A stretch of DNA of 64,000 nucleotides from Candidatus Saccharimonadia bacterium (GTDB lineage: Bacteria > Patescibacteriota > Saccharimonadia > Saccharimonadales > JALRHH01): assembly GCA_023253175.1 (NCBI GenBank), contig JALRHH010000002.1:192199-256198 (forward strand). The letters run 5' to 3'. The position numbers and the translations under genes were made by a program. Positions within the stretch are counted from its first letter, which is position 1, and each line of letters opens with the position of its first letter. The notes under the pieces are model-generated. The model worked only from the letters and a program-made list of their open reading frames with translations, did not search any database and was not told where the DNA came from. Positions 1 through 64,000 of this stretch are shown here, piece after piece.

Positions 1-540
1 GCCATCAGCCACGCCTTGGTCAGTATCTGGAATAATAACGAGCTGCTTGTGGCTCCCGTCAGTATCAAAAGACGACTCCTCGGTTGACTGTTCATACAGA
101 CGAGCCCTAACTTCGGCTACGGCTTCTTTAATAGCAGCCTCATCGGCTTTAAGGACCTCCCCGCCCGACTTGTAAAACTTTATGCCATTTCGATCTGCAG
201 GAATGTGGCTTCCGGTCACCATGATACATGGAGCGGCGGCCAACGACGCAGCATATGCAATCGCAGGGGTAGGCACAGAGCCGCCATACACGACCTTCAT
301 ACCAGCGTCGCTGATCGCAGTCAGTACCACCTGCGTTATGCGGGGTGTGCTTTTACGCAAATCACCCGCAACAAAAATAGTACTCCCTGGCGCCAAATTA
401 TCGTGTTTTTGCAAAAAAGCAATAAAGCCAAAAGCGTTTATATAGCATTCAAGGTCAGTCATGTCGGTCACAAGTCCACGAAGACCAGAGGTACCAAATG
501 CAAGCTCTACTGGAGAGTAACTAAGATTATCTTTTAGCAT
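1..540 (-). CDS. Phosphohexomutase (phosphomannomutase/phosphoglucomutase family), N-terminal part; gene continues beyond the window start
   Basis: My translation of the reverse strand from the ATG at 540-538 gives MLKDNLSYSPVELAFGTSGLRGLVTDM...CIMVTGSHIPADRNGIKFY. It has the GTSG(L/I)RG N-terminal motif and a phosphoserine-loop-like GSHIPxDRNG. It is absent from the ORF track because no stop falls in the window. It sits next to manC and a PMI-like cupin. Confidence 0.75.
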   Translation of the reverse strand, partial: MLKDNLSYSPVELAFGTSGLRGLVTDMTDLECYINAFGFIAFLQKHDNLAPGSTIFVAGDLRKSTPRITQVVLTAISDAGMKVVYGGSVPTPAIAYAASLAAAPCIMVTGSHIPADRNGIKFYKSGGEVLKADEAAIKEAVAEVRARLYEQSTEESSFDTDGSHKQLVIIPDTDQGVADG

Positions 541-542
541 AC

Positions 543-1580
543 TTATGCCTGTAGCTGATTTACAGCGTCTTTTACTTTTTGACTAAGGTCTTTTCTGGTC
601 ACCAAAATACCAGCAGGCGTATTAATCACCGCAATATTATCAAGACCAATCACCGCAACTGGCTTATCTTCAAAGTTCTGTATCAGCGAGTTCTCTATAT
701 CAATAAGCGCTACCTTTTCACCGTGCACACTATTGCCTGCCTCGTCACTCTCGGCTGCCTTGTGAATATCAGCGAACGAACCAAGATCCATCCAATCAAA
801 TGATGCAGGCACCACAAGTAGATTCGAAACTTTTTCAATCAACGCATAATCGATTGCGTCATTCTCAAACTCCAGATACACCTTTTCGTAATCTTCACGT
901 GATTCTGTTGCCGCCAACCGCTCAAAATTTTCGAGAAGCACTGGTGCATGCTCTTTCATATTTGATTTGAACGTATTCACAGACCCGACAAAGTAACCAC
1001 AATTCCACAGATAGTTACCGCTTCGCACGTAGTCCTGTGCGACTTCGTGTACAGGCTTTTCTTTGAATGAATGAACGTTATAGACAAACAATTCCTCGTC
1101 AAAAATACCGTCTTTTTGGATATATCCAAATCCAGTTGCTGGGTGATCCGGTTCCACGCCAACCAATACAATGCGCCCTGTATCAGCTGATGCTTCAGAC
1201 GCAACCCTAAAGCTATGCGCAAAACCTTCTGCGTCCCTAATAAAGTGATCAGCAGATAGCACGACAATAGGTTCATCAGCGTCATGGCGGCCATTAATAT
1301 GCGCTAGCGCAGCCACGATACAACTTGCCGTTCCACGGCGCGCAGGCTCAATAACAAAATTGTCATCTGTTAATTCCGGAAGCTGTTCTTTTATATGGTG
1401 CGCATGGCCAATTTCTGTGATGACATATGTAGCATCGCTAATTTTCTTAGCGCGCTCATATGTATTTTGCAGTAATGACTTGTCGTCACCGTTAATTTTC
1501 AAAAGGTGCTTTGGATATTCAGGAGTAGATAGGGGCCACAATCGTGATCCCGACCCTCCCGCAATTATTACGGTTATCAT
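543..1580 (-). CDS. manC: Mannose-1-phosphate guanylyltransferase (GDP-mannose pyrophosphorylase)
   Basis: 345 aa. The N-terminus MITVIIAGGSGSRLWPLSTPEYPKHLL is the classic nucleotidyltransferase G-rich loop of ManC/CpsB-type enzymes. Length and context fit. Confidence 0.85.
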   Translation of the reverse strand: MITVIIAGGSGSRLWPLSTPEYPKHLLKINGDDKSLLQNTYERAKKISDATYVITEIGHAHHIKEQLPELTDDNFVIEPARRGTASCIVAALAHINGRHDADEPIVVLSADHFIRDAEGFAHSFRVASEASADTGRIVLVGVEPDHPATGFGYIQKDGIFDEELFVYNVHSFKEKPVHEVAQDYVRSGNYLWNCGYFVGSVNTFKSNMKEHAPVLLENFERLAATESREDYEKVYLEFENDAIDYALIEKVSNLLVVPASFDWMDLGSFADIHKAAESDEAGNSVHGEKVALIDIENSLIQNFEDKPVAVIGLDNIAVINTPAGILVTRKDLSQKVKDAVNQLQA

Positions 1581-1668
1581 GCAGTAATTTTATCAAGAGG
1601 TAGAGAAATCTCCCAACTGCGGTATAATTACACAACGTATTTGAATATTGGAAACGGGAGTTTTATTA

Positions 1669-2193
1669 ATGAATTTTGGGTTTACCCCTAGCACACAAAA
1701 AGAAGAAGTCTTTAATAAATTAGGTGCCTATTTAGATAGTCTTGGTATCAAGGTTACCGTGATTGACAATCAGCGTCCCTGGGGAGGCTTCTTGGTCATA
1801 GACGAAGCATCGACCGACACATTCATCGCGCAGTTCTTCCCTTCTGTGGACAAAAAAGATGTTACTAAATTTGGCGATAAGCTCACTCCGAAAATACTGA
1901 TCGTTGAATCGGGCGAAGAGCTATCTTGGCAGTACCACTACAGGCGCGCAGAACTATGGTCTTGCGTGGATGGCCCCGTTGGCTACAAGCGCAGCATGAA
2001 TGACGAAAGGCCAGAAACACTCGTCCTTCAGCCTGGTGAATTCGTACAGTTCAACCCAGGCGAAAGACATACCGGTGTTGGACTCAAAAACTGGGGCATC
2101 ATTGCCGAATTCTGGCAACACACTGATGCAAATCAGCCATCAGACGATGACGACATAGTTCGCCTCGAAGACAAATATGGCCGCGCCGCTTAG
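1669..2193 (+). CDS. Cupin-domain protein, type II phosphomannose-isomerase-like
   Basis: RPWGGFLVIDE...LSWQYHYRRAELWSCVDG...PGERH matches the type II PMI cupin pattern (RPWG, H-x-R-x-E-x-W, His-containing second motif). I prefer the ATG at 1669, preceded by GGGAG at 1655-1659, over the TTG at 1648 used by the ORF track. Confidence 0.6.
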   Translation: MNFGFTPSTQKEEVFNKLGAYLDSLGIKVTVIDNQRPWGGFLVIDEASTDTFIAQFFPSVDKKDVTKFGDKLTPKILIVESGEELSWQYHYRRAELWSCVDGPVGYKRSMNDERPETLVLQPGEFVQFNPGERHTGVGLKNWGIIAEFWQHTDANQPSDDDDIVRLEDKYGRAA

Positions 2194-2248
2194 TTCATAA
2201 AATGACGTACATTTAGCGAACACGTCTCTTGATTCCCCTTATGTTTTT

Positions 2249-2257
2249 TGCTATTAT
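2249..2257 (+). promoter_or_regulatory. Extended -10 element (TGCTATTAT) 9 nt upstream of the ATG at 2267; no Shine-Dalgarno in between
   Basis: Read directly: tgctattat at 2249-2257, then taacttaac, then ATG. Confidence 0.4.
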
Positions 2258-2266
2258 TAACTTAAC

Positions 2267-2836
2267 ATGACAAAACATAAAAAATTAATTATCTGTTGCT
2301 TGGTTTTCATTATCCTTCTTGGGCTAGTTGTAGTCTTAGAGAAGCTGAAGGTTACAAACTTCTATGAAAAGCCCAAAGTCAATCAAGAGCAATCAGAAAA
2401 AACTACTAGTGAAGCGGCTACAGCACAAGATAACTTTACCGAGGGCGAAGAAAGACAAGCTGGGAACACCATAAATGAAAGTCGTGGCTCAGGTGGAGTT
2501 ACCGATTCAAACGGCAACATCAGTAATGAAGTTAGCACTTCAAATCCCATTGTTTCCAAAACAAAGGAAATAAGCATTTATTCCCCACAACGTGATACTA
2601 GGGTTTCTTCAGGATATGAAATTGCCGGCATCTCATCATTGAAATCGGTTAGCTATAGATTAATTGATGACATTTCCGGATTAATTTCTAGTGGTGTTTT
2701 AAAGGTAGTTGATGGGAAATTCTCGGGAAGACTCAATTTTAATACCGAATCTGCTAGTGGACGACTTGATATATATGGTCAAAAAGAGGATGGCACAGAA
2801 TTTAGTAATATAGAGATACCTCTCAAACTTAAATAA
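2267..2836 (+). CDS. Membrane-anchored hypothetical protein (N-terminal TM, Ser/Thr/Asn-rich linker, beta-rich C-terminal domain)
   Basis: 189 aa. It has a hydrophobic N-terminal KKLIICCLVFIILLGLVVVL. The C-terminal approx. 100 aa look Ig/Gmad2-like, which is a weak call. Confidence 0.5.
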   Translation: MTKHKKLIICCLVFIILLGLVVVLEKLKVTNFYEKPKVNQEQSEKTTSEAATAQDNFTEGEERQAGNTINESRGSGGVTDSNGNISNEVSTSNPIVSKTKEISIYSPQRDTRVSSGYEIAGISSLKSVSYRLIDDISGLISSGVLKVVDGKFSGRLNFNTESASGRLDIYGQKEDGTEFSNIEIPLKLK

Positions 2837-2841
2837 AAATC

Positions 2842-4515
2842 ATGATGAAAATTGAACTAACTCAAAACCAAATTTCACGCAATAAACTTCTCCTTTTTCT
2901 CGCTTCATTATTTCTGGCAGTTTGTCTAATACAATTCTTAAATATCGGAAAAGCGCATGCCGCATATGAAGGTGGTCGATTAATTGATAATGGAATTTTT
3001 CTTGATGCCAGTTCAATGGGGCCAGTAGAAATTCAATCCTTTTTAAATAGCAAGGGTGGTCAGATCGCGGGCCGAAGTTTTCTACTAGACTGTGATGCGG
3101 CAGGCTCAACTGCCAAGCAAGCATACCTTTCACTAGGAGCGCCGTGTGGACAATCAATATCTGCCGCGCGAATAATATACTATGCGTCTCAGGTGTACGG
3201 AATTAATCCGAAAGTTATACTTGTGACCCTTCAAAAAGAGCAGAGCCTTATAACGTCTCCAAATCCCACTGACAGACAGTATGCACAAGCAATGGGGTAC
3301 GCTTGCCCAACGAGTGGTAACTGCAGCAGTAGTTCAAACTTCTTTTGGCAAATTGATAATGGTGCATGGGTACTAAGATTTCACTTTGAAAGAGCCAAGG
3401 GCAATATGAACTGGTGGTATTCTAGTAGCACCTGGACCTGTGGAACCGAGAAGGCTTACTACAAACCGAATCTATACCCCAACCAAAATGTAAACTTTTA
3501 TGATGAAGATGGGACGTATTATCGTACACACTACATTGCATCGGCCGCGACTTCGTCTTTATACTGCTATACCCCGCACGCATACAATAACCCAGAAGGT
3601 TTATATGGATTGCCTGCTTACGGTACTACCGGGCGCTACTATACTGGTAGCTACAACTTCGTTAAATATTTTGAACTATGGTTCGTATCTAGCGTAGATC
3701 CTCCATTCGCCTGGCAAGTCGTATCTAATCGAATTTATGACGAAAATAAATATTCTGAATTAGATACCGGAAAGCTTCGTAAGGGTGAAAGAATTTTTGT
3801 TTCACTCAAAGTAAAGAATACTGGCACTGAAATTTGGTACAGAAATGGGCCAAACCCAGCAACACTCGCAACAGTTAAGCCATACAACCATACAAGCCCT
3901 CTCTGTGATTCTACATGGCTCAACTGTAATCGCGCCACAGTTATAAAAGAAGATGCTGTTTACCCAGGCCAAGAAGGTCACTTTGAGTTTTATGCCGTCG
4001 CACCAGGTACGCTTGGGGAGATAAGAGATTTTATGGCCCCAGTATTAGAGAACCGCGCATGGATGCAAAATGACACTGGCTACCATGTATACGTTAAGTC
4101 AAATGAGGAGCTATCTTGGCAGTGGGGTAGCCTAGGGGCCTGGAGTGATCCCGGCAGAACCACTCCGCTAGATATAACCAATTTATCCAAGGGACAATAT
4201 TTTTACATCACTTTAAGCGCTAAGAATACAAGTGCGACTATATGGAAAAAAGATGGACCCAACCCTGTTTGGCTTGGTAGCTTTGCACCTAAGGACAGAA
4301 AATCTGTTCTTTGCGCTTATAGCTGGTCGACATGTAATCGACCCGCGGTAATGAACGAACCGAGCGTTGGACCCGGCCAGGTAGCTACATTTACGTTTCT
4401 TGCCAGGGCCCCTTATAACGTGGGGGAGTATAGAGAATACTTCAAGCCAGTGTCTGAATTTAAGACATGGATGTCAGATGATCATAATCATATATATATG
4501 AAAGTAGTCAATTAG
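2842..4515 (+). CDS. Secreted protein: N-terminal putative cell-wall-hydrolase-like region plus two tandem approx. 120-aa beta-sandwich repeats
   Basis: 557 aa. The signal-like N-terminus ends in GKAHA. The motif GINPKVILVTLQKEQSLI resembles motifs seen in peptidoglycan hydrolase accessory regions. There are two internal repeats (K..NTG.EIW...GPNP...C.S.W..CNR..V....V.PGQ...F.F...AP...G.Y.E.F.PV.E...WM). Confidence 0.6.
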   Translation: MMKIELTQNQISRNKLLLFLASLFLAVCLIQFLNIGKAHAAYEGGRLIDNGIFLDASSMGPVEIQSFLNSKGGQIAGRSFLLDCDAAGSTAKQAYLSLGAPCGQSISAARIIYYASQVYGINPKVILVTLQKEQSLITSPNPTDRQYAQAMGYACPTSGNCSSSSNFFWQIDNGAWVLRFHFERAKGNMNWWYSSSTWTCGTEKAYYKPNLYPNQNVNFYDEDGTYYRTHYIASAATSSLYCYTPHAYNNPEGLYGLPAYGTTGRYYTGSYNFVKYFELWFVSSVDPPFAWQVVSNRIYDENKYSELDTGKLRKGERIFVSLKVKNTGTEIWYRNGPNPATLATVKPYNHTSPLCDSTWLNCNRATVIKEDAVYPGQEGHFEFYAVAPGTLGEIRDFMAPVLENRAWMQNDTGYHVYVKSNEELSWQWGSLGAWSDPGRTTPLDITNLSKGQYFYITLSAKNTSATIWKKDGPNPVWLGSFAPKDRKSVLCAYSWSTCNRPAVMNEPSVGPGQVATFTFLARAPYNVGEYREYFKPVSEFKTWMSDDHNHIYMKVVN

Positions 4516-4543
4516 TCCCAATATTATACATGTAAGTCTTATT

Positions 4544-4552
4544 TGTTATAAT
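4544..4552 (+). promoter_or_regulatory. Extended -10 element (TGTTATAAT) 8 nt upstream of the ATG at 4561 (leaderless-type arrangement)
   Basis: Read directly: tgttataat at 4544-4552, then agcattta, then ATG at 4561. No SD-like purine run lies between them. Confidence 0.45.
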
Positions 4553-4560
4553 AGCATTTA

Positions 4561-5280
4561 ATGAGTACGCCCCTGTTTTTACCTAAAGTTTGCTTTGTCA
4601 TACCTGCTTATAACGAAGCACAGATGATTGAATCAGTACTCACTGATCTATCAAACTCAGTTAAGACAAAAAAATATACTTATGAAATCGTCGTTGTAGA
4701 TGATGGTTCAAGTGATAGTACGGCCGCCCTAGCCAGGAAAGCCGGGGCAAAAGTTATCCAACATATTTTGAACTCAGGAGCAGGTGGAGCTACGGCTACC
4801 GGCCTTAGCTATGCGAATCAACAACACTTCGATTACGCAGTAACAATGGACGCAGATGGACAGCATTCCATAGAAGATGTTCTGAATGGGATAGACGAGA
4901 TACGAAAACGTAAATGTGACCTTTTGATTGGCAGTAGGCTCGTAAACAAGGATGGCATGTCACGTGTCAAGATTCTTGGCAATAAAGGTCTGAGTTTCGT
5001 CACCTTTATCCTGTTCGGAATAAATATTACCGACTCACAGTCAGGGCTACGTGTCTTCTCACAAAATGCCCTGAGTAGCTTAAAGTGGAAAACAAGAGGT
5101 TATGAATTTTGTTCAGAGATGCTCTGGAGAGCAAAACAGCAAAATTTAGCCATAGAAGAGTATCCTATTAAAGCCATATACAGTGATTACTCGAAAGCTA
5201 AAGGTCAAAATAACTGGAACGCTTTTAATATTGTAAGCTCGCTAGTTTGGCGGAGGATATCGGAGCTTATGCATGAGTAG
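4561..5280 (+). CDS. Family 2 glycosyltransferase, polyprenyl-phosphate sugar synthase-like (DPM1/GtrB/ArnC-like)
   Basis: 239 aa. It has VIPAYNEA, VVDDGSSD and MDADGQH (DxD-type) motifs typical of GT2 polyprenol-phosphate glycosyltransferases. Confidence 0.85.
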   Translation: MSTPLFLPKVCFVIPAYNEAQMIESVLTDLSNSVKTKKYTYEIVVVDDGSSDSTAALARKAGAKVIQHILNSGAGGATATGLSYANQQHFDYAVTMDADGQHSIEDVLNGIDEIRKRKCDLLIGSRLVNKDGMSRVKILGNKGLSFVTFILFGINITDSQSGLRVFSQNALSSLKWKTRGYEFCSEMLWRAKQQNLAIEEYPIKAIYSDYSKAKGQNNWNAFNIVSSLVWRRISELMHE

Positions 5281-5629
5281 ATATGTTCTATTATTTTTAT
5301 TAAACCTGCCCTTTATTTTGGCTGCCCTACTTAACGTAACCGTGTCCTACAAGTTAAGGAAAATCTCAAAAAGACGATATTTTTTCTACGTCACATTCTG
5401 GTTAGCTATTCTTGCGAGTCTGGGTCTTGCCTCTCCTATTTACAATTATTTGTTTACAAGAGAACTCACACAGACTGAACCTCTTAGTTTGTTTGATGTA
5501 ATGCAGATAACCGGTATAGTTGTAGTTTTATATATAGCCAGCAGGACGCGTGCTCGAGTTGACAGCCTTGAGAGAAGGGTTAATGATCTACACCAGGAAC
5601 TGTCAATAGTACTATCCCGCAAGGAGTAG
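5273..5629 (+). CDS. Small 3-TM membrane protein with C-terminal coiled segment (DUF2304-like partner of GT2 enzymes)
   Basis: 118 aa, overlapping the GT2 gene by 8 nt. Topology and gene pairing resemble DUF2304. This is a tentative family call. Confidence 0.5.
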   Translation: MSRYVLLFLLNLPFILAALLNVTVSYKLRKISKRRYFFYVTFWLAILASLGLASPIYNYLFTRELTQTEPLSLFDVMQITGIVVVLYIASRTRARVDSLERRVNDLHQELSIVLSRKE

Positions 5630-5793
5630 TCTTCTTTAACAGTATAGATTACTAGTTACGCTATCAAGGACAAACGCTTGAGCTGAGCATTGTCTGATAA
5701 AATCATTTATAAAAATCTCATCAGTTAAGAACAGTAGTTATAACTTCATTAATCTGTTAATCTATTGGATAGGAAATAAAACATGGGAGTACT

Positions 5794-6807
5794 ATGTTCA
5801 AGGGTAAAACTTTGTTAATAACTGGTGGAACAGGATCGTTTGGAAATGCTGTTTTAAAAAGATTCTTAGATACAGACATAAAAGAAATTCGCATTTTTTC
5901 GCGTGATGAGAAAAAACAAGATGACATGCGCAAAAAGCTCAAAAGCGATAAAGTGAAGTTTTACATAGGTGATGTAAGAAATCTAGAAAGTATTAAAGAT
6001 GCTGTTAAGGGCGTAGACTACATCTTCCATGCTGCCGCACTCAAACAAGTACCGTCTTGTGAGTTTTTTCCAATGGAGGCTGTACGCACTAATGTTATAG
6101 GAACAGATAACGTACTGACAGCCGCGATTGATGCTAAAGTCAAAAAGGTAGTATGCCTATCAACAGACAAAGCTGCCTACCCTATTAATGCTATGGGCAC
6201 ATCTAAAGCGATGATGGAAAAGGTAATAATAGCCAAGTCCAGGAATGTAGATCCCGATGACACTACGATATGCTGCACCCGCTATGGAAACGTAATGGCG
6301 TCACGTGGTTCAGTTATTCCCCTTTTTATAGAACAAATAAAAAAAGACCAACCAATTACAATAACTGATCCTTTAATGACTCGTTTTCTCATGAATCTTG
6401 ATGAAGCCGTGGATCTTGTTATTTTTGCATTTTCCAATGCAAAACAAGGAGATTTATTTGTACAAAAGTCGCCCGCGAGTACTGTAGGAGATCTTGCTAA
6501 AGCATTGAAGCAGTTGTTTGATTCAAAGTCAGAGATTAAAATCATCGGCACAAGACATGGCGAAAAAGCTCACGAGACCCTTCTTACGAAAGAAGAGCGA
6601 TCTAAAGCCACTGACCTTGGGGATTATTTTCAAGTTCCTGCGGACAATCGTGACCTAAATTACGACAAGTATCTTGATGAAGGTTCAAGAAAAATTACAG
6701 ATACATTAGAATATACTTCGGCAAATACTACGCAGCTAGACGTTAAGGGAACTATTTCAAAGTTAATGACTGTTGAGTATGTAAACACACAGTTGCGAGG
6801 AAACTAG
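5794..6807 (+). CDS. fnlA: UDP-N-acetylglucosamine 4,6-dehydratase/5-epimerase (CapE/FnlA/WbjB type)
   Basis: 337 aa. MFKGKTLLITGGTGSFGNAVLKRFLDTDIKEIRIFSRDEKKQDDMRKKL is near-identical in pattern to CapE/FnlA N-termini. GGGAG SD lies upstream. Confidence 0.85.
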   Translation: MFKGKTLLITGGTGSFGNAVLKRFLDTDIKEIRIFSRDEKKQDDMRKKLKSDKVKFYIGDVRNLESIKDAVKGVDYIFHAAALKQVPSCEFFPMEAVRTNVIGTDNVLTAAIDAKVKKVVCLSTDKAAYPINAMGTSKAMMEKVIIAKSRNVDPDDTTICCTRYGNVMASRGSVIPLFIEQIKKDQPITITDPLMTRFLMNLDEAVDLVIFAFSNAKQGDLFVQKSPASTVGDLAKALKQLFDSKSEIKIIGTRHGEKAHETLLTKEERSKATDLGDYFQVPADNRDLNYDKYLDEGSRKITDTLEYTSANTTQLDVKGTISKLMTVEYVNTQLRGN

Positions 6808-6808
6808 C

Positions 6809-7663
6809 ATGAAAAAGGTTCTTATACTCGGTGCTTCCGGTATGGCCGGACATGTAGTAACTACGTATCTACGCGAAGCTGGCTATGAAGTAGATGGTGT
6901 TTCAGCCAAAAACAAGATGGATGATTCGACAAAACTTGTTGATCTAACGTCACATGCTGATACGATCTCTCTATTGAAAGAAAAACCTTACGATATTATC
7001 GTGAATTGCGTAGGCGTTCTAGTTAAACAAAGTGAGGAACGAAAAGATTTATCAACATATCTAAATTCTTATCTGCCTCACTTCCTTGAAAAATATTTTG
7101 AAAATACTGCAACTAAAATTATTCATTTGAGTACGGACTGTGTTTTCTCCGGATTGAACGCCCCATATAAGGAGGATTCTCCATATGACGGAGAACTGTA
7201 CTACGACAGAACAAAGGCTTTAGGCGAAATTATTAATAAAAAAGACCTCACTTTTAGAATGTCAATCATCGGCCCAGACATGAAACAAGAAGGAATTGGT
7301 TTATTTAATTGGTTTTACGCCCAATCAGACAGAATACAAGGCTATAGCGAAGCCATGTGGAGCGGTATTACTACAATTGAGCTTGCAAAGGGTATCCTAG
7401 CAGCTATCGAACAGGACTTAAAAGGCCTATATCACTTAGTGCCATCTACAAATATTTCAAAGTATGAACTCCTACAATTATTTGTAAAAACTTTTGAGCG
7501 TAAAGATATTACGGTGACACCTAACCCAGCAGTAAAACTAGATAAGACCTTAATAAATACTCGAACAGATTTTAGCCATAAGATTCCTTCATATGACACA
7601 ATGATCGAAGAGATGAAGACATGGATCATAAATCATAGTAACCTGTACCCCCACTATGCCTAA
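6809..7663 (+). CDS. RmlD-like NAD(P)-dependent sugar-nucleotide 4-reductase (WbvR-like rather than CapF/FnlB-like)
   Basis: 284 aa. It has the Rossmann motif ILGASGMAGH and a STDCVF...Y...K active-site pattern as in dTDP-4-dehydrorhamnose reductase. It lacks the extra cupin domain of CapF. Confidence 0.65.
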   Translation: MKKVLILGASGMAGHVVTTYLREAGYEVDGVSAKNKMDDSTKLVDLTSHADTISLLKEKPYDIIVNCVGVLVKQSEERKDLSTYLNSYLPHFLEKYFENTATKIIHLSTDCVFSGLNAPYKEDSPYDGELYYDRTKALGEIINKKDLTFRMSIIGPDMKQEGIGLFNWFYAQSDRIQGYSEAMWSGITTIELAKGILAAIEQDLKGLYHLVPSTNISKYELLQLFVKTFERKDITVTPNPAVKLDKTLINTRTDFSHKIPSYDTMIEEMKTWIINHSNLYPHYA

Positions 7664-8903
7664 GAAGCGCGTTTTAATAGTTGGACAACACTATTGGCCA
7701 GAAACATTTCGTATTACTGACATAGCAGAGGGCCTAGTAGAGAGAGGGTATGAAGTAGACGTACTTTGCGGGATCCCTAACTACCCTGCAGGAAAATTCT
7801 TCCAAGGCTATGGTTTATTTAAAAATCGACAACAAAGACATAACGGCGTAAAGATCATGCGGGTACTAGAAATACCTCGTGGAAATAACTCAAATTTTAG
7901 AATCTCGATTAACTACATTTCCTTCCCTTTCTTCGCATTATTTCACCTACCCCGTTTACTGTTCACAAGATATGACCGGATAATTGCGTATCAACTCTCT
8001 CCTGTTTTCATGTCCCTACCCGCAATAATTCTCTCAAAACTTAAAAGTGTACCTATTTATTTTTATATTTGTGACTTTTGGCCACACAGTCTTTTTTCGA
8101 TGTTGAAAATTCACAATCGCGTTATTAGAAAATTAATCACCAACATCTCTTACTGGCATTACAAGCAGGCTAATGGTGCAATAGGAGTATTCAAGGGTAT
8201 CGAAAGCCGACTGATCTCTGAAGTTGGTCTTAACCCACAGAAAGTACTATATATACCCCAGGCACCAGAGAAACTTTACGAGAGAGAACTCTTTGACAAG
8301 GAGCTCGAACGTAGATTTAAGGGTAAGTTCACTGTTATGTTTGCTGGGAACATTAATCCTGCCCAAGATTTCAGTACCATAACTAAAGCCGCCAAAATCA
8401 TATCAGATATGGGGCATGTCGATATAAGATATATAATTATTGGTGAGGGCATGTCGAAAAAATGGCTTACTGAAGAGGTCGAAAAACTTGGAATTAAATC
8501 TCATTTTGTATTTGAAGGCCTGAAGCCAGTAGAAGAAATTCCAAAATATCAAAGTATAGCTGACCTACTTATAGTAGGTTTAACTAAAAGTCCTTTGTTT
8601 GAATATGGAATACCCGCCAAGGTCTATTCTTACCTGCCCTCTGGCAAGCCGATAGTTGCCTCAATAGATGGTGAAGGAGCCAACCTAATAAACAAGATTG
8701 GATGTGGTATTGCGGTAGAGTCCGGTAATGCTCAAGGCCTTGCGGACTCAATAATAAAACTCGAGAGCATGGGACCTAAGCAACGTACTTCAATGGGTCT
8801 AAAAGGAAGGTCATATTACTTTGAGCACTTTGAGCGAGAAAAAAATCTTGATAGACTAATTGATTTTGTCTTTAATGGAAAGCGCGTACCGGATACGGAA
8901 TAG
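7656..8903 (+). CDS. GT4 glycosyltransferase, WbuB-like (putative 2-acetamido-6-deoxy-L-hexose transferase)
   Basis: 415 aa. The N-terminus RVLIVGQHYWPETFRITDIAEGLVERGYEVDVL is typical of WbuB-type GT4 enzymes encoded next to fnlA-type genes. Confidence 0.7.
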   Translation: MPKKRVLIVGQHYWPETFRITDIAEGLVERGYEVDVLCGIPNYPAGKFFQGYGLFKNRQQRHNGVKIMRVLEIPRGNNSNFRISINYISFPFFALFHLPRLLFTRYDRIIAYQLSPVFMSLPAIILSKLKSVPIYFYICDFWPHSLFSMLKIHNRVIRKLITNISYWHYKQANGAIGVFKGIESRLISEVGLNPQKVLYIPQAPEKLYERELFDKELERRFKGKFTVMFAGNINPAQDFSTITKAAKIISDMGHVDIRYIIIGEGMSKKWLTEEVEKLGIKSHFVFEGLKPVEEIPKYQSIADLLIVGLTKSPLFEYGIPAKVYSYLPSGKPIVASIDGEGANLINKIGCGIAVESGNAQGLADSIIKLESMGPKQRTSMGLKGRSYYFEHFEREKNLDRLIDFVFNGKRVPDTE

Positions 8904-8904
8904 T

Positions 8905-9507
8905 TTATACTTTTGTAGCTACTACAACTGTTTCATTATAGGTAAATAGCTTGCCCGCGCTTTTATGAAACGGAAATGAGTATGCCTTGGTAACCCTCAG
9001 CCCGCATTCTTGTAAGATTTTGGTAATTGCAATACTATCCAAGAAGTTCACATGTGTCACATCAGTACTAAAGCCTTTTTCTTGCGGACAGATTACAACC
9101 ACTTTATCTGAAACAAAAGGTAGGTATTCTTTAATTATACTAATGCCTTCTTCAGTTGTGAGATGCTCAAGAACATGTGCCAGCAACATGCTGTCAAAGG
9201 GTTTACCAGCATAAATTTTTTTATTTTTCCTAAATTCCTGCACAGTTACCGCAGTGTATCCTGCCCTAGTTGCTATATCAACGGAATATTTATTATGGTC
9301 AACTCCTACACTTTCCTCGGATAAATTACCGAGGTTCCTGCCGATACCACAGCCTACATCTAGAGTTCTACCCAAGTTCAAGCGCCTCAGATTCCATCGG
9401 TAAGGACGTTGAACATCTAGTACTTTCTTCCAGCTTGCACCTGATCTTTTTAAAAGGATATTGGTATAGTCATCATTTTTTGTTCCTGCGCCTGCCTTTT
9501 TCATCAT
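8905..9507 (-). CDS. Class I SAM-dependent methyltransferase
   Basis: 200 aa with motif I LDVGCGIGRN and post-I/II motifs. Confidence 0.75.
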   Translation of the reverse strand: MMKKAGAGTKNDDYTNILLKRSGASWKKVLDVQRPYRWNLRRLNLGRTLDVGCGIGRNLGNLSEESVGVDHNKYSVDIATRAGYTAVTVQEFRKNKKIYAGKPFDSMLLAHVLEHLTTEEGISIIKEYLPFVSDKVVVICPQEKGFSTDVTHVNFLDSIAITKILQECGLRVTKAYSFPFHKSAGKLFTYNETVVVATKV

Positions 9508-9558
9508 TTTCTCTCCTGATTTAGTTTCATCATTATATATATTGGAGTAGAATTACTA

Positions 9559-9915
9559 GTGATGTCAAAACTTATTATAGGTTTATACGTAGTCACAGCC
9601 TCGCTTGCACTAATTTTAATTAAGCTTGGCTCTTCGGATGGTGCGCCCCTCTCATTTGAAAAACAACGAATTATATTCAACTTGAATCCTCTCATTTTTA
9701 TGGCAGGCTTTCTTTATATATTTAGTTTCATGCTCTATACATACCTAATATCAAAGTATGACCTCGGGTATATAATTCCACTAGGAACAGCGCTTGTTTA
9801 TATTCTGATTTTTGTATCGTCTTTCGTCATATTCAACGAAACATTCACTGTATTAAAAATAGCTGGAATTTCCTTAATTATATTAGGGCTAATCTTATTG
9901 AATATTAAGAACTGA
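9559..9915 (+). CDS. Small 4-TM membrane protein (EamA/SMR-like; possible undecaprenyl-phosphate-sugar flippase subunit, ArnE/F- or GtrA-like role)
   Basis: 118 aa with four hydrophobic segments. The role is inferred from context only. Confidence 0.4.
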   Translation: MMSKLIIGLYVVTASLALILIKLGSSDGAPLSFEKQRIIFNLNPLIFMAGFLYIFSFMLYTYLISKYDLGYIIPLGTALVYILIFVSSFVIFNETFTVLKIAGISLIILGLILLNIKN

Positions 9916-9925
9916 CACCTGTAAG

Positions 9926-11932
9926 CTACCACACTACCTTTGCCCTTGCCCCAAAGGTATCAATTAATCCACTTGAAGACCTCTGATCCGTAACAATATA
10001 GAACTCCTTGCCGCTGGCTTTTGCTAAATCTACACAAGAATTAACCTGAGTGACTAGTTCTGCCTGCTCGGAGGGCGTGAAAGTTCCTAAGGTTAAATTA
10101 ATGTATATTTTGTAAAAACAATTTTTGGGTAGGGATTGTTCAGAACTAGAATTATAAGCAAGGGAGTTTGCCCAATACATGGTTTGAGGGTGCGCAAAAA
10201 GTTTTGACTGATCATCGGTATAGTGTAGCGTAATGACATTATAATTTTGTACCTTACCTTCTGACCCAAGCTCTGTAATCATTCGCACGTCTTGATCAAC
10301 ATAAGCAGGCTTAGGCTCGCCTGAATAATTCCTAAACAAACTTCTTACATCCCTCATCGGATTATCATTAATAGCCATTAGTGAAAAAATAAATGTAAGT
10401 GGGATTGCAACTATAATTATCAGTAAACTCTCGGTAGTCATCCTTACCTTATTAGCGATATCAGATAGCACTGCAACTAGAAATACGAATGTCATCAACT
10501 CCAAGAACATTGCCAACTTAATTACGTAATATCTAATCTCGCCAAGTTCAAAATACTGATAACTCGCTAGACACAGAACAGCCATTAAGCTAGGTATTAA
10601 TAGATATATTCCAATCCTTTTCACCGAGTCATCTATACCTTTATAAAATGCAAAATACGCTGTGAGTCCAGCAGTTAGCATCAAGAACTGCGGATGAAAT
10701 ACTTTCAATCCACCCGTGGCATTAAGGCCATCTGCGGTTCCTACGGAAGCATAGGAAAGTTGAAGATACAGAGGAATAACTTGTAGTAACATTCCAAACC
10801 CTATGAAAGCTATCTGTTTTTTTGATGGTGAGAAAATATGTATGCCATTTTTACTTTTAAATTGCGCAGAAAAGACTAGCATAGCAGCGACTGCGAGAAT
10901 AATTGGTGAAAACAGGGGCCAGCTGGATGCAGCACCAAAAAGTATGAGTAAACCTATCAGCCCAAAGGAACCCGGAGAGGGCTGATCTGCTGACTTAGTC
11001 TTATTTTTAAACTCATAAGACAGAATAATGAATCCTAGGATTAGCGCGGCACACACATAATAGTAATTTAGAAAGCCATGATAGATAAACGGCAGTGCAT
11101 AGAATAAAGTATAGATAGTGCCTAACACGGGAACTATAAAAACTAAGACTTTGTTCTTTATATATTTTGACCCCAAAAGAGACAATAACCCCAATACCGA
11201 ATAGTAAAGTAAATAGGCCAGTACGGCAGCAAACAGTAGAAATTCAGAAAAGTATAGCGCCACCCTACCATCCCAGCCGAATGATAAATGATCTATCCCG
11301 TAAGCATTTTCAATAAAAGCTGTCGTTAGGTGAAACCCCGCAGGATAGTAAATAGCACCTGGGGCGTAAGTCATTCTTTCCTTGGCTACAGAATCAGTAA
11401 GTATAGAGAAGTGTGTCGTACCGTCATTACCTTGGATAGCTCCAATGCTCGCAATTCCTTGCGTAACTGTATTTGCAGAAAATAAGCTATAAGATATTGG
11501 AATTATACATATCAAGGCTACGGACAAGGCAAAAAAATCTTCTTTAGTAATTACTGGAATTATCTTTGTGCGCTGCCTTCGACCCACGCTCAATAGCAAC
11601 AAAAGGCTAACCAAGGTGGTTATCACTGCTGCTGTGTTGAATCCACTTTGCGGAAAAACAAAGAACTGTATTACTGTTGCCAGCTGGTAGACTGCATAGA
11701 AAATTAATAGACCAGCCATAAATCGGCTCAGAAAAGATCTTAAAAAGGCAGGTAGAGGAAAGAATAATGCGTATAAAGCCACCAAGGTAAGAGGAAGAAA
11801 AAACTCGATGCCAAGCACATAAAGTAGCGTGGCCGTGAACAACATAAAAACTCCAGTTTTAAAAAGAGTGGATGACACCAGGGCGAGTAATCTCTTACTC
11901 ATTACTATGGAAAGCATCTTTCTAATCTGCAT
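9926..11932 (-). CDS. Large polytopic membrane protein (about 14 or more TM, C-terminal extracytoplasmic domain); GT-C-like candidate
   Basis: 668 aa, almost entirely hydrophobic for the first approx. 520 aa, then a soluble approx. 140-aa C-terminal domain. It is the last gene of the wzm-wzt operon. Confidence 0.55.
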   Translation of the reverse strand: MQIRKMLSIVMSKRLLALVSSTLFKTGVFMLFTATLLYVLGIEFFLPLTLVALYALFFPLPAFLRSFLSRFMAGLLIFYAVYQLATVIQFFVFPQSGFNTAAVITTLVSLLLLLSVGRRQRTKIIPVITKEDFFALSVALICIIPISYSLFSANTVTQGIASIGAIQGNDGTTHFSILTDSVAKERMTYAPGAIYYPAGFHLTTAFIENAYGIDHLSFGWDGRVALYFSEFLLFAAVLAYLLYYSVLGLLSLLGSKYIKNKVLVFIVPVLGTIYTLFYALPFIYHGFLNYYYVCAALILGFIILSYEFKNKTKSADQPSPGSFGLIGLLILFGAASSWPLFSPIILAVAAMLVFSAQFKSKNGIHIFSPSKKQIAFIGFGMLLQVIPLYLQLSYASVGTADGLNATGGLKVFHPQFLMLTAGLTAYFAFYKGIDDSVKRIGIYLLIPSLMAVLCLASYQYFELGEIRYYVIKLAMFLELMTFVFLVAVLSDIANKVRMTTESLLIIIVAIPLTFIFSLMAINDNPMRDVRSLFRNYSGEPKPAYVDQDVRMITELGSEGKVQNYNVITLHYTDDQSKLFAHPQTMYWANSLAYNSSSEQSLPKNCFYKIYINLTLGTFTPSEQAELVTQVNSCVDLAKASGKEFYIVTDQRSSSGLIDTFGARAKVVW

Positions 11933-11941
11933 GTTAAACTG

Positions 11942-13090
11942 TTAGACTTGGAGTTCTTTGTAAATAGAGAGTAGTTCTTTGGAGATAATTGGATAGCTAA
12001 AATCTTTAGCGAATTTCGCGGAATCAGCTTTTGCAACCACAACATTGAGATTACGCAGTTCTCTGGCGAGCTCATAGTATGCAAATGTCTGAGTCAATCG
12101 AATGACAGGTAAATGAGTGTTTATCTCCTTAAAAGACTCTGTAGGATAAGCAACCACTGGAACATGATTTGCAAAAGCATTATTAAGTGCAGCCGAAGAA
12201 ACATTTGAGTAGTATTCTCTATCGTATGGATACACACAAGCATCACATTCTCTCAAAAGTGCGTTCATTCGCTCATCTTCTGCAACGTAACCAGTGATGT
12301 ACACCCTGTCCTTTAGTTGAAGCTTATCAATAAGGTCTGTTATCTTGTCATAAATCGCTATATCATCAGTTCCTGGATGGAGTCCGCCAACAATCGCTAA
12401 CTTATAATTTTCGGGCAAATAACGCAGCGCCCTTACTGCTTCAGTAACTCCTTTAAATCGGTGCATGAACCCTACGGTTGCGTATACAATATCCCCTTCC
12501 TTAAGTTTCAAGTTCTCTTTTATTTCTGTCGACTTGGGAGACAAGTCAATCTCTGGAACGGGGATAACGATTTTTTTAATAATACCCTCAGGAACTCCCC
12601 GTGATACCAAAGATTGCTTTGTAACCTCGTTATGCACCAGTATTAAGTCGGCAACTTTCATAGGATTTATAAAACGTTTATAGAATCTTTTTTGAGATAT
12701 CAAAGCTTTTGTAAAGCCAAGAAAACTTCTTGGACCAAGACCGGTTAGTTTTGCCTTTGTGTGTCCAACATTTGCTGATGTATGCACAGTTACAATGGAC
12801 TTCTTTCCTTGTGACTTAGCTATGTTGATGGCCCTCTCTAACTCGTCCATCCAATAAAAAGAATATTCATGCTGGATGTGTAGTACGTCAAATTCCTTAA
12901 GCTTTTCGTTAAGCAGCTTAAAGGCGTTCTCGTAATCATTTTTGTTCATTACCTTGATCTGATTAGGAGATAGCTCAAAAAACTCATTATGAATTTCTTC
13001 TTCATTTTTCATGGCCTCAAGAAACATTTCTTGATATTTCCCAATACCGCAATCTTCATTATGGGTACTTAGGTGTAGAACTTTAATCAT
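11942..13090 (-). CDS. GT4-family glycosyltransferase
   Basis: 382 aa. It has a GT-B C-terminal pattern (...DACVYPY...SSAALNNAFANHVPVVA). Confidence 0.7.
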   Translation of the reverse strand: MIKVLHLSTHNEDCGIGKYQEMFLEAMKNEEEIHNEFFELSPNQIKVMNKNDYENAFKLLNEKLKEFDVLHIQHEYSFYWMDELERAINIAKSQGKKSIVTVHTSANVGHTKAKLTGLGPRSFLGFTKALISQKRFYKRFINPMKVADLILVHNEVTKQSLVSRGVPEGIIKKIVIPVPEIDLSPKSTEIKENLKLKEGDIVYATVGFMHRFKGVTEAVRALRYLPENYKLAIVGGLHPGTDDIAIYDKITDLIDKLQLKDRVYITGYVAEDERMNALLRECDACVYPYDREYYSNVSSAALNNAFANHVPVVAYPTESFKEINTHLPVIRLTQTFAYYELARELRNLNVVVAKADSAKFAKDFSYPIISKELLSIYKELQV

Positions 13091-14358
13091 GCTGGTAACT
13101 CCTTAATATAGCCATCTACCTTATTAAAAGTCTCGTCCCAGGTCGTAGGCTTAAACTTCTTAATTTTTTCCTTAGCCGCTTTTAATTGACCAGGTTGCAA
13201 TAAATTCCGTATAGCAGCTAAGCATTCATCAGAAGATGCAGGGTCAAAATAAGTAATAAGATCTTCGGCTATTTCAGGCATACTGCTAGTATTACTACTT
13301 ATACACGGGGAACCGTGAGCAATGCTCTCTGCAATTGGCATCCCCCAACCCTCATAGAAGCTAGGATATACACTAAAAAGACAATTATCGTACAACCAAG
13401 CCAGTTCGGCATCGCTAGTATCTTTCATGACTAATATTTGGTCACTTGTCTCCGGGTCCTTATCAATAATATCGAGAATATCCTCTGTTCTCCATCCTTT
13501 TCTACCGACTATAACTAGCTTGGGTAAACTGTAGCCCCGCTTACGTGCAAGCTTATATACATAATAGAGAAGGGTGTGATTTTTTCTTGCTTCAATAGTC
13601 CCAACGCAGAGCAAGAAGTCTTCGCCCTTAAGCCCAGACTCCATAAACTGTTTATTTGACCGTATTGATGCTTCACCAAATGCAAAATCTTCACCGTGCC
13701 TAAAAACATCTATGTGCGGGACTGGTAGTTTGTTTTGTGATAGCCATTCATTTATATCTCTTTTTGTACTTTGAGAGACCGCGAGCACCAACGTAGAGGC
13801 CGGCAATACAAGTGAACAATACCGCTCCATTATCTTTGTAGAATGCCCAGAGTATTGTGGCGTTACAAGCGGCAACATGTCATGGATTACCTGTACTAGC
13901 CGTCCACCATCGCGTGAAAATTTCAAAAGTCTTTCGGTATATTGGCTGCTCGCCCACTCTCCCATTGGTATGAAAAAAATATCATTATTTTGAAAGTTAG
14001 CTTCTTTAAAGCCCCTGAAATACATCTTGGCGAGTAAGTGGCTTACGCGACCCATCCCCCTAATCCGATATACAGCTAACCTTCGCGTCACTCTTACAAA
14101 AAACCACAAAATATGAGTGAGAATATTCTTAGATTTTTTTCTAATAAAAATTTTCTCGATTTGCTTGCCTCTGTATTGACTCACCATGCCAAAGTCGGCT
14201 TCGTAAAATTTTCCGGCTGTATTGTCCCAGCACACAAATGTGCAACTGCCGGAAGCCTCGTAGCGTATTGCAAGCTCGTTTATCATCCTAGGTATTCCTG
14301 TGAGGTTTCCCTGCCAGTGCGCGAAATAACTTATATCAAAAACTAATCTATTCTTCAT
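13087..14358 (-). CDS. GT4-family glycosyltransferase
   Basis: 423 aa. It carries the EX7E-type motif region FSVYPSFYEGWGMPIAESIAHGSPCISSNTSSMPE. Confidence 0.8.
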   Translation of the reverse strand: MKNRLVFDISYFAHWQGNLTGIPRMINELAIRYEASGSCTFVCWDNTAGKFYEADFGMVSQYRGKQIEKIFIRKKSKNILTHILWFFVRVTRRLAVYRIRGMGRVSHLLAKMYFRGFKEANFQNNDIFFIPMGEWASSQYTERLLKFSRDGGRLVQVIHDMLPLVTPQYSGHSTKIMERYCSLVLPASTLVLAVSQSTKRDINEWLSQNKLPVPHIDVFRHGEDFAFGEASIRSNKQFMESGLKGEDFLLCVGTIEARKNHTLLYYVYKLARKRGYSLPKLVIVGRKGWRTEDILDIIDKDPETSDQILVMKDTSDAELAWLYDNCLFSVYPSFYEGWGMPIAESIAHGSPCISSNTSSMPEIAEDLITYFDPASSDECLAAIRNLLQPGQLKAAKEKIKKFKPTTWDETFNKVDGYIKELPA

Positions 14359-15220
14359 GGTTATTTCCTGAACTAAGACGCTTTAGCCTTGACCTACCAG
14401 TTTCCGCAATATGTGATCTCAATGTTTTGATCTTTTCTAATTGCTGCTGGACGTCTACCAAGGCAGTCTCCAGCTCTTTAACGTGATTTTCCTTATGTTG
14501 GATTATCGTCTGATACTCATCAATTGATTGTTTAGTTTTGTAGTGAATAATGGGCTCTCTATTAATGATGGCAGCGACATGATCAAACACCTTCGGAAGT
14601 GAGCTTTCTGCAGCAACATAGTATTCATTAAGGCCATCGTGGTGTGCCTTTACATATTCATTCTCTAGGAGTATCGGCCGCCAATCGTGCTTAACATGGT
14701 TGGCCTCAATGCATAGTAATTCTGGGCGATTTTTTTTCCAATCATTTCCTGCCAGGACTTCGTACTCGTAACCTTCAACATCAACCTTTAAAAACTGTAC
14801 CCGTATACTCTTTGCATGCTCCTTAAAGATTTGACTTAGGGTTACCACGTCTACTTGATAATCAATAAATTTACTAGTTACATTATCAGGGTGGTCAAGA
14901 TAATCTTCCTTCATCTCATTTGAGAAGGTAGACAGACCATCTGTGCCGTACTCCCGAAATGAAAGTTTACCTGATTTATTTGAGACTCCAATATTGAGAT
15001 TAATGTCCCTTTTACGACGCTTATTGATGTATCTATAGATGTGATCTATAGGCTCCACATTGATGCCATTCCAGCCCTTATTATAGAAAAGTTTAGTGAC
15101 TGTATCTATGTCGGGGTTTCCAGCTCCTATATCAATATAGAAGCCTGTTTTTCGATCCTTAAAAAACCAATCGATAATAATATCTTCCCTATTCTGGGCA
15201 TACGTAACTACTTGTTTCAT
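14348..15220 (-). CDS. FkbM-family methyltransferase with approx. 60-aa C-terminal coiled coil
   Basis: 290 aa. The motifs YIDIGAGNPDIDTVTKLFY...NVEP...LSTF...VDVEGYEYEVL are FkbM-like. The C-terminus EYQTIIQHKENHVKELETALVDVQQQLEKIKTLRSHI shows heptad-like periodicity. Confidence 0.75.
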   Translation of the reverse strand: MKQVVTYAQNREDIIIDWFFKDRKTGFYIDIGAGNPDIDTVTKLFYNKGWNGINVEPIDHIYRYINKRRKRDINLNIGVSNKSGKLSFREYGTDGLSTFSNEMKEDYLDHPDNVTSKFIDYQVDVVTLSQIFKEHAKSIRVQFLKVDVEGYEYEVLAGNDWKKNRPELLCIEANHVKHDWRPILLENEYVKAHHDGLNEYYVAAESSLPKVFDHVAAIINREPIIHYKTKQSIDEYQTIIQHKENHVKELETALVDVQQQLEKIKTLRSHIAETGRSRLKRLSSGNNHEE

Positions 15221-16404
15221 TTTACCTGCTTTAGGGTTAGTTCTATTGAAGGAGAAGCAGCGTGAGGGGTGTGCTCTTCCTTTTGTATCTTAATACTCTT
15301 TGCTCTCTCCCACCAGTCCGCAACGCGACCGTCCTGCCATACTATAGCTGGCTCTATATAGTATTCACCGTCTCCTAATATATTTGGAAACGTCCAGTGA
15401 AGTTGTACTTCTTGACCTTTTGTAAGTTGGTCTAGTCTTTGTTTCTTGATATTAGTATTGGTTCCTAATATGCCTTGTCCTGCAGAGTTCTTGATCGTAA
15501 ATCCAAAGTTCGGAGATTCCATAGCATCATATGCCTTTGCTGTAAGCTTGAGGTTTATTTTCTCTTCTGAGACAGAAACACTAAGGTCTGTATATTTAAC
15601 CGTCCCGTCACCCCACCTACTGTACTCCTTTGCATCCGTAGCCTCATAACCCTCATCAAAGAACATTCGAGTATACTTAGATGCAATCTCGTCCGCACTC
15701 CCTTGAGCAACTATCTTACTTTTATTGATCAAAATCGCCCTGTCGCAATATTCACGAACAGAATTCATGTCATGAGTCACAAATACAACCGTTTTTTTCT
15801 TTTGCTTCAGCTCTTTAAAATACTCAAAGCATTTTCTCTGAAATGATGCGTCCCCCACGGCTAAGACCTCGTCGACAAGCAATATATCGGCCTCTGCCCT
15901 AATCGCCATCGAAAACGCCAATCTTACCTGCATACCAGATGAGTAATTCTTCAACTTTTGATCCATAAACCGTTCTAGCTCAGCAAACTCAACAATTTCA
16001 TCATATATATCATTGATATTAGCTTCGCTAAATCCAAGCATTGCACCATTTAAGTAAACATTTTCCCTACCCGTAAGTTCGGCATTGAAGCCAACTCCTA
16101 GTTCAATAAAGGGTACGAGCTTTCCGCCAACGCTTACCTCACCCCTAGTTGGCTGGTATATGCCAGCAAGTATTTTGAGAAGTGTACTCTTGCCGCTTCC
16201 GTTCCTGCCAACAATACCGAAAAACTCACCTTTTTTAATATCAAAGTTAATATCTTTTAGTGCGTGCTGGATTTCTACTGACCGATCCTTCTTGAAGTCG
16301 AACATACCAGTAAAGACGCTTTTGATACTGTTAGATCGTTGATGCGGCAATTTAAAGTCTTTATAGACCTTACTAACTATAATTGCCGACTCTCTACCAG
16401 ACAT
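15217..16404 (-). CDS. wzt: ABC transporter ATP-binding protein Wzt/TagH type with C-terminal glycan-binding (Wzt_C-like) domain
   Basis: It has Walker A GRNGSGKST, signature YSSGMQVRLAF and Walker B ILLVDEVL. The extra approx. 140-aa C-terminal beta-rich domain begins SRWGDGTVKYTDLSV. I prefer the ATG at 16404, with GGAGG 9 nt upstream, over the TTG at 16422. Confidence 0.85.
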   Translation of the reverse strand: MSGRESAIIVSKVYKDFKLPHQRSNSIKSVFTGMFDFKKDRSVEIQHALKDINFDIKKGEFFGIVGRNGSGKSTLLKILAGIYQPTRGEVSVGGKLVPFIELGVGFNAELTGRENVYLNGAMLGFSEANINDIYDEIVEFAELERFMDQKLKNYSSGMQVRLAFSMAIRAEADILLVDEVLAVGDASFQRKCFEYFKELKQKKKTVVFVTHDMNSVREYCDRAILINKSKIVAQGSADEIASKYTRMFFDEGYEATDAKEYSRWGDGTVKYTDLSVSVSEEKINLKLTAKAYDAMESPNFGFTIKNSAGQGILGTNTNIKKQRLDQLTKGQEVQLHWTFPNILGDGEYYIEPAIVWQDGRVADWWERAKSIKIQKEEHTPHAASPSIELTLKQVK

Positions 16405-16405
16405 A

Positions 16406-17218
16406 CTACACTTCCTCCGCAAAATATTTAGATCGACTCTTAAAATACCAGGCGGAGATCAATATTAGAAGCAGTACTATACCTATAGGTATAAGCCGCG
16501 CCCAGGCAAAACCAAATACATCAGATATAGTCTGCGTCTCTGGTGTTATCAGCACATACCTCACATCTTGGATAATTTGGGCTATCGGATTAAGCATTAT
16601 AATCTTTGCGGCCAAAGCAGACTGACTGAAGACAAGAGCAAGAGGATATAGAATCGGTGTAGCATAAAAGGCAGCCTGCATTATTACCTCCCATATATAA
16701 TTTATATCCCTAAACCTTACGAAAGCAGCACTTAAGAAGAAGGCAATTGCCAAAGAGAATGCAAATAGCTCTATAATTAAAAGCGGTAATAAAACAACCG
16801 TAATCCTGATATCAACGTCATTAATCACTATGAATATTGCGATTATTATTGAGTTTAGTATTAGGTTAATAAGTGCCGAAAATGACCCAGCAAGAATAAT
16901 CACATATTTAGGAAAGTTAATCTTTCTAAGTAAATCTCCTTTGCCTACAATCGCACCAACACTTCCTGTTGTAACCTCAGTAAAATAGTTCCATATAACT
17001 ATTCCCGTAAGCAAATATACCGGAAAGTGCGGGACAGCATCACCAATTCTGAAGACTTTTGCGAATACAAGATAAAGGATAGCAAAAAGCGCCAGCGGGC
17101 GAAGTAAGGACCATAAGTAACCTAGCGTGGAGCCCTGGTACCTTAGTTTAAAATCAGTTTTTACTAGCTGCTTAAGCAATAATAATGAGTAACGGTAACG
17201 TGCAATAATGTTCTTCAC
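16406..17218 (-). CDS. wzm: ABC-2 type polysaccharide/teichoic-acid export permease
   Basis: 270 aa with 6 TM. The N-terminal LLKQLVKTDFKLRYQGSTLGYLWSLLRPL motif is typical of Wzm/TagG. Confidence 0.85.
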   Translation of the reverse strand: MKNIIARYRYSLLLLKQLVKTDFKLRYQGSTLGYLWSLLRPLALFAILYLVFAKVFRIGDAVPHFPVYLLTGIVIWNYFTEVTTGSVGAIVGKGDLLRKINFPKYVIILAGSFSALINLILNSIIIAIFIVINDVDIRITVVLLPLLIIELFAFSLAIAFFLSAAFVRFRDINYIWEVIMQAAFYATPILYPLALVFSQSALAAKIIMLNPIAQIIQDVRYVLITPETQTISDVFGFAWARLIPIGIVLLLILISAWYFKSRSKYFAEEV

Positions 17219-17304
17219 TTCGCCTATTTTACCCCTTCACTCCTGTCAGAACAAGGGTTGGGTTATTGATGCAGTGCATCATGTAGTCTAATCTAAGGGT
17301 AGCC

Positions 17305-18420
17305 ATGAATAAATCCAGCAAAAAAATTATTCTAGATGCATATCAGTCAAGCACATCCATTACAGGAACGGATAGGATGGCGCACAACTTCTTGGTGCAG
17401 CTCCAGGAAATAGACCAGACTAATAACTACGTGGTGATTTGCTCACCACACAACTACATACCAGCTACCATAACGAATCCTAATTTCAAGGTGTTATCAC
17501 CTCCTAAATTATTTCTTCCTACGATTTTAGTAAAAGCAATCAATAAATTATGGCGAGTGAGTATGTACTACTATCTTTCTCGCAAACGAAGTAATGTCTT
17601 TTATTCGTTCCATAATATGCGGCTTCCAAGGCAAAGAGTTGCAAAGCGCATGATCGCCAGTAACCTTGATCTTATACCCATCGTTCTTGATGAGTACAAA
17701 GGACTGGGTGGGATTACCCCCGAAAAGCAAATTCAAATATACAAAGATGTCACCGCCAAAGCCGACAAACTTGTCTCAATCTCAGAATTCTCAAAACAGC
17801 AACTATCCGAAATACTGGACGTTCCTATTTCAAAAATTGATGTAGTCCACCTTGCCCCGGACCAACAGTTTGAGCTCCAGAATACACCAGGGAGAATAGT
17901 CAAAGACGATTACATTTTTACTATTGGTGGCAGCGAGCCACGCAAAAACGTAAAAACCGTCATAGAGGCATATGAACAGCTACCAGATGATATACAACAG
18001 CAGTACAAGTTAGTCATTGCAGGAGGTAAGTGGCACGGCCAAAAGCTAGACTATGCAGCAAATGAAAATATTATTGAGATTGGATACGTTCCCGACGAAG
18101 ACCTCCCCGGTCTTTATGCGAATTCATCAGTCTTTGTATTTGCATCTGTTTACGAAGGTTTTGGATTTACGATTCTAGAGGCCATGGCAACAGGCACGCC
18201 TGTTATTAACGCAAAGGGTTCGTCACTTGACGAGGTAGCCGGAGACGCTACACTGTCATTTCAAGCAACCGATTCAGCAGCATTAGCCGCAGAGCTCGAA
18301 AAAGTCCTTAACAGCCAAAAACTCCGAGCTGACTTAACAGAAAAAGGATACAGCCAGCTTCAGAAATTCTCGTGGAAAGAGTCTGCAATTAAATTACACC
18401 AAATACTTACGGACAACTAG
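17305..18420 (+). CDS. GT4-family glycosyltransferase (mannosyl/rhamnosyltransferase-like)
   Basis: 371 aa with the motif FVFASVYEGFGFTILEAMATGTPVINAKGSSLDEV. Confidence 0.8.
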   Translation: MNKSSKKIILDAYQSSTSITGTDRMAHNFLVQLQEIDQTNNYVVICSPHNYIPATITNPNFKVLSPPKLFLPTILVKAINKLWRVSMYYYLSRKRSNVFYSFHNMRLPRQRVAKRMIASNLDLIPIVLDEYKGLGGITPEKQIQIYKDVTAKADKLVSISEFSKQQLSEILDVPISKIDVVHLAPDQQFELQNTPGRIVKDDYIFTIGGSEPRKNVKTVIEAYEQLPDDIQQQYKLVIAGGKWHGQKLDYAANENIIEIGYVPDEDLPGLYANSSVFVFASVYEGFGFTILEAMATGTPVINAKGSSLDEVAGDATLSFQATDSAALAAELEKVLNSQKLRADLTEKGYSQLQKFSWKESAIKLHQILTDN

Positions 18421-18438
18421 CTTTCTCACCATTAACTC

Positions 18439-19383
18439 ATGTACCCTATAGATATGGAAAAAATTATTGTTACTGGGATTAATGGATTTGTGGGCAACCA
18501 TTTGGTTGATGCTTTGATTACAGAAAATTACGAAGTAGTCGGAGTCGGCCGAGAAGAATCCTTAAGTGCAGAATTGGCTGACAGAGTACAGGAGTACCAC
18601 AGCTGCGATCTTGGCAACTACGAAGAGGTAGCAAAGCTCCCCCTTAAAGATGTTAAGGGTATCATTAACTTAGCCGGCCTTGCAGCCGTTGGTCCTTCGT
18701 TTGATAATCCTGAACTGTACATGCGCGTTAATACGGCCGTCCTAGATACCGTCTGCAAAGCCGCTATCGAACAAAATGCTACGAATATCAGAATCATTTC
18801 CATAAGTTCCGGTGCCGTGTACAGCTCAAAGCAACCTATGCCGCTCGGCGAGGAGTCTAAGCTTGCACCAGAATCTTCCCCTTATGCTGCAAGTAAGATT
18901 GCGATGGAAGAACTGTCGCTTAAGTACAGGGAACAGGACCTAGATTGTGTCGTAGCAAGACCGTTTAATCACATTGGCCCTGGTCAATTGCCTGGCTTTA
19001 TACTGCCAGATCTTTTCAAAGAAATTTCATCATTAAGCGAGGGCGAAATTTTAAAGGTCGGCAACCTAACTACCAAGCGTGACTACACAGATGTTCGCGA
19101 TGTAGCAAAAGCTTACGTTAGCCTTATCTCTGCCAAGACATTGAATCACGGCATCTATAATGTCTGTACTGGACGATCCTTGAGTGGTGAATACATCCTA
19201 GAAAAACTCAAAGAAGGATTAGGGGTGCCGACACTCATCCATGAAGTAGACGAGACTCGCTTCCGTCCATCTGACGCGCCCGATCTGTATGGCGATAGCT
19301 CAAAGCTCCAAGCCGACACAGGATGGACGCCTCAAATTCCCATCGAACAAACGATTCAAGATTTCATTGCTTGGGCGAAGTAA
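18439..19383 (+). CDS. NAD-dependent epimerase/reductase, GDP-4-keto-6-deoxy-D-mannose reductase (Rmd)-like
   Basis: 314 aa. It has the Rossmann motif IIVTGINGFVGNHL and catalytic SPYAASK (YxxxK). It is convergent with gmd. Rmd versus another SDR cannot be resolved by eye. Confidence 0.55.
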   Translation: MYPIDMEKIIVTGINGFVGNHLVDALITENYEVVGVGREESLSAELADRVQEYHSCDLGNYEEVAKLPLKDVKGIINLAGLAAVGPSFDNPELYMRVNTAVLDTVCKAAIEQNATNIRIISISSGAVYSSKQPMPLGEESKLAPESSPYAASKIAMEELSLKYREQDLDCVVARPFNHIGPGQLPGFILPDLFKEISSLSEGEILKVGNLTTKRDYTDVRDVAKAYVSLISAKTLNHGIYNVCTGRSLSGEYILEKLKEGLGVPTLIHEVDETRFRPSDAPDLYGDSSKLQADTGWTPQIPIEQTIQDFIAWAK

Positions 19384-19453
19384 GGTAAAGATCCTAACGA
19401 AAATTAAAACGACCCCTGGAGATAGGAGTCGTTTTAATGTAACATTGCGCGTA

Positions 19454-20500
19454 TTAACCGCGGCCTGCTTCAAAGCCAAGGTCATATTCGACCATAAGCT
19501 TTACGAGTCCTGGGAAGTCGACTTCACGCTTCCAACCTAAGACTGTTTCAGCCTTTGTTGGATCTCCGAGAAGGATATCAACCTCCGCAGGTCGGAAGAA
19601 TTCAGGATTAATTTTCACGAGTGTTTTGCCAGTTGCCTTGTCAATACCTAGCTCATCAACATCCTTGCCTTGCCATGTGATCTCAATACCGGTTTCCTTG
19701 AAGGCCAGTTCAACAAACTCACGAATCGTGTGAGTTTCTCCGGTTGCAAGCACAAAATCGCCGGGCTCGTCCTGCTGAAGCATGCGCCACATACCCTCTA
19801 CATAATCACCGGCATAACCCCAGTCACGCTTTGAGTCGAGGTTACCAAGTTCAAGAACGTCCTGCTTGCCGAGCTTAATGCGAGCAACAGCCTTACTGAT
19901 CTTGCGGGTCACAAACTCTGGACCACGGCGTTCACCTTCGTGGTTGAAAAGAATACCGCTGGTTGCAAACATACCGTAACTTTCACGGTAATTCTTGGTA
20001 ATCCAGTGACCGTAAAGCTTAGCAACACCATAAGGACTACGTGGGTGGAAGCGTGCTTCCTCTGTGTAACCTTCTTCAGGTCGGTTGTAGTCTAGTCCAC
20101 CAAACATTTCTGATGTCGAAGCCTGGTAGAAACGAGTCGTCTTTTCAAGACCCGCCAAACGAATAGCCTCAAGCATGTTAAGTACACCCTTACCAGTAAT
20201 ATCAGCGGTCAGAACTGGGTCACGGAATGAATATCCAACGTGGCTGATTGCCGCAAGGTTATATACTTCATCCGGCTTGATTTCCTGCATTGCACGGGCA
20301 AGCGCAGACAGGTCGAGAAGATCTGCCATTACGATCTTTACGTATGGCATCTCTTGCTTAAGCTGAGAGTAGCGTGGGTGACTAGCCTCGAGTTGTCCAC
20401 GGAGCATTCCGTATACAACGTAGCCTTTTTCATGTAGTAGCTTTGCAAGGTGCCCACCATCTTGACCTGCAACACCCGTAATAAATGCGGTTTTTGCCAT
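19454..20500 (-). CDS. gmd: GDP-mannose 4,6-dehydratase
   Basis: 348 aa. MAKTAFITGVAGQDGGHLAKLLHEKGYVVYGM...SPYGVAKLY...ILFNHEGERRG is a diagnostic Gmd pattern. Confidence 0.9.
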   Translation of the reverse strand: MAKTAFITGVAGQDGGHLAKLLHEKGYVVYGMLRGQLEASHPRYSQLKQEMPYVKIVMADLLDLSALARAMQEIKPDEVYNLAAISHVGYSFRDPVLTADITGKGVLNMLEAIRLAGLEKTTRFYQASTSEMFGGLDYNRPEEGYTEEARFHPRSPYGVAKLYGHWITKNYRESYGMFATSGILFNHEGERRGPEFVTRKISKAVARIKLGKQDVLELGNLDSKRDWGYAGDYVEGMWRMLQQDEPGDFVLATGETHTIREFVELAFKETGIEITWQGKDVDELGIDKATGKTLVKINPEFFRPAEVDILLGDPTKAETVLGWKREVDFPGLVKLMVEYDLGFEAGRG

Positions 20501-20572
20501 GTATATTATTTCTTCCTCTTAGAGATTTATAATTGGTACCTAAATTGTACCATCTTTTAGGATTTTAACTAC

Positions 20573-20824
20573 CTAGCCAATCTGTTCGGTTAGCGCAGTC
20601 TGACCGACTAATTTCGATGCTGTAAAAGGTGATGAGTGTAGCTCTTCGCGGCTACTAAGCCCTCTCGCGGCAACCAACGCGTCCATATGTGCCTGAATTT
20701 CAACACTCATTGCCTCTACGGCAGCTGGACCCGACTCCATACCTGTTCTAGCTAGAAATTCATTATAAGAACCTGGGTTAGTTGGAAGATCTGCTCCAAT
20801 ATTTTCAAACTTAGCCATAGTCAT
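20573..20824 (-). CDS. Small hypothetical protein (83 aa)
   Basis: I shortened the 144-aa ORF to the ATG at 20824, which has GGAG 4-8 nt upstream (aatcGGAGtATG). The longer form overlaps the neighbouring gene. Confidence 0.4.
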   Translation of the reverse strand: MTMAKFENIGADLPTNPGSYNEFLARTGMESGPAAVEAMSVEIQAHMDALVAARGLSSREELHSSPFTASKLVGQTALTEQIG

Positions 20825-20892
20825 ACTCCGATTAGATGCTTTGTACGAACTACTATAGTTAGCTTTTGCTATTTTGTCTGATGTGAAAATAA

Positions 20893-22248
20893 CTAAGCAG
20901 TTATTTTGGTAAGTTTCTTGAGCTGCGGGGGTAGAGGCGTTGGTTTTCGGATAAACATTAATGACGCGAGGCCCCACCAGGTGTACGCAACCGCTTCGTT
21001 TGACCAAATGTGAACCAAAACATTCGTAAGGGCAAGACCGGTAAACGCAGCCAACAGTGCGACCGACAACATGTAAGCGCGGCGCCGATAGAGCCCATAG
21101 GCGACTAGTAATAGCAACGCCAAGAATAGGAAGATGCCTAACAGTCCAACCTCGTTAGCAATTTGCAGATAGTAGTTTTCGTTTAGGACTGTGCCTTGTT
21201 TGTCATTACGGATTGAAGCGAGGCCAGCCGTGCCCGGACCAGTACCTGCTGGTTCCAGAACTATTGCAAGTACTGACTCCTGCCAGAAACGAATACGCAG
21301 CTGATTAGGATCCTCCAGTACCGTACTCTGATCAGCATGGAAGATAACATTCTGTACATAGTAGGTATTGCGTACTGAATAGAAAATACCAGCGGCTGCA
21401 ACCAATAACACAACCACCCCAGCAGCAACTTTTTTGCGGTGTTCTAACAGCCATCTTCTGACAGGATTATCACTCAGCAAAATAAATAGACTTATTGCCA
21501 CCACAAATCCAATCAGCGCACTCCGCGAGAACGTAAACGCTAGGCATAATCCAGTCAGGATCAGGCCACCAATCATCACCTGCTTAGTCTCTTTTCGCTT
21601 AGTTGCGAAAAAGACCGTAAGCATAACAACGGCCGTGATGATCAAATACGAACCAAGTGAGTTTGGATCACGCACCGTCGACATGACTCGCTCTAGATCA
21701 GGTTTTTCATCTATAAAGAACGCTGGTAGTACGCCGTTTTCACGGGAATATCCTATGTGCTGCAGTGCAGTATTTGGTAGCAGTGTGTACTGAATAACGC
21801 CAAATAGCGCCACCAAGATACCGGCCGCAACCACAATCTTCACCGCCTTGCCTTGTAGGCCTGCATCAGGGAATAGTCGAGTCAGCATCAACCCATACAA
21901 GAAATAGAGTAAGAACCTCGTGTTATAAACAACCCCAAGGATCTCAGCATCTTGGTCAGTAGGTTTTATCAGTGCCATAAGAACGGTCAACGCACCGTAT
22001 GCAAGAATCGCCCACACAATCTTGCTGCGCAGCAATTCTTTAAACCAAGGCTGCCTTACGCTTAGTCCAAACGTAATCACAAAACCGATGAACAGAACGA
22101 TATCCTTGGCAACTTTAGCGAATTCCAGTATTCCCCAACTAGTTCCGAGCCACGTTGACAGGAAAATATGGAAAGGCATGTAGGCAAGTAAGCCCAAGAA
22201 TATATAGAGGCTCGCTTGGCGCAGGTTGTGAGATAACTTTTCTATCAT
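20893..22248 (-). CDS. Wzy_C-domain membrane protein (O-antigen ligase / O-oligosaccharyltransferase family)
   Basis: 451 aa with approx. 11-12 TM. It has a FTFSRSALIGF motif and a large loop typical of the WaaL/PglL/Wzy_C family. Confidence 0.7.
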   Translation of the reverse strand: MIEKLSHNLRQASLYIFLGLLAYMPFHIFLSTWLGTSWGILEFAKVAKDIVLFIGFVITFGLSVRQPWFKELLRSKIVWAILAYGALTVLMALIKPTDQDAEILGVVYNTRFLLYFLYGLMLTRLFPDAGLQGKAVKIVVAAGILVALFGVIQYTLLPNTALQHIGYSRENGVLPAFFIDEKPDLERVMSTVRDPNSLGSYLIITAVVMLTVFFATKRKETKQVMIGGLILTGLCLAFTFSRSALIGFVVAISLFILLSDNPVRRWLLEHRKKVAAGVVVLLVAAAGIFYSVRNTYYVQNVIFHADQSTVLEDPNQLRIRFWQESVLAIVLEPAGTGPGTAGLASIRNDKQGTVLNENYYLQIANEVGLLGIFLFLALLLLVAYGLYRRRAYMLSVALLAAFTGLALTNVLVHIWSNEAVAYTWWGLASLMFIRKPTPLPPQLKKLTKITA

Positions 22249-22301
22249 ACTTAGGTCTATTTTAGCGCACTCTCCGTTTTCATCGGTAATTCAACTATAC
22301 T

Positions 22302-23405
22302 ATGTCTATGCATATTGTTATTGACGCCCGTAATCGCAGGTCTAGCACCGGGCGATATACCGACAGACTCGTCACCCACCTGTCAGAAATCGACCACGAC
22401 AACACCTACACCATTCTTGTGCAGCCTAACGATGACTGGAAGTTTGCTAATCTAAATTTCAAGACCGTGGCCTGCCGATTCCAGCAATTTTCATTTAACC
22501 CCATCGATCAAATCGCCTTTGCCCTGCAAATCTATAGGCTAAAGCCAGACCTCGTGCATTTCACCATGACGCAGCAGCCGCTTCTCTATTTCGGTAACAT
22601 CGTCACTACAACACATGACCTTACAATGCTCCGTCACATGCGCCCCAGCCGCTTCCCGGCCTGGATTCACAAAATTGGCATGAGCCTCTACCGCTTCCTA
22701 TTTTGGTGGTCACATAAAAAATCCAAGAAGATCATAGTTCCGACCGATTTTGTCGCAGACGATCTCGCCAACTACCAGCCATTTACAAAATCAAAGATTG
22801 TTCGTACATACGAATCAGCTGAGCCACCAGTTGAAGGACCGGCGGAACCATTAGGCAACATTACGCAGCCATTCATATTCCACGTAGGGCAGCCGCTGCC
22901 ACATAAAAACATCGACAGATTGATCCAGGCCTTTGAAAAGATCAAAACTTCACAGCATGAACTAAAACTAATTTTGCCAGGGAAGATACAAGGCGTATTC
23001 AAAGACGATCTGAACGAATGGATTGCCAAGAGCCCCATAAAAAAATCAATTATTGTTCCAGGATTCATTAGCGATAACCAACTAAAGTGGTTGTATGAAA
23101 ATGCCGAATGTTACGTGCTGCCCTCCCTATCCGAAGGATTTGGATTGCCTGGTCTCGAAGCGATGGCTCATGGATGCCCCGTAGCAAGCAGTAACGCAAC
23201 CTGTCTCCCAGAAGTCTACCAAGACGCAGCTGTATACTTTGATCCAACTGACGTTGACGATATGGCGCAAAAAATACTGTCCATCATTGATGATAAAAAG
23301 CTCGCCAAAGAGCTCACCGTCAAAGGTCAAAAAGTAATTAGTAAATACTCTTGGCGAAAGATGGCCGAAGAAACCCTGGACGTATACAAAAGCACAAAGC
23401 GCTAA
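22302..23405 (+). CDS. GT4-family glycosyltransferase
   Basis: 367 aa with the motif YVLPSLSEGFGLPGLEAMAHGCPVASSNATCLPEV. Confidence 0.8.
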   Translation: MSMHIVIDARNRRSSTGRYTDRLVTHLSEIDHDNTYTILVQPNDDWKFANLNFKTVACRFQQFSFNPIDQIAFALQIYRLKPDLVHFTMTQQPLLYFGNIVTTTHDLTMLRHMRPSRFPAWIHKIGMSLYRFLFWWSHKKSKKIIVPTDFVADDLANYQPFTKSKIVRTYESAEPPVEGPAEPLGNITQPFIFHVGQPLPHKNIDRLIQAFEKIKTSQHELKLILPGKIQGVFKDDLNEWIAKSPIKKSIIVPGFISDNQLKWLYENAECYVLPSLSEGFGLPGLEAMAHGCPVASSNATCLPEVYQDAAVYFDPTDVDDMAQKILSIIDDKKLAKELTVKGQKVISKYSWRKMAEETLDVYKSTKR

Positions 23406-23437
23406 AGCTTTTCGGGTCCACATACTATACTGTAGAC

Positions 23438-24310
23438 ATGGAACCATTCGATTCAAACCCAGCCCAGATAACTCCTAAACCCCCGCAGAAAAAGCGTGCC
23501 AATAAAGTAGCGATACTCACCCTGCTCATTGCCATCACCGCACTGCTCGTTGGCGCTGGATACGCTATCTGGAAAAATAATATTCCGGAACAAAACAAAG
23601 CAGCCACTCCTTCTTCCGCTACATCAACTGCCGTTCCGGCTACCCAGAGTGCGCCTCCTGTGCACTTTGTCCAAGCTGTCGGATATCCTTTTGACACCAA
23701 CAAGAAGGTCGTCTTCAATTTAGGCCTTCCGAGCTCACTTCAAGGCGTCGTAATTCAATCAAGTATTCAGAACCCAGGTTATACAACCTACCTTACTAAC
23801 AAGTTTAATGACGAACTGGGCCGCTTTGTTATCGGAAACCCAAAAGTTCCAAACTCTAACCGCGAAATATCGCTTATTGCACTTGGAAAAGAATGGAGCA
23901 GCTCAACAACCGAAAAGCCAGACATACTTGAATTCGAAGATGTTAGCACTCCCGCAAAGAAGCAGCAATACATCGCGAACCTCTCGCAAACCACACGTAC
24001 ATGCATCGAAGATAGCAAAAAGGGCTTCAGGACCAAAGACAAAATGCTGAGCGTTTGTTATTCATTATCAACAGGAAAAGACGGCTGGCTACCAACCGTT
24101 ACTCTGAAGGGTTACGCAACGGTCGACGGAGTACCTCTTGTACTGCTTGGATTTGTTGACCTGAGCGACGGCAAGGTACTGACAGAGGCAGAGGACTTGA
24201 AGCTACGCCAAGAGGCAGCTAAAGGAAACTATCCAGAATCAACCACTAAGGCGCTTGAAGATCTCGTGGATGCGCTATCACAAAGCACACTGACTATTTC
24301 CAATAGATAG
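23438..24310 (+). CDS. Membrane-anchored hypothetical protein
   Basis: I prefer the ATG at 23438 (MEPFDSNPAQ...), which avoids overlap with the upstream GT gene. There is a single TM VAILTLLIAITALLVGAGYAIW. No recognisable domain. Confidence 0.5.
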   Translation: MEPFDSNPAQITPKPPQKKRANKVAILTLLIAITALLVGAGYAIWKNNIPEQNKAATPSSATSTAVPATQSAPPVHFVQAVGYPFDTNKKVVFNLGLPSSLQGVVIQSSIQNPGYTTYLTNKFNDELGRFVIGNPKVPNSNREISLIALGKEWSSSTTEKPDILEFEDVSTPAKKQQYIANLSQTTRTCIEDSKKGFRTKDKMLSVCYSLSTGKDGWLPTVTLKGYATVDGVPLVLLGFVDLSDGKVLTEAEDLKLRQEAAKGNYPESTTKALEDLVDALSQSTLTISNR

Positions 24311-24324
24311 CTTTTGACATGATG

Positions 24325-24353
24325 TTGACAAAATACAAAGCTTATGCTAATAT
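24325..24353 (+). promoter_or_regulatory. Near-consensus sigma-70-type promoter (TTGACA - 17 nt - TAATAT, with TGc extension) 9 nt upstream of the ATG at 24363
   Basis: Read directly: -35 at 24325-24330, -10 at 24348-24353. A second TTGACA lies at 24314-24319. No SD precedes the ATG. Confidence 0.6.
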
Positions 24354-24362
24354 GTATTAGTC

Positions 24363-24710
24363 ATGCAAAAACAAACAGAACAATCCGAATCATCAGTTAG
24401 CGCCATTGACGCACTTAAAATTGCACGCCAGGTACGCGCCATTAAAAGGGCGGTACTCCATAACGTAGAACACGGCGTTACAGATATGCCCGCAAAGGGA
24501 CTTGCATCACCATTCACCCTGTCACTACATAAAGAAACCGTAAAACGACTTAATGAAAAGCTTGAAGGTTATGACGTACAGGTAGACGCCTACAAGCTAA
24601 ACATCCGCGGCAAAGAAGTTGATCGTATCGCCGTAGTAAAGCTTGATGATTCGTTAGTAGAACCAAGCCCCGCCTACCAAACCGCCCTCCAAACCCGCTT
24701 AATGGCCTAA
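24363..24710 (+). CDS. Hypothetical protein (115 aa), cytoplasmic-looking
   Basis: ORF behind a strong promoter. No recognisable motif. Confidence 0.45.
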   Translation: MQKQTEQSESSVSAIDALKIARQVRAIKRAVLHNVEHGVTDMPAKGLASPFTLSLHKETVKRLNEKLEGYDVQVDAYKLNIRGKEVDRIAVVKLDDSLVEPSPAYQTALQTRLMA

Positions 24711-24769
24711 TTCATCCTTTCGTTAATATTCTCATAGTTACTTAGTTCATCATGTTAGATAACTAAGTG

Positions 24770-25885
24770 ATGCAAAATAACACCACCAAACAAGCACGTC
24801 TCTGGAATATACTGGTATTAATCGTAATCGCCCTGCTAACAGCTGTCGCTGCTGTCGTTCTATTTAACGAACGGAAGCCCAACGAGCTGCCGAGCCCACC
24901 GCTCAAAGATCTGGCCGATAAACACGACATAGCCCTTGGTAATCACGCGATACACAATCACTTGGGCGACAAACAATATACTGGCATTCTGACATCCCAG
25001 TTTGATTTCGTATTGGCAGACAATACACCGAACTGGTATTTCACGAGTGGGGGTCTGCGTCCCAGCTCCACTACCTATGATTTCAAAGAAATGGATGAGG
25101 TAGTCGATTTTGCAGAGTCACATAATATGCCCGTCGAAGCCCACCATTATGTCTGGGGAGAAGAAAAATGGCTACCTGACTGGCTTAAAAACGGCAATTA
25201 TACCCCGGAACAAACAACGCAGCTTATGAAAGACCACATCAACACTGTCGGGAAGCGCTATTCAGGCAAGGTGGCGCGGTGGACGGTCGTGAACGAAGCT
25301 TTTACGCGCAATCAACACATCTACGGACTACGCGATTGGTGGGCTGACCACACCGGAGGAAACCTCAATTACATAGATGAAGCGTTTAAGACAGCACGTG
25401 CCGCAGACCCAAACAGCCAGCTGCTTCTCAATGATTTCCATAACGAAAGCATCAACGACACCTCTAATGCTATGTACGATTACATCAAGGGTGCCTTGGC
25501 GCGCGGTGTCCCGATAGACGGCATTGGCATGCAGATGCACATTGATGGATCACATCCACCAGACAAGGACGAGGTTATTGCCAATATGAATCGCTTTGCT
25601 GATCTGGGCATAGACGTATACGTAACAGAGTTTGACGTTAACATGAATGATGTCCCGGTTAACAGCACGGACAAAGACAATATTTCTGGAAAGATTTACT
25701 ACGAAATGATGCGCGCATGTATAGAAGCCAAGTCCTGCAAGCATTTTGCATACCTGGGTATTACAGATAGCGAGACCTGGTACAACTACATGGGCCTGAA
25801 GGATGCACGGCCGCTGATGTTTGATCGGCAGTATCAGCCAAAACCTGCCTACTTTAGCACCCGCAGTGCGCTCGAACAAAAGTAA
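24770..25885 (+). CDS. Glycoside hydrolase family 10 (endo-beta-1,4-xylanase-like), N-terminally membrane-anchored
   Basis: WTVVNEAF (acid/base Glu) and VYVTEFDV (nucleophile Glu) are the two GH10 signature strands. N-terminal TM LWNILVLIVIALLTAVAAVVLF. The ATG at 24770 follows the GTG at 24767. Confidence 0.8.
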   Translation: MQNNTTKQARLWNILVLIVIALLTAVAAVVLFNERKPNELPSPPLKDLADKHDIALGNHAIHNHLGDKQYTGILTSQFDFVLADNTPNWYFTSGGLRPSSTTYDFKEMDEVVDFAESHNMPVEAHHYVWGEEKWLPDWLKNGNYTPEQTTQLMKDHINTVGKRYSGKVARWTVVNEAFTRNQHIYGLRDWWADHTGGNLNYIDEAFKTARAADPNSQLLLNDFHNESINDTSNAMYDYIKGALARGVPIDGIGMQMHIDGSHPPDKDEVIANMNRFADLGIDVYVTEFDVNMNDVPVNSTDKDNISGKIYYEMMRACIEAKSCKHFAYLGITDSETWYNYMGLKDARPLMFDRQYQPKPAYFSTRSALEQK

Positions 25886-25905
25886 CTGTGGCATAATAAT
25901 CAGTA

Positions 25906-26106
25906 ATGACTCAGCGCAAAACCCGAATTAATCTATTAGACATACTGGTTGTACTAGCGATACTGAGTATCGTATCGCTAGTTTTTTTCAGAGGCGCATT
26001 TGTACTTATTGGCGGAATTACAGGAATCTTATTCCTGATATACCTAGTATTTGTCTGGGATGACATTGTCGTGTGGGTATCCACAATCGGCAGCAAGAAG
26101 CGCTAG
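25906..26106 (+). CDS. Small 2-TM membrane protein (66 aa)
   Basis: ORF with two hydrophobic helices. No homology is recognisable. Confidence 0.3.
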   Translation: MTQRKTRINLLDILVVLAILSIVSLVFFRGAFVLIGGITGILFLIYLVFVWDDIVVWVSTIGSKKR

Positions 26107-28856
26107 GCTCTTTTAGCCCTATATCTGTATATCAAGTAAGCCGTGAGGAAAGCGATGGCAAGAATTAACAGCACTATATACTGTCTGCTTGACGCCTTAC
26201 GGTTTGATTGAATCGTGAACCCAAGCACCTGAGGCTTTTGGACCGATCTTGGCGCAGGCTCTTGTGGTACCGAGCTAGCGATTTGCTCTACGTATCGTTG
26301 AACTTGTTCATTGCTTATCTGAGTTGCTACTGGGGAAGGAACAGGCTGGTTTAATGAGACCGAGGAGCTTGAAGATGCACCAACGACAGATACTGGCTTC
26401 ACATCAGTATCTGCTACTGCGTGTATGTCCGGGACGACTTCACTATCGCATCCCTGGAGCTCCTGGCAGACTATATCAGTTGAAGGCGAGGCCTCGATCA
26501 GCTTGATCGTCAAAACCTCCGATGGGCTCATTTGGTCCTCTGTCACGACACGTACTGCGATAGATGCTTCCTTAGTGCGTACTAATACAGTCCCGACCTG
26601 AGTTGATGCACGAGCGATTGGGAATCCGGAAACAGGATCAGATACTACCATATCGCCAGAGTTCACGGCATCCCAAGTAACTAACACCTCGTCATCATTT
26701 TGGCGAGCAGCCTTTAAGTTACTTGGTAAATTAGGCACTGCTCCAGCCGTATCAGTTGATACTAGTACTTTGTACCTTTGACTGGATTCACCAAGAATAC
26801 TCCCGCTGGAGTCCAGGGCCTGCACCCGCATAATACCTGATCCGGACTGGTAAAATACATGATCCAAAACTGGTGAGGTGGACGTTGCATCCCATATGCC
26901 ATCGTCATTGAAATCCCATTTGTACTGCACTGCACCAGCCAGTCCGCTGGCATCAAATACAATTGGTTTTTGCATATCTACAGTAGCTACGGGCACAGTG
27001 TGACCATCTACCCGTATCGACAAATTATTTTGTTTTTTGGTGAATATCTTGTGTAGATCATCTGCAAGATGGTTCGCGGAGAAATTACTCGTGTCACCGT
27101 GATATATGAATATACCGCCGGTGGCTTCAGCAAGCGCCTTTACCTCGTCCCTAACTGATTGTTTGCCGAGGGAATTTTGACTATCAGCCGCAAACTTGTA
27201 TGGGACAACGATTGATACTTTTACTTTGTGAAGCTGCGCGAGCTTGATTGCATCCGCATGGCTGCGGCTTACTCGGTAAGAAAGGCTTGGGCTGGTCATT
27301 GGGTTTGTGCACTCTGACTGAGTTATGGCCAGTTGGACTGTTCTACAAAACTCTGGGAACTGTACAGAAGAAAACGATTCCGGCCTAAAGTCTGCATAGC
27401 AAGTATTGTAGGTATTCGTTTCTGGGTAACCCATGCCACTTCGAAACTGCGTAGAACAAATATTGTATGAATACACGTCTTTTGGCGGACGGTCCACAAT
27501 CATAACGATATTACGCTCAACACTTGGATCAGCCCGCCAATTATTGGCAACAATTGCGCGTTCCAACGCCACCTGATACGGGTCAGCCGTGTCTCCACCG
27601 CCGACCACAAACGGAGTACCGCCATATACCTTGTAGAATGCCTGCATCATATATTTAGCATCGCCGACTGCTGTATTAGTAGTCTTGTAGAGTGGGGCAA
27701 GCGGGAAGATATTTTTATATCGAGGAGTTGGACCTATGCCTGATCCCCAGTCGTGCTCGCCAAATGTCATAACACCGTACTGCGTTCCGTTGAATTGCTG
27801 ATCAAATGCAGGGAGTGTCGGATTTAGGAAATATTTGAACGTACTAAGAGCGTCTTGATTACTATTATCATTCAATAAAAACGCGACATCCCTCTGGCGT
27901 GTTTTATCTGCGCCCGTGATACCGGCGGGCGGTATTGCATTGCTACCCCCTTGACGCCGTTCCTCGAGCGACCTGAGCTGACGAGCACCCATTGCCACTA
28001 GTTCACCTACTGCCGGCCCGATCGCCTGCGGAGCGTACTCGCCGTGCGCATCTCCTTGTGCAAAGTACTCCCTTAAGCCACCGCAAACAATATCAGCCTT
28101 AAGACACCAACTGACCGTTCGAAATGCCATGTCAGCAGGCACATACGGGAAACGAGGTTCAAGTACACCTTGGTTATCTTGCCTCGTATCACCACGCCTC
28201 CATGGAAAACTCACACTGTCGTATGCGCCAATATATTTGGGGTCGCCGAAGAACCCTGCGCCAAGAACTTTACCCCTTTCATATTCGGAAAGATTGAATA
28301 GCGTAGCGCCCATGACCTGTGCGCCTTGTGAGTATCCGCCCACGAGATAATATTGATCTGGGCAATTCTGGATTTGATCCTTTAGATAGCCCGTGGTTTC
28401 TTCGATTCCGTTTGCAACACTATTCTGATAGTCACCGGGGAACCATGAGGCATCCGCATTAACTGAGTTTATAATCCGACTAAGTGACTCCGTACCGACG
28501 GCTTCAGCCGTATATCCAACCTCGTTATATTTTCCTGGAAAATCATGGACCGAAACGGCTTTATATTTAATGTTCGGGTAGTAGTCCTTGAAGTGATTCC
28601 TGTGCCAATCGAAGAAGGCGAACGATTCTTCTTCGACTCGCTTAAAACGATCTTCTAGCGGATCGTCTACTGCCTCATGGCCAATATTTTGTCCGGAACC
28701 TCTAGCAAAAATGAGCTGCACATCAACGCAATCTTCGGAGGCCACAGGAACAAGCGCTGCGAACACCTCTCCTGTCATTAGTAATACGCAGCAAATAAAT
28801 AACAACAATTGAGTTGATATATTCTTAGCGAGTTGAGAGGGAGATGTATACTTCAC
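26103..28856 (-). CDS. Large surface protein: signal peptide, cutinase-like serine esterase, VWA-like domain, PKD/Ig-like domains, Ser/Pro linker, C-terminal TM anchor
   Basis: 917 aa. It has the GYSQGA nucleophile-elbow motif (LVGGYSQGAQVMG) of the cutinase family, a PKD-like YKWDFNDDGIWD, and a C-terminal YIVLLILAIAFLTAYLIY followed by RYRAKRA. Confidence 0.7.
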   Translation of the reverse strand: MKYTSPSQLAKNISTQLLLFICCVLLMTGEVFAALVPVASEDCVDVQLIFARGSGQNIGHEAVDDPLEDRFKRVEEESFAFFDWHRNHFKDYYPNIKYKAVSVHDFPGKYNEVGYTAEAVGTESLSRIINSVNADASWFPGDYQNSVANGIEETTGYLKDQIQNCPDQYYLVGGYSQGAQVMGATLFNLSEYERGKVLGAGFFGDPKYIGAYDSVSFPWRRGDTRQDNQGVLEPRFPYVPADMAFRTVSWCLKADIVCGGLREYFAQGDAHGEYAPQAIGPAVGELVAMGARQLRSLEERRQGGSNAIPPAGITGADKTRQRDVAFLLNDNSNQDALSTFKYFLNPTLPAFDQQFNGTQYGVMTFGEHDWGSGIGPTPRYKNIFPLAPLYKTTNTAVGDAKYMMQAFYKVYGGTPFVVGGGDTADPYQVALERAIVANNWRADPSVERNIVMIVDRPPKDVYSYNICSTQFRSGMGYPETNTYNTCYADFRPESFSSVQFPEFCRTVQLAITQSECTNPMTSPSLSYRVSRSHADAIKLAQLHKVKVSIVVPYKFAADSQNSLGKQSVRDEVKALAEATGGIFIYHGDTSNFSANHLADDLHKIFTKKQNNLSIRVDGHTVPVATVDMQKPIVFDASGLAGAVQYKWDFNDDGIWDATSTSPVLDHVFYQSGSGIMRVQALDSSGSILGESSQRYKVLVSTDTAGAVPNLPSNLKAARQNDDEVLVTWDAVNSGDMVVSDPVSGFPIARASTQVGTVLVRTKEASIAVRVVTEDQMSPSEVLTIKLIEASPSTDIVCQELQGCDSEVVPDIHAVADTDVKPVSVVGASSSSSVSLNQPVPSPVATQISNEQVQRYVEQIASSVPQEPAPRSVQKPQVLGFTIQSNRKASSRQYIVLLILAIAFLTAYLIYRYRAKRA

Positions 28857-29283
28857 TTTCCGGGCCTCTATAAGTACCTGAGAGTTCTAACTTTCCTATA
28901 TCACACCTTAGATTCGTAGTCATCTTAGACTCACCCTCTTGGGTTGCGTCAGATCTAGACACAGTTTGACAGCCGGAAGATTTAAAGAAACCCTCAACTT
29001 CGTCCAGAGATACATCCGTAGAGACCTTAAACGTTTTGCTTTTGTGGAAGCAGCCAGAGGAATTAAATTGGTAGCACTGGCGACCGGCTATTCCTCTGTT
29101 TTCTGTGCTTTTTATTTCTTGCCAGTCCGATGGGAATTGTAATTTAGAAAAGGCAGCTTCAACATCTGCAAAGTTTGGGTCTTTTGATGTAAACGGATAA
29201 ACGGCCGAATTGATGAAAAATAATCCAATCAGCAATATCGGTAATCCAATTATGATGCCTAAAATTGTCCGTTTTTGATTCAT
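28825..29283 (-). CDS. Membrane-anchored hypothetical protein (152 aa)
   Basis: N-terminal TM ILGIIIGLPILLIGLFFI. No recognisable domain. Confidence 0.45.
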   Translation of the reverse strand: MNQKRTILGIIIGLPILLIGLFFINSAVYPFTSKDPNFADVEAAFSKLQFPSDWQEIKSTENRGIAGRQCYQFNSSGCFHKSKTFKVSTDVSLDEVEGFFKSSGCQTVSRSDATQEGESKMTTNLRCDIGKLELSGTYRGPESEVYISLSTR

Positions 29284-29368
29284 GCACTACTCCCAAACAG
29301 TAATTGTTAATATCATATAGTATTTGCGAAAGAGCGGGTAGGGGATTCTACCAAAAAGCTGTGTAAAA

Positions 29369-29821
29369 CTAAGCCGTCTTGAATACGACGTGGCGGTCGC
29401 GGCCTTCGCCTTCTGATTCTGTGGTCAGACCGGCATCAGCACCAACCTGGTGCACTACCCTGCGGTCGGCTGCGTTCATTGGACGTAGGTGCATTGGTTC
29501 ACCAGATTCTTGAACCTGTTTAACCCACGCTTCTGCCTGTTCCGCCAAACGGTCTGCGCGCTGTTTCTTGTATTCTGCAACGTCTACGTTTACGCGCGTA
29601 ACTTCGTAGCCGTTATTTTTTAGCGCATTACTAACCATGTACTGCAGTGATCGAACGGTATCGCCGTGCTGGCCGATCAAGAAGCCGTTGAGATGCGTTG
29701 ATGGAACCTGGAGTTCGATAACCTGGCCATCTTCACTCGTAGCGTAGATGTCGGTATTGAGGCCAAAAAACGACAGAATATCCTCAAGATATTTCTTGGC
29801 GTATTGAATTGATTCTTCCAT
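29369..29821 (-). CDS. jag: RNA-binding protein Jag/KhpB (KH + R3H domains)
   Basis: 150 aa. It has LIGQHGDTVRSLQY (KH-like) and a C-terminal RRVVHQVGADAGLTTESEGEGRDRHVV (R3H). Its position is conserved downstream of yidC. Confidence 0.8.
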   Translation of the reverse strand: MEESIQYAKKYLEDILSFFGLNTDIYATSEDGQVIELQVPSTHLNGFLIGQHGDTVRSLQYMVSNALKNNGYEVTRVNVDVAEYKKQRADRLAEQAEAWVKQVQESGEPMHLRPMNAADRRVVHQVGADAGLTTESEGEGRDRHVVFKTA

Positions 29822-30753
29822 TACTTCCTCCGTTTATTAGCTTTTGCGTGGGAGGATTTTGTCTTCTTATTCTTTGACCCTTGGGTGCGAACAACTTCGC
29901 CCTCTATGATGTCTTTTTTAGATGGCTTTTCGTCAGCAATGGCTTCCATTTCTTCTTCGTCTTGCTTCAGTACACGACTCTGCTGGGTTATAGCAACAAG
30001 ACCGCTCACGAACCAGTACAGGCTCAGTGCGGACGCAAGTCCTACGGTAAAGAACAAGATCATTGCTGGGATCAGGAAGCGAGTACCACGCATAACTGCG
30101 GCGCTGACTTCTTGCTGGTCAGCTTCTTTGCCCTCTGCGGCGTCTTTCAGAATTTGCTTGAGTGAACGGCTGTCTTTTGCCTTTGGCATTAGCTGCGTAC
30201 TCTGTTTGAACTGCACAAATGCACTACCGAGTACCAACAAGAACGCTGGCCAGTAGAAGCCCTGGCTACTAACAGCGGCACGGGTCAGGTCAATAACACC
30301 AAGGAATGTCTCGTCAAATGAGGCAACCTTTGATGCAAGATCTTTGACCCAATCAATATTACGAATTGGTTCGTAGGCAAAGTTAACGATCGCACTCGGG
30401 TCGTTGACCATCTTGCGAAGTGCAAAATACAGGCCAAGCAGCACGATGAACTGGATGATAATGGTGCCAAGTGAACCAAAAGGACTGATGCCGCGCTCTT
30501 TGTAGAGCTCCATGAGCATCAGTGATTCTTTTTGGCGGTCGCCAGCGGCTTCTTTCTTGATGCGCTTGATCTGTGGCTGCATTTTGCGCATCGCTGATGC
30601 GTGGTGCAGCTGCTTTTTAACCAGCGGCCACATCGCAAAGCGGACAAGTACCGTAAAGACAATGATCGCGATACCAAAGTTGTGCCCTGGAATAAGTGCG
30701 GTAATAAAGACAAGTAGATTAAAGATCGGTTGTACGATCAGATTATCGAACAT
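29821..30753 (-). CDS. yidC: Membrane protein insertase YidC (short, monoderm type)
   Basis: 310 aa. It has IAIIVFTVLVRFAMWPL...KMQPQIKRIKKE...LYKERGISPFGS and a Lys-rich C-terminal tail. It sits in the rnpA-yidC-jag context. Confidence 0.85.
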   Translation of the reverse strand: MFDNLIVQPIFNLLVFITALIPGHNFGIAIIVFTVLVRFAMWPLVKKQLHHASAMRKMQPQIKRIKKEAAGDRQKESLMLMELYKERGISPFGSLGTIIIQFIVLLGLYFALRKMVNDPSAIVNFAYEPIRNIDWVKDLASKVASFDETFLGVIDLTRAAVSSQGFYWPAFLLVLGSAFVQFKQSTQLMPKAKDSRSLKQILKDAAEGKEADQQEVSAAVMRGTRFLIPAMILFFTVGLASALSLYWFVSGLVAITQQSRVLKQDEEEMEAIADEKPSKKDIIEGEVVRTQGSKNKKTKSSHAKANKRRK

Positions 30754-30807
30754 TTGGACTCCTATTTAGATCTATTCTAACATCCCTGGGGTATCACTTT
30801 AAATAGT

Positions 30808-31152
30808 CTAGATAATTTTTGCTTGTTTGAGCTGAGCGCGGACGAGTCTTGTCACCTCTTCGGCTGGGATTGTTGCGAGTTGGTCGTTAAATACTGTAAT
30901 CACGATATCGTAGGGTTCTTGAATCACAGCAGATTCATGGCGAAATGCCTCGTATAAACGACGGCGGATTCTGTTACGGACCACAGCTGACTTACTGACC
31001 TTCTTACTGACCACTACGGCGAGGCGATATACCTTGCGGCGATTATTGGAAGCATACTTTATGGCACAGAGCGGGCCACGAACGGTCTTACCGTTCTGAT
31101 AGACGTAGCGGAGGCTGCCGTAGCCATGAAATCTATTGGCGCGCCCAATCAC
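30808..31152 (-). CDS. rnpA: Ribonuclease P protein component
   Basis: 114 aa. It has the RNR-motif region VVVSKKVSKSAVVRNRIRRRLYEAFR. It starts with GTG and lies downstream of rpmH. Confidence 0.85.
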   Translation of the reverse strand: MIGRANRFHGYGSLRYVYQNGKTVRGPLCAIKYASNNRRKVYRLAVVVSKKVSKSAVVRNRIRRRLYEAFRHESAVIQEPYDIVITVFNDQLATIPAEEVTRLVRAQLKQAKII

Positions 31153-31242
31153 TCGACTTTACCTTCGTTATTAGTGCTCATGGGAATCATCATTACTGTA
31201 TAGGTTAACTGTTTTACTGGATTGGTTCCAGGGGTTTGTACT

Positions 31243-31270
31243 AAAAAACCTCCGACCTAAACGGAGGCTT
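31243..31270 (-). terminator. Intrinsic terminator/attenuator between rpmH and rnpA
   Basis: The minus strand reads AAGCCTCCGtttaggtCGGAGGTTTTTT, a 6-7 bp GC stem plus a T6 tract. Confidence 0.6.
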
Positions 31271-31291
31271 CTTAAAATCTTGCTGCTTAAT

Positions 31292-31429
31292 TTAAGCAGA
31301 CAATGACTTGCGACCCTTAAGGCGTCGGCGTGCAAGCACGGCGCGACCAGCCTTAGAAGCCATACGCTTCATGAAACCGTGTTCACGTGCGCGGCGGCGA
31401 GTCTTTGGTTGGTGTGTTCGCTTTGGCAT
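31292..31429 (-). CDS. rpmH: 50S ribosomal protein L34
   Basis: Not in the ORF track because it is under 60 aa. My translation is [45 protein letters not shown] (45 aa), the canonical L34 sequence. Confidence 0.92.
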
Positions 31430-31772
31430 CTTAGTCCTTATTTTACCAGATATCTGGTTTTAGTTATGCAGTCTTCCACTGCTCAAACTAAGCAACAATA
31501 CTGCATGTTGCCTAGCCTTTGCAAGTGGCTATTTCACGATTAACGTGAAATTGACAATACTTACCCACTAATACTAGCAACTTTTCCACTTTTCCTCAAG
31601 TGTTTTCCACAGATTAACAGATATGGCTTTTGCGTGTGCATAAAAAACTAGTATTTTCATAATTTTGCATGGAATCCATATAATGTGGCAAAAGACTTGT
31701 GGAAAAGTGCCTACTTTCTGGTATATTTATTAGCAAGCAAACAAAACACTTCAACTCGGAGGGAGAGGGTTT
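31430..31772. promoter_or_regulatory. rpmH-dnaA intergenic region with DnaA-box-like 9-mers (oriC part 1 / dnaA promoter)
   Basis: There is TTTTCCACA at 31603-31611 and its complement TGTGGAAAA at 31698-31706. Weaker copies are TTTTCCACT at 31582-31590, TTACCCACT at 31561-31569 and TGTGGCAAA at 31684-31692. Confidence 0.6.
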
Positions 31773-33170
31773 ATGCAGGATAACCTGTGGCAAACGGTAC
31801 TAGGCGAAATCGAGCTAACTGTTTCACGTGGCGCCTACGTTACCTGGTTCAAGAACACTCGACTCCTCCGTCACAAAGACAATATTATTGTGATTGGCGT
31901 CCCAAATGTCTTCATCAAGCAGCAAATGGAACGCAAATACAATCCGATGATTATTGAAATTATCGAGAAGAACGGTGTTAAGCCAGAACGCATTGAATAC
32001 AAGATCCACTCTGGTATCACAATCCCCAAGAAAGCCGATGAAGAGACACTTATACTAAACGCTGCGACGACCGAACGACTTTCGTCAAATGTACAGTCAG
32101 CCACAACCCAGAACCAATCACGCAGTAGCAGCAGCTCACTCACCCACTCCTACCGACTTGGCTTAAATGAAAAATACACCTTTGATAACTTCATTGTTGG
32201 GTCCGGCAACGAGCTTGCCTACGCAGCATGTCAGGCAATTGCAGCCAATCCTGGCACGAAATATAACCCGCTCTTTCTATATGGCGGCGTAGGACTGGGC
32301 AAGACTCACCTTATTCAGGCAGTCGGCAACGCCGTTATTGCAAACAACCCCGATGCGAACATCGTCTATATATCTATTGAACAGTTCGTGCAAGAATTCT
32401 TAGATGCTATTAAGTTCAAAAAGAACACTGACTTTGCAAGTTACTATCGAAACGCCGACGTCCTGATTATCGACGATATCCAGTTCATCGCCGGCAAGGA
32501 AAAAACTCAGGAAGAGTTCTTCCATACATTCAACGCACTGCACCAAGCGAATAAGCAAATCATCATCAGTAGTGATAAGCCGCCAAAAGATATTCCAACA
32601 CTTGAAGAGCGACTTCGCAGCCGCTTCACCTGGGGAATGAGCATTGATATGCAGATTCCAGATTTTGAAACACGCTGCGTAATTATCAAAACAAAGGCAG
32701 AGGCCCATGGCGTTGACCTTGATCAGCCTGTCGTGGAATACCTCGCAAACCTAATTCAATCAAACATTCGTGAACTGGAAGGCGCCCTAAATCAATTACT
32801 CGCATTCTGTGAAATGCGCGGCCTCAGCCCTGACATTACAATGGCAACCAACCTACTCGGCGCTGCAAAAACTAGACCAAAGCACATTAGCGCGAAACAA
32901 ATCATTGAACGCTGCGCGAAACATTTCCAAATTGCAGTTGAAGATATCACTGGTCCAAAGCGGGACAAAGATATTGTGGTTCCCCGCCAAGTTGCAATGT
33001 ATATGCTCAGGAGCGAACTACATCTCAGCTTCCCGAAGATTGCACGTGAACTTGGACGTAAAGACCATACAACCGCAATCCATTCAGTTGAAAAGATTGA
33101 AAAAGAAGTCAGCTATGACGCGGACATTAAAGCTGCGGTTGCAGAAATCAAGGAGCGTCTCTATGCGTAG
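31773..33170 (+). CDS. dnaA: Chromosomal replication initiator protein DnaA
   Basis: 465 aa. It has Walker A GGVGLGKTHL, box VII, and the C-terminal DNA-binding motif KDHTTAIHSVEKI. A GGAGGGAGAGGG SD lies upstream. Confidence 0.95.
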   Translation: MQDNLWQTVLGEIELTVSRGAYVTWFKNTRLLRHKDNIIVIGVPNVFIKQQMERKYNPMIIEIIEKNGVKPERIEYKIHSGITIPKKADEETLILNAATTERLSSNVQSATTQNQSRSSSSSLTHSYRLGLNEKYTFDNFIVGSGNELAYAACQAIAANPGTKYNPLFLYGGVGLGKTHLIQAVGNAVIANNPDANIVYISIEQFVQEFLDAIKFKKNTDFASYYRNADVLIIDDIQFIAGKEKTQEEFFHTFNALHQANKQIIISSDKPPKDIPTLEERLRSRFTWGMSIDMQIPDFETRCVIIKTKAEAHGVDLDQPVVEYLANLIQSNIRELEGALNQLLAFCEMRGLSPDITMATNLLGAAKTRPKHISAKQIIERCAKHFQIAVEDITGPKRDKDIVVPRQVAMYMLRSELHLSFPKIARELGRKDHTTAIHSVEKIEKEVSYDADIKAAVAEIKERLYA

Positions 33171-33433
33171 TCTATGGATAACATGTGGAAAGCATGCGCA
33201 TAACGCCGGGAAAGCTTGTGGGGAGAATCTGGGACTTTTCCGCAGCCAAAATCTATCCCAAATGTATACATGGATAACCACAGGGTTTTTCCGCGGATTG
33301 TACACATTTTGTGTGCAGAAATGCCCAGCTATTGTGGGTAAATTTACCTCTGTTAATTCCGGCTTTTACACAGTTTACACAGGGCTTATTACAACTACTA
33401 CTAATTAAATATATAGATATATAGGATTATTAT
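33171..33433. promoter_or_regulatory. dnaA-dnaN intergenic DnaA-box cluster plus AT-rich unwinding element (oriC part 2)
   Basis: Boxes with 1-2 mismatches to TTATCCACA on either strand: TATGGATAA 33173-33181, TGTGGAAAG 33184-33192, TGTGGGGAG 33217-33225, TTTTCCGCA 33236-33244, ATAACCACA 33274-33282, TGTGGGTAA 33333-33341, TTTTACACA 33364-33372. An AT-rich tract lies at 33391-33433 (ctaattaaatatatagatatataggattattat). Confidence 0.65.
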
Positions 33434-34525
33434 ATGAAGCTCCAAGTCACACAGGAAAACCTAAGCAAAGCATTAAGCTCAGTAGCACGAGTTGCTAATA
33501 GTCGAGGAACATTACCTATTCTTTCTAATGTATTACTTAAGACAGTAGATGGAAGACTCAGTATCGCAGCAACCAATCTAGATATCGCAATCACTCACTA
33601 CATTGGTTCAAAGGTTTCAGAAGAAGGATCAATCACGGTCCCTGCCCGTTTGATGCAGGATTTTGTTGGAAGTCTTCCTGGTGGAGTTATTGAACTAAAA
33701 CTTGATGATTACAAGCTTCATATAAATGCAGATAAGTATAATTCAACGATTAACGGCATTTCAGCAGAAGACTACCCTGTCATGCCTGCAATCGCTGACG
33801 GAACAAGCTGGAAGGTGCCTGGGAAGCTCCTGAAGCAGTCTTTGCAGCAAGTTGTAGTAGCTGCATCAAGTGACGAGGCTCGGCCTGTCCTGACGGGCGT
33901 ATATTGGCACACGCATGAAGGCAAGCTTTACATGGTTGCTACTGATAGTTACCGACTGGCTGAAAAATCACTGATTAATGTTGATCAAGCGGTTGATCTG
34001 CTGATTCCAGCAAGCGCGCTCCAGGATCTGCTTCGTATCATTGGTGATTACGATGAGGACGTCATTGTGACTCATGATGATCAACAGGTACTCTTTACGG
34101 TTGGTGATGTTGAGCTTGTGACTCGGTTGATTGAGGGTAAATACCCCGACTATCGAAAGCTTATCCCCCGCTCTTTTGCGAGTGACGCGTCACTAAAGCG
34201 CAGTGAGCTGGTGAATATTACAAAAGTTTCTAGTTTATTTGCCCGCGAAAGTGCTGGTAGTGTGACACTCGATCTTGATGCCGAGGCGCAGCAAGTAAGT
34301 ATCCGTTCTATCGCATCACAGATTGGTGAAAACACCGCAAGTGCGAGCGCGTCAATCACAAATGGCGGTGCTATTACACTTAATTCGCGCTATATTTTGG
34401 ACGCGCTGCAAGCACTTGGCGGCGAGGATGTTCAGGTAGCGTTTAATGGGAAGCTTGAGCCCTGTATTCTGACTGATCCAAAAGCCAAAGATTACCTTCA
34501 TGTAATCATGCCTCTGAAGTCATAG
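33434..34525 (+). CDS. dnaN: DNA polymerase III beta sliding clamp
   Basis: 363 aa. It has MKLQVTQENLSKALSSVARVANSRGTLPILSNVLL...ATDSYRLAE...MPLKS. Confidence 0.95.
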   Translation: MKLQVTQENLSKALSSVARVANSRGTLPILSNVLLKTVDGRLSIAATNLDIAITHYIGSKVSEEGSITVPARLMQDFVGSLPGGVIELKLDDYKLHINADKYNSTINGISAEDYPVMPAIADGTSWKVPGKLLKQSLQQVVVAASSDEARPVLTGVYWHTHEGKLYMVATDSYRLAEKSLINVDQAVDLLIPASALQDLLRIIGDYDEDVIVTHDDQQVLFTVGDVELVTRLIEGKYPDYRKLIPRSFASDASLKRSELVNITKVSSLFARESAGSVTLDLDAEAQQVSIRSIASQIGENTASASASITNGGAITLNSRYILDALQALGGEDVQVAFNGKLEPCILTDPKAKDYLHVIMPLKS

Positions 34526-34545
34526 TCGACTATAATAACCTCCAG

Positions 34546-35604
34546 ATGATTACAGATATTCGGTTGCAGCACTTCAGGTCCTACCAGGACAGTTCCTTCG
34601 AGATCGATCCAGGAGTAAATATTATTGTCGGTCCAAATGCGAGTGGTAAGACTAATTTACTGGAATCGGTACTTGTGAGCTGCCTCGGTAGCTCGTACAG
34701 GGTTAAGGATGCTGATCTCATTGAATTTGAGCAGCCATGGGCACGTATCGATGTCGGGAGTCCTGACGGGCAACGCACTGTGAAGCTGATAGGAAGCCCT
34801 GCTGGCACGGTTAAGAAAGAATACGTAATTGCCGATCAAAAACTCGCTCGCTTGTCGCTACAAAAGCAAATACCCGTTGTGTTATTTGAGCCTAACCATT
34901 TACAGCTACTTTCAAGTTCCCCTGACCTACGCCGCGATTACTTGGATGGGATTTTGGAACAGTATGTGCCTGGGTATGCCACGGTTCGCAGGCAGTACAA
35001 ACGGGCGTTGTCCCAGAGGAACCGATTATTAAAGCTTGGCCAGGAACAAGCCGGTTCGCAGTTGTTCGCATGGAATATACGACTCAGTCAGCTCGGCGGT
35101 GAACTTGCCCGTAATCGTATGGAATTGGTGGCTCGTATTTCAAATGACATAGAGCCGCTCTATCAGGATTTATCGAGTAGTGATTCAAGAGTGTCGGTTT
35201 CGTATGTGAGCGGCTGCCAGACGGATCAATACGGCTCTGACATGCTACATAAATTAGAGCAAAGCACTGCCAAAGATTTTGAGCGTGGCTTTACGGCATA
35301 TGGTCCTCACCGCGACGATATGCAGATCACATTAAAGAATAAGATGCTACAAGAAGCTGCATCGCGAGGCGAGACCCGCACGATGCTACTCGCACTTAAA
35401 ATTATTGAGATGCGCATCATTGAAGAAACCCGCGGGAAAAAGCCAATACTACTACTTGATGATGTGTTTAGCGAGCTCGACGGTGCACGCCGTAAATCAC
35501 TCACTGAAGTACTGAAAGACCACCAAACATTTATAACGACCACTGACGCCGATGTGGTTGTCGGCTATTTCCTAGATAAAAGCCACGTTATTTTAACAGG
35601 CTAA
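34546..35604 (+). CDS. recF: DNA replication and repair protein RecF
   Basis: 352 aa. It has Walker A GPNASGKTNLLE, the signature region ASRGETRT, and LLLDDVFSELD. Confidence 0.9.
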   Translation: MITDIRLQHFRSYQDSSFEIDPGVNIIVGPNASGKTNLLESVLVSCLGSSYRVKDADLIEFEQPWARIDVGSPDGQRTVKLIGSPAGTVKKEYVIADQKLARLSLQKQIPVVLFEPNHLQLLSSSPDLRRDYLDGILEQYVPGYATVRRQYKRALSQRNRLLKLGQEQAGSQLFAWNIRLSQLGGELARNRMELVARISNDIEPLYQDLSSSDSRVSVSYVSGCQTDQYGSDMLHKLEQSTAKDFERGFTAYGPHRDDMQITLKNKMLQEAASRGETRTMLLALKIIEMRIIEETRGKKPILLLDDVFSELDGARRKSLTEVLKDHQTFITTTDADVVVGYFLDKSHVILTG

Positions 35605-36272
35605 TAAATACCTGGCTCGGTAACCTCATACTGAATATTATAGTCATCTGGTCTAAAACCGATTGATGCTATATAGTCTTTGACTTGTGTTTTGTACTGC
35701 TCTATGGCGCCTTCTCTATCAATTCTGATATCCGCGGCGGTAAGGATCAGCTCGGCGTGTATGGTAAGGCTGTCATTTTCGTATAAAGCCTCTAGTTTAT
35801 AATTAAGGCCATCATATGGAAGGTGTGTAAGAATTGGGTCCGCCTTTGAGCCGTTTGAACTATCTTGAGCTTTAAGTATTGCTTCCTTTTGACTCTTCGG
35901 TAGTTTCTCAAACGGAATTTGCTTTGCTGTAAATCGAACAGTCTTGTTAACTAATTCTTCTCCCTTTTTCGAATGAATCTTAGAAATTTCAATCGTGTAT
36001 TCTTGCCGAGCATCCATTGGTCCAAGTCCGATGCGCAGCGTCTTTTCATTTACTACATCATAGCCTGTTATGGGCGCTTCGACGACGTTTACTTCGATAT
36101 TGTCTTCATCAAGTGCTTTGTTGAAGTTAATATCAATAAAAGGAGATATATTAGATACTTGTCTGGTCCCTGGGTTTGTGCCCGTAATGTGGAATACGAA
36201 GAACTGATAGTACAAAAGTCCAATAAAAGGAATTATAAGAACACCTATAACGATTATTAAAGCTCGTTTCAT
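35601..36272 (-). CDS. Membrane-anchored hypothetical protein with Ig-like (SbsA_Ig-like) domain; last gene of the T4SS-like operon
   Basis: 223 aa with N-terminal TM ALIIVIGVLIIPFIGLLYYQFFVF. Its start overlaps the upstream stop (TAATG at 36270-36274). Its stop overlaps the recF stop convergently. Confidence 0.5.
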   Translation of the reverse strand: MKRALIIVIGVLIIPFIGLLYYQFFVFHITGTNPGTRQVSNISPFIDINFNKALDEDNIEVNVVEAPITGYDVVNEKTLRIGLGPMDARQEYTIEISKIHSKKGEELVNKTVRFTAKQIPFEKLPKSQKEAILKAQDSSNGSKADPILTHLPYDGLNYKLEALYENDSLTIHAELILTAADIRIDREGAIEQYKTQVKDYIASIGFRPDDYNIQYEVTEPGIY

Positions 36273-37624
36273 TATTCAGTTCCTTTCGGGGATACGTAAC
36301 CAACTATATCGCTCGTAGCAAAGCCAGTGATAGTGTACTCAGTGACCTTACTTGATGTAAAGCCACCACCACCCTGATTACCACCTAGAACGGTCATTTT
36401 GTTTCCGTTAACGGCAACAACAAGCATGACGTGTGAAATGTAGTTTTTAGGGTCAGTATTCTTTTGTATCACGATGTCACCGGGCTGTGGTGTGTAATCG
36501 CCAGATTTATTAAAGGTAAATGTCTCACCCTTTTCGCCAATCGACCGTACTTCGTCAACACTGGCTACATTGCCCTGGTTACCTTTCTTTAGCGGATATC
36601 CGGCCTGGTTGTATATCCAGCTTACGAAGTCTGCGCACCAGTTTTCATTCCTGCCCTGACTATACTTGTGAAAATCTGTGCCTGGCTTAAGGGAACCGTT
36701 CCCCCAAAGCTCCAGTTCTTGCTTTGCGAGTGCTACAACTTTTTGCCTAACTGGTCCACCGATGCCGTTACATGCACCGCCAAGATCTGCGCCAGTAAGG
36801 GCTGCGTATTGTACGAAACCACCATATCCTTCATTTGCGGGGTATGATATCCCACCCCCATCTGTTTTGATTTGACCCCATCCGCTCGGGTTTTTGCCTG
36901 GATCGCGTTTTGCATCGGCTTTATTCATGACATATGGCGAGCCCTCGTAGCCCTCGTTTGCCTTGTAGCCGAGTGACTGAGCCTGTTTTTCGTACACACT
37001 CGCCCGCCCGTTATAACTAAACAACGTATCTTTTATGACATTCGGCTGAGAACTAGAGGTGATGGTCTTGTTTCCCTCGTAGTTTGCCTTTGCTTTACCG
37101 CTGATAAATTCGGCAACGAACATTGTCTGCCGCTCAAACTCTTTTTCGCTGACTGGTCCAGTTGGATATGGTCCGCCACGCTTGTCATAGAACTGGTAAA
37201 TGCCTTGACCATTGGATGGATTATTCCTGCCAAGTCCTGTCTCACGTATATGAATTACGGCAATTATCTGCCATGGAATATCGTGTTTTTGTGCTGCTTT
37301 CTCGTATACTGGCTGATTCTTTGCGATTTCGCTTAGCTGAGTTTTTGTCAGGATTTCGCGGCCAGCATAGTCTTTGTTTTGGCTTGTAGTGCCGACGATA
37401 TTAACACTACACTGGCTTGAGTTGTTCTTGTCGAGTGTGTCACATGGTCCGTAATAACCAGCATCCAAATTTATCATTCTCTCGTCTAGATTGTCGGTGT
37501 CTTCGCAGTCGATTGTCTCTGCGGCGTATGTTTTCTGTAGTGGCGAAATTGCAAAGAGTAGACTTAGGATTAAGGTAAGAACGATAGTATTTGATAGTAG
37601 CCGACGTGCACGTCTTAATTGCAT
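36272..37624 (-). CDS. Secreted bifunctional cell-wall hydrolase: SLT/lysozyme-like domain + C-terminal CHAP amidase/peptidase (VirB1/PrgK/CwlT analogue)
   Basis: 450 aa with a signal-like N-terminus. The N-terminal-half motifs IHIRETG ... GQGIYQF ... FSYNGRA parallel SLT motifs ES / GLMQ / AYNAG. The C-terminal half has NENWCADFVSWIYNQAGYP (Cys nucleophile) and ISHVMLVV (His), as in CHAP domains. Confidence 0.75.
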   Translation of the reverse strand: MQLRRARRLLSNTIVLTLILSLLFAISPLQKTYAAETIDCEDTDNLDERMINLDAGYYGPCDTLDKNNSSQCSVNIVGTTSQNKDYAGREILTKTQLSEIAKNQPVYEKAAQKHDIPWQIIAVIHIRETGLGRNNPSNGQGIYQFYDKRGGPYPTGPVSEKEFERQTMFVAEFISGKAKANYEGNKTITSSSQPNVIKDTLFSYNGRASVYEKQAQSLGYKANEGYEGSPYVMNKADAKRDPGKNPSGWGQIKTDGGGISYPANEGYGGFVQYAALTGADLGGACNGIGGPVRQKVVALAKQELELWGNGSLKPGTDFHKYSQGRNENWCADFVSWIYNQAGYPLKKGNQGNVASVDEVRSIGEKGETFTFNKSGDYTPQPGDIVIQKNTDPKNYISHVMLVVAVNGNKMTVLGGNQGGGGFTSSKVTEYTITGFATSDIVGYVSPKGTE

Positions 37625-40600
37625 GGCGATCTCGATTTCTTGCTGAGTTCAAGTAAGTTAATGCTCTTATTATCGCCCATTGCTCTGAAAAGATCTTGTG
37701 GACAAACATGCCTGCTATTGAAGGTCAAATCAATATGAAGGTGTGGTCCAGTGACTTTACAGCCAACTTGGCCAAGATCGAGTATTCTCTGGCCAGCATT
37801 TACTTTGTCGCCCTTTTTAAACCGTGGGTTTGTGCCATGACCGTAGGCAATGAGAACGCTACCACCTGCGATATTCGATCGTATAATCATTCCCTCTCCC
37901 GCGCCGCAAAGATTTGTTCTTTCAACCGTACCATCAAGCATCGAATACACGGGTGCCTTTAATGGTGGAGAGCTAATATCGACAGCGCCGCCACGGAGAT
38001 ATGGAGATGTAAAAGTCCCGCTTCTCATGCCATGTGCGTCGAGGAAATCACTCTTGTTGCTGTCCCAATACTTTTTATCTACTGGCCAAGCAAATCCGCT
38101 TGAACTTATCTCTGATCCTCCACTGGCACCGTCACCGCCTGCGGCTGCATCGCCTCCACCAGGGACAGTAATAGTTGTGTAGACTGGAGTCTTGGGGTGG
38201 TCTGACCCACTGACTGACTTACCGCCGTAAATAGCCTTGAATTTATCAATAACAACTTCTGGTGTGACATAGAGATAGTCCACACCACCCATGCCATTCT
38301 TTTGGCGACAATCTTTTTCTGGTGCCTCGGTTATCTTCATGAGTTTTTTAGCTGTCACCTTGCAGAAAAAGAGATTCGATTGTTTACCTTCATAGGTTAT
38401 ATTTCCTTTTAGTCGAACACCAGTACCCTCATTAAAGTCACCAGTAAATATAATTGGGACTCCCGGATTCTCTTGTCTGAGTTGTTCAATTTTTGCTACG
38501 TATAGGTCTGCAGACTGCATTCTCCGAAGACTACTCTGATCCATCGTGCCCGCACCACCATCGTCATTGTTTCCAAAGCCATTTGCAGCGCCGTGGGTGT
38601 TCATGAAGATAACTTGCTGTCCTGCTTTTGTCTTCAGGAATACGATTGGCGTTTGGGCGTGTGCATGCTCGATCTTTCCCCCACCTTCTGGACCACAGTC
38701 TGTGTCGAGGTTATTGTATCTTGGGTAGTCAAGAAAACCACTCTCTGCTCTTATGAAGTCAAACTTATTTCTATTCCAGAAAACCGCCTGTGGCACGGCA
38801 CATGGGTTGTCTGCTTTCGTTGGCCAAGAGTCGTAATCCGGTAAGTTCTGCTTAAAGTACCGGAAGTTACTGTCACCACCACGGAGCTCCTGGAACCCGA
38901 CAATATCAAATCCTACATTGCCTTTTGCACCTTTTGCTGTCTTGATGAGATTCACAGCTTTTGACCACTGTGTTGGTCCCCAACCGTTCTTACTTGGGAT
39001 ATTGTAAGTCGCTACCGTAAAGGTGCCACCAACGCCGCTGGAAGTAACGCCGCCACCTGATGATGCATCTTCGATGGCGTTTTCGCCTGCGAGTTCTGGC
39101 GCGTACTTGCCCGCCGTAGCACCCTGAGCCATGGAGTCGAATATGACGCAGTTGTATACGGTTTCAATTGTATCTCCTGCGTCAGGATTGTCCGCGTAAA
39201 GTTTTCCATAGAAGTCCGAGCTACTGGTCATGAGTTCCCAAGTTAACTCAGAAGAATCAATGAGACCGAGTTCGTCGGCATTAGTCATTTTGGGTAAGGA
39301 GTCCTTCTCTATGCTATTCAAGGGGTTGCTATCTGTACATTCGGCTGGTATATCATACATTTTTATGCCACCGAAATTAGCCGCCTCTCTACCAGTTGTT
39401 GTAGCTGCCTTTACCTTTCGGTTTGTCGCAATGCTAAAGGGTGTCTTCCAGACTGAGGAGAATGTGCGCATAAACATGTTAGAACGTGATTGTGTCGCGT
39501 TGGCTGTTATTGCCGAGGCAAGAACAGAATCGGTATTATCAAGACTTAAGTATCTATCAAAAGTTGACATATTCTGTTCTTTGTCTTGCATGTACTGCGC
39601 GATACGAACCTGATTTTCTCGCATTGATGTCTCGGTCGCGAGTGCGCCGCCAGCTAATCGTGATGAGGCTTCGGCTGCTCCTGCCCCACCTTGTATGACC
39701 TGATTCAAGATAACGCCGCCCGGAGAGCTTTCGTCGATTGCGGGAACTGCTCCTGCAAATCGAGCAACCTTCCCAACTGCCCAACCAACAATATCTTCAA
39801 TGTTGTCACTCAGCCCCAGACCCTTTAGTGCTCCATTCACGATTGGTCCGGTAACAGCACCAAGAACAGAATTAAATTTATCCAGCAGCCACCCAGCTCC
39901 TGTGTTGTCAAGGGCTGAGCCAAGTGGCCCCAATACGTAGCCCACTGAGTTCTGCCAAGCACTCTCAAAGGTTTTCGCATTCGTACTTGCTCCGACTTTT
40001 TGTGAGTCACAAAGATAGTGATATTCTTTCTCTGCCTCCGGCTTGTTCTCTTTTAGTTTGAGCATCTCCTGATGCTTGTCGCTACAGTAATCTTCTTTAT
40101 CTTTTGCTGGTGTAAAGCTTTCTGCACTAACAGCTCCTGAATTACTGGAGTTAACGATGACTTTATTCCAGCCCTCACTGGTGCCAGCGTAACTGAATAT
40201 TTGCATGAATTCATTATATTCTTCGGCGCTGAGCTCACCAGTATGATACTGGCTTGCAGGAATAGCAGCGAAGCTCGTGAATGCTGCTATGGCTTGCGCA
40301 TTTCGCATAGAGTAAACACCCTTGGACGCGGCACCGTTCTTTACTTGTTTATCGATATTTGTGAGTGTGTTTATAGTGTCTAGCGCACCAGCAGCACTCG
40401 CAAATTTAGTAACAACGTTATTGAGGATTTTAGACGTAAATCCTTTGCTTTTGCTGTCCCCCTCATCACTATCGCTATCCCCTGATATGTCGTCAGCGGT
40501 TCCTTCTAGGTCGCTATGGTTTGACGGATCATTTGGGTCTGTCGATGAGGAGCACTCGGAGCTTGGTAGAATGGCAAAGAGACATTGAATAAACTTACCA

Positions 40601-41685
40601 CTCTTTGTGCTTTCAGGCATTGATTTCTTTATTGCTTTTGATAACGCGGATACTTTTGCATCGTGCCATTTATCCCGGGTTTTTTCGAAGAAGCGCCAAT
40701 CGCGTATTCCGGTCATATTCTGGATAGCCTTGCGCGTATAATACCGCTTTGCGAATTGCCATGGTTTTGTGTTTTCATTCACAATCTTTTTAATGGCTTT
40801 GCGGCCCTCTTTGTCATTATTCATTACCTGGACATCTACAAAGTCACCGAGTCTGCCATTAAATTTATTAATGTCGAGATTATTATTATCCACCGCATCA
40901 CCTATAGCAGCTTGTTCTGCTGGTGTTAATTCAAACTTTATTTGCTCGTCATTAATAGATACGATGGCGGGTCTGAACTTTATTTGGTTCCCGTCGCGGT
41001 ACGCAGCGCTGGCAAATTTAATGCCATGCTTTTCGAATACTTCTTGTTCAAACTTACTCGCGCGAAGTGTTCTGTACCAGTCTGTTGTGGGGCTATTTGT
41101 ATCGACTCTGTTTGATCTGAAGATCATATTATCTCTGTCTTCAGGTGCAAGACCCGAGTCATCAACCTCCATAAGTCTCAGTGATATATATGCATTGACC
41201 CACTTACTAGAGCGACCTTCCATGTCAACCTGGAATCTTACAAACGTCTTTGCCTCGATATTTTTGAGGAACATGTCGATGTTTAGGGAGCTAAACATGC
41301 CAAAGAGCGCAATTATACTGCCGATCATTCCTCCCCCGGCAATTGCTAAAATGGTTTTTCGCTTCCTTGACGCGTTAGAAAATAAATTTCTTATGTTGCC
41401 TCTTTTTTTGTCCGCGCCGCTGTAAAAACCATCTAGATCAGATTTCTCTTGCTTGTCTGCTGCAGTGGCACCGTTTCCCTGTATTCCTGAAGATTCGACC
41501 TTTTCGATACTTGCACCATCTTCAGGTCTGTAAAAACCTGCATTTTCAGCAATATCATCGGCAGCACCACTATATGCAGCGTCTTCCATCCTGTCCTGTT
41601 CTTCGGGGCTTATGCCAAGCTCCTGAAGAAAATCTGGCTCCATCGAATGTTTTGCAGTTTCGTCTTCGTGTTTTGTAGGTGACAC
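37615..41685 (-). CDS. Giant single-pass membrane protein: acidic N-terminal tail, TM, approx. 750-aa unknown ectodomain, EEP (DNase I-like endo/exonuclease/phosphatase) domain, C-terminal M23/LytM peptidase domain
   Basis: 1356 aa. GTG start at 41685 with AGAGGA upstream. TM at aa 110-135 (TILAIAGGGMIGSIIALFGMF). EEP motifs appear in order at aa approx. 887-1172 (nt 38170-39027): TYNI, GFQE, MNTH, GDFN, SDH. M23 lies at aa approx. 1197-1325 (nt 37711-38097): GDKVNAGQRILDLGQVG..TGPHLHIDL. Confidence 0.75.
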   Translation of the reverse strand: MSPTKHEDETAKHSMEPDFLQELGISPEEQDRMEDAAYSGAADDIAENAGFYRPEDGASIEKVESSGIQGNGATAADKQEKSDLDGFYSGADKKRGNIRNLFSNASRKRKTILAIAGGGMIGSIIALFGMFSSLNIDMFLKNIEAKTFVRFQVDMEGRSSKWVNAYISLRLMEVDDSGLAPEDRDNMIFRSNRVDTNSPTTDWYRTLRASKFEQEVFEKHGIKFASAAYRDGNQIKFRPAIVSINDEQIKFELTPAEQAAIGDAVDNNNLDINKFNGRLGDFVDVQVMNNDKEGRKAIKKIVNENTKPWQFAKRYYTRKAIQNMTGIRDWRFFEKTRDKWHDAKVSALSKAIKKSMPESTKSGKFIQCLFAILPSSECSSSTDPNDPSNHSDLEGTADDISGDSDSDEGDSKSKGFTSKILNNVVTKFASAAGALDTINTLTNIDKQVKNGAASKGVYSMRNAQAIAAFTSFAAIPASQYHTGELSAEEYNEFMQIFSYAGTSEGWNKVIVNSSNSGAVSAESFTPAKDKEDYCSDKHQEMLKLKENKPEAEKEYHYLCDSQKVGASTNAKTFESAWQNSVGYVLGPLGSALDNTGAGWLLDKFNSVLGAVTGPIVNGALKGLGLSDNIEDIVGWAVGKVARFAGAVPAIDESSPGGVILNQVIQGGAGAAEASSRLAGGALATETSMRENQVRIAQYMQDKEQNMSTFDRYLSLDNTDSVLASAITANATQSRSNMFMRTFSSVWKTPFSIATNRKVKAATTTGREAANFGGIKMYDIPAECTDSNPLNSIEKDSLPKMTNADELGLIDSSELTWELMTSSSDFYGKLYADNPDAGDTIETVYNCVIFDSMAQGATAGKYAPELAGENAIEDASSGGGVTSSGVGGTFTVATYNIPSKNGWGPTQWSKAVNLIKTAKGAKGNVGFDIVGFQELRGGDSNFRYFKQNLPDYDSWPTKADNPCAVPQAVFWNRNKFDFIRAESGFLDYPRYNNLDTDCGPEGGGKIEHAHAQTPIVFLKTKAGQQVIFMNTHGAANGFGNNDDGGAGTMDQSSLRRMQSADLYVAKIEQLRQENPGVPIIFTGDFNEGTGVRLKGNITYEGKQSNLFFCKVTAKKLMKITEAPEKDCRQKNGMGGVDYLYVTPEVVIDKFKAIYGGKSVSGSDHPKTPVYTTITVPGGGDAAAGGDGASGGSEISSSGFAWPVDKKYWDSNKSDFLDAHGMRSGTFTSPYLRGGAVDISSPPLKAPVYSMLDGTVERTNLCGAGEGMIIRSNIAGGSVLIAYGHGTNPRFKKGDKVNAGQRILDLGQVGCKVTGPHLHIDLTFNSRHVCPQDLFRAMGDNKSINLLELSKKSRSPCN

Positions 41686-41758
41686 CTAAAAGTCCTCTTA
41701 GTGGATATTATACCTGTTATGGATCTAAAATCAGAATTCTGTGTATATGCTGAGCTAA

Positions 41759-43666
41759 TTAAATTCCTGGCATGAGCCTGTTATTAAGGTCAATTGTCCC
41801 GCCATTACCAGTAAAGCTTCCTTGTTGTTCGATCGCTCTCACTTGGTCTGGATTAGTGGTGATAAGATTTGTCTCTGTTTCACTGGCTGCGATTTGGATA
41901 TGTACATGGTTTTGTCCGGCAAAGAAGAGTCCCTGTCCAACGGGGAACTGGCTCAATCGCTTCTTTTCCTCACTCGTTAGCTTAAATACATCGGACAACA
42001 CATCAACGGCCGCTGGTGATTGCTTAAGGAGTATCTGCATGGAGGCATTGTTTACGATCGCCCTTCCCATACGTGATCCCATAAAGTCTTCCACATCTTG
42101 GGTGATGGTTGTGATGCCAAGATTATACTTACGGGCACGCTTTGCGAGACTAAACAAGAAGTTGGCCGAGTCCTCGTATTTCATGAGCTGCCACGCCTCA
42201 TCAACAATCATGATGCGGCGCTTTTGATCGCTCTTGGTCTTGTTCCAAATAAAGTTCAGTACGATGTACATCGCGACAGGACGAAGTTCGTCCTCGAGGT
42301 CACGAATATTGAATACCACCATAGGGTTGTTAATATCGATGTTACTCTGTTGGCTGAAAATACCTGCGAATGTACCAGTGGTATATTTGCGAAGTCGCTG
42401 CGCTAGCTGAGGACCCGTGCCGCCCATGTGCAGGAGTGTGTCGTACAGGTCGTTAATGGTTGGTGGTGGGCTGCCGTGTGTCAGTGGGTCATTGGTAATG
42501 CCGGCCTTTGCATATGTTTCAATCAGGGCTGCATCAAGGTCTGCTTCCTCGCTTGGGGCGAGTGCAGGCATGCTGGGGCCACCATTGTTGGCCATAGCCG
42601 CCTGGGCACCACCCATCATAAGACGTAGTAGTCCATGCAGTGTTAACAGGTTGCTCGTAAGTGCATTATCGGCCTCTTCGGTATCAACAACCTTTGGTAG
42701 GTCAAACGGATTGATACGGGTTGGAGACGTTAGACTCAGGCGAACGTATGCACCACCAACTGCCTCACACATGCGTTGATATTCGTTCTCTGGGTCAATA
42801 ATAAAGATCTCGGTACCCATCATCATGCTTCGGAGTGCTTCGAGCTTTACAGTAAATGATTTACCAGCACCAGATTTTGCGAATACGACTGAGTTACTGT
42901 TTTCTAGACTAAACCGGTCAAAAATAACCAGTCCAGAGTTATGCATATTGATGCCGTATAAGATGCCGTCGTCTTGTGTCAGGTCAGCGCTCGTGAATGG
43001 GAAGCTCGTACTAAGCGCACCGGTGTTGAAGTTACGCCTAATTTGTAATTGGTCAGTAAGCTGCGGAACTGTGCTATTAAGCGCCTGCTCTTGTTGGCTC
43101 GTTGCTGGCTTAGAGTATACAAGCTGCTGTCCAAGCATTGACTCGACCTTGTGTGCGACATATTCGAGTTCGTCCATACTGCCGCCGTAAATGGTGAAAT
43201 AGAGCCCAAAACGGAAGAAGCGCTCTTCTCCAACCTGAAGCTTATCTCGCATCTCTTCGGCGTCCAGGATGGCGGCTTGCTTTGCGGGATCACGAACACG
43301 GCCTTTTTCAGCATCAATTTGTAATCCAGCCTCAAGCTGCGTCACTTTCTTTCGAAGATTTTCAAGAACTACTTGACTCTCCACTGGATAGATGAACATC
43401 GACATATCCATGACCTCATCAAGGTTAACCATGCTACTGAGCCAGCCGGTGTAGATCTGACGAGGGTATCCGTAAACATAGTAGGTCCGCGCAAAGCGAG
43501 TCCCTAGTTGGAAATGAGTTGAAAAGAATTCAAGTGAACTTGGTGCGATAAAATCACGGAGCGCAGTAATGCCCTTTTGAAAAGCTGCCTGTACTTCTTG
43601 CTGTTCGCGTAGTTGCTGCTGCTGCGCTAGGGCAACCGGGTCAAGTTGCTGCTTCTTTTTAGCCAT
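41759..43666 (-). CDS. virB4: VirB4-family type IV secretion ATPase (C-terminal two-thirds of Gram-positive VirB4/TrsE-type proteins)
   Basis: 635 aa. It has Walker A FAKSGAGKSF, IIDPENEYQRM, Walker B RRIMIVDEAWQLM, and RKYNLGITTITQDVEDF. Confidence 0.9.
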   Translation of the reverse strand: MAKKKQQLDPVALAQQQQLREQQEVQAAFQKGITALRDFIAPSSLEFFSTHFQLGTRFARTYYVYGYPRQIYTGWLSSMVNLDEVMDMSMFIYPVESQVVLENLRKKVTQLEAGLQIDAEKGRVRDPAKQAAILDAEEMRDKLQVGEERFFRFGLYFTIYGGSMDELEYVAHKVESMLGQQLVYSKPATSQQEQALNSTVPQLTDQLQIRRNFNTGALSTSFPFTSADLTQDDGILYGINMHNSGLVIFDRFSLENSNSVVFAKSGAGKSFTVKLEALRSMMMGTEIFIIDPENEYQRMCEAVGGAYVRLSLTSPTRINPFDLPKVVDTEEADNALTSNLLTLHGLLRLMMGGAQAAMANNGGPSMPALAPSEEADLDAALIETYAKAGITNDPLTHGSPPPTINDLYDTLLHMGGTGPQLAQRLRKYTTGTFAGIFSQQSNIDINNPMVVFNIRDLEDELRPVAMYIVLNFIWNKTKSDQKRRIMIVDEAWQLMKYEDSANFLFSLAKRARKYNLGITTITQDVEDFMGSRMGRAIVNNASMQILLKQSPAAVDVLSDVFKLTSEEKKRLSQFPVGQGLFFAGQNHVHIQIAASETETNLITTNPDQVRAIEQQGSFTGNGGTIDLNNRLMPGI

Positions 43667-44598
43667 TACTGAATCTCCCTGTCTAAATTAGGCTGGGGCG
43701 CCATACCTTGGCCTTTGGTAATAACTGGAGCTGTCAAATCATCAAAGTTCTTGAGCTGCTGACGGGTAGCAGTGTCCGGGTTGTAGGTGTCATAGTAAAG
43801 CTCGATAAGTTCCTGTGTATCAAGCGGCAGGCCCTGGATACCACATTGCTGTAATCCCCCAAGCACGGCCTGCACACGGTTGCGGAGCTCGTCCTTAGCC
43901 TTTTCCAAATCAGGTTCGTTGATAACAACATGCTGTTCAGTCTTACTAAACATACTCGTAAGCCCGGTGAAGAAGTTTTTGCTCTCTTTGCCGAGCTGCT
44001 TCATATCTGGCAGCGGGTTAAATGGAATCACGATATAGAACTTTTTGTCCATGAGATTGGTGTGCTGTGCAATATCACTAATGTAATTGATATAATCTTC
44101 CATCAGCAGCGCAAGGAGCATATTGTCATGCTCTGAGCGAATTTTATCTAATCTGTGTATGTACGGTGATATATCAATTTTCTGCGAGCGAATAAAAATC
44201 TGAATATCAAAATACAATGAGTTTAGGAAGCCTTGGTAGCCGTACTCTACACCGTCTCGTTCTTGTGGACTCATAAGGTCAAAGTTAATAGATTTCGTCA
44301 TCACGACACAGCGAAATGTGCCGTCATTCATGATCACGATACCATCACGGATTTCTGCAATCTGTAGTGTGTTTTGTGTGCTGTTTGGGTTGCTCTTTGT
44401 CTTTGGCGCACCGCCGGGCTGTGCCGGACCAGAAACGGTCGGTGCTACCATGCCTACTGGCTGGTGCGGCATACTTGGTTGTGTGTAAGGCTGCGGTTGA
44501 GCCTGAGTGTATGGATTATAGCCCGGATTTTGTTGCACGGGATTTGGCACGCCAGCTCGTTGCGGCGGTGTTTGTGGATATTGTGAATTAGGATCCAT
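43666..44598 (-). CDS. PQ-rich protein whose C-terminal approx. 230 aa resemble the N-terminal domain of Gram-positive VirB4-type ATPases (putative split VirB4 N-domain)
   Basis: 310 aa, no TM. IAEIRDGIVIMNDGTFRCVVMTKSINFDLMSPQERDGVEYGYQGFLNSL...IQIFIRSQKIDISPYI follows the pattern I recall at the N-terminus of approx. 800-aa firmicute VirB4 homologues. Its stop overlaps the virB4 start (TAATG at 43664-43668). Confidence 0.5.
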   Translation of the reverse strand: MDPNSQYPQTPPQRAGVPNPVQQNPGYNPYTQAQPQPYTQPSMPHQPVGMVAPTVSGPAQPGGAPKTKSNPNSTQNTLQIAEIRDGIVIMNDGTFRCVVMTKSINFDLMSPQERDGVEYGYQGFLNSLYFDIQIFIRSQKIDISPYIHRLDKIRSEHDNMLLALLMEDYINYISDIAQHTNLMDKKFYIVIPFNPLPDMKQLGKESKNFFTGLTSMFSKTEQHVVINEPDLEKAKDELRNRVQAVLGGLQQCGIQGLPLDTQELIELYYDTYNPDTATRQQLKNFDDLTAPVITKGQGMAPQPNLDREIQ

Positions 44599-44696
44599 AT
44601 TGATTTAGTTGCCCACCTGCCCCGTAAAGAGGCCTCTTATACCGTTTAAGTATAGCGCAAGCATGGGGTGACTTAAAGTGATTATGAAAAAAATAA

Positions 44697-45686
44697 TTAG
44701 CGCAGACTTACGACGACTTCATTATCATCATTCGGCTTATTGACCTGCCGCGCGATAGTTGCGATGTTTAGATCATTATTCTGAACATACTGCTGCACGA
44801 CCGCAGGGTCAGTATGAGGGGCCACGGGCTGTTGCTGTAGGGGCTTTGTTTGCTGCGATAACGGTGTAATGGACGCCATGTGACCTGTTGCGAGCCTACT
44901 GCTTTCCCGTTGCTGCTTGATCTTTTCGTATACCTGTTCATCTGTTTGGCTTACCGGTTGGCTTGTCGGTACATTTGGGGCAACCGCTGGTTCGACGAAC
45001 CACTGATTCTGAGCAGTGGGTTGCTGTTGAGCTGATTGCTTTTGCTGCATCTGAGCTATGAGTTGCTCCCGGTGGGCTGCCGCTGACTGCGTGACCATTT
45101 GCTGCATGTGCTGCGCCGTAGGGTTGTTCGTGGTGTCCAGTACGTCCTGTATCATCGATGTGTCATAATCTGGTACTTCCTGAACAAGATCTTGTTGGCC
45201 AACAAGACGATCAGAGCTCGCGGCTGCGTAGCTCGGCTGGTTATACATATTTGAACTAACGTTTTTAATCGCCCAGCCACGGCTGTCAATGGTGTTGGCA
45301 AGTGCGTGCAAACGGCTTTTAACCTCTGTCTGGCTAAGGCCGTCGGTCAGAACGCGTTCAATTTTTTTGGGAACAGTAATAGTCACCAATTCCTGAATAC
45401 CGGACTGGTCCCAAATACGCTTGCGCGGCTTTAAAAAGAACTTAATCTTAGCAAGCAGCCAAACTTCTGAAGGTTGGTCATGTACAAATGGTCCTGCTAG
45501 TACTGTAAAGAGGGCCATGTGTGGCAGGAAGATAAATCCAAGCCACCACACGCCATTTGTGGCGAGCATGAACCAGATGAACGCACTCACGAGAACAATT
45601 GCAGCGTATATAGCTTGCCGAGGAGTCATCCATCCAATGATGGTGTCCTCTGCCTCGATATCCTGAATAACTTTATACGTGCCCAT
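44697..45686 (-). CDS. PrgI/VirB3-like membrane protein with long Gln-rich C-terminal extension
   Basis: 329 aa. The N-terminus YKVIQDIEAEDTIIGWMTPRQAIYAAIVLVSAFIWFML plus a second TM matches the PrgI-family pattern (xEDKIxGxLTxRQ followed by 2 TM). The C-terminal approx. 200 aa are Q/P-rich. Confidence 0.55.
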   Translation of the reverse strand: MGTYKVIQDIEAEDTIIGWMTPRQAIYAAIVLVSAFIWFMLATNGVWWLGFIFLPHMALFTVLAGPFVHDQPSEVWLLAKIKFFLKPRKRIWDQSGIQELVTITVPKKIERVLTDGLSQTEVKSRLHALANTIDSRGWAIKNVSSNMYNQPSYAAASSDRLVGQQDLVQEVPDYDTSMIQDVLDTTNNPTAQHMQQMVTQSAAAHREQLIAQMQQKQSAQQQPTAQNQWFVEPAVAPNVPTSQPVSQTDEQVYEKIKQQRESSRLATGHMASITPLSQQTKPLQQQPVAPHTDPAVVQQYVQNNDLNIATIARQVNKPNDDNEVVVSLR

Positions 45687-45720
45687 TAGGCACTAGTATA
45701 GTACATTTCGGAGTCTCTGT

Positions 45721-47088
45721 TTAGCGTTCGCGAAGGTCGCGCGCACGCTTTAGGATGGAGGCTACCTCTGCGTTAGAGAGATCTGCACCAAAGTGCTGGC
45801 GTACAACTTTTCGTCGAATCTCTGCCTTGTCTTCGGCTTGCTGCTCGTCAGAAGTGGAGTCCGCGTAGGTTCTGATGTATAAGCTGAGTTTTTTGCCAAT
45901 CTCTTTATCGACTTGTCGTAACTGTTCTTCAGTGTATTCTTGTTTTGCTTCACCTTGCACTACTTGTTGCTGTGCGGCTTCACGACGCGCCGCTGCAAGC
46001 CTCGCCGAAAGGTCGCTTGGCTTTGGTGCTTGGGGCTGCACTTCTTCCTTTGATTCGCTCGGCAGGTCTGTTGTTTGCTCGGGCTGTGCGGGGAGCACCT
46101 TGTCGAGTCGTTGATTCGCTAGGCGCATAAACAGTTCATTGCTTAGTTGTTCTCGCTCTTCTGGCGGAAAGCTCACGAGACATTTCGTGATAATAATCTT
46201 AAGCGCATAGTGTGTATCCACTGGATTCTCTAAATTGATACCAGATTCTTGAACTTCGGCATCAATCTTTTCGAATAGTGCAGGCTTATCAAGGTCAGCG
46301 TATTGTTCGCCATTGTGCATGAATCTGGTTACAAAGTCTTCTATAAACGCTTCATCATTAAAGCGACCGCGGTCGTGACTCGTAAGCACGCCAACTGCTA
46401 CTGCCATCTTTGCTTTTTGGTCCAGCTTGTCAAAAGACTCACGACTACCTTCCCGCTGTGCGTCTGCAATGTGGCTATTAATCCGCTCCCGTAGCTCCTG
46501 TATGCTTGGAATCTGTTCTTGTAGAGTGCGTTCATTATCTGTACTGCCTATTGACTCATTCGTCGCATCGTTGTTCTGCTCGACTAAGTCTAGAGTTGAT
46601 TCAGGGTTTACTCTCTCGGTATTACCCTGAGCAGAACTTCTCTGGGCAAGCTCTTCCATCGCTTTGTCACGGAGTAGATCGTCCCTGGTGTAGAGCTTCC
46701 CTTTGTATTCCTTCATTTTTTCCAGATTCTTTTCGTATCTGCGCTTGTCCTTAGGGTTCTTGATATCCTCTATGACAACAGGACCATTAACGGGACTCAT
46801 ATAGTGTACATCTGCAAGATCCATATTAATCGATGCAAGGTGAGAGATCTTGCGTCGCCAACGGTCATTCTTCTTGGCTTGTTTGAGGCTTATATTTACC
46901 CCTTCCAGCCGGAGCCTGTCTATTATTAAGTTTAGTTCCCCATCCACCGGCAGTTCCTGGGTATTACTTGAGATTTCCCTGCTTAGCCCTGCCAAGACTA
47001 CACTTTGTTCTTCTATGCTTGCGCCTAGCTCGGAAGCTTCTTTAATTTCTGTTTGATTTAATCCTGACTCAGGACTAGGTTGGTTCAT
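45721..47088 (-). CDS. Hypothetical acidic, helical protein (455 aa) of the T4SS-like operon
   Basis: ORF with no TM and no recognisable motif. It is co-oriented and tightly spaced within the operon. Confidence 0.5.
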   Translation of the reverse strand: MNQPSPESGLNQTEIKEASELGASIEEQSVVLAGLSREISSNTQELPVDGELNLIIDRLRLEGVNISLKQAKKNDRWRRKISHLASINMDLADVHYMSPVNGPVVIEDIKNPKDKRRYEKNLEKMKEYKGKLYTRDDLLRDKAMEELAQRSSAQGNTERVNPESTLDLVEQNNDATNESIGSTDNERTLQEQIPSIQELRERINSHIADAQREGSRESFDKLDQKAKMAVAVGVLTSHDRGRFNDEAFIEDFVTRFMHNGEQYADLDKPALFEKIDAEVQESGINLENPVDTHYALKIIITKCLVSFPPEEREQLSNELFMRLANQRLDKVLPAQPEQTTDLPSESKEEVQPQAPKPSDLSARLAAARREAAQQQVVQGEAKQEYTEEQLRQVDKEIGKKLSLYIRTYADSTSDEQQAEDKAEIRRKVVRQHFGADLSNAEVASILKRARDLRER

Positions 47089-47094
47089 ATGCTA

Positions 47095-47123
47095 ACATTA
47101 GCATAATAGTGTATAAAAGTCAA
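47095..47123 (-). promoter_or_regulatory. Internal promoter of the T4SS-like operon (TTGACT - 17 nt - TGcTAATGT), -10 ends 6 nt before the ATG at 47088; overlaps a 7-2-7 palindrome
   Basis: The minus strand reads TTGACTtttatacactattaTGcTAATGTtagcatATG. The palindrome ATGCTAAcaTTAGCAT occupies 47089-47104. Confidence 0.45.
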
Positions 47124-47140
47124 CTATACAGTTAAGATGC

Positions 47141-48550
47141 TTACCCTAAGGGAGAAGGATTAGGTTCACTGCCTGGCTCGGGCGGTGCCTGGCCTGCTCT
47201 TTGAGCGATCTCGTTCGCATACTCTCGGCGCATCTCCTTGAAGTCACTGTTACCTCTCAGGCCATCAATTGCTTGTTGATAGGTGATGGTGCCAGAGAAC
47301 TGGTAGGAGCCATCAGATTGTAAGAGCGCAGGCTGTAGACGAGCTTTCATCTCAGGGCTGAGAGTCGCGATATCGATAGTCTTACTCAATACTTCATCAG
47401 CAACAATCTTTGCTTTAGCTGGGCTTGATCCTTGCATGCCATCGTAAACCGCTGCAAGAGAGGCGAGACTTTGGGTGAACTGTTTGTCCGAGCCTGACGC
47501 TTGGGCATCCTGCACACTACTGACCATTTCAGGCGCCAATTCCTTGATGGAGTCGGGCTTCATGCTTGAGTGAACAAGTGATGCACCACCCTGACCTTCG
47601 TATACGTCCTTGTGTATTGTCTTGGTTGCTTCTTCGATGTCAGCTAGCGTAACCTCTTCCCCATTGCGAAGTTTTTCTCTAAATTTATTAACCACGCCCA
47701 GGGTAGTTCCGAAGCCAGCCCCTCCTGTATCCATGCGACCTGCTTTTACGGTTTCTGAGCGTCCATTGGCAACAAGATATGATGCCATCGCATCGTCGTC
47801 CTTGGATGCTCGCGCAACATCGAGCCAGAACTCTCCGGCTGCGGTCTTCTTGGTTGCATCCTTTGCTGTTTTATATGCGGTGCCCCCGGCGCCCGCTTGT
47901 CGGACTGTCATGGCCTGGAATGCAGGGGTGCTCATACTTCGCCTGACGTTCTCTACGCGGTTAACAGCGTCGTCAAGCGCCTGACCTTCGTACGCTCGAC
48001 TACCGTCATCATTCCTCATCTCACTAAGATAGCTGCGAAGCTCGGCGGCATTACGGGTCTTGCTTGCAGCTTTATTGAGTCCATCATCATGCATCCATGA
48101 CTGGTATGCTTGATTTTCTTTCATGTTGCGTTCAATCTCTAGCGCGTGGGCATTTTGCATGCCGACTCTGGTTGCTGCACGCCAGTTGTTCGGTTTAAAG
48201 GTATTGCCACTATCGAGTATTGCCCCCGGCGCAGTTAGACCTCCTGAAATACCCCTATTGAGGCGTCCACGAAAGTTCGTCTTAGTTCCGCCAGCAAATC
48301 GATTGCCTCCCCTTGCTCTTTCGTTGTACTTTTGGCGTTGTCCTTCTCGGAACTTGCGTTGCCTATCAAAGAAGCCCCTGCTCCTGTCGTTCAGCATTCC
48401 GGTGAGTGCGCTAAAAGCTCCCATGCCTGTCTTCAACGCAGCAGGTATAAGGAAATACGGCACAATATATGCCGTTAGTTGCACAAACAGATTAAGGAAT
48501 CCGATATCGAGGGCATCTGCAAACTGAATTGAATAGAGTATATGTTCCAT
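47141..48550 (-). CDS. Hypothetical protein (469 aa) with N-terminal hydrophobic segment and Pro-rich C-terminus; T4SS-like operon
   Basis: ORF starting 6 nt after the VirB6-like stop. No recognisable domain. Confidence 0.5.
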   Translation of the reverse strand: MEHILYSIQFADALDIGFLNLFVQLTAYIVPYFLIPAALKTGMGAFSALTGMLNDRSRGFFDRQRKFREGQRQKYNERARGGNRFAGGTKTNFRGRLNRGISGGLTAPGAILDSGNTFKPNNWRAATRVGMQNAHALEIERNMKENQAYQSWMHDDGLNKAASKTRNAAELRSYLSEMRNDDGSRAYEGQALDDAVNRVENVRRSMSTPAFQAMTVRQAGAGGTAYKTAKDATKKTAAGEFWLDVARASKDDDAMASYLVANGRSETVKAGRMDTGGAGFGTTLGVVNKFREKLRNGEEVTLADIEEATKTIHKDVYEGQGGASLVHSSMKPDSIKELAPEMVSSVQDAQASGSDKQFTQSLASLAAVYDGMQGSSPAKAKIVADEVLSKTIDIATLSPEMKARLQPALLQSDGSYQFSGTITYQQAIDGLRGNSDFKEMRREYANEIAQRAGQAPPEPGSEPNPSPLG

Positions 48551-48555
48551 AATAT

Positions 48556-50262
48556 TTATCCGAATAATCCCGCTACAAATTTACCGCTTGCTAGAAGTAT
48601 AGCAATGATCGGATACGCCATAAGCATGGCGATAAACGTGCCCTTCCAGAGTCCCCAGAGTTTATCGTTACCTGGGAATATCCATGCAAGAATTGCTAGT
48701 GGCGCTATGACCATGAGCATGATGAGGAGTACTTGCCTGAGGACAAGAATAACAAATCCTATAAATAGTCCGACAGCGGTAACAAGCGCAAAGCTACCTA
48801 CAATTCCGATCGTAAGAGCACCTGACAGAACCGCAGCTGTTGTAACAACCAGGCCGCCGAAGCCTGCGAGTGTCGTTGATGCTTGATGTGCCGCAAGAAT
48901 TTCTCCTATGCTCGAGGTATCTGTTGGGGATGCGTTGATGATGATATTTCCAAGTCCCTGTCCAGCAATGTTGCTGAGCGCGACACCGAACTGTGTAATG
49001 GGGAGTGATAATACTATAAATATAGTTGCAAAGAACATACGCGGAAGCGCTTTTTTGACAGTATATGGATCAAATGGGCCAAAGTTAATCGCCGTTCCGA
49101 TAACCATAAACATCATTATCGGCACAAGTATAAGCAGCGCGATGTTGCGCATTGTTTCCCACGCCTGTTCTATCTCTGCCCCCTTGTACCTGTCTCCGTC
49201 AACAAACAATAGGTTGTTTACCCATGTATCGAGCGTATCAACGATGCCGTCAAGGATGCCTCCGATGACTTGGCAAAGGAACCATGCAAGTGGACCACCT
49301 TCGCTTTCACAGGATGCTTCTGTGTTCGAGCGGCTACGGTCATCGCCGGTTGTTCCATCGTTTATGCCAGCTGCTTTATTATCTTTTATTTCCTTTACGT
49401 ATGCATCTATGTACTTATCTAAATCACTCTCTAAGTCTTGGCAGCGTTTCTTGTTGTTGCTAGCAAAATAGCCGTTTCCACCAGTGTCAATATTGTCATT
49501 GCCGTCTTTGGTCTCGACGTACCATTGCTCGATCTTGTCATCTTTGCTGTTGTATAGGGGACTTTTATATTTCTTGTCGCCCTTTAGGCTTTGATCGGTA
49601 TACAGTTCTTTAAAATCTGCCCTACAGCCAAGTCGGAATGTTTCGAGGTTTATGTAGTATCGCATGCCAGGGCTAAGCGAATCCTGAATACCCTTGCCCT
49701 CTAAGTACTTCTCTCTAAAAATTTTGTTCCACTCATCTTGTATCTTGTTTGACTCGGTGCCACCACTCCACCTGAAATGACCAGAGCCGCCCTTACAGGA
49801 GTCGCCTGCTGGCCCAGCGGTATCACGTGTGAAGCCCATGGTACATAATACGTCCTTCCAATCAAGATCAAGTGCGGAGAGTGCCTTGGTTACGAGGTCG
49901 GACTCGGAGCAATCAACGATACCATCGTCCCCATTGCCTTCAACTTCGTTGTTTAGAATGGTGCCAACATTTTTTCCACCCTCACCCTGGCCATTAAACC
50001 ACTCACCACTCTCGGCATGGTCTTCATCGATCAAGTCATTATTAATACCATCCTTTAATCCGTTTTCTTTGAAGCAAAGACCTATCGCTCGTCCATAGAG
50101 CCAAGCCTTGGACCGTTGCTCAACAGTGTCTTTTGAGTATGGTGCGGCACTTGCTAATTCTGGCTTGACGCCAGTAAAGACAACAGTACTCACAAAAACA
50201 GCGGCAAATAAAAGCGCTACGTACCTATAGAGTTTTTGTGTCTTTTTCATGAGTTTCCACAC
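48556..50262 (-). CDS. VirB6/TrbL-like polytopic membrane protein with approx. 320-aa Cys-containing N-terminal ectodomain
   Basis: 568 aa with a signal-like N-terminus. The C-terminal approx. 220 aa have 5-6 TM, including LMVIAPLAILAWIFPGNDKLWGLWKGTFIAMLMAYPIIA, which resembles the conserved TrbL/VirB6 region. The track start is GTG at 50262; an alternative ATG is at 50250. Confidence 0.6.
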   Translation of the reverse strand: MWKLMKKTQKLYRYVALLFAAVFVSTVVFTGVKPELASAAPYSKDTVEQRSKAWLYGRAIGLCFKENGLKDGINNDLIDEDHAESGEWFNGQGEGGKNVGTILNNEVEGNGDDGIVDCSESDLVTKALSALDLDWKDVLCTMGFTRDTAGPAGDSCKGGSGHFRWSGGTESNKIQDEWNKIFREKYLEGKGIQDSLSPGMRYYINLETFRLGCRADFKELYTDQSLKGDKKYKSPLYNSKDDKIEQWYVETKDGNDNIDTGGNGYFASNNKKRCQDLESDLDKYIDAYVKEIKDNKAAGINDGTTGDDRSRSNTEASCESEGGPLAWFLCQVIGGILDGIVDTLDTWVNNLLFVDGDRYKGAEIEQAWETMRNIALLILVPIMMFMVIGTAINFGPFDPYTVKKALPRMFFATIFIVLSLPITQFGVALSNIAGQGLGNIIINASPTDTSSIGEILAAHQASTTLAGFGGLVVTTAAVLSGALTIGIVGSFALVTAVGLFIGFVILVLRQVLLIMLMVIAPLAILAWIFPGNDKLWGLWKGTFIAMLMAYPIIAILLASGKFVAGLFG

Positions 50263-50319
50263 ATTAGAATATTCGAATCATACCATTTATTGTACTAATG
50301 CAACAGTGCAAATACCTGG

Positions 50320-50348
50320 TTGCCAAAAGTTATATTTCACAATATAGT
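50320..50348 (+). promoter_or_regulatory. Promoter of the pilin-like array (TTGCCA - 17 nt - TATAGT), -10 ends 9 nt before the ATG at 50358
   Basis: Read directly. It is divergent from the VirB6-like operon start. Confidence 0.45.
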
Positions 50349-50357
50349 AAGCATCAA

Positions 50358-51005
50358 ATGAAGCAAATACGAAAAACAAAGCTCTTGCTTGTAATTATAG
50401 GAATCATTGTGTCGTTCGTCGGACCCGTGGTCCTTACTAATTCATCAACGGTCTTTGCGGCCGGGTGTATTACTAATCCGAGCTCTGATCCGTTAGTAAC
50501 CGATCAACAAAACTGTATAAAGAAGTACGTTAAAGATTGTAAAGACAAAAAGTTCGAAGCAACTTTCTGTGATAACCTGACAGTCAAGCAGATAAACAAT
50601 TGTGCGAATGACAAAGGATTTACACTAAAGAAAGCTTGTGTAGAAAAGTTGATAGCGGATGCCTCAAAAGACGAAAGCGCTGAGGGCACCTCGTCTGGCA
50701 GTACTAGTGATATCGGGAATGACTACGACACCGACGATTGTGCAGTCTCTCCCGAGGGTCTTGAAAGCAGTAACTGTGAGGTAATTAAGATGATTGTCCT
50801 CATTACTAATATTATGTCTGGTCTAGCGGCTACGGTGATCGTGGCGATGATTGTATTGGGAGGTATTCAATATTCAACGGCAGGTGCAGAAGCGGCTAAA
50901 GTCCAGGCGGCTAAACAAAAGATTACCAATGCCCTTCTTGCTCTTATGTTATTAATATTTGGATTTAGTATTATTCAATGGCTTGTTCCGGGAGGATTGA
51001 TTTAA
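50358..51005 (+). CDS. T4SS pilin-like (VirB2/TrbC-like) protein 1, with long Cys-rich N-terminal ectodomain
   Basis: I prefer the ATG at 50358 (MKQIRKTKLLLVIIGIIVSFVG...). The C-terminal module is SGLAATVIVAMIVLGGIQYSTAGAEAAKVQAAKQKITNALLALMLLIFGF (TM - G.QY..S.G - AK - TM). Confidence 0.6.
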   Translation: MKQIRKTKLLLVIIGIIVSFVGPVVLTNSSTVFAAGCITNPSSDPLVTDQQNCIKKYVKDCKDKKFEATFCDNLTVKQINNCANDKGFTLKKACVEKLIADASKDESAEGTSSGSTSDIGNDYDTDDCAVSPEGLESSNCEVIKMIVLITNIMSGLAATVIVAMIVLGGIQYSTAGAEAAKVQAAKQKITNALLALMLLIFGFSIIQWLVPGGLI

Positions 51006-51006
51006 C

Positions 51007-51333
51007 ATGTGTGAAGATAAAGGTATTACCTTAATCCCGTCATGGCACCAGTATTTGCCTAAGGACGGTGATTGCCGCATAGATATTAATAAGTTTACCT
51101 TCCCCGATGATATCGCACCGATTGCTCTGGCTGTCGTAGAGATACTGCTTCGGATTGGCACATTTGCTGCGATTGCTTTTGTGATCTACGGCGGTTTTCA
51201 GTTTCTGACAAGTCAGGGTGAGCCAGATAAGGCTGCAAATGCACGCAAAACAATCATCAACTCTGTAGTTGGACTTGTAATTACCTTGCTCGCTACGGTG
51301 GTTGTGTCATTTATAGGGGGTCAGCTTCTATGA
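51007..51333 (+). CDS. T4SS pilin-like protein 2
   Basis: 108 aa with the C-terminal module AIAFVIYGGFQFLTSQGEPDKAANARKTIINSVVGLVITLLA. No obvious signal peptide. Confidence 0.6.
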   Translation: MCEDKGITLIPSWHQYLPKDGDCRIDINKFTFPDDIAPIALAVVEILLRIGTFAAIAFVIYGGFQFLTSQGEPDKAANARKTIINSVVGLVITLLATVVVSFIGGQLL

Positions 51334-51611
51334 TAGACAAACTTTTGTCATTTGCTGTTGTTGATGAATTTGAAGTACCAAAGGGAGAATTTGGTGATTC
51401 TGAACTCGGAACGATTCTAAAGATAGTATTTGGGATTATGGGGGCTGTGGCGGTGGTTGTGCTACTCCTGGCCTCGTTAAAGTACGTCATATCCAGAGGT
51501 GATCCCGGTGAAGTTGCCAAGGCAAAGAACGCTATTATATATGCAGCAATTGGTCTTGTTGTAACCGCGTTTGCATTTAGTATTGTAGGATTTGTGGTAA
51601 ACAGAGTATGA
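51330..51611 (+). CDS. T4SS pilin-like protein 3
   Basis: 93 aa with the module AVAVVVLLLASLKYVISRGDPGEVAKAKNAIIYAAIGLVVTAFA. There is an ATGA start/stop overlap with protein 2. Confidence 0.6.
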   Translation: MIDKLLSFAVVDEFEVPKGEFGDSELGTILKIVFGIMGAVAVVVLLLASLKYVISRGDPGEVAKAKNAIIYAAIGLVVTAFAFSIVGFVVNRV

Positions 51612-52003
51612 TCGGAAAAATGAAATTATTTATTGTTGGACTACTGGCTACTTTTAGTCTCTCGCTTGCGTTTGCCCCAAGTGCATCGGCAGCCTTTAGT
51701 TTGTTTGGCGATGCTTGTAGGGGTGTTTCGGACTCTGCTGTTTGCAAAGATAGTAAGAACTCAAGCAATCCAATCTATGGACCGAATGGTATCGTAGGAA
51801 CAGTCGTTAATATTCTTTCCATTATTGTTGGTGTGGCGGCGGTAATCGTCATCATTATTGCTGGCATACAGTACATGCTGTCTACGGGTGATCCTAGCAA
51901 GGTTAATAATGCCAAGAACGCTATTTTGTATGCCGTTGTGGGACTGATTATTGCAGTGCTGTCTCAAGTGATTGTCAAGTTTATAATTTCGAGGATAGGT
52001 TAG
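51608..52003 (+). CDS. T4SS pilin-like protein 4
   Basis: 131 aa with signal peptide ...APSASA and a Cys pair (GDACRGVSDSAVCKD). The module is AAVIVIIIAGIQYMLSTGDPSKVNNAKNAILYAVVGLIIAVLS. There is an ATGA overlap with protein 3. Confidence 0.65.
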   Translation: MIGKMKLFIVGLLATFSLSLAFAPSASAAFSLFGDACRGVSDSAVCKDSKNSSNPIYGPNGIVGTVVNILSIIVGVAAVIVIIIAGIQYMLSTGDPSKVNNAKNAILYAVVGLIIAVLSQVIVKFIISRIG

Positions 52004-52006
52004 AGT

Positions 52007-52450
52007 TTGAAGCGGCTGATCCTTGCATTGTCTATCTTGTTCGTAGGATTTTTCTTAACTTCACCACTGTCTGTATCCGCACAAGCAGATGCTTCAAGCC
52101 AAGTATCGTGCGAAACTTTAAGGAACGTAAACCCCAACGACATCGGGTGTGCGGGTTCTAATGGTCAAGTCAGCAAGGTAATTAGGTTGGCCCTCCAGAT
52201 ACTAAGTCTTGCAGCTGGCATTATTGCGGTCATCATGGTCATTGTATCCGGGCTTAAGTACGTGACCTCCCAAGGTGATTCTAATGCAATATCCAGCGCC
52301 AAGAATTCATTGATCTACGCAATCGTAGGTATTGTAGTGGTTGTTTTTGCACAGATTCTTGTGCAATTCGTGCTACAGACTTCCGACAGAGACTACTCCC
52401 CTAATCCAGTTGAAACAGAAGATTCGTCACGCCGCACTGATTCACGGTAG
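52007..52450 (+). CDS. T4SS pilin-like protein 5
   Basis: 147 aa, TTG start, signal peptide ...LSVSAQA, and a Cys pair (CETLRNVNPNDIGC). The module is IIAVIMVIVSGLKYVTSQGDSNAISSAKNSLIYAIVGIVVVVFA. Confidence 0.6.
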   Translation: MKRLILALSILFVGFFLTSPLSVSAQADASSQVSCETLRNVNPNDIGCAGSNGQVSKVIRLALQILSLAAGIIAVIMVIVSGLKYVTSQGDSNAISSAKNSLIYAIVGIVVVVFAQILVQFVLQTSDRDYSPNPVETEDSSRRTDSR

Positions 52451-52545
52451 TTTGAATCGACCATTAACGTGTCGCGTATCCCTTGTAGACGGCGTTTTCT
52501 TGTGGTATAAGTAATCCTAGACAAATAAGAAAGGTAATCAGAAAT

Positions 52546-52953
52546 ATGATTCAAACACTAAAAAATAATATTGCTAAGATTCTCATTGCGGCTGCCCTGT
52601 TGGCTCCTGCGTTAGTGCCTGCAACCGTGTCAGCAGCAGATGCGGACATTCAGAACAGCCTTAAGCAAGGCTCATGTTTAGACGTAAGTGCTGAGTGTGA
52701 AACACAAGGCTCAGAGGAAGATATTAATAACCTTATCGCAACGGTGATTAACATTTTCTCTGTGGTTGTCGGTGTTGTGGCAGTTATCATGATCATTATC
52801 GGTGGTCTTAAGTACATTACCTCTTCTGGTGACAGCAATAACGTAACAAGCGCAAAGAATACGATTCTTTACGCAATTATCGGTTTGGTAGTTGTGGCGC
52901 TTGCACAATTCATTGTGAAGTTCGTGCTCCAGCGCGCTACTTCTTCAGAATAA
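52546..52953 (+). CDS. T4SS pilin-like protein 6
   Basis: 135 aa with signal peptide ...ATVSAADA and a Cys pair (CLDVSAEC). The module is VVAVIMIIIGGLKYITSSGDSNNVTSAKNTILYAIIGLVVVALA. Confidence 0.65.
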   Translation: MIQTLKNNIAKILIAAALLAPALVPATVSAADADIQNSLKQGSCLDVSAECETQGSEEDINNLIATVINIFSVVVGVVAVIMIIIGGLKYITSSGDSNNVTSAKNTILYAIIGLVVVALAQFIVKFVLQRATSSE

Positions 52954-52972
52954 GAATAAGTTGCAAAGCTAC

Positions 52973-53001
52973 AAAAAAGCCCCTTCACCGGGGCTTTTTT
53001 G
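52973..53001 (+). terminator. Intrinsic terminator after the pilin-like array
   Basis: AGCCCCttcaccGGGGCT followed by TTTTTT. Confidence 0.75.
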
Positions 53002-53044
53002 ATTGCATGTAATTCTCCATGAATGCAAGTTGGCTCTTATATAA

Positions 53045-53077
53045 TAAAAAACCTCCGCTTAAAACGGAGGTTTTTTA
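53045..53077. terminator. Bidirectional intrinsic terminator (A-run, CCTCCG/CGGAGG stem, T-run) serving hsp20 and the plus-strand side
   Basis: The sequence is aaaaaaCCTCCGcttaaaaCGGAGGtttttt. Confidence 0.7.
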
Positions 53078-53094
53078 TATGAATCCTCTATGGA

Positions 53095-53571
53095 TTACAT
53101 GATCTGAATCTTCTTGACCGTGTCTTGCTTGACCTTGGTGAAGCTGATGGTTAGAACGCCATCCTTAAGGACTGCTTCAATCTCATCTTCTTTAACAGGC
53201 ACCGGTAGTGCGATACTGCGGCTAAACTCACCCCAGTAACATTCCTGCACGAAGTAGTTCTCTACATCGTCTTCGTTACCTGCTGATAGCGTACCGCGGA
53301 TGCTCAGTGTGTTGTCTGCGATACTAACATCAAGATCATGCTTGTTAACGCCAGCGGTGCGAGCTTTGACAACAAGTCGTTCCTTGGTTTCGTATACATC
53401 AACAGCGAGCTGTCCAGGAACGGCATCATCTTCGTCCCATTCATCTGCCTGCACAGAAGCAGAAGTAGTAATTACAGGTTCGTCACCCGTAGGTAGGTCA
53501 TCTTCGCCAAGAAACGCAGCAGTTAGCTCGTCTTCCATCAGTAGATCTTCATCGCGGCTTCGCCTAGCCAT
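53095..53571 (-). CDS. Small heat-shock protein (Hsp20/alpha-crystallin family)
   Basis: I prefer the ATG at 53571, with GGAGG 8 nt upstream. VDVYETKERLVVKARTAGVNKHDLDVSIADNTLSIRG...LPVPVKEDEIEAVLKDGVLTISF is the ACD pattern. Confidence 0.85.
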   Translation of the reverse strand: MARRSRDEDLLMEDELTAAFLGEDDLPTGDEPVITTSASVQADEWDEDDAVPGQLAVDVYETKERLVVKARTAGVNKHDLDVSIADNTLSIRGTLSAGNEDDVENYFVQECYWGEFSRSIALPVPVKEDEIEAVLKDGVLTISFTKVKQDTVKKIQIM

Positions 53572-53768
53572 AGTTGTTACCCTCCAGTAATTTGTGTGAA
53601 ACAGTATGTTCACGAGATTCATATGTATCTTCACCGATACATCAGTTTATATTTGATTATAGATGTTTGCGTTTTTTGTTACTCCCTAGTATAACTTCCC
53701 TCCCACAGAGGTGCAACCGCTATTTGGTTATTTACAACACATTAAACACAACATACTATTTTGACAGT

Positions 53769-54434
53769 ATGTTAGAGCGCTTTATTTCACTGCTTGCTCC
53801 GCACCAATGTATGGCATGCGGCTGCGAGGGTGGTCTTTTGTGCGAGTGGTGTATATATGATGCGGTCGAGGAGCTGCCGGAGCGCTGTTACCGCTGTCTG
53901 GGCGTCTCGGCGGATTCTAGGGTCTGTAGTAAATGTAGGAAGCATACAGTGCTCGAACACGTTTGGGTGCGGACGCAGTACGCTGATTTTGCACATGATC
54001 TTGTGTATGCACTGAAATTCTCAAGAGCCAAAGCTGCCGCCCGGGTAATTGCAAGCTTGCTTGACGAGTCTCTGCCCTACCTAGAAGAAGGTACGATCAT
54101 TACCTACGTACCAACGGCAACAAGCCGCGTTAGAGTGCGTGGCTATGATCAAACTCGGCTTATTGCCAGGGAGTTGGCAACGATTCGTGGACTCAAGTGC
54201 CAAAGGCTACTCATAAGGACTGGTCAAGCAAGACAGGTTAGATCCAGTAAATCACAGCGGGCCGCACAGGCCGCCGGTAGTTATAGGCCAGTTTCCGGCT
54301 TGTCTGCGGATAGGACGGTTTTGTTAATCGATGACATCGTAACGACTGGTGCTACGCTCGAATCAGCGGCCAAGGTATTAAGGAGTGCTGGCGTAAAGCA
54401 TGTGTATGCTGCGGCATTCGCGCAAAAACAGTGA
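53769..54434 (+). CDS. comFC: ComF-family protein (ComFC-like phosphoribosyltransferase-fold competence protein)
   Basis: I prefer the ATG at 53769. It has the N-terminal Zn-ribbon CMACG...CEWC...CYRC...CSKC, then ALKF, RGYDQ and the PRT motif VLLIDDIVTTGATL. Confidence 0.75.
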   Translation: MLERFISLLAPHQCMACGCEGGLLCEWCIYDAVEELPERCYRCLGVSADSRVCSKCRKHTVLEHVWVRTQYADFAHDLVYALKFSRAKAAARVIASLLDESLPYLEEGTIITYVPTATSRVRVRGYDQTRLIARELATIRGLKCQRLLIRTGQARQVRSSKSQRAAQAAGSYRPVSGLSADRTVLLIDDIVTTGATLESAAKVLRSAGVKHVYAAAFAQKQ

Positions 54435-54454
54435 TCAGAATATCTAAACAAGCT

Positions 54455-54483
54455 TTGATATTCTTCCGTGCCTCTGTTATAAT
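54455..54483 (+). promoter_or_regulatory. Promoter of the tRNA-Ser pair (TTGATA - 17 nt - TGtTATAAT)
   Basis: Read directly upstream of the tRNA at 54510. Confidence 0.55.
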
Positions 54484-54509
54484 CTCCCCTGTTATTGGCG
54501 CATTTCTAT

Positions 54510-54599
54510 GGAAGGGTGTCCGAGTGGTTGAAGGAAACGGTCTTGAAAACCGTCGTGCCGGCAACGGTACCGAGGGTTCGAATCCCTCCCCTTCCGCCA
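54510..54599 (+). tRNA. tRNA-Ser (anticodon TGA), CCA encoded
   Basis: Hand-folded. Acceptor GGAAGGG/CCCTTCC, anticodon arm ACGGT-CTTGAAA-ACCGT, long variable arm, T-arm GAGGG-TTCGAAT-CCCTC, discriminator G, CCA. Confidence 0.9.
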
Positions 54600-54623
54600 G
54601 AATTTGTAGCTTAATAACAATAC

Positions 54624-54716
54624 GGAGAGGTACCCAAGTGGCTGAAGGGGATGGTTTGCTAAATCATTAGGGGGGAGCGATCTCCCGCGAGGGTTCGAAT
54701 CCCTCTCTCTCCGCCA
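54624..54716 (+). tRNA. tRNA-Ser (anticodon GCT), CCA encoded
   Basis: Hand-folded. Acceptor GGAGAGG/TCTCTCC (one G-U), anticodon arm ATGGT-TTGCTAA-ATCAT, long variable arm, T-loop GGTTCGAATCC, CCA. Confidence 0.9.
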
Positions 54717-54756
54717 AAATAAAAGAGCCTACTTTTAAGTAGGCTCTTTTATTTTG
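54717..54756 (+). terminator. Intrinsic terminator after the tRNA-Ser pair
   Basis: AAAAGAGCCTACTtttaAGTAGGCTCTTTT followed by a T-rich tract. Confidence 0.75.
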
Positions 54757-54933
54757 ATTGAAGCATTCGAACCCGTTCCGCTGAAAGCGGAGGGTTCGAT
54801 CTTCGAGGACGCGCACAGGTGCTTGCACCGAGCACGCCGCAAGAAGTAAACATCCCTCTCTCTAAGTTTCCATCCCTAATGCTGAATTCCTCCCCCGACT
54901 TCTATACATAACCACAATAAATACGCTACAATA

Positions 54934-55608
54934 ATGCTTATGCAACCGGGAGATACCATTACGCCAGGTGGTCAGACACCTGAACCTACGCCGCCACAGG
55001 CCGTAGAGCCAATCGCGCCAGCCCAGCAGACTACCCCGGAGCCTGCTGTTACTGCCCAGCCTACGCCTGCGGTATCACCTACCGCACCCATGGATAAGGC
55101 GCCAGTTTCCGCGTTTGAGGCGCCTGTGTATCAGCCTGATACGAGTGACCCGGCTGTGATCAGCTGGACTGCATCAGAGTATATTGATCACTCAAAAGGA
55201 CCTGCATGGTTTGCTGTAGTCGGGATTGGTATATTTGCGCTTTCAGTCGCGGCCTACTTTTTACTTAAGGATATTCTCGCGCCGGTGCTTTTGGCACTTG
55301 CTGGCCTCACTACGGCTGTGTTTGCAGGCAGGCGGCCTCAAGTCATTGAGTACGCTATCGATACAAGCGGTATCCATATTGGACAAAGGGCGTATTCATT
55401 TGGGGATTTTAAATCATTTAGTCTGACTGAATCAGGCCCCTTGCCTGCAATACTACTAACGCCGCTTAAGCGATTTTTGCCGCCTATTACAATCTTCTAT
55501 GATCCAAAAGAAGAAGACAAAATTGTAGATGCACTGGCAGACTATCTGCCACACGAAGACAAGCAGCCAGACATGATTGATAGGATCATGGGACGCATCC
55601 GCTTTTAG
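54934..55608 (+). CDS. Membrane protein: Pro-rich N-terminus, 2 TM, C-terminal PH-like (bPH/YdbT-like) domain (tentative)
   Basis: 224 aa. TM pair WFAVVGIGIFALSVAAYFLL / ILAPVLLALAGLTTAVFAG. The domain call is weak. Confidence 0.45.
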   Translation: MLMQPGDTITPGGQTPEPTPPQAVEPIAPAQQTTPEPAVTAQPTPAVSPTAPMDKAPVSAFEAPVYQPDTSDPAVISWTASEYIDHSKGPAWFAVVGIGIFALSVAAYFLLKDILAPVLLALAGLTTAVFAGRRPQVIEYAIDTSGIHIGQRAYSFGDFKSFSLTESGPLPAILLTPLKRFLPPITIFYDPKEEDKIVDALADYLPHEDKQPDMIDRIMGRIRF

Positions 55609-55817
55609 ACTAGACTTTCTCTGTTAAATGTGGTAAACTTTCATCTGTTTCACGGTTAATTTCGCTGAAATTGCAAGCCTCGGGCTTGCCCGGTAGACCA
55701 AACCAAGCTTTAGCTGTTTGGGATACCGAAGAGGAGATGACTTATTGGGTTATCTAAAGTTGCCGGGCAAACTTGTTTTGCCGGAAGCTGTGATAACACA
55801 ATATTACGCATCGACGA

Positions 55818-55894
<77 letters not shown>

Positions 55895-55932
55895 AAGTAA
55901 AAGCCTCGCCTTTTGGCGGGGCTTTTACTTTG
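55895..55932 (+). terminator. Intrinsic terminator after tRNA-Arg
   Basis: AAAGTAAAAGCCTCGCCttttGGCGGGGCTTTTACTTT, a long near-perfect stem. Confidence 0.7.
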
Positions 55933-56026
55933 TGCGTTCGCTATAAGCGAACTTGAACCTATGACCTTAGGCATGAATAGCCTGTGGTTGTTCATGTTTT
56001 CCTTGCTTGCGTGCTATGATGGATGT

Positions 56027-56182
56027 ATGAACAACTCAAACAAGTATCACATTATCGCCGGTATCGTATTAGCATTAGCTGGTGTTATCGGTTCTATCAC
56101 CCTTGACGAAAGTAAGTACAGCCTTATCTCCCTGGTAGGTGTCATGTTCCTACTGGCTGCGCAGCGCACAGACAAGAAATAG
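56027..56182 (+). CDS. Possible small 2-TM membrane protein (51 aa)
   Basis: I shortened the 89-aa ORF to the ATG at 56027, because the upstream part runs through the terminator and tRNA-derived repeat. It is followed by a terminator at 56199-56234. Confidence 0.3.
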   Translation: MNNSNKYHIIAGIVLALAGVIGSITLDESKYSLISLVGVMFLLAAQRTDKK

Positions 56183-56198
56183 ATACAGGATTCTATAA

Positions 56199-56234
56199 TA
56201 AAAAGCTGGTTTATGTGACCAGCTTTTTCTTTTG
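56199..56234 (+). terminator. Intrinsic terminator
   Basis: aaaAGCTGGTttatgtgACCAGCTttttc. Confidence 0.65.
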
Positions 56235-56254
56235 ACGAAAGAGTATCTTACAAT

Positions 56255-56845
56255 ATGGATATGAATCAGCTTATCGTCGAACAAAGAATTACCCCGCTCG
56301 TTAATAGATACGAGATATATGAAGTTTCAAACGGCACAAAAGGTGCCATGATTAGCTTTGTAGAACAAAAACGCCTAGCCTTTAAAGAAGAAATCCACTT
56401 TTACACCGATAAAACAAAGCAATCGCTTGCCTTCAGGGTTAAGGCCGAAAAGGTCATGGACGTACACGGTAAGTTTCTCGTGACAGATGATAGCGGCAAT
56501 GTGATTGGTTGGACGAGGAAGGCATTTAAGGCTTCATTACTTCGTAGTACCTGGCAGCTTTCTAATAATCAGCAGCAAATGACCGTAACCGAGAAGAGCC
56601 AGGCTTTTGCTATCTTTAGGAGAGTTTGGGGATTCATGCCCTTTATCGGAGACCTCCCTTTTGTGTTCAAGTACCACTTTATTTTCCAGGATGAGACTGG
56701 CGCTACGGCTGCTGAGTACATAAAAACGACGAGACTACGCGATCACTACGAGCTCCATCCTATTAATCACGAGTTACTCGATACTTTTGATTGGCGTATC
56801 CTAGCCGCACAGTGCGTGCTACTAGATGCGCTACAAGACCGCTAA
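56255..56845 (+). CDS. LURP-one-related / DUF567 (tubby-C-like fold) family protein (tentative)
   Basis: 196 aa. It shows a repeating beta-strand pattern and an N-terminus (YEIYEVSNG...AFKEEIHFYTD...FLVTDDSGNVIGW) reminiscent of DUF567. Confidence 0.45.
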   Translation: MDMNQLIVEQRITPLVNRYEIYEVSNGTKGAMISFVEQKRLAFKEEIHFYTDKTKQSLAFRVKAEKVMDVHGKFLVTDDSGNVIGWTRKAFKASLLRSTWQLSNNQQQMTVTEKSQAFAIFRRVWGFMPFIGDLPFVFKYHFIFQDETGATAAEYIKTTRLRDHYELHPINHELLDTFDWRILAAQCVLLDALQDR

Positions 56846-56874
56846 TTGACAAATAAGCATATGCGGTGTATAAT
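56846..56874 (+). promoter_or_regulatory. Consensus sigma-70-type promoter (TTGACA - 17 nt - TATAAT), -10 ends 9 nt before the ATG at 56884
   Basis: Read directly. No SD lies between the -10 and the ATG. Confidence 0.55.
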
Positions 56875-56883
56875 ATAAATAGT

Positions 56884-57192
56884 ATGAACGAAAACAAACA
56901 ACAAGATCAAACCCTGCAAACTATCGTCGAGCCAACTCGGCAGACAGTCCCCCAACAAAAGGTATCGAAGCCACTTATTATTGCGGGTTCGATTGTAGCG
57001 ATGGTTGTTTCGCTTGCTCTTCTCGCCCTTTTGGCCTGGGATAACGAACCTTCCCCCGAATCGGTTACGAGTAATGCTCAGGTTGATCCATTAGCGGTCA
57101 TTATCGCTCTCGCGATTGTATTTGGCATCACGGTATTGCCTGGCATTATTGTTGCACTGATTGTGCTTCCGAAGCTTCGGAAGAAGCGCTAG
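56884..57192 (+). CDS. Hypothetical membrane protein (102 aa, 2 TM)
   Basis: I prefer the ATG at 56884. The GTG at 56866 used by the track lies inside the promoter -10 region. Confidence 0.4.
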   Translation: MNENKQQDQTLQTIVEPTRQTVPQQKVSKPLIIAGSIVAMVVSLALLALLAWDNEPSPESVTSNAQVDPLAVIIALAIVFGITVLPGIIVALIVLPKLRKKR

Positions 57193-57502
57193 CCTTTTGA
57201 CGCTGCCATAGCGTTATGATGTCTTTTATGAGCAGTGGGAACCCCACTGTCATAACAGCATATATTAAGGGGTTTCGTTGCCATGCTGCCTGAAAGTCAA
57301 GGTGCAGCACCAGCCAATATGCCCTGGTTAGGCCAATTGACGGCGCCCAGTCCAGACCCAGTCGCTGCCACAATGACAGGTTTCCGAGCAGTGAATACGG
57401 CACGAGAAAAATAATAAAAGTTGCGGCGCAAAAGAAAACCAGCCTGCCCCGGGCAGACTGGAGTCCAATGGTTTCGATGGCAAGTTTGCCGACTCGCTGC
57501 AT
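57146..57502 (-). CDS. DUF2752-like membrane protein (degenerate, lacks the usual CxxC)
   Basis: I prefer the ATG at 57502, immediately after the TM2 gene stop. LGLDWAPSIGLTRAYW...NPLIY resembles the DUF2752 core, where the usual form is CPxCGxTRA. Confidence 0.4.
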   Translation of the reverse strand: MQRVGKLAIETIGLQSARGRLVFFCAATFIIFLVPYSLLGNLSLWQRLGLDWAPSIGLTRAYWLVLHLDFQAAWQRNPLIYAVMTVGFPLLIKDIITLWQRQKASASSEASEAQSVQQ

Positions 57503-57503
57503 A

Positions 57504-57863
57504 TTAATGCTTGAGTGGTACGCCGCTCTTATCCTTAAGGTTGCCAGTTGCAATCAGGATAAGGTCAACAATTGTCCAGATGCCACAGCCACCAATGGTG
57601 ATGAGCTTCAGGATACCGAGACCGGTGTATCCCAGGTAGAATCGGTCGACACCGAGGCTACCCGCAAAGATTGCGAGTAGTATAGCGACCACAAAGCTTT
57701 TCTGTTCGTCTCCAACTGGAGCGGCACCTGGTTGTGTGTTGCCCTCGAAAATCGGGCCACTTGTTGCAGGCTGCTGGAAACTAGACTGCGGCGTAACTGG
57801 CTCTTGTGGTGTGGGTGATGTTGGCTCAGCGGGCTGCTGGGGTGGTTGTTGATTTGGATCCAT
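57504..57863 (-). CDS. TM2-domain membrane protein with Pro/Gln-rich N-terminus
   Basis: 119 aa. [41 protein letters not shown] is the TM2 domain signature. Confidence 0.7.
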
Positions 57864-57924
57864 AGTTTTTCCTTTTTACTTTCTGATTAAGATATTACCA
57901 TAAACGGTATAAAAGCTAAATTAT

Positions 57925-58797
57925 CTAACGTGTATCCTGGCTAATTATGCCGCGCGAGGCCGCCAGAAAGTCAGCCAAGAAGTAAGGCAGTTTGGTGTTT
58001 GGATGTTGAATGAGTGCAACGGGGCGCTGCATATTACTCAGTACTGGCGTAAGCTTACCTGAGGTAATATGTGGTTCACAGAGTTGGCGTGGCAGCACTG
58101 CACAGCCTTTGCCTGCGAGAACCATACCGAGCATGACGCTTGGACTCGTTGAATAAAGCCGTGTTTTTGCTGTAATACCCTGACTACTCAGGAACTGCTT
58201 GATGTGACGATAGGTGGTTGAGGGTCGATCATAGCTGATGAAATCTGTAATAGTGCCGCTATCTGCTTCTTTTTGGACCTTGTCTGCAAGGTCAGACTTA
58301 CAGACAAGCTGAAGCTGTTCATTGCCAAAGCTAGAGCTTTTAATGGTGTCTCTCGCGAGTTCGTCGTCGATAACCAGGGCGGCTGCAATCGTTCGTTTTT
58401 CGACTGCCTCCCGGAGGTAACGAGAGTTATTGATGATAAGTGTAATATCGGCTGCCCTTTCAAGTGCATCAAATGCAGGACTAATACAGAGCTTATCTGC
58501 GAGTGAATCAATGATGCCAAGTGTTACGCTGGGCCGTTTCTGACGAAGACGCTGAAGCGTTTCGTTTAAATGGTGCGCAACTGATTCATGGTCCTGGGCG
58601 GCTTGATATACTATTTTCCCTGCCGGCGTGAGTTCTAGCTGTTTGCCACTTCTATCTAGAAGTGGTGTTTTATACTGCGACTCTAGTTTCTGAATAGCTA
58701 CTGTTAAGGCTGGCTGTGAGATGTGCAGTTCTTCGGCAGCCTTGGTGTACGTCCCTGCTTCGATGAGCTTTATGAATTTATAGAGTCGGTCATCCAT
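57925..58797 (-). CDS. LysR-family transcriptional regulator
   Basis: 290 aa with the N-terminal wHTH YKFIKLIEAGTYTKAAEELHISQPALTVAIQKLE. It is divergent from the inositol-phosphate synthase gene. Confidence 0.85.
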   Translation of the reverse strand: MDDRLYKFIKLIEAGTYTKAAEELHISQPALTVAIQKLESQYKTPLLDRSGKQLELTPAGKIVYQAAQDHESVAHHLNETLQRLRQKRPSVTLGIIDSLADKLCISPAFDALERAADITLIINNSRYLREAVEKRTIAAALVIDDELARDTIKSSSFGNEQLQLVCKSDLADKVQKEADSGTITDFISYDRPSTTYRHIKQFLSSQGITAKTRLYSTSPSVMLGMVLAGKGCAVLPRQLCEPHITSGKLTPVLSNMQRPVALIQHPNTKLPYFLADFLAASRGIISQDTR

Positions 58798-58912
58798 AGC
58801 TCATTACTATAGAAGTAGTTAATCATAAATACAAGTTATGACAGTATCATTATTATATATTGGATTTATCACCTTACATCTCCTAGGATAGTTTAGTAAA
58901 TGGAGGTTTAAT

Positions 58913-60088
58913 ATGGCGCGAAATGCTATTAAGGTAGCAATTGTTGGCGTGGGCAACTGCGCATCAGCTATCTATCAGGGTTTGACATATTATAAGGGCT
59001 TTACTGGCGACAATATCCCTGGTGTTATGTTTGCGGAAATTGGCGGCTATAAGCTCGATGATATCGAGGTCGTGGCAGCATTTGATGTTGACGCACGTAA
59101 GGTTGGATTGCCAATTGGCCAGGCTATTTTCCAGGAGCCAAACTGCGCCCGTGTATTCGCCGAGAACGTTCCGGATGGCCCGGTTGTTCAGATGGGCGAA
59201 GTACTCGACGGGGTTTCTGAATACATGCAGGCAGAACGCGAAGACCGCGGCTTTAGGGTTGCAGATAGTCCATCTGTTGATGTGGTTAAGGTTCTCAAGG
59301 ACAGCGGCGCTCAAATCCTAATTAATTACCTACCTGTTGGTTCACAGAAAGCAACCGAATTCTACATGCAAGCGGCCATCGATGCTGGCGTAGCAGTTGT
59401 GAATTGTATCCCTGTGTTTATTGCGAGCGACCCAAAGTGGGAGCAGAAATTCATTGATGCGAAGCTGCCGATTATCGGCGACGATATGCGTTCACAGGTT
59501 GGCGCGTCAGTTCTATCACAGATGCTGCAGGAACTTGCCTTTGACCGAGGTGCCGAGGTGGACTTCCACCAGCAAATTAACATCGGTGGCAACACTGACT
59601 TTAATAACATGATGGTTCAGAGCCGTCTGGAGAGTAAGAAAAAGTCTAAGGAAAACGTGATTCGGGCTCAGAACGATATTCGTGACATTCCACTGCCAAA
59701 AGACAGCTTGTTTGCTGGTCCAAGTACCTTCATCCCTTACCTAGAAGACAACAAGGTTGCATACCTGAACGTTCGCCTCCGCGGCTTTGGCGATGCGCCA
59801 ATTACAATTGATGCCAAGCTGTCTGTTCAGGACAGTGAGAACTCTGCTGGTGTGGTGGTTGATGCGATTCGTTACCTACAGGTTGCCCGGGAAATGGGCA
59901 TGATCGGTACTATTAACGGCCCGAGCGCATTTACACAGAAGAGTCCGAAGTACCAGATGAAGTTCAAGGACGCGATGGCAGAATGTGAAGCGATTGCCGA
60001 CCGTCAGTTAACGGATGTCACAAAGCGTGAAAATATGTTTCATGGAGATGCAGTAGAGTCTGCCAAAGAAAAGCCGGCGCTCGTTTAG
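58913..60088 (+). CDS. ino1: myo-Inositol-1-phosphate (inositol-3-phosphate) synthase, prokaryotic short type
   Basis: 391 aa. It has IKVAIVGVGNCASAIYQGLTYYK, a central GDDMRSQVGAS, and a C-terminal pattern typical of bacterial/archaeal MIPS. GGAGG SD. Confidence 0.8.
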   Translation: MARNAIKVAIVGVGNCASAIYQGLTYYKGFTGDNIPGVMFAEIGGYKLDDIEVVAAFDVDARKVGLPIGQAIFQEPNCARVFAENVPDGPVVQMGEVLDGVSEYMQAEREDRGFRVADSPSVDVVKVLKDSGAQILINYLPVGSQKATEFYMQAAIDAGVAVVNCIPVFIASDPKWEQKFIDAKLPIIGDDMRSQVGASVLSQMLQELAFDRGAEVDFHQQINIGGNTDFNNMMVQSRLESKKKSKENVIRAQNDIRDIPLPKDSLFAGPSTFIPYLEDNKVAYLNVRLRGFGDAPITIDAKLSVQDSENSAGVVVDAIRYLQVAREMGMIGTINGPSAFTQKSPKYQMKFKDAMAECEAIADRQLTDVTKRENMFHGDAVESAKEKPALV

Positions 60089-60105
60089 GGTAGCCCTAGA
60101 ATATA

Positions 60106-60135
60106 AAAGAAACCCCGGAGTGATCCGGGGTTTTG
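60106..60135 (+). terminator. Intrinsic terminator after ino1
   Basis: aaaCCCCGGAgtgaTCCGGGGtttt. Confidence 0.75.
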
Positions 60136-60154
60136 ATTGTCGTAAATACTTCTT

Positions 60155-60208
60155 GCCCTCGTCCCCTTTTTCTTCACCATCATGGTGAAAATACTTGGGG
60201 ACGAGGGC
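60155..60208. repeat. Nested inverted repeat at the left edge of the GC-rich island
   Basis: Outer arms GCCCTCGTCCCC (60155-60166) and GGGGACGAGGGC (60197-60208), 12 bp and perfect. Inner palindrome TTCACCATcATGGTGAA. Confidence 0.8.
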
Positions 60209-60328
60209 GGAGACTCCCAAGGGCCTGTGCGGCATGACTGGTTGTCACGGCAACTGGCTCCAGGAGACATGGTTGTGTCATTTCGGACACGGGGAGCCGT
60301 CGAGCGAAATCCGGAGGTGGTGTTTGGC

Positions 60329-61039
60329 CTACTGTGCGTGTACGGCAGCACCGATATCGGTAACGGTGGCACCGACAACTGCTGCGATCCCAGGCTGACG
60401 TACTTCCTCTGCTGCCTGCTGGGATCCGAGCGTGTCACCGAGCACCTGGACTGGAACCCGAGCGACGCTCACGAGACCAAGCTTCTTCAGGTTGATCCCG
60501 TAGGTCTTCCGGAGGTACTTGCGGCACGACTTGAGTGCACGCTTCTGGACCTCCTCACGGCTTCGGATTTTCTTCGCGGCCTCTATGGCGACGCCGACGG
60601 CGCACATGACCTCCGTCTCGACGATTTCTGCCAGGTTCTTTGCCCTGAAGATTGCGTTGTGGAGGTCGGTCGGCGTGTCGATGACGCACCAGGTGGGCCG
60701 CACCTCTGCGACGTACTGCTTCTTCGTCTGCTTGTTCTCGGCGAGTACGGAGGCACAGTTAGTGACGTCGTCGAGTAGCGAAATGTCCTCGATGTTGTCG
60801 GTGAACGGGATAACCCAGTGGATTCCGGGCCCCTTGCGTACGTAGTCACCGTTCCGGATGACTGGCCTACACCGCCTGGTGAGAAGGCCGGCACTACCCT
60901 TCGGGATGAACTTGAACATCCTCACGGCGAGCCCACCGAGGACTACGATCATGAGAATGCTTGCGACGACCCAGTACAGGATCATCGCCCACGTGGGCCA
61001 GCTCTGGTCTGGCTTGGGAAAGAGCGATGCCGAAGGCAT
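60329..61039 (-). CDS. SPFH/band-7-like membrane protein encoded in a high-GC island
   Basis: I prefer the ATG at 61039, with GGAGG 8 nt upstream. It has an N-terminal TM (WAMILYWVVASILMIVVLGGLAV), then FKFIPKGSAGLLTRR...GPGIHWVIPF..., which fits the SPFH N-terminal pattern. Codon third positions are overwhelmingly G/C, unlike the neighbours. Confidence 0.55.
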   Translation of the reverse strand: MPSASLFPKPDQSWPTWAMILYWVVASILMIVVLGGLAVRMFKFIPKGSAGLLTRRCRPVIRNGDYVRKGPGIHWVIPFTDNIEDISLLDDVTNCASVLAENKQTKKQYVAEVRPTWCVIDTPTDLHNAIFRAKNLAEIVETEVMCAVGVAIEAAKKIRSREEVQKRALKSCRKYLRKTYGINLKKLGLVSVARVPVQVLGDTLGSQQAAEEVRQPGIAAVVGATVTDIGAAVHAQ

Positions 61040-61306
61040 GATAGCCACCTCCTATGGTCGGTTTGGGTATGACGGCTAACTTAAGCGTATCACCGAACTT
61101 CGATATTGCAAGGATAAATATGAATAGATAATGACCCCTGTTGCTATATCTAAAAATGATCGGTCTATTTGTTGATATTGGGTAAAAATGGTATGGTTAA
61201 GGTACTAGATGTAGCTGCTAAGTGTTCTAGGGTTAATAAATTGTTTCATTGAGGAGCAGCTAGGTCATCCTACCTCAGAGAAAAGATATGAGGAGTATGC
61301 CCAAAA

Positions 61307-61627
61307 ATGGCAGCTAAACTTTTTGTAGGCTCACTAGCTTACAGTGTACGTGACGACGAACTTGCGGATTTCTTTGCAAGCGCCGGAACCGTAGTATCAG
61401 CAAAGGTAATCATGGACCGCGAAACCAACCGCTCTAAGGGCTTTGGTTTTGTCGAAATGAGCACTGACGAAGAGGCTAAGGCAGCTATCGATCAGCTTAA
61501 CGAGAAAGAGCTCGCTGGCCGCGCTATTATCGTGAACGAAGCGAAGCCTCAGGCACCACGTGAAAACCGTTCATTCGGTGGTGGTAACCGTGACCGTGGT
61601 AACGGTGGCGGCAGCCGTTCTTGGTAG
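61307..61627 (+). CDS. RNA-binding protein, single RRM domain with Gly/Arg-rich tail
   Basis: 106 aa with RNP-2 KLFVGSL and RNP-1 KGFGFVEM. The C-terminus is RSFGGGNRDRGNGGGSRSW. Confidence 0.85.
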   Translation: MAAKLFVGSLAYSVRDDELADFFASAGTVVSAKVIMDRETNRSKGFGFVEMSTDEEAKAAIDQLNEKELAGRAIIVNEAKPQAPRENRSFGGGNRDRGNGGGSRSW

Positions 61628-61644
61628 TCTTAGGTACTAACCAC

Positions 61645-61680
61645 ATAAAAACCCACCGAAGTAACGGTGGGTTTTTTGTT
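61645..61680 (+). terminator. Intrinsic terminator after the RRM gene
   Basis: aaaaaCCCACCGaagtaaCGGTGGGtttttt. Confidence 0.75.
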
Positions 61681-61713
61681 ATACTGAAAGCTAAAGCAGT
61701 ATAAACAAGCAAC

Positions 61714-63393
61714 ATGGCCGACATGACACACCATACCCCTCATTGGCACCGCGGATTACACGCAGTTCATTTTGGGTTTTTAAGTGGCCTGATCATCCTG
61801 ACATTTATGTTTGCGCTGTTAACCACCCTGCTCTCGCCCGCATGGGTCAGGCATTCAGAAGCAGCAGTCAGCCCTTTTTCCGGAAGCAGCTTCTGGAATA
61901 CGCCTGTTCCGTCATATACTTCGCTTCACCCCGATTCCGTAAATCTCGTACAGAATATTACACAGCAAGTTTCGCAGTATGGATCGAGCTTTAATACAAC
62001 CGGATCGGCGCCGGTATATCAAGCGGACAGTGAAACAAGCCAAATAAACGTACAGTATTGGGATTGCGGTATTGGATCACCGGCGAATGTAGAAAGCCAG
62101 TGGCAACAGGTCCCAATACCGTTCTATGCGGTACCCGGCGGTACAAATAGTCAGATGATTGTGCAGAATGGTACGGATATATGGGAATTTGGTTATATGC
62201 GAAGCGTTGCAGGACAATGGCAGGCGTGTACGGGCGGTAAAATTTCGAGTAGTACTAATGGCGTATTCCCCAGTCCGTATGGTATATCCGCGAGTGGTCT
62301 GGCTGCAATCGGTGGCCAGTTGACTCCTGACGAAATTCGGTCCGGCTATATTGATCATGTCGTGGGGTTGGCACTGCCTCGTACAAACGGTAGTGTTTCG
62401 CCTGCGACTCAATCTGCTGGAAGTTCCAGTGGTGCGCCTGCGCTCGGTATGCGGTTTAAGCTCGATCCGGCGGTGAATATTTACCAACTTGGTCTTAACC
62501 CCGCTGGTCTGGCGATTGCCCGGGCAGCCCAGACATATGGATTTGTCATATGGAATACGGCTGGTTCAGTGAGTGTCCTTGGCAACAATCCGATCTCTCA
62601 AACTAATCGCGGTATCGCAAATCCTTATAACAATGTGCCTGGCTATACGACCGCACTTAACGGATTTCCCTGGAATAAGCTGCAGGCACTGCCAACGGGC
62701 GGAGATTACTCGTCAGTCATTCCTGCGATTACATCATTCTCTGCTTCACAAACCAGCATACGAGCAGGATCAACGGTGACGCTCAGCTGGCAGGCTTCAA
62801 ATCTCAATCGCTGTGCGATAAATGGGGTGAGTGACAACCTGCCCGCAAGCGGCAGTATCATAACAAAGCCTCTCGCCGATTCGGCTACCTTTGTGCTGCG
62901 CTGTGGTGGGCAGAACGGCGCCGCGAGCAGTCAGTTAAGCGTTTCAGTGACTCGTAACTCAGAAAATAACCCTGCCCCAGAAGTGCCTCCCGGTACGACA
63001 ATTGATGAGCCATACTCTGGCTATGCCAATATACTGCCTGAAATTATGAATGGCAGCGAATCAGAGCGAGTCTATAAAGTAGTGTTCTACGAAAAAGAGA
63101 CGTATTTATATGAAACAGCAAAGGCGCCCTTCGCGCTTAATACCTCGCGTATGGATAATGGAAAACATACCGTTAACGCCCAGATCTATTATCGTGACGG
63201 TACATCCGATAAACGATCGCTTGGGATTACGGTAAGTAATACTCCGGAGACATTATTTGCGACGGTTCAAAGTGGGGTTATAAAAGCACCGCCTTCGATA
63301 CCACTTCCTTATGCACTGGCTGGGGCGCTGATTGCGTTCGTGGGAATGGCTATCGGCACCTGGTGGGGCTGGCGCAAGGCGCATTTACATTAA
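61714..63393 (+). CDS. Hypothetical surface protein (N-terminal TM/signal anchor, large ectodomain, C-terminal TM anchor)
   Basis: 559 aa. N-terminal LSGLIILTFMFALLTTLL, C-terminal LAGALIAFVGMAIGTWWGW-RKAH. No recognisable catalytic motif. Confidence 0.5.
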   Translation: MADMTHHTPHWHRGLHAVHFGFLSGLIILTFMFALLTTLLSPAWVRHSEAAVSPFSGSSFWNTPVPSYTSLHPDSVNLVQNITQQVSQYGSSFNTTGSAPVYQADSETSQINVQYWDCGIGSPANVESQWQQVPIPFYAVPGGTNSQMIVQNGTDIWEFGYMRSVAGQWQACTGGKISSSTNGVFPSPYGISASGLAAIGGQLTPDEIRSGYIDHVVGLALPRTNGSVSPATQSAGSSSGAPALGMRFKLDPAVNIYQLGLNPAGLAIARAAQTYGFVIWNTAGSVSVLGNNPISQTNRGIANPYNNVPGYTTALNGFPWNKLQALPTGGDYSSVIPAITSFSASQTSIRAGSTVTLSWQASNLNRCAINGVSDNLPASGSIITKPLADSATFVLRCGGQNGAASSQLSVSVTRNSENNPAPEVPPGTTIDEPYSGYANILPEIMNGSESERVYKVVFYEKETYLYETAKAPFALNTSRMDNGKHTVNAQIYYRDGTSDKRSLGITVSNTPETLFATVQSGVIKAPPSIPLPYALAGALIAFVGMAIGTWWGWRKAHLH

Positions 63394-63431
63394 GCTACGT
63401 CGCAGTACTCTAAATAATAGGTAGCAAGTCT

Positions 63432-63524
63432 TGGCGGAGGAGAAGGGATTCGAACCCTTGATACGAGTTGCCTCGCATACACGATTTCGAGTCGTGCGCC
63501 TTCAACCAACTCGGCCACTCCTCC
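63432..63524 (-). tRNA. tRNA-Ser (anticodon CGA), CCA encoded
   Basis: The reverse complement folds by hand. Acceptor GGAGGAG/CTCCTCC, anticodon arm CACGA-CTCGAAA-TCGTG, long variable arm, T-loop GGTTCGAATCC, CCA. Confidence 0.9.
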
Positions 63525-63847
63525 AGTTTTTCAATTATACAAGATAGGGATATCGCGCAAACAAGTTTGCACTCCTTCCTGTGGTACTCTCTAAGACCGT
63601 GTAAATACAGTCTTAGCTGCGTTCCTCGTCCGCCGAATCCTGGGTACCCGTGAGGGCACAACACTTTTCGAGAGTATCCAGTTCAGCCACTCCTGCATCT
63701 CTTCCTGGCCAATGAATAGAGTTGTGTTGGAGGCTGTAGTCTATCGTGGAGGTTGGAAACTGCGCGCCATGCTCGGTGCAAGCACCTGCGCGTGACACTT
63801 GTTATCAACTGCTCCTGATCTCTCCAGCCTTGGTATTGTACCAGGGA

Positions 63848-64000
63848 TTATTTGGTGACTACAGGTGGTTCGTTATCTGGACTTGCAGGCTGCTCTGGCG
63901 TGAGCCGCTTTGCTACAAATAGTCCAGCAATACCGAGGATAATATAGCCTACTGCAAACCACTTCACGGTCAGGGCGATTTGTCCGAAGAAGCTCAAAAT
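63848..64000 (-). CDS. 3' end of a membrane-protein gene that starts beyond the window
   Basis: My translation of the reverse strand gives ...ILSFFGQIALTVKWFAVGYIILGIAGLFVAKRLTPEQPASPDNEPPVVTK*, in an open frame to the window edge. Confidence 0.35.
   Translation of the reverse strand: MLSFFGQIALTVKWFAVGYIILGIAGLFVAKRLTPEQPASPDNEPPVVTK

Follow-up and report, generated by a model that had tools for sequence, protein, structure and literature searches.

A probable orthologue of the conserved Saccharibacterial T4SS beside the replication origin of a Candidatus Saccharimonadia bacterium

Locus architecture, conservation and previous descriptions

The locus lying between recF and hsp20 in the 64-kb window (the whole stretch of DNA analysed, 64,000 nucleotides) is very probably the orthologue of the conserved Saccharibacterial T4SS, a monoderm-type system derived from Gram-positive conjugation systems which has lost their DNA-processing parts and gained an array of VirB2 pilins. 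It is located about 4 kb from dnaA. Nine minus-strand genes, all read in the same direction, make up an apparatus operon (35601-50262), and six pilin-like genes form a divergent array (50298-52953). From the 3' to the 5' end of the operon, the ORFs encode 223, 450, 1356, 635, 310, 329, 455, 469 and 568 aa. All the minus-strand and plus-strand ORFs listed in an earlier note were recovered at their coordinates and the junctions were re-read as described: CATTA on the plus strand at 43664-43668 and 36270-36274 corresponds to TAATG on the coding strand, and the 1356-aa and 450-aa genes overlap by 10 nt at 37615-37624, TTAATTGCAT (ATGCAATTAA). In addition, recF and the 223-aa gene have CTAA (35601-35604) in common.

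Both flanks consist of housekeeping genes, as had been proposed. On the left, recF (34546-35604, plus strand) converges on the operon and is directly preceded by dnaA (31773-33170) and dnaN (33434-34525), all three being identified by Pfam. The rnpA-yidC-jag genes, left of about 31.2 kb, are on the strand opposite to dnaA-dnaN-recF, and five of the 15 one-mismatch DnaA boxes of the window fall at 31603-31706 and 33173-33341. On the right, hsp20 (53095-53634, minus strand) is followed by a ComF-like phosphoribosyltransferase gene (53574-54434, plus strand) and two tRNA-Ser genes (54510-54599 and 54624-54716), in the same order as SEML1_0020-0022 of Southlakia epibionticum. The locus itself matches SEML1_0004-0019 of this organism gene for gene, and the wider order is that of SEML1_0001-0022.

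The gene order (dnaA-dnaN-recF / three variable genes-VirB4-TrsD-PrgI-(slot)-VirB6 / pilins / hsp20-comF-tRNA-Ser) is kept in at least 66 related species genomes, with recF convergent with the operon in 66/66 loci, and all related contigs that extend far enough have the same recF to hsp20 site. This synteny agrees with the proposal of a conserved chromosomal locus and not with a strain-specific island, which close relatives would lack. The guess that the organism is epibiotic was also correct as far as its sequences tell: it is a CPR bacterium of the epibiotic type, belonging to the Saccharimonadales, with a VirB4 84-94% identical to those of Saccharibacteria/Saccharimonadales species genomes.

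The Saccharibacteria T4SS locus has been known since 2018-2020, was found essential by Tn-seq in S. epibionticum in 2023 and was surveyed in 2025; a T4SS/pilus cluster is present next to the replication origin in almost all Saccharibacteria, and the essential orthologous locus of S. epibionticum contains neither a T4CP nor a relaxase gene. The interpretation given here was essentially stated in McLean 2020 (PMC7427843) and Wang 2023 (PMC10633639), and also in a 2024 PNAS perspective (PMC11665869) and in Quinonero-Coronel 2025 (PMC12102498), the ComB analogy and the proximity to dnaA being among the points made in these four papers. The finding is therefore already known, since the missing relaxase and T4CP, the pilin array, the proximity to dnaA and the uptake-or-effector idea have all been published. 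The cluster is real and important for the lifestyle of Saccharibacteria, which are tiny and live on other bacteria. New here are the split C-terminal half of VirB6, the conserved scaffold, the near-ORFan 455-aa gene, the shuffled wall- or envelope-degrading domains in the C-terminus of the scaffold protein and in the next gene, and, among loci picked by VirB4 similarity, a VirB4 more conserved than DnaA.

Motor, membrane proteins and pilins

The 635-aa VirB4 ATPase (41759-43666, minus strand), assigned from Pfam, NCBIfam, PDB and Walker motifs, would be the motor of the system. It matches Pfam P-loop_TraG (110 bits) and AAA_10, as well as NCBIfam NF045971 conju_CD1110 (349.8 bits, cut-off 325) over profile positions 176-734, in the PDB it matches the Firmicute VirB4 4ag5 (E=1.4e-49) and TrwK (3e-6), and its translation contains the motifs AKSGAGKSF (Walker A) and IMIVDEAW (Walker B). 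The original VirB4 call is thus sustained and, judging from these matches, the protein is of the monoderm kind, MPF_FATA-related and CD1110-type. Its identity is 84-94% across 80 species, and also against hundreds of Saccharibacteria/Saccharimonadales species genomes, and in each of the paired loci it exceeds that of DnaA, DnaN and RecF, a comparison subject to ascertainment bias because the loci were picked by VirB4 similarity.

Coupled to virB4 through TAATG, the 310-aa TrsD-like gene (43666-44598, minus strand) matches NCBIfam TrsD NF041427 (E=2.4e-5), positions 2-118 of the CD1110 VirB4 profile, positions 97-250 of VirB4_plasma and, in precomputed annotation, PF26593 TraC-like; it was found in 79 of 80 related loci (median identity 69.5%). 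On the basis of these alignments, we regard it as a free-standing equivalent of the VirB4 N-terminal domain, translationally coupled to virB4. The next gene (44697-45686, minus strand) encodes a 329-aa VirB3-like membrane protein of the PrgI family, as initially called (PF12666, 31.9 bits for a cut-off of 27), with two N-terminal TM helices (25-68) and a Q/P-rich tail, and was found in 75/80 related loci.

The VirB6/TrbL-like protein is encoded in two halves. The N-terminal half (48556-50262, minus strand), of which the longest ORF begins at GTG 50262 (568 aa) and the likely start is ATG 50250 (564 aa), has a signal/anchor helix and, between 374 and 559, five to six TM helices; its Cys-rich extracellular domain measures about 340 aa, and the TM region was found in 57/80 related loci. 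Our own Pfam and NCBIfam scans gave no match for it, but a precomputed match to PF19590 TrbL_3 on an identical product, together with the TM topology, supports the VirB6/TrbL-like assignment; the VirB4 and PrgI calls pass directly in HMM searches. The 469-aa protein (47141-48550, minus strand), previously left without a family, is identified by comparison with unsplit relatives as the C-terminal half of the extended VirB6, with one further TM helix and a hydrophilic domain some 430 aa long. Indeed, the two halves, here separated by TAA and 5 nt, form a single ORF of 700-1280 aa in 33 of the 37 relatives having both parts. The split also occurs in the related loci L001, L008 and L024, and contigs that were assembled independently, from several samples, show the same split.

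Between VirB6 and PrgI lies a variable slot, empty in 25/57 species and elsewhere occupied by mostly unrelated genes. Here it encodes a 455-aa protein (45721-47088, minus strand), acidic, strongly charged and soluble, with 40% E/K/R/D/Q and no TM helix. The absence of a recognisable family was borne out in Pfam, NCBIfam and PHROG, and no homologue was found in the 80 related loci; a database of 5.8e9 proteins returned the protein itself and one 42% homologue only, and five representatives match among 1.84e9. By these searches the gene is close to an ORFan.

A divergent control region (50251-50357) separates the operon from the pilin array, and the best sigma-70-like site of a 19-kb scan is predicted there (TTGCCA-17-TATAGT, 50320-50348, plus strand). 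The first, larger pilin-like protein (50358-51005, plus strand) has 215 aa from ATG 50358 or 235 aa from ATG 50298; because of the position of this promoter-like site, the gene probably starts at 50358, and in identical contigs it is also called with a start downstream of the site. Besides a signal/anchor, the protein has a VirB2-like two-helix core at its C-terminus and an additional Cys-rich domain of about 130 aa, with nine Cys in all. Five tandem VirB2-type pilins follow on the plus strand (51007-51333, 51330-51611, 51608-52003, 52007-52450 and 52546-52953), each with a leader and two hydrophobic helices and 21-28% identical to the first one, and the pilin genes show paralogue DNA repeats. 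Of the six pilin-like genes announced, the five tandem ones score 43-58 bits with PF18895 (cut-off 26.6), three pilins also matching TrbC/VirB2 weakly, whereas the first remains below the cut-off at 22.7 bits, its core aligning with the other five. Tandem pilins are present in 48-51 of the 80 related loci, a count limited by contig ends.

Hydrolase module and last gene

The 1356-aa protein (37615-41685, minus strand) is anchored in the membrane by a single TM helix (112-130), its N-terminus lying in the cytoplasm. Three domains are distinguished in it: a scaffold of about 640-720 aa (aa ~57-778), an EEP (endonuclease/exonuclease/phosphatase) domain (~875-1189) and an M23 domain (~1190-1340). 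The part noted earlier as about 750 aa of no recognisable family still has no PDB, Pfam or PHROG match, and corresponds to the scaffold, which an iterated HMM finds homologous in 66/66 positional equivalents. The EEP and M23 domains, absent from the earlier account, came from Pfam and structure comparison. The EEP domain scores 20-23 bits in Pfam with all catalytic motifs conserved in the alignment, and its fold is confirmed at the level of an AlphaFold model, which matches EEP structures at E=1e-13; the nearest ones are phosphatases and phosphodiesterases of mixed substrate, e.g. mannosyl-6-phosphatase and TDP2. The M23 domain (Pfam 41.8 bits, PDB 9gy1) is atypical, HxH being present and the HxxxD His missing. 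Among the equivalents of 66 species, the C-terminal domains include VanY (17), M23 (6) and EEP (6), so that EEP appears rare in this position, as well as CHAP, amidases, GDSL, GDPD, alginate lyase and phosphatase.

The next gene (36272-37624, minus strand) encodes a 450-aa exported cell-wall hydrolase with a Sec-type leader. The CHAP part of the proposed SLT-like+CHAP architecture is well founded: residues 325-416, at the C-terminal end, form a CHAP amidase/peptidase domain (45.1 bits), on which the PHROG endolysin and tail-lysin matches also fall. The N-terminal domain has no HMM or PDB match, and the SLT-like label is drawn only from three SLT-type motifs (E128, GxxQ144 and Y204-N-G206, invariant in seven homologues) and from the domains of positional equivalents, namely Phage_lysozyme2 (37/66), SLT/SLT_2 (12), CHAP (12), GDSL (12), M23 (9), C39 (8), Amidase_3 (7), glucosaminidase (5) and others.

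The last operon gene (35601-36272, minus strand), whose stop overlaps that of recF, encodes a 223-aa protein anchored in the membrane by a TM helix, with a predicted beta-sandwich at ~45-115 and, at ~158-218, a small alpha/beta domain. As stated before, it belongs to no family recognised in Pfam, NCBIfam or PHROG, and homologues occur in 7/80 related loci. By position and size it resembles SEML1_0005 of S. epibionticum, which has an Ig-like and an OmpATb-N-like domain. No VirB8-like component was found in the locus, the 223-aa candidate being judged on a poor model (low confidence, pLDDT 56) with a secondary structure that is not NTF2/VirB8-like.

Proposed working and alternative functions

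HMM scans of the locus and the rest of the 64-kb window found no VirD4-type ATPase, relaxase, VirB11, VirB7/9/10 or recombinase/integrase, in agreement with what had been reported for the locus, and no att-like or flanking repeats were found around it in the window. On this gene content, the locus is not a conjugation system and not an ICE, which favours the earlier reading of a chromosomal, "non-conjugative contact or uptake organelle". The description "without coupling protein" holds for the locus and the window but only there: Patescibacteria commonly encode a VirD4 homologue at a great distance from virB4, and S. epibionticum, in which this gene is non-essential, is one of them. A T4CP may therefore exist elsewhere in the genome, in which case cytoplasmic substrates could still be exported.

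We suggest that VirB4, with its N-domain as the separate TrsD-like polypeptide, docks on the membrane via PrgI/VirB3 and the split extended VirB6, by analogy with VirB3, VirB4 and VirB6 of other T4SSs, and would pull Sec-exported VirB2-like pilins out of the membrane to polymerise a filament or conduit. In Agrobacterium, VirB-dependent pilus biogenesis requires VirB4 and not the VirD4 coupling protein; the parts kept here match this requirement, VirB4 being present and VirD4 absent from the locus. The two membrane-anchored or exported hydrolases (EEP and atypical M23; SLT-like and CHAP) would open cell-wall layers. We think that they may act at least partly on the host envelope and help to set host specificity, because their catalytic domains reshuffle between species, in contrast to an almost invariant motor; this variability could also be due to relaxed constraint, or to an adjustment to the organism's own wall rather than the host's. 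The machine would be required for growth on the host, as its orthologue is in the S. epibionticum Tn-seq experiments of others.

The same domain shuffling can be read differently: proteins that keep their N-terminal scaffold and exchange the enzymatic domains at their C-terminus are reminiscent of polymorphic effectors, and a contact-dependent translocator delivering the variable hydrolases as cargo into the host bacterium, like the bactericidal T4SSs of Xanthomonas and Stenotrophomonas, has been published as a speculation. We consider this unlikely, though worth keeping in mind, as the locus has no T4CP to recruit cytoplasmic substrates and no immunity-like genes were recognised beside the hydrolase genes. 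Moreover, the N-terminal TM anchor of the 1356-aa protein and the Sec-type leader of the 450-aa protein fit wall hydrolases that are associated with the apparatus, like those of the PrgK/CwlT type.

Distinctly improbable is the import of host DNA by the pilus and a channel for degradation to nucleotides, also a published hypothesis. It would account for a locus devoid of T4CP and relaxase, as in H. pylori ComB, for the conserved ComF-like neighbour and for the EEP domain, whose fold includes nucleases. However, ComB has VirB7/9/10-type parts which are absent here, the EEP domain is restricted to the few species counted above and its nearest structures are the mixed-substrate enzymes already named, and the ComF-like SEML1_0021 is non-essential. 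The DNA-uptake part of the earlier reading is further weakened by the deletion of comEC in S. epibionticum: the mutant is no longer transformable yet still grows, whereas this organism cannot do without its T4SS.

McLean 2020 (PMC7427843) raised a Ptl-like exporter, in which the six small Sec-dependent proteins would be a secreted toxin-like complex instead of pilins. An array encoding four to six small proteins with signal peptides, next to T4SS genes and with no T4CP, does resemble ptx/ptl, but the similarity to pertussis toxin S1 is only 11% (same source); all six proteins have the two-hydrophobic-helix VirB2 core and match the T4SS_pilin family (the first below cut-off), besides the weak TrbC/VirB2 matches, which makes this reading very doubtful.

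Finally, it is hardly credible that the locus is an ordinary integrative conjugative element of the Gram-positive MPF_FATA type, whole or decayed, which lies beside oriC by chance: the closest non-Patescibacterial relatives of VirB4, TrsD and PrgI are Firmicute ICE and plasmid conjugation proteins and the two tRNA-Ser genes are 1.5 kb from the pilin array, but the relaxase, T4CP, integrase and att-like repeats are missing from the window, GC content is similar to that of the flanks, at least 66 species share the chromosomal position and the gene order, with a VirB4 that, in loci chosen by its similarity, surpasses DnaA in conservation, and S. epibionticum depends on its orthologous locus, which is essential.

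Organisation and components of the T4SS locus

The nine minus-strand ORFs of the T4SS locus abut one another from 50262 down to 35601 and encode proteins of 568, 469, 455, 329, 310, 635, 1356, 450 and 223 aa, and the divergent array of six plus-strand ORFs spans 50298-52953; both sets, described in the earlier note from the sequence alone, are present in our ORF list as claimed. The junctions reported there were also recovered when checked on the sequence: CATTA on the plus strand at 43664-43668 and 36270-36274 is TAATG on the coding strand, TTAATTGCAT at 37615-37624 is a 10-nt ATGCAATTAA overlap, and recF and the 223-aa gene converge with stops that overlap within CTAA (35601-35604). Both flanks are indeed made of housekeeping genes, namely dnaA (31773-33170, plus strand, about 2.4 kb from the operon end), dnaN and recF on the left, and hsp20, a ComF-like phosphoribosyltransferase gene and two tRNA-Ser genes on the other side. 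These tRNA genes lie in tandem directly after the ComF-like gene (54510-54716, anticodons TGA and GCT, 25 nt apart) and share 88% identity across 33 nt at their 3' ends.

The 635-aa protein scored 110 bits with Pfam P-loop_TraG and 349.8 bits (cut-off 325) with NCBIfam NF045971 conju_CD1110, described as "VirB4-like conjugal transfer ATPase, CD1110 family". In PDB searches its best solved relative was the Thermoanaerobacter VirB4 4ag5 (E=1.4e-49), followed by TrwK, and no VirD4-type structure was among its matches. Together with the identity of its relatives, these profile and PDB matches identify it as a VirB4, predicted to be of the monoderm (MPF_FATA-related) lineage. The 310-aa protein matches TrsD NF041427 (E=2.4e-5) and the first ~120-250 positions of the NCBIfam VirB4 profiles, of which the 635-aa protein covers positions 176-734. 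Taken as a pair, the two proteins resemble a VirB4 with an N-domain made as its own polypeptide, an arrangement already published for TrsD (Quinonero-Coronel et al. 2025, PMC12102498). At 31.9 bits (cut-off 27), the 329-aa protein is above the Pfam threshold for the VirB3-like PrgI, so that the VirB4 and PrgI calls made earlier both stand above their HMM cut-offs. No significant match was obtained in profile searches against the PDB for either the TrsD-like protein or the transmembrane region of the VirB6-like protein.

Among the six genes previously called pilin-like, five pass PF18895 T4SS_pilin (43-58 bits, cut-off 26.6) while the first and larger one falls just under it (22.7 bits), although the two-hydrophobic-helix VirB2 core is common to all six. 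The start of this first pilin gene is probably ATG 50358 (215 aa), because the best promoter-like site, TTGCCA-17-TATAGT at 50320-50348, falls within its longest ORF, which begins at 50298.

The proposal of a VirB6/TrbL-like component holds in part: the 568-aa protein has five C-terminal transmembrane helices and an identical product carries a precomputed PF19590 TrbL_3 match, but our own Pfam, NCBIfam and PDB-profile searches returned none. The neighbouring 469-aa ORF, which had been left without a family, is, by comparison with its relatives, the C-terminal half of the same VirB6-like protein (5+1 helices over both parts). Indeed, the gene (47141-50262) is broken by a TAA, 5 nt and an ATG at ~48550-48558, and the two halves form a single ORF of about 700-1280 aa in 33 of the 37 relatives in which the two could both be detected. 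The split also occurs in three of the related loci (L001, L008 and L024). A sequencing error is not a credible source, since contigs assembled independently from several samples carry the same break, as do these three other species; we consider it a real fission because of its recurrence across assemblies.

Neither the 223-aa nor the 455-aa protein has a recognisable family, as the earlier note had stated, and PHROGs and NCBIfam added nothing for the uncharacterised ORFs of the locus. The 223-aa protein is membrane-anchored, with a predicted beta-sandwich and a small alpha/beta domain, and resembles S. epibionticum SEML1_0005 in size and position. Profile searches against the PDB gave nothing significant for it (a pilin match at E=0.03 is driven by the transmembrane helix). 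A VirB8-like (PrgL/TraM, NTF2-like) component had no HMM match in the locus with Pfam or NCBIfam, and when the 223-aa protein was modelled as a candidate, the low-confidence model (pLDDT 56, too poor for structure search) was not NTF2-like in appearance, nor was its secondary structure NTF2/VirB8-like. The 455-aa protein (45721-47088) is acidic, highly charged and soluble; with only five matching representatives among 1.84e9, it is nearly an ORFan. The slot that it occupies between the VirB6-like and PrgI genes is empty in 25 of 57 species and elsewhere holds mostly unrelated genes.

Hydrolase genes downstream of virB4

Some 750 aa of the 1356-aa protein (37615-41685) had been noted as having no known family. 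Pfam, PHROG and PDB-sequence searches likewise yielded no relative, and the region can now be defined more precisely. An HMM iterated from aa 1-860 recruits the large protein in 66/66 loci, with a match over the full 637-position profile each time, and thus delimits a scaffold domain of ~640 aa conserved in all 66 species examined.

The C-terminal part (aa ~875-1340, window 37615-39110) carries EEP and M23 domains located by Pfam, motifs and modelling. The EEP domain scores 20-23 bits in Pfam, just under the cut-off of 24.5; its motifs YN, QE, NTH, GDFN and SDH are conserved across the 8 aligned sequences, and a model of the region, of moderate confidence (pLDDT 66), matches EEP structures in Foldseek (E=1e-13), including Bacteroides EEP proteins, mannosyl-6-phosphatase BT3783, TDP2 and nocturnin. 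Both the catalytic N, E, H, D/N and D-H and the four-layer alpha/beta sandwich that characterise the superfamily are found here. We regard the modelled fold as sure and the domain as a predicted phosphoesterase, with DNA, a wall phosphodiester or a lipid as candidate substrates. The M23 domain that follows is above its Pfam cut-off (41.8 bits) and keeps the HxH motif (HLH invariant), but in this protein and in 6/7 homologues HxxxD has lost its His (GxxxD). The EEP and M23 pair was found in only seven homologues in a search of 5.8e9 proteins.

For the 450-aa protein, previously described as "SLT-like+CHAP", the CHAP domain was confirmed and is the only one matched by HMM. Its N-domain has no match, SLT included, by HMM or PDB profile, and the SLT-like label draws on the domains of its positional equivalents and on three motif positions, E128, Q144 and Y204-N205-G206, invariant in 7 homologues, whose assignment to the reference motifs E-S/T, G-x-x-Q and Y-N-G is our own inference.

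A domain scan of the C-termini of the large protein in 66 species gave VanY (17), M23 (6), EEP (6) and CHAP (2), with single cases of alginate lyase, tyrosine-phosphatase-like, Amidase_2, GDSL, GDPD, beta-lactamase-like, NlpC/P60 and Amidase_5 domains. The gene that follows encodes Phage_lysozyme2 (37), CHAP (12), GDSL (12), M23 (9), C39_2 (8), Amidase_3 (7), SLT_2 (7), glucosaminidase (5), SLT (5) and other domains. Over the 80 related loci (L001-L080), the two or three genes 3' of virB4 keep their position and N-terminal scaffold while their catalytic domains, GH3 and GH43 included, are swapped. Even in the closest relative (VirB4 94% identical) the large protein is only 23% identical and the 450- and 223-aa genes have no detectable homologue. 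In these comparisons the exposed parts change fast, but the cytoplasmic motor stays nearly invariant.

A tentative reading, to which we give well under an even chance, is that the genes directly 3' of virB4 form a polymorphic "envelope-breaching" module inside an otherwise ultra-conserved essential machine. The 2025 phylum survey notes extra wall-metabolism domains on VirB1 homologues and essential peptidase/lysozyme genes 3' of virB4 (PMC12102498). We did not find the swapped-domain pattern stated in the papers cited here, and a text search of the survey for "polymorphic", "hypervariable", "head-on" and EEP returned none of these terms. Should these enzymes target the wall polymers of the host and not the wall of the epibiont itself, the module would be a determinant of host range in Saccharibacteria. 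As leads, both the polymorphic module and the EEP domain keep a modest residual value.

Conservation and relation to known systems

VirB4 relatives were sought in one genome per species; 591 were found and the best 80 analysed, all from Saccharibacteria/Saccharimonadales MAGs at 84-94% identity. Contigs from independent assemblies, 11 in number and one of them 644 kb long, encode the exact proteins of the locus, and other proteins of the locus occur on a 950-kb NCBI contig. By tblastn over the 80 loci, the order dnaA-dnaN-recF, 3-4 genes, VirB4, TrsD-like, PrgI, VirB6-like, pilins, hsp20, comF is found wherever contigs reach, with the TrsD-like gene in 79/80 loci and the PrgI gene in 75/80, and recF is convergent on the operon in 66/66. 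The locus is present across relatives in constant gene order and therefore belongs to the core genome, which disposes of a strain-specific island. For loci chosen by VirB4 similarity, median identities are 86% for VirB4, 72% for DnaA, 70% for DnaN and for the TrsD-like protein, 55% for RecF, 43% for PrgI and 39-51% for the pilins, and with the same choice of loci VirB4 identity exceeds that of DnaA, DnaN and RecF in every paired locus.

On the strength of its sequence, gene order and distribution, the locus is very probably the chromosomal T4SS of Patescibacteria/Saccharibacteria. The T4SS of S. epibionticum ML1 (SEML1_0004-0019) was described by Wang et al. 2023 (PMC10633639). In that genome, SEML1_0003 is recF; SEML1_0004-0013, on the minus strand, encode Ig-like proteins, a lysozyme/Cys-peptidase protein, a 1113-aa peptidase protein, VirB4, a 293-aa protein, PrgI, two long VirB6-like proteins and an NTF2-like protein; SEML1_0014-0019, on the plus strand, are six pilins; and SEML1_0020 (hsp20) and SEML1_0021 (ComF-like) precede a tRNA-Ser. 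The present locus shares with it the setting beside dnaA between recF and hsp20-comF-tRNA-Ser, the minus-strand operon with six divergent pilins, the VirB4, TrsD-like, PrgI and probable VirB6-like components, the large hydrolase genes directly 3' of virB4 and a locus free of relaxase and T4CP. It differs in its split VirB6, where S. epibionticum has two long VirB6-like genes and a non-essential NTF2-like gene, and in its slot gene, an unrelated ORFan. The large protein ends here in EEP and an atypical M23, versus a DD-peptidase (VanY/Hedgehog-like) domain in S. epibionticum, and the hydrolase gene combines an unclassified SLT-like domain with CHAP, versus two lysozyme-like domains and a Cys peptidase.

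The general observation of the earlier note is thus confirmed and its interpretation supported, but neither is new: the composition, missing relaxase and coupling protein, pilin array, origin-proximal site and uptake/effector hypotheses are already known. Wang et al. reported the likeness to Gram-positive conjugative T4SSs, an unusual essential pilin series and no recognisable coupling or relaxase proteins (PMC10633639), and McLean et al. 2018/2020 the region and its 4-6 gene array across Saccharibacteria, including Nanosynbacter lyticus TM7x (PMC7427843). The survey of Quinonero-Coronel et al. 2025 described a VirB4 clade sister to MPF_FATA, with TrsD, PrgI and VirB6, arrays of 2-11 VirB2 genes, relaxases nearly absent, VirD4 homologues mostly far from virB4, and a proximity to dnaA/dnaN, for which gene dosage was argued (PMC12102498).

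By sequence, the locus retains a VirB4 motor with its TrsD-like partner, VirB3-/VirB6-like membrane parts, Sec-type VirB2 pilins and membrane-anchored or exported wall hydrolases, with no DNA-processing genes nearby. What has been kept would be the set required for assembling a VirB2 filament or channel; the machine would build a pilus-like conduit to the host cell, and the variable hydrolases may open wall layers, possibly the host's. We give about even odds to this wall-breaching conduit, with effector export and import of host molecules as sub-options for cargo and direction. S. epibionticum needs its orthologous locus to grow on the host (PMC10633639), almost all genes of that locus having been scored essential by Tn-seq, which is the one source for this requirement, and ComEC is not essential (2025 review). 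Few machines have been shown essential for the CPR epibiotic lifestyle, and the saccharibacterial T4SS is among them; the split VirB6, the scaffold with shuffled hydrolase/phosphoesterase domains, the slot ORFans and the higher conservation of VirB4 than of DnaA could guide host-specificity experiments.

ComB-like uptake and effector ideas appear in a 2024 PNAS perspective, where the role is called "completely unknown" (PMC11665869), and are repeated in the 2025 review. Like H. pylori ComB (DNA uptake), B. pertussis Ptl (toxin export) and Brucella VirB, the locus is non-conjugative and has no VirD4-type coupling protein. These are, however, diderm systems with VirB7-10 core complexes; we found no homology of the locus to them beyond VirB2/3/4/6, and no VirB7/9/10 homologue with Pfam or NCBIfam. 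Moreover, the essential function in S. epibionticum is ComEC-independent, which argues against a ComB-like role and its functional coupling to ComEC (2025 review).

An ICE or mobile island was rejected on what the 64-kb window and the related loci show. With Gram-positive MPF_FATA T4SSs (C. difficile CTn CD1110 family, pGO1 Trs, pCF10 Prg, ICEBs1) the locus shares a CD1110-type VirB4, TrsD, PrgI, a monoderm layout free of VirB7/9/10 and multi-domain wall hydrolases alongside the apparatus. Such wall hydrolases, PrgK (LytM/SLT/CHAP) and CwlT among them, accompany Gram-positive conjugative T4SSs. Unlike those systems, it has no relaxase, T4CP, oriT or integrase within the window, and unlike their mobile elements it sits at a fixed chromosomal site conserved across a class and kept in at least 66 species. 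Pfam scans of the locus and of every ORF of at least 100 aa in the 64-kb window bore out the reported lack of coupling ATPase, relaxase, VirB11, VirB7/9/10 and recombinase; no integrase with att sites was found in the window, and no direct, att-like repeats bound the locus. The VirB2-type pilin array present here is lacking in Gram-positive systems (PMC12102498; 2025 review).

Origin region and other features of the window

Since rnpA, yidC and jag are on the minus strand left of ~31.2 kb and dnaA-dnaN-recF on the plus strand, and because DnaA boxes lie beside dnaA, the origin is very probably at 31.2-33.4 kb. Of the window's 15 boxes with one mismatch, 5 are beside dnaA; the window-wide count is not enriched (15.9 expected) and only this local cluster is suggestive. 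The placement uses gene orientation and the dnaA context; a weak GC-skew minimum near 50 kb was left unused. An 81-aa ORF called by gene callers between dnaA and dnaN (33163-33408) may belong to the origin and not be a true gene, because two near-consensus DnaA boxes (33173-33181 and 33333-33341) lie there. The 14.7-kb operon is transcribed towards the origin, head-on as proposed earlier, and this orientation is kept in 66/66 loci. Such a conserved head-on orientation of a long essential operon beside oriC is not discussed in the papers cited here; we consider it a minor curiosity.

Elsewhere in the window, two large ORFs (9926-11932, 668 aa; 61714-63393, 559 aa) could be assigned to no Pfam family at E<=0.001. 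The stretch 2000-18000 has a G+C of 0.38-0.41 versus 0.45-0.49 in the rest of the window and encodes glycosyltransferases, sugar epimerases/dehydratases, methyltransferases and a Wzm/Wzt-type ABC exporter; it is a surface-polysaccharide cluster, possibly acquired horizontally, and an O-antigen-ligase-like gene is located near it (20893-22248). Finally, just left of the origin region are a GH10 xylanase-like gene (24767-25885) and a gene whose 917-aa product combines a cutinase domain with weak PKD matches (26103-28856); a secreted cutinase-type esterase is of note as the known hosts of the lineage are Actinobacteria.

Follow-up and report, generated by a model that had tools for sequence, protein, structure and literature searches.

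We show that VirB4 is encoded by two overlapping genes in the window, a 64,000-nucleotide stretch of DNA which is a segment of a Candidatus Saccharibacteria (TM7, Patescibacteria) chromosome with an origin-proximal T4SS, and that this is the normal, ancient arrangement of the Saccharibacteria chromosomal T4SS. The two-gene VirB4 has already been published as TrsD + VirB4 and is ordinary for the lineage. It is highly probable, in our judgement, that ORF A and ORF B (Table 1) form a stable, inherited two-gene VirB4, made of homologous and complementary halves, with a lineage-conserved split that goes back to one fission and with reassembly of the halves in trans. It has been reported that the TrsD family shows remote homology to the N-terminus of VirB4 and occurs in 2,221 Patescibacteria assemblies, with 2,272 TrsD homologues of which 1,664 adjoin virB4 (Quinonero-Coronel et al. 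2025, PMC12102498), and the location of the T4SS beside dnaA on Saccharibacteria chromosomes is published as well. For the TrsD-VirB4 homology our citation rests on this 2025 paper; the work cited as the source of that homology, Guglielmini et al. 2014 (PMC4027160), leaves TrsD unmentioned in its main text.

The original prediction described overlapping reading frames of 310 and 635 aa joined by TAATG, and both are seen as described in the sequence of the minus strand. The peptides that it quoted were also found, IAEIRDGIVIMNDG...IQIFIRSQKIDISPYI as ORF A residues 80-147, behind the Pro/Gln-rich head, and ALRDFIAPSSLEFF... from ORF B residue 35. The junction reads cagTAATGgct, with the TAA stop at 43668..43666 and the ATG at 43666..43664, and the AGGGAG hexamer located 8 nt 5' of the ORF B ATG overlies Arg-Glu codons in the tail of ORF A. 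In 62 of 80 related loci, GGAG or GAGG occurs at -20..-7 of the ATPase start codon. A TAATG overlap by itself is a common operon junction and little informative; it is the conservation of the one-base overlap, not its presence, that exceeds chance. The proposed comparison of orthologous loci returned the same split in every one of the 79 informative species-level Saccharibacteria genomes and a fused ORF in none, and the one-base overlap (TAATG, TAGTG or TGATG) is kept in 49 of the 79. Tight translational coupling is nonetheless not obligatory, since about one fifth of the related loci have a spacer of 60-490 nt between the two genes. Two related loci have peculiarities of their own, a masked N-run (L014) and a probably frameshifted ATPase (L041). 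An alternative genetic code, considered on account of the TGA stops of some relatives, was rejected because there the ATPase gene starts from a separate Shine-Dalgarno site and ATG past a non-coding spacer. In S. epibionticum ML1 the layout is identical (SEML1_0008/0009/0010) and all three genes score as essential (PMC10633639 supplement); according to the same supplement, SEML1_0008 and SEML1_0009 share coordinate 12272, which is a one-base overlap. Taken over all loci, a TrsD-like gene lies directly 5' of an N-terminally short virB4 in the window, in 79/79 informative related loci and in 8/8 inspected plasmid loci.

The genes around the pair follow the order PrgI/VirB3, TrsD, VirB4 and cell-wall hydrolase, and the window holds the content of a Patescibacteria chromosomal T4SS (PrgI/VirB3, VirB4, hydrolase and pilins, near dnaA). 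The PrgI domain occupies residues 5-91 of the 329-aa protein (Pfam, E 2e-7, 31.9 bits, cutoff 27) and is followed by a long Gln/Pro-rich extension of ~240 residues; the hydropathy threshold gave one TM-like segment at 25-43, and a second hydrophobic stretch follows by eye. The 1356-aa hydrolase has a C-terminal Peptidase_M23 domain (Pfam, E 1.3e-10), M23-type NCBIfam matches and a weaker Exo_endo_phos-like region under the gathering score (Pfam, E 4.8e-4). The 568-aa polytopic membrane protein has no Pfam match and is, from its position and topology only, a candidate VirB6-like channel subunit. T4SS_pilin E-values for the three pilin genes were 1.1e-4, 8.8e-14 and 4.8e-11, with TrbC/VirB2 matches in addition, and the origin-region genes were assigned by Bac_DnaA (E 2.5e-71), DNA_pol3_beta (E 5.9e-37) and SMC_N/RecF-like matches in Pfam. 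Proteins of 455, 469 and 223 aa had no family match. The ORFs scanned in the 19-54 kb interval yielded no relaxase or T4CP domain; the essential Saccharibacteria T4SS is probably non-conjugative.

Table 1. Coordinates in the window of the two virB4 genes, their parts and the neighbouring genes.
Feature	Position	Strand	Remarks
ORF A	44598..43666	minus	310 aa, TrsD-like protein; ORF list
Pro/Gln-rich low-complexity head of ORF A	44398..44598	minus	ORF A residues 1-67; alignment, hydropathy
Conserved core of ORF A	43669..44397	minus	ORF A residues 68-310; VirB4 N-terminal-like fold
AGGGAG, Shine-Dalgarno-like site for ORF B	43680..43675	minus	sequence read
TAATG stop/start overlap, ORF A/ORF B	43664..43668	minus	shared base 43666; sequence read
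ORF B	43666..41759	minus	635 aa, VirB4-family ATPase
Second half of VirB4 N-terminal domain	42983..43588	minus	ORF B residues 27-228; fused residues 208 to ~420
C-terminal ATPase domain	41858..42982	minus	ORF B residues 229-603; phmmer, PDB 4AG5, E 1.4e-49
Walker A, KSGAGKS	42857..42877	minus	ORF B residues 264-270; translation/alignment
Walker B, IMIVDE	42197..42214	minus	ORF B residues 485-490; translation/alignment
PrgI/VirB3-like membrane protein	44697..45686	minus	329 aa; directly upstream of ORF A; Pfam PrgI
Cell-wall hydrolase, VirB1 position	37615..41685	minus	1356 aa; directly downstream of ORF B
CHAP-domain protein, putative second peptidoglycan hydrolase	36272..37624	minus	450 aa; Pfam CHAP, E 1.4e-11
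Polytopic membrane protein	48556..50262	minus	568 aa; six TM-like segments
Three VirB2-like T4SS pilin genes	50298-51005, 51608-52003, 52007-52450	plus	Pfam
dnaA-dnaN-recF origin-region genes	31773..35604	plus	adjoin the T4SS cluster; Pfam
yidC and jag/khpB	29369-30753		

ORF B is a P-loop NTPase that has both Walker motifs (A and B) and the VirB4 C-terminal-domain fold; the matched structure, PDB 4AG5, is the VirB4 C-terminal domain of T. pseudethanolicus. Against the CD1110 family (NCBIfam NF045971), ORF B scored 349.8 bits, above the cutoff of 325 (E 3e-104), with residues 24-590 on positions 176-734 of 752. No single polypeptide covers the full length of this model, as its positions 2-118 fall on ORF A. 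ORF B also matched positions 229-734 of the 792 of TIGR00929 VirB4_CagE and, in Pfam, P-loop_TraG, AAA_10 and DUF87, and BLASTP placed its residues 27-580 on residues 208-762 of a fused E. faecalis VirB4 (E 2e-46). Residues 27-228 lie N-terminal to the stretch aligned with the crystallised C-terminal domain, and a weak match to CagE_TrbE_VirB lies at residues 46-109 (Pfam). The N-terminus of ORF B is conserved as MAKKxQLDPVA. It is very likely, judging from sequence, that ORF B belongs to the monophyletic Patescibacteria VirB4 clade, because it is 83-92% identical to the VirB4 of 79 Saccharibacteria genomes.

ORF A corresponds to the stretch of ~200 residues with which full-length Gram-positive VirB4 (~800 aa) begins. 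The head is of variable length and poorly conserved among homologues, and no TM-like or hydrophobic segment was found by hydropathy anywhere in ORF A, the head included. Among 120 homologues of Saccharibacteria type, the head has a median of 70 aa with 41% Pro+Gln, and an N-terminal TM-like segment occurs in 0/120. Behind it, ~130 columns, the C-terminal tail included, are invariant in 26 ORF A homologues (69-93% identity), and the C-terminus and the position of the stop do not vary. Every one of the best 120 of 6255 homologues is a stand-alone protein (250-359 aa, 61-95% identical), and so are all when the best 150 cluster representatives are added (158-478 aa). The exact sequence is absent from the protein database, in which the closest protein is 95% identical. 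The stand-alone family comprises 3,944 clusters at 50% identity and spans Patescibacteria, Bacillota and Actinomycetota, and at least 584 species-representative genomes encode a relative.

The alignment of the 310-aa protein to the VirB4 N-terminal region, on which the original prediction depended, was obtained with NCBIfam and hhalign, and remote homology was found by hhalign, the NCBIfam model VirB4_plasma (E 1e-6) and Foldseek. ORF A residues 75-190 fall on CD1110-family positions 2-118 of 752 (NCBIfam, E 3.8e-4). When the TrsD-like family was compared with three fused VirB4 proteins of 799-853 aa by hhalign, ORF A 71-276 aligned to residues 24-196 of the 799-aa protein with 95.3% probability (E 2e-8). 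The NCBIfam TrsD/TraD model NF041427 was matched at positions 13-142 of 201 with 24.3 bits (E 2.4e-5), far under the curated 200-bit cutoff of this narrow model, so that by its score ORF A classes as a distant relative, not a member, of the subfamily. PF26593.2 is precomputed for 120/120 of the best ORF A homologues and for 41/42 Pontibacillus-type relatives; a Pfam scan of ORF A itself gave a sub-threshold TraC_F_IV only and did not return the PF26593 model. Searches of PDB sequences with ORF A (phmmer) and with the TrsD-like profile (hmmsearch) gave chance matches only, among them a prostatic acid phosphatase; a match of ORF A to dihydrolipoyl succinyltransferase, produced by the Pro-rich head, was likewise discarded as chance. 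Sequence comparison alone, as far as these searches reach, falls short of the Gram-negative VirB4 N-terminal domains. A first AlphaFold2 run on a shallow, Saccharibacteria-only alignment was unusable (pLDDT 46, and <50 for the head); the model of the core from 51 sequences of two subfamilies was adequate (pLDDT 72.3, pTM 0.65). With this model, the top 14 Foldseek matches were chains of R388 TrwK/VirB4 (probability 0.97-1.00, E ~1e-3, TM-scores 0.36-0.43 on the query), and the next match had E 0.23. Placement of ORF A in the first half of the N-terminal domain rests on the sequence profiles, because the Foldseek output does not report the aligned TrwK residues and the TM-scores are modest.

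These ranges bear out the claim that both segments occur, in the same order, in ~800-aa Gram-positive VirB4 (NCBIfam, hhalign, BLASTP). "Natural gene fission" is a fair term for the arrangement, since ORF A and ORF B match consecutive parts of fused VirB4, whereas the accompanying suggestion of a very recent frameshift did not hold. The proposed division into an N-domain and an ATPase is imprecise: the cut falls near residue 200, within an N-terminal domain of ~400 residues, and ORF B retains the second half of that domain along with the ATPase domain. About 60 residues at the junction (ORF A 277-310, ORF B 1-26) have no counterpart in fused VirB4.

That a single ~900-aa virB4 gene was recently broken by a frameshift, or only seems so through an indel in assembly or sequencing, has next to no probability left. 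The two ORFs lie in different frames and meet with a one-base overlap, as a single-base indel could yield, but the comparative data have already refuted this reading: the two-gene state recurs in 79/79 informative species-level genomes from independent assemblies, in the cultured S. epibionticum ML1 and in eight plasmids, including complete ones from Firmicutes and Actinomycetota. Moreover, the last ~34 residues of ORF A, a tail that finds no alignment in the fused protein, hardly vary and stop at one and the same position; the N-terminus of ORF B is conserved in its own right, and the gene has a separate Shine-Dalgarno site; and in some relatives 100-480 nt lie between the genes. We also regard as very improbable, although not to the same degree, that ORF A is an accessory T4SS protein with no relation to VirB4, whose resemblance to the VirB4 N-terminus is convergent or spurious. 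Single-model E-values are indeed modest (1e-6 to 3.8e-4), the profile search of PDB sequences was empty, and Foldseek gave E of only ~1e-3 with TM-scores of ~0.4. However, four independent lines concur: HMM matches to three different VirB4 N-terminal models, the profile-profile match, a fold search that yielded VirB4 chains only, and the place of ORF A between PrgI and the ATPase, exactly replacing the region that ORF B is without. The aligned ranges of the two are complementary and non-overlapping, and the same homology has been stated independently (PMC12102498).

It seems unlikely, but less so than either of these, that the two-gene state is ancestral, ORF A being a primordial separate subunit and full-length VirB4 the product of a fusion. 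Consistent with fusion are the very large size of the stand-alone family (3,944 clusters at 50% identity, across Patescibacteria, Bacillota and Actinomycetota) and the mention of VirB3-VirB4 fusions in the Patescibacteria T4SS paper, which shows that fusions do occur in such machinery. Fused and split ATPases separate in 100/100 bootstraps of a neighbour-joining tree, which is compatible with a single split event; being unrooted and of 12 sequences, this tree cannot polarise fission versus fusion and leaves the direction of change to either. Against fusion, VirB4 of Patescibacteria forms a clade that sits inside MPF-FATA, and the solved Gram-negative VirB4 (TrwK, 823 aa) has its N-terminal domain in one chain; therefore parsimony favours one fission. 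A single fission, in an ancestor of a monoderm MPF-FATA (pGO1-like) subgroup, is the most likely origin of the split, and this split subgroup would also have given rise to the Patescibacteria clade.

For the two-gene VirB4 as we interpret it, ORF A and ORF B are probably co-transcribed, and the TAATG overlap together with the internal Shine-Dalgarno site may link their translation, favouring roughly equal synthesis. TrsD would associate in trans with the half-domain at the N-terminus of the short VirB4, and the two together would restore a complete N-terminal domain. Residues 15-400 make up the VirB4 N-terminal domain, around which VirB3 wraps, and VirB4 dimerises (PMC9259494, PMC12857230). 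In the solved R388 machine this domain brings about VirB4 dimerisation and has VirB3 wrapped around it at the membrane, so its rebuilt equivalent may dock the ATPase hexamer onto PrgI/VirB3. A less conventional possibility, to which we give little credence, is that the split-off module has a lineage-specific role beyond the rebuilding of VirB4, in which a separate TrsD would act at a different stoichiometry or be regulated, and the low-complexity extensions would mediate a novel step of assembly or gating. The missing anchor, the hypervariable, disordered TrsD head and the ~240-residue Gln/Pro-rich tail of PrgI/VirB3 are observations that stand beside this reading.

The split, the VirB4 homology and the distribution in Patescibacteria are already published, and what is added here is small details only (where exactly the break falls, that the anchor has been lost, and the inserts at the junction). 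It is possibly new, as a minor point, that Saccharibacteria TrsD lacks a Pontibacillus-like membrane anchor and has a variable Pro/Gln-rich head instead. With regard to annotation, the label TrsD-like (VirB4 N-terminal module) suits the 310-aa "hypothetical protein", whereas the protein of 635 aa is predicted to be a complete, functional short VirB4 and not a pseudogene fragment. The Saccharibacteria T4SS is essential for epibiotic growth, so each conserved subunit is a mechanistic candidate, and a naturally split N-terminal domain offers a ready means to tell its VirB3-contacting half from its dimerisation-supporting half.

Among known systems, R388 TrwK/VirB4 (PDB 7O41-7O43, 8RTB, 8RTD) is the sole fold match for the ORF A core and a weak sequence match for the ORF B ATPase domain; it is, however, a Gram-negative single chain of 823 aa, the matched N-terminal part of which is 9-17% identical to ORF A. 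The 799-aa VirB4 of E. faecalis pN48037F-3 (CD1110, NF045971) is covered by ORF A and ORF B at residues 24-196 and 208-762 and shares the Walker A and B motifs with ORF B, but it is one polypeptide where there are two here, and the identity in the ATPase part is ~25%. In fused plasmid loci, VirB4 (~800 aa) is followed by a hydrolase in 3/3, with PrgI annotated upstream in 2/3. TrsD/TraD + TrsE/TraE of staphylococcal plasmids of the pGO1/pSK41 type and relatives (the pGO1 subclass of MPF-FATA) resemble the window in having a small gene, a short VirB4-like ATPase of ~620-670 aa and then a hydrolase; ORF A is 19-29% identical to the plasmid copies. Eight inspected plasmids (seven from Firmicutes, one from Actinomycetota) carry a ~320-aa gene, a ~630-aa ATPase and, after these, a large protein or a hydrolase; upstream, PrgI is annotated in 4-5 of these 8 split loci; one split plasmid locus has an unannotated small gene in the PrgI position. 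Most Firmicutes-type TrsD have an N-terminal hydrophobic segment, in contrast to the soluble Pro/Gln-rich head of the Saccharibacteria copies (an N-terminal membrane anchor in 38/42 Pontibacillus-type proteins versus 0/120), and the copies of pHT77 and Planococcus have a longer N-terminus with two hydrophobic segments that Saccharibacteria copies are without. The closest system is the TrsD + VirB4 of Patescibacteria and Saccharibacteria (PMC12102498; Wang et al. 2023, PMC10633639), in which the order of PrgI, a ~300-aa protein, a VirB4 of ~612-635 aa and hydrolases is that of the window. This system, which includes SEML1_0009/SEML1_0008 of S. epibionticum ML1, is also like the window in the one-base overlap, the dnaA neighbourhood and the VirB2-like pilin cluster; there is no difference of substance, and the window adds one more member to this system.

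The division of VirB4 in this Candidatus Saccharimonadia bacterium between a TrsD-like protein (ORF A) and a short VirB4 ATPase (ORF B) is real, and it is an already documented, lineage-wide feature. In Patescibacteria, 2,272 TrsD homologues have been reported in 2,221 assemblies, 1,664 of them beside virB4; outside this group TrsD is confined to the pGO1 subclass of MPF-FATA, it is described as a remote homologue of the VirB4 N-terminus, it has no assigned function, and it is essential in S. epibionticum ML1 (Quinonero-Coronel et al., 2025, PMC12102498). The original prediction, read from the sequence alone, was correct in every detail as to the two ORFs, their overlap and their peptides, which lie at residues 80-147 of ORF A and from residue 35 of ORF B. 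At the boundary (cagTAATGgct), the final A of the TAA stop doubles as the A of the ATG, and 8 nt 5' of this ATG there is a Shine-Dalgarno site, the hexamer AGGGAG, embedded in Arg-Glu codons of the ORF A tail. By itself, the TAATG overlap is a frequent operon junction and proves nothing.

Coordinates of the two genes, of neighboring features in the window and of features in related loci
Feature	Sequence	Position	Strand	Length or match
ORF A	window	44598..43666	minus	310 aa
Pro/Gln-rich head of ORF A	window	44398-44598	minus	
ORF B	window	43666..41759	minus	635 aa
PrgI/VirB3-like protein	window	44697-45686	minus	329 aa
VirB1-position M23 protein	window	37615-41685	minus	1356 aa
yidC, jag/khpB, dnaA, dnaN, recF	window	29369-35604		
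GH10 xylanase-family gene	window	24767-25885	plus	E 1.5e-77
Cutinase + PKD-domain protein	window	26103-28856	minus	917 aa
TrsD-like gene, B. thuringiensis pHT77	L002	3656-4693		
TrsD-like gene, Planococcus (annotated 'TrsD')	L003	1181-2215		
VirB4 gene, MAG MFD05684.bin.2.43	L041	~4771-6776		
Junction spacer	L008	~4960-5450		
Junction spacer	L047	~4765-4920		
Junction spacer	L014	~2047-2150		

ORF B belongs to the VirB4 family of ATPases. Against the NCBIfam CD1110-family model of full-length Gram-positive VirB4 it reaches 349.8 bits (cutoff 325), with a span limited to positions 176-734 of 752, and in the general VirB4_CagE model it covers positions 229-734 of 792. Over residues 229-603 it matches the Thermoanaerobacter VirB4 C-terminal domain known from a crystal structure (4AG5, E 1.4e-49), and both nucleotide motifs are intact (Walker A KSGAGKS, 264-270; Walker B IMIVDE, 485-490). 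ORF A matches the N-terminal ends of three NCBIfam VirB4 models, weakly but consistently: VirB4_plasma (positions 97-250 of 894, E 1e-6), CD1110 (2-118 of 752, E 3.8e-4) and TraC-F-type (116-184 of 800, E 7e-3). A further match is the TrsD/TraD family model (13-142 of 201, E 2.4e-5). As supposed in the original prediction, ORF A aligns to full-length Gram-positive VirB4: a profile of ORF A and its relatives matched three plasmid-borne, fused (single-chain) VirB4 proteins from E. faecalis (799 aa), C. acnes (853 aa) and L. paracasei (818 aa) with 95.3% probability (E 2e-8), placing ORF A 71-276 on fused VirB4 residues 24-196. On the E. faecalis protein, ORF B 27-580 occupied residues 208-762 (E 2e-46), and the two ranges are neighboring and do not overlap. 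Moreover, when an AlphaFold2 model of the ORF A core built from 51 sequences (pLDDT 72.3, pTM 0.65) was compared with the PDB by Foldseek, the only credible matches were 14 chains of TrwK, the VirB4 of plasmid R388 (probability 0.97-1.00, E 8e-4 to 1e-2, ~190 aligned columns); the best match after these had E 0.23. Because the sequence matches, the adjacent alignments and the structural evidence agree, the homology of ORF A and ORF B to complementary parts of one VirB4 holds.

The split had been placed at the border between the N-domain and the ATPase, and this border was misplaced. The break lies at about residue 200 of canonical VirB4, and since the N-terminal domain of TrwK comprises residues 15-400 (PMC9259494), the cut falls inside this domain. 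Besides the ATPase domain, ORF B retains the second half of the N-terminal domain (residues ~27-228).

Two origins had been offered for the split, a natural gene fission or a very recent frameshift. Among 6255 database homologues of ORF A, every one of the best 120 is a stand-alone protein, 250-359 aa long (identity 61-95%); in this family the core and C-terminal tail vary hardly at all, with a conserved stop position. At least 584 species-representative genomes encode a relative, nearly all labeled Candidatus Saccharibacteria or Saccharimonadales, the lineage to which this assigns the window. Searching 1.84 billion cluster representatives with a profile returned 3,944 clusters, the best 150 of which are all 158-478 aa long. 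We fetched 80 related loci, one of which runs off its contig; both arrangement and synteny are conserved, the ORFs being separate in all 79 compared loci and fused in none. The one-base overlap is present in 49 of the 79, and the gap is mostly -4 to +5 nt in the others. A frameshift or an assembly indel is excluded as the cause, since the genes are split in 79/79 loci and on plasmids outside the lineage; the natural split stands. With regard to its direction, an unrooted neighbor-joining tree of the ATPase part (12 sequences, 100 bootstraps) separated split from fused forms in 100/100 bootstraps and grouped ORF B with the split forms of Pontibacillus and Miltoncostaea. This sequence tree fits a single event and does not polarise fission against fusion. 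Fission is favoured because MPF-FATA contains a nested Patescibacteria VirB4 clade (PMC12102498) and VirB4 is a single chain in other classes. In one related locus (L041), the alignment of the VirB4 gene to ORF B in a single frame does not begin until residue 251 (67% identity); a frameshift or divergence of this copy could explain this, as could an assembly error in the metagenome-assembled genome.

Outside Saccharibacteria, the split module consists of a ~275-345-aa gene and a 620-660-aa ATPase, followed by a hydrolase or a large protein, with an annotated PrgI (VirB3-like) gene upstream in 4 of the 8 inspected loci. It is carried by plasmids of Pontibacillus, B. thuringiensis, Planococcus, Paenibacillus, C. 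perfringens and C. botulinum; one C. difficile record and the actinomycete Miltoncostaea have it as well. None of 120 Saccharibacteria-type TrsD-like proteins has an N-terminal hydrophobic segment, whereas 38 of 42 Pontibacillus-type relatives have one (TM-like). Such a segment is present in 7 of 8 inspected plasmid copies, at the very N-terminus in 5 and further in for pHT77 and Planococcus; the Miltoncostaea copy lacks it. The Saccharibacteria head is hypervariable (median 70 aa, 41% Pro+Gln), and this head and the anchor contrast may be small points absent from the literature. The N-terminus of the pHT77 and Planococcus copies, perhaps likewise a point absent from the literature, is longer by ~100 residues, contains hydrophobic segments and looks like PrgI/VirB3. 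Upstream of these two copies the annotation shows no separate PrgI gene, which suggests VirB3-TrsD fusions. If these are real, the VirB3, VirB4-N and VirB4-C modules would be joined differently among systems.

[quoted passage not shown] By analogy with the R388 structure, TrsD would pair in trans with the N-terminal half-domain of the short VirB4, and together they might recreate the membrane-proximal domain through which the ATPase docks onto PrgI/VirB3. The stop/start overlap would favour co-translation of TrsD and VirB4 in similar amounts. That translational coupling is dispensable is shown by relatives with long spacers: in roughly one in five of the related Saccharibacteria genomes, 60-490 nt separate the two genes, and behind the spacer the ATPase gene starts from a GGAGG site and an ATG of its own. 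GGAG or GAGG is found at -20 to -7 of the ATPase start in 62 of the 80 loci. Most inspected spacers (L008, L047 and L014; also L005, L021, L032, L034, L053 and L065) are repeat-rich, for example with tandem GAAATACGAAACTCGAAGCACGAAATCAGAAAC units, CCTTTAC repeats or palindromic TTACCGATTAGCGATTTGCC units, and have the look of short repeat elements that were inserted; L008 and L047 retain a recognisable original TAATG.

The yidC-jag/khpB-dnaA-dnaN-recF set marks the chromosomal replication origin region, directly beside the T4SS cluster, in agreement with the published location of Patescibacteria T4SS genes, often close to dnaA (PMC12102498). Just outside this region, the GH10 and cutinase/PKD genes encode polymer degraders, unexpected in a reduced epibiont genome. 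After recF come a 223-aa protein, a CHAP protein, the M23 protein, VirB4, TrsD and the PrgI-like protein, and then two proteins with no family matches, a six-TM protein and, on the opposite strand, VirB2-like pilin genes. The M23 protein has a C-terminal peptidase domain, one TM-like segment and, at residues 893-1163, a weak endonuclease/exonuclease/phosphatase-like region (E 4.8e-4, under the gathering threshold). In a T4SS for which import of host macromolecules has been proposed, a domain of nuclease or phosphatase type would deserve attention. The PrgI-like protein is about three times the usual size, its PrgI domain occupying residues 5-91 only and the rest being Gln/Pro-rich. This gene layout reproduces the published picture of the Patescibacteria/Saccharibacteria T4SS. 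In S. epibionticum ML1, SEML1_0008 (10434-12272, K12063), the hypothetical SEML1_0009 (12272-13153) and SEML1_0010 (PrgI) are adjacent and each marked essential in the Tn-seq table (Wang et al., 2023, PMC10633639). SEML1_0010 (903 nt) is similarly long to the PrgI-like gene of the window, and the one coordinate common to SEML1_0008 and SEML1_0009 corresponds to the same one-base overlap.

Follow-up and report, generated by a model that had tools for sequence, protein, structure and literature searches.

A six-gene array of VirB2-like pilins beside the type IV secretion locus of a Saccharimonadales bacterium, with positional orthologues that may form a heteromeric assembly

Six consecutive genes on the + strand occupy positions 50358-52953 of the window, by which we mean the whole 64 kb stretch of DNA analysed, and each encodes a protein whose C-terminus is the same two-helix module. 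All six reading frames were found at the coordinates given in the original prediction, which had been made from the sequence by a model, and together with the Pfam matches described below they bear out its claim of six tandem plus-strand genes ending in a common two-helix module. The features of the region are:

29821-30753: YidC homolog
35601..50262, - strand: type IV secretion system (T4SS) machinery operon, divergent to the pilin array
50320..50348, + strand: promoter-like site TTGCCA-17-TATAGT between the VirB6-like gene and pilin 1, a consensus match only
50358..51005, + strand: pilin 1, 215 aa; predicted signal peptide, disulfide-rich helical head, linker and two-helix module; PF18895, 22.7 bits
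51007..51333, + strand: pilin 2, 108 aa; no signal peptide, N-tail motif and then the module; PF18895, 44.4 bits
51330..51611, + strand: pilin 3, 93 aa; overlaps genes 2 and 4 at ATGA junctions, lacks a signal peptide; PF18895, 54.1 bits
51608..52003, + strand: pilin 4, 131 aa; predicted signal peptide, C37-x8-C46 loop and module; PF18895, 51.8 bits
52007..52450, + strand: pilin 5, 147 aa, TTG start; predicted signal peptide, C35-x12-C48 loop and module; PF18895, 43.0 bits
52483..52535, + strand: promoter-like site and Shine-Dalgarno sequence of pilin 6, identified by eye, with conservation checked across species
52546..52953, + strand: pilin 6, 135 aa; predicted signal peptide, C44-x6-C51 loop and module; PF18895, 57.8 bits
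52973..53000, + strand: intrinsic-terminator-like hairpin AAAAAAGCCCC-TTCACC-GGGGCTTTTTT, closing the pilin operon, read by eye

Genes 1-5 are translationally packed as one operon. The junctions confirm ATGA start/stop overlaps between genes 2 and 3 (51330-51333) and genes 3 and 4 (51608-51611), as well as a 95-nt gap ahead of gene 6 (52451-52545). The module motif first written for the array stands as a consensus, but its GD/AK/YA is replaced by GA/NA in gene 1 and by GE/AR in gene 2. Module identity among the six paralogs is only 18-49% (mean 32% in the module alignment), the paralogs have no exact DNA word of more than 12 nt in common, and an HMM built from the six modules found no seventh copy in the 64 kb window; as that HMM was trained on the same six sequences, its scores for them are circular and only the absence of further matches is informative. 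Hydropathy analysis places two C-terminal TM-like segments in all six proteins. Signal-peptide-like N-termini with small-x-small sites were found, as predicted, in genes 1, 4, 5 and 6 and not in genes 2 and 3, for which upstream extension provides none: an in-frame stop at 50998 bars it for pilin 2, and none of the codons between positions 51231 and 51330 could serve pilin 3 as a start. The prediction had noted a short cysteine loop in the four genes with signal peptides, to which a cysteine pair in gene 2 has to be added; the pairs in genes 4, 5 and 6 are C-x8-C, C-x12-C and C-x6-C, respectively. Predicted mature proteins are ~100-180 aa.

Genes 2-6 match the Pfam family T4SS_pilin (PF18895; gathering score 26.6 bits) with E-values of 1e-11 to 1e-15, while gene 1 falls just under the gathering score (E=1e-4), and a precomputed PF18895 match is present in about half of the gene-1 homologs among the matches listed; the E-values of all six are far beyond chance. 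Scores against TrbC/VirB2 (PF04956) were best for gene 6 (24.1 bits, E=4e-5), gene 5 (23.8 bits, E=5e-5) and gene 4 (19.6 bits, E=1e-3), and none of the window proteins reached that family's gathering score of 27.9 bits. Among family members in relatives, 51 of 63 match PF04956 at E<=1e-3 (best E=5.6e-8), and judged from these profile matches the similarity to TrbC/VirB2 is real at the family level. The best curated match for all six is NCBIfam NF045849, a Mycoplasma integrative conjugative element (ICE) 'pilin-like' membrane protein encoded beside VirB4; gene 6 passes its cut-off of 40 bits (41.2 bits) and genes 1-5 fail it (19.0-36.6 bits).

AlphaFold2 (AF2) models support family membership with confident helical hairpins at residues 56-92 and 97-133 of pilin 6 (pLDDT 86-95) and at residues 137-174 and 179-209 of pilin 1. 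Foldseek searches of the PDB with both models gave only matches with E>=0.9, dominated by generic helical hairpins. The A. pernix conjugation pilus 8dfu was the only pilus match (E=1.0-3.7), at rank 18 for pilin 6 and rank 2 for pilin 1, the latter with prob 0.94 and, over 70 columns, an rmsd of 2.6 A (TM on the target, 0.65). A helical hairpin is so simple a shape that fold searches with it do not discriminate and are uninformative. A PDB sequence search with a six-paralog profile returned only chance matches to RasGAP (E>0.2).

The array is divergent to a TrbL_3/VirB6-like gene and lies 6.7 kb from VirB4. The machinery operon encodes a 223-aa ORF, a CHAP hydrolase (450 aa), a protein with M23 and weak EEP matches (1356 aa), VirB4 (635 aa), a TraC-like protein (310 aa), a PrgI/VirB3-like protein (329 aa), unknown proteins of 455 and 469 aa and the VirB6/TrbL_3-like protein (568 aa). 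The window VirB4 matches the Mycoplasma VirB4 model at 254 bits and shares 84-94% identity with the VirB4 of 80 GTDB species, which are mostly Saccharibacteria/Saccharimonadales, the rest being named 'Patescibacteria group bacterium' or unclassified 'bacterium'; in nearly all of ~50 Saccharimonadales loci with enough flank the array stands beside VirB6/VirB4. The identity originally proposed, VirB2/T4SS-pilin-like proteins tied to the adjacent VirB4/VirB6 genes, is thus supported by PF18895 in five of six genes, by PF04956 in relatives and by T4SS linkage. The pilin-family matches are significant and the arrays adjoin the VirB4/VirB6 operon, and on these two grounds we rejected the notion of generic two-TM proteins. 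We also rejected a mobile-element or ICE origin of the locus: it is chromosomal, adjoining dnaA-dnaN-recF, it is conserved class-wide, and neither a relaxase nor a coupling protein turned up in the window ORFs scanned. No VirB5 was detected in the locus. A tblastn search of 72,556 plasmids found no match to pilin 6, so relatives on conjugative plasmids of Firmicutes/Actinobacteria could not be shown.

We are therefore nearly certain that this is the pilin array of a chromosomal, monoderm-type (MPF-FATA-like) T4SS of a Saccharimonadales (Saccharibacteria/TM7) bacterium, and the positional counterpart of SEML1_0014-0019 of Southlakia epibionticum ML1. Loci of this type are already known. A preprint by McLean (2018) noted the TM7x array as an 'array of small signal-peptide proteins'; SEML1_0014-0019 were shown by Wang et al. 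(2023, Cell, PMC10633639) to be six pilins, all essential in Tn-seq; and Quinonero-Coronel et al. (2025, PMC12102498) count 441 such arrays and describe the VirB2-like arrays of Patescibacteria as 2-11 divergent pilin genes near virB4, commonest in Saccharimonadia, with a mean identity of ~25%, compared with 32% among the window modules. The likeness to ML1, drawn from the gene table of Wang et al. (order, sizes and neighbours), extends to a tandem of six PF18895 genes transcribed away from a VirB6-like gene and to a T4SS cluster of 14 genes (machinery operon plus six pilins), which matches SEML1_0006-0019 in number and order and adjoins dnaA-dnaN-recF. Downstream in both come an Hsp20 gene on the other strand, a ComFC-like gene and a tRNA; both also have an intergenic gap only ahead of the last pilin (83 bp in ML1, 95 nt here) and a short third gene (103 aa in ML1, 93 aa here). 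The first two genes, however, show the opposite size pattern (132/185 aa in ML1, 215/108 aa here), the VirB6-like protein of ML1 is about twice as long, and essentiality is known only for S. epibionticum.

With the VirB2/TrbC/TraA pilins of Gram-negative systems (PF04956; T-pilus, F-pilus) the window proteins share a small two-helix hairpin with a polar/basic turn, a signal peptide (in four of six), co-encoded VirB4/VirB6, and weak but repeated sequence similarity. They differ in belonging to a monoderm host that lacks an outer-membrane core complex and a detected VirB5, in being six paralogs rather than one, two of them without a signal peptide and all below the PF04956 gathering score, and in having longer predicted mature proteins with N-terminal disulfide loops. 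The Mycoplasma ICE family (Mbov_0395/MMCAP2_0565, NF045849) shares a wall-less or monoderm host and a neighbouring VirB4 of MPF-FATA type. We take its members to be single-copy genes on a mobile ICE with a coupling protein and conjugation functions, whereas the present array is chromosomal, relaxase-less and six genes long, with five of six proteins below the family cut-off. The strong match to this family suggests that the pilin arrived with a monoderm MPF-FATA system and was not co-opted from a diderm T4SS.

Published surveys (PMC12102498; McLean 2018) treat the paralogs as a set; here they were compared position by position across related species, 48 at most. The complete arrays numbered 48, with six genes in 32 of them, five in seven and seven in four; four of the five-gene arrays are fusions, and the 32 six-gene arrays underlie most counts. 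For positions 1, 2, 3 and 6, respectively, 978, 988, 832 and 972 of 992 cross-species comparisons gave a best match at the corresponding position of the other array; position 4 was blurred with 5, and positions 4 and 5 were not cleanly separable from 5 and 6. By this measure each array position represents an old orthologous group distinct from the others, cleanly so for 1, 2, 3 and 6. Traits follow position as well, a signal-peptide-like segment being present in 32/32 arrays at positions 1, 4, 5 and 6, in 12/32 at position 2 and in 0/32 at position 3, and neither module identity nor exact DNA words gave any sign of recent duplication or gene conversion among the paralogs. The N-terminal parts are only 11-34% identical across species in which VirB4 is ~85% identical. 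The dN/dS comparison proposed in the original prediction was only partly workable: against the closest available relative (L087), in which pilin 6 is 87-88% identical, dS was saturated (1.8 to undefined), leaving relative dN values usable and permitting no inference on selection. Six other contigs with pilin 6, from different samples, match the window at 100% identity, save for a single mismatch in one of them, and thus offer no strain variation for polymorphism analysis.

These results bear on the two functions first proposed for the array. That the paralogs are interchangeable major pilins which vary antigenicity or host range, as has been suggested for the Bartonella and Anaplasma VirB2 arrays and is put forward in PMC12102498, would fit the fast N-terminal divergence, the position-6 duplicates of some species and the exchange of the pilin 1 head among relatives. 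The Bartonella and Anaplasma phagocytophilum arrays are, according to the same paper, likewise tandem, sequence-divergent copies in a host-interaction T4SS; their copies are thought to serve antigenic or host variation, whereas those described here are old and position-specific, each essential in S. epibionticum. We consider such a repertoire improbable, as the positions are conserved orthologous groups with their own traits, recent duplications and gene-conversion tracts are missing, genes 1-5 are packed into one operon rather than arranged as switchable cassettes, the same-strain sequence is constant across samples, and the individual essentiality of all six genes in S. epibionticum, reported in PMC10633639, would not be predicted under redundancy. 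Instead, the conserved positional orthologs, the lack of recent duplication and that same essentiality favour the other proposal, a major subunit with minor or tip subunits, even though the head of gene 1 is variable.

An earlier reading of the TM7x locus as 'six putative effector genes', from a transcriptome preprint, would make these small Sec-secreted proteins delivered by the T4SS, and the signal peptides on four of six are in keeping with it. T4SS effectors, on the other hand, are normally recruited from the cytoplasm rather than via Sec. Two strongly hydrophobic helices would be left in every protein after any signal-peptide cleavage, all six match a pilin family, and pilin 3 never has a signal peptide; we regard effectors as very improbable and have rejected that reading.

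Pilins 2 and 3 begin with short N-terminal tails. That of pilin 2 carries a motif, C..(F/L)..P.W..YL...C, which is kept in the ortholog alignment together with its cysteine pair (C2, C23), and the protein is 86% identical in the closest relative; pilin 3 has a short acidic tail with a conserved LP-type motif. The two are fused in frame as one ORF in four species, and a fusion of pilins 1 and 2 occurs in one. Joined termini must share a membrane side, and the fusions suggest that the fused subunits are neighbours. Assembly errors in MAGs could in principle produce fused pilin 2-3 genes, but with four independent in-frame cases this is unlikely.

Pilin 6 is the most conserved paralog (module identity 61% across species), with a low dN of 0.10 against L087, and the additional copies in seven-gene arrays are of position-6 type. 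Its upstream gap holds a promoter-like sequence, TTGTAG (52483-52488), a 17-nt spacer and TGgTATAAG with the hexamer at 52506-52511, followed by the Shine-Dalgarno sequence TAAGAAAGGT at 52526-52535. Ahead of pilin 6, TTGnnn-16..18-TATAA is found in 27/32 species and an SD-like sequence in 31/32. The gap measures 44-147 nt in all 32, and a terminator-like hairpin with a T-run lies within 90 nt downstream of the gene in 25/32. The promoter-like site and the terminator both escaped our promoter/terminator scan, since TATAAG is without the last T of the hexamer and the terminator's T-run belongs to the stem. They were picked out by eye, after which their conservation was checked. Motif and conservation together suggest promoter function at this site, while no RNA structure beyond chance was found in the intergenic region 52440-52560 (z=-0.25). 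Pilin 6 is therefore our candidate for the major subunit. Pilin 5 is distinguished by a 20-aa hydrophilic C-tail.

Pilin 1 consists of a head (residues ~36-109), an acidic/Ser-rich linker, DC-x11-C and a module ending in QWLVPGGLI. An alternative start at 50298 would give 235 aa, but 50358 (215 aa) is the most likely start, since homologs align from that Met and the promoter-like site at 50320-50348, which stops 10 nt short of the ATG, falls inside the longer version. The protein has eight cysteines, including a membrane-proximal C128-x11-C140 pair, and its head is modelled by AF2 with pLDDT >90 and has no informative Foldseek match in the PDB. Unrelated heads occur in relatives whose modules are 82-89% identical, while relatives sharing a head type have modules only 61-71% identical. 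By these comparisons the head is truly variable, and pilin 1 appears to combine a conserved stalk with a cysteine-rich head that can be swapped.

Taken as a whole, a T4SS pilin array whose products form a heteromeric assembly of specialised subunits is the best explanation, to which we give a probability of about 0.6. Each protein would sit in the membrane as a two-helix hairpin with both termini outside and the K/Y...GD...AKN turn in the cytoplasm; pilins 1, 4, 5 and 6 would be inserted via cleavable signal peptides, and the short acidic N-tails of pilins 2 and 3 would be translocated independently of one, possibly with the YidC homolog encoded in the window. That VirB4/VirB6 then extracts the hairpins into one extracellular or wall-spanning structure of specialised, non-redundant subunits is a tentative step, to which we give somewhat less than even odds. 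Within it, pilin 6 would be the bulk subunit, given its own promoter and SD, its conservation and its tendency to duplicate; pilins 2 and 3 would be a conserved adaptor pair, pilins 4 and 5 more variable accessory subunits, and pilin 1 a stalk subunit whose exchangeable disulfide-rich head touches the host surface, the whole serving an essential, relaxase-less T4SS at the epibiont-host interface. These are candidate roles, resting on conservation, gene order, expression signals and fusions. The fullest version, an ordered fibre or conduit with a pilin 6 shaft, a pilin 2-3 adaptor and a distal pilin 1 whose head sets which host bacterium the epibiont can use, such that head swapping would drive host switching in Saccharibacteria, is speculative and rather unlikely.

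The six hairpins may alternatively remain in or near the membrane as a channel, stalk or assembly platform, at most a short conduit through the thin wall where the host is contacted, and not an extended filament. We know of no pilus for the Mycoplasma ICEs that encode the closest curated family, and two of the six proteins lack a signal peptide. Pili are generally absent from Gram-positive T4SSs, according to PMC10633639 and PMC12102498; cryo-ET of N. lyticus showed only two filament types, both ascribed to type IV pili and neither to the T4SS (PMC12206443), and no T4SS filament is reported for Saccharibacteria in that study or in the accessible T4SS literature. Nevertheless, TrbC/VirB2 pilins, to which these proteins are similar, polymerise, the disulfide loops and the folded, fast-evolving head of pilin 1 argue for exposure beyond the membrane, and the separate, strong-looking expression signals of pilin 6 fit a bulk polymer subunit, so that we think this arrangement unlikely. 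For the favoured heteromeric assembly, type IV pili and type II secretion pseudopili offer a functional analogy only: there too an abundant subunit is joined by specialised, low-abundance ones that prime or cap the fibre, and subunits share a conserved hydrophobic assembly module while their exposed parts vary. Fold and machinery are unrelated: subunits of those systems have one N-terminal helix and depend on a prepilin peptidase and a PilB-type ATPase.

In conclusion, the window itself contributes no more than a further instance of a locus already described. No T4SS before that of Saccharibacteria had been shown to be essential to the cell that bears it, and the pilin array is the main respect in which this system departs from Gram-positive T4SSs, which gives its biology importance. 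In the available parts of the published work, positional orthology, the signal-peptide-less third gene, the pilin 2-3 and 1-2 fusions, the putative pilin 6 promoter and head swapping are not described. These comparative details argue against the published suggestion of an antigenic-variation-like repertoire, and could guide work in cultivable species, in which pilin 6 is probably the bulk subunit, pilins 2 and 3 probably pair, and the pilin 1 head may bind the host.

An ORF scan recovered all six of the consecutive plus-strand VirB2-like genes of the original prediction, and a hairpin with a T-run can be read from the raw sequence behind them:

50298 or 50358 to 51005, plus strand, gene 1 (two candidate starts)
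51007-51333, plus strand, gene 2
51330-51611, plus strand, gene 3
51608-52003, plus strand, gene 4
52007-52450, plus strand, gene 5 (TTG start)
52546-52953, plus strand, gene 6
52973-53000, hairpin and T-run 3′ of gene 6

The raw sequence also bears out the ATGA start/stop overlaps described at the 2/3 and 3/4 junctions and the intergenic region before gene 6, a 95-nt gap; genes 1 and 2 are spaced by one base and genes 4 and 5 by three. About 75 C-terminal residues are alignable in all six proteins, as two hydrophobic helices flanking a polar turn, so that the predicted two-helix module stands, although the motif written for it is a consensus and is loose in genes 1 and 2. Module identity from paralog to paralog is 18–49%, and exact DNA words shared between paralogs within the window are at most 12 nt long, so that neither gene conversion nor recent duplication is in evidence. 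A search of the 64-kb window with an HMM of the six modules found no seventh copy.

The six proteins are hairpin proteins of the T4SS_pilin family. In the T4SS_pilin/TrbC HMM search proposed with the original prediction, genes 2–6 passed PF18895 (Pfam T4SS_pilin; 43–58 bits, gathering score 26.6), gene 1 fell slightly under that score (22.7 bits, E=1e-4), and matches to TrbC/VirB2 (PF04956) were sub-threshold, at E=1e-3 to 4e-5 for genes 4–6. Since TrbC matches at E≤1e-3 occur in 51/63 family members (best E 5.6e-8), the kinship to VirB2 is real but distant. In NCBIfam, each of the six best matches a Mycoplasma ICE family, ‘Mbov_0395 pilin-like conjugal transfer protein’, for which gene 6 scores slightly over the cut-off. 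AlphaFold2 modelled pilin 6 as a confident helical hairpin (H56-92/H97-133), and pilin 1 as a hairpin joined by a disordered linker to a helical head (residues 40–109, pLDDT >90). Neither fold nor sequence comparison with the PDB was informative: the sole pilus match, to the conjugation pilus of Aeropyrum pernix, had a non-significant E.

The array is tightly linked to a monoderm-type T4SS, and the proposed tie between these paralogs and the adjacent VirB4 and VirB6 genes is upheld by the family matches together with a divergent, minus-strand T4SS operon. This operon encodes TrbL_3/VirB6-like, PrgI/VirB3-like and TraC-like proteins, a CD1110-type (Gram-positive) VirB4 and two kinds of wall hydrolase, an M23 peptidase protein and a CHAP hydrolase. 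Two of its proteins have no family match in Pfam or NCBIfam:

45721-47088, minus strand, 455-aa T4SS-operon protein
47141-48550, minus strand, 469-aa T4SS-operon protein

Both are 29–32% identical to their counterparts in L087, the closest available relative, whereas the TraC-like neighbour is 93% identical and VirB4 falls in the same 90%-identity cluster; on these sequence comparisons, they are the fastest-evolving parts of the T4SS machine. A 1356-aa protein of the operon (37615–41685, minus strand) has an M23 peptidase domain and an endonuclease/exonuclease/phosphatase match of 20.4 bits, below cut-off; if that match is real, such a fusion of nuclease or phosphatase with wall hydrolase could be relevant to nutrient scavenging.

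Past the divergent operon, dnaA, dnaN and recF (31773–35604, plus strand) directly adjoin the T4SS cluster, an arrangement described in other Patescibacteria as well. The cumulative GC skew minimum lies near 48000–50000, at the divergent VirB6/pilin promoter region and not at dnaA. Downstream of the array lie Hsp20, a ComFC-like phosphoribosyltransferase and tRNAs, and a second hairpin with a T-run (53048–53078) trails the convergent Hsp20 gene. For Hsp20 and the ComFC-like gene, the longest ORFs (53095–53634 and 53574–54434) overlap head to head, an artefact of over-extended starts; public gene calls are 158–175 aa and 161–221 aa. Elsewhere, a 917-aa protein (26103–28856, minus strand) combines a cutinase domain with weak PKD-domain matches that fall short of the Pfam cut-off, and could be a secreted esterase directed against the host envelope. 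DNA identical to the window is found on contigs of 0.64–0.95 Mb, and the window VirB4 is 84–94% identical to those of 80 GTDB species, titled mostly Saccharibacteria or Saccharimonadales and otherwise Patescibacteria group or unclassified bacterium; the window is thus Saccharimonadales chromosome.

The 80 VirB4-related loci were compared by profile search with the HMM of the six window modules. Wherever the flank was long enough, an array lay upstream of VirB4 on the opposite strand, and the 48 complete arrays included 32 with six genes, seven with five and four with seven. Among six-gene arrays, the best match in another species fell at the same position for pilins 1 (978/992), 2 (988/992), 3 (832/992) and 6 (972/992), while positions 4 and 5 blurred into 5 and 6. 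Because best matches mostly stay at their own position, the paralogs are old, separate lineages. An interchangeable repertoire, in which one paralog could stand in for another, is disfavoured by this positional orthology.

Orthologs are 40–61% identical in the module and 11–34% in the N-terminal part (VirB4 of the same species, ~85%), with position 6 the most conserved. Against L087, dN was lowest for pilin 2 (0.08) and pilin 6 (0.10) and came to 0.20–0.40 for pilins 3, 4, 5 and 1; dN/dS is unusable here because dS is saturated. Relatives whose pilin 1 modules are 82–89% identical to that of the window have unrelated heads (12–19% identity), and those sharing the window’s head type (30–45% identity) have modules only 61–71% identical, so that pilin 1 is a head/stalk mosaic.

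In all 32 six-gene arrays, the junctions from gene 1 through gene 4 are overlaps or spacers of ≤15 nt; the gene 4-5 junction is as tight in 28/32. Gene 6 is set apart from gene 5 by 44–147 nt in every array. Within this spacer, 27/32 species have a promoter-like TTGnnn-16..18-TATAA and 31/32 a Shine-Dalgarno-like site, and in 25/32 a terminator-like hairpin lies behind gene 6. The extra gene of seven-gene arrays (L063, L068, L079 and L080) is a second position-6-type pilin; both copies lie 3′ of the conserved promoter-like site in the latter three loci, and they flank it in L063.

Every ortholog (32/32) at positions 1, 4, 5 and 6 has a signal-peptide-like segment, as do 0/32 at position 3 and 12/32 at position 2; the original prediction described no obvious signal peptide in genes 2 and 3. 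Conserved motifs in the ortholog alignments are C..F.G.P.WY.YL...C in pilin 2 and an LP motif in pilin 3. The N-terminal stretch of the window pilin 2 (51007–51075) begins at the Met-Cys of its motif with no leader before the Cys, whereas in many orthologs this Cys is preceded by a full signal peptide or by a short ‘M...FAA’ leader; N-terminal processing of pilin 2 thus varies among species. In five related loci, neighbouring pilins are fused in frame, the pilin 2-3 fusions (217–226 aa across four species) carrying two modules in one ORF:

L013:1855-2508, minus strand, pilin 2-3 fusion
L050:759-1421, minus strand, pilin 2-3 fusion
L051:538-1218, minus strand, pilin 2-3 fusion
L057:3687-4343, minus strand, pilin 2-3 fusion
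L082:2535-3365, pilin 1-2 fusion (276 aa, single species)

Such fusions, of which the accessible parts of the literature on these arrays make no mention, are workable only if the joined C- and N-termini share one membrane side. They fit an N-out/C-out topology for the pilins that lack signal peptides, and suggest that fused pilins are neighbours in the assembly.

In layout, the array is the ortholog of an essential array from a cultured relative. According to Wang et al. (2023; PMC10633639), SEML1_0014-0019 of Southlakia epibionticum ML1 are six PF18895 proteins (132, 185, 103, 126, 127 and 138 aa), all essential; 83 bp separate the last gene from the one before it, and Hsp20, a ComFC-like gene and tRNA-Ser come next. 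The window has this same layout, and each whole cluster has 14 genes. This single-gene essentiality also counts against an interchangeable repertoire. We favour specialised, non-redundant subunits of one structure: its bulk would be made of pilin 6, pilins 2 and 3 would form a conserved pair that may insert leaderless via acidic N-tails, and pilin 1 would present an exchangeable head to the host. A YidC gene lies within the window. Less probably, the six hairpin proteins instead make up a filament-free conduit in the membrane or wall; in line with this alternative, no T4SS filament was observed in N. lyticus by cryo-ET (PMC12206443). Secreted effectors and generic two-TM proteins are effectively excluded.

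Earlier work describes a Saccharibacteria array of 4–6 small VirB2-related signal-peptide proteins beside VirB4/VirB6 (McLean et al., 2018 preprint), and 441 arrays of 2–11 pilin genes in 383 Patescibacteria assemblies, with a mean identity of 25% and a suggested adaptation to differing hosts (Quinonero-Coronel et al. 2025; PMC12102498). The six-pilin array is therefore already in the literature and the comparative details are modest additions, but these details on the six pilins make some hypotheses testable.
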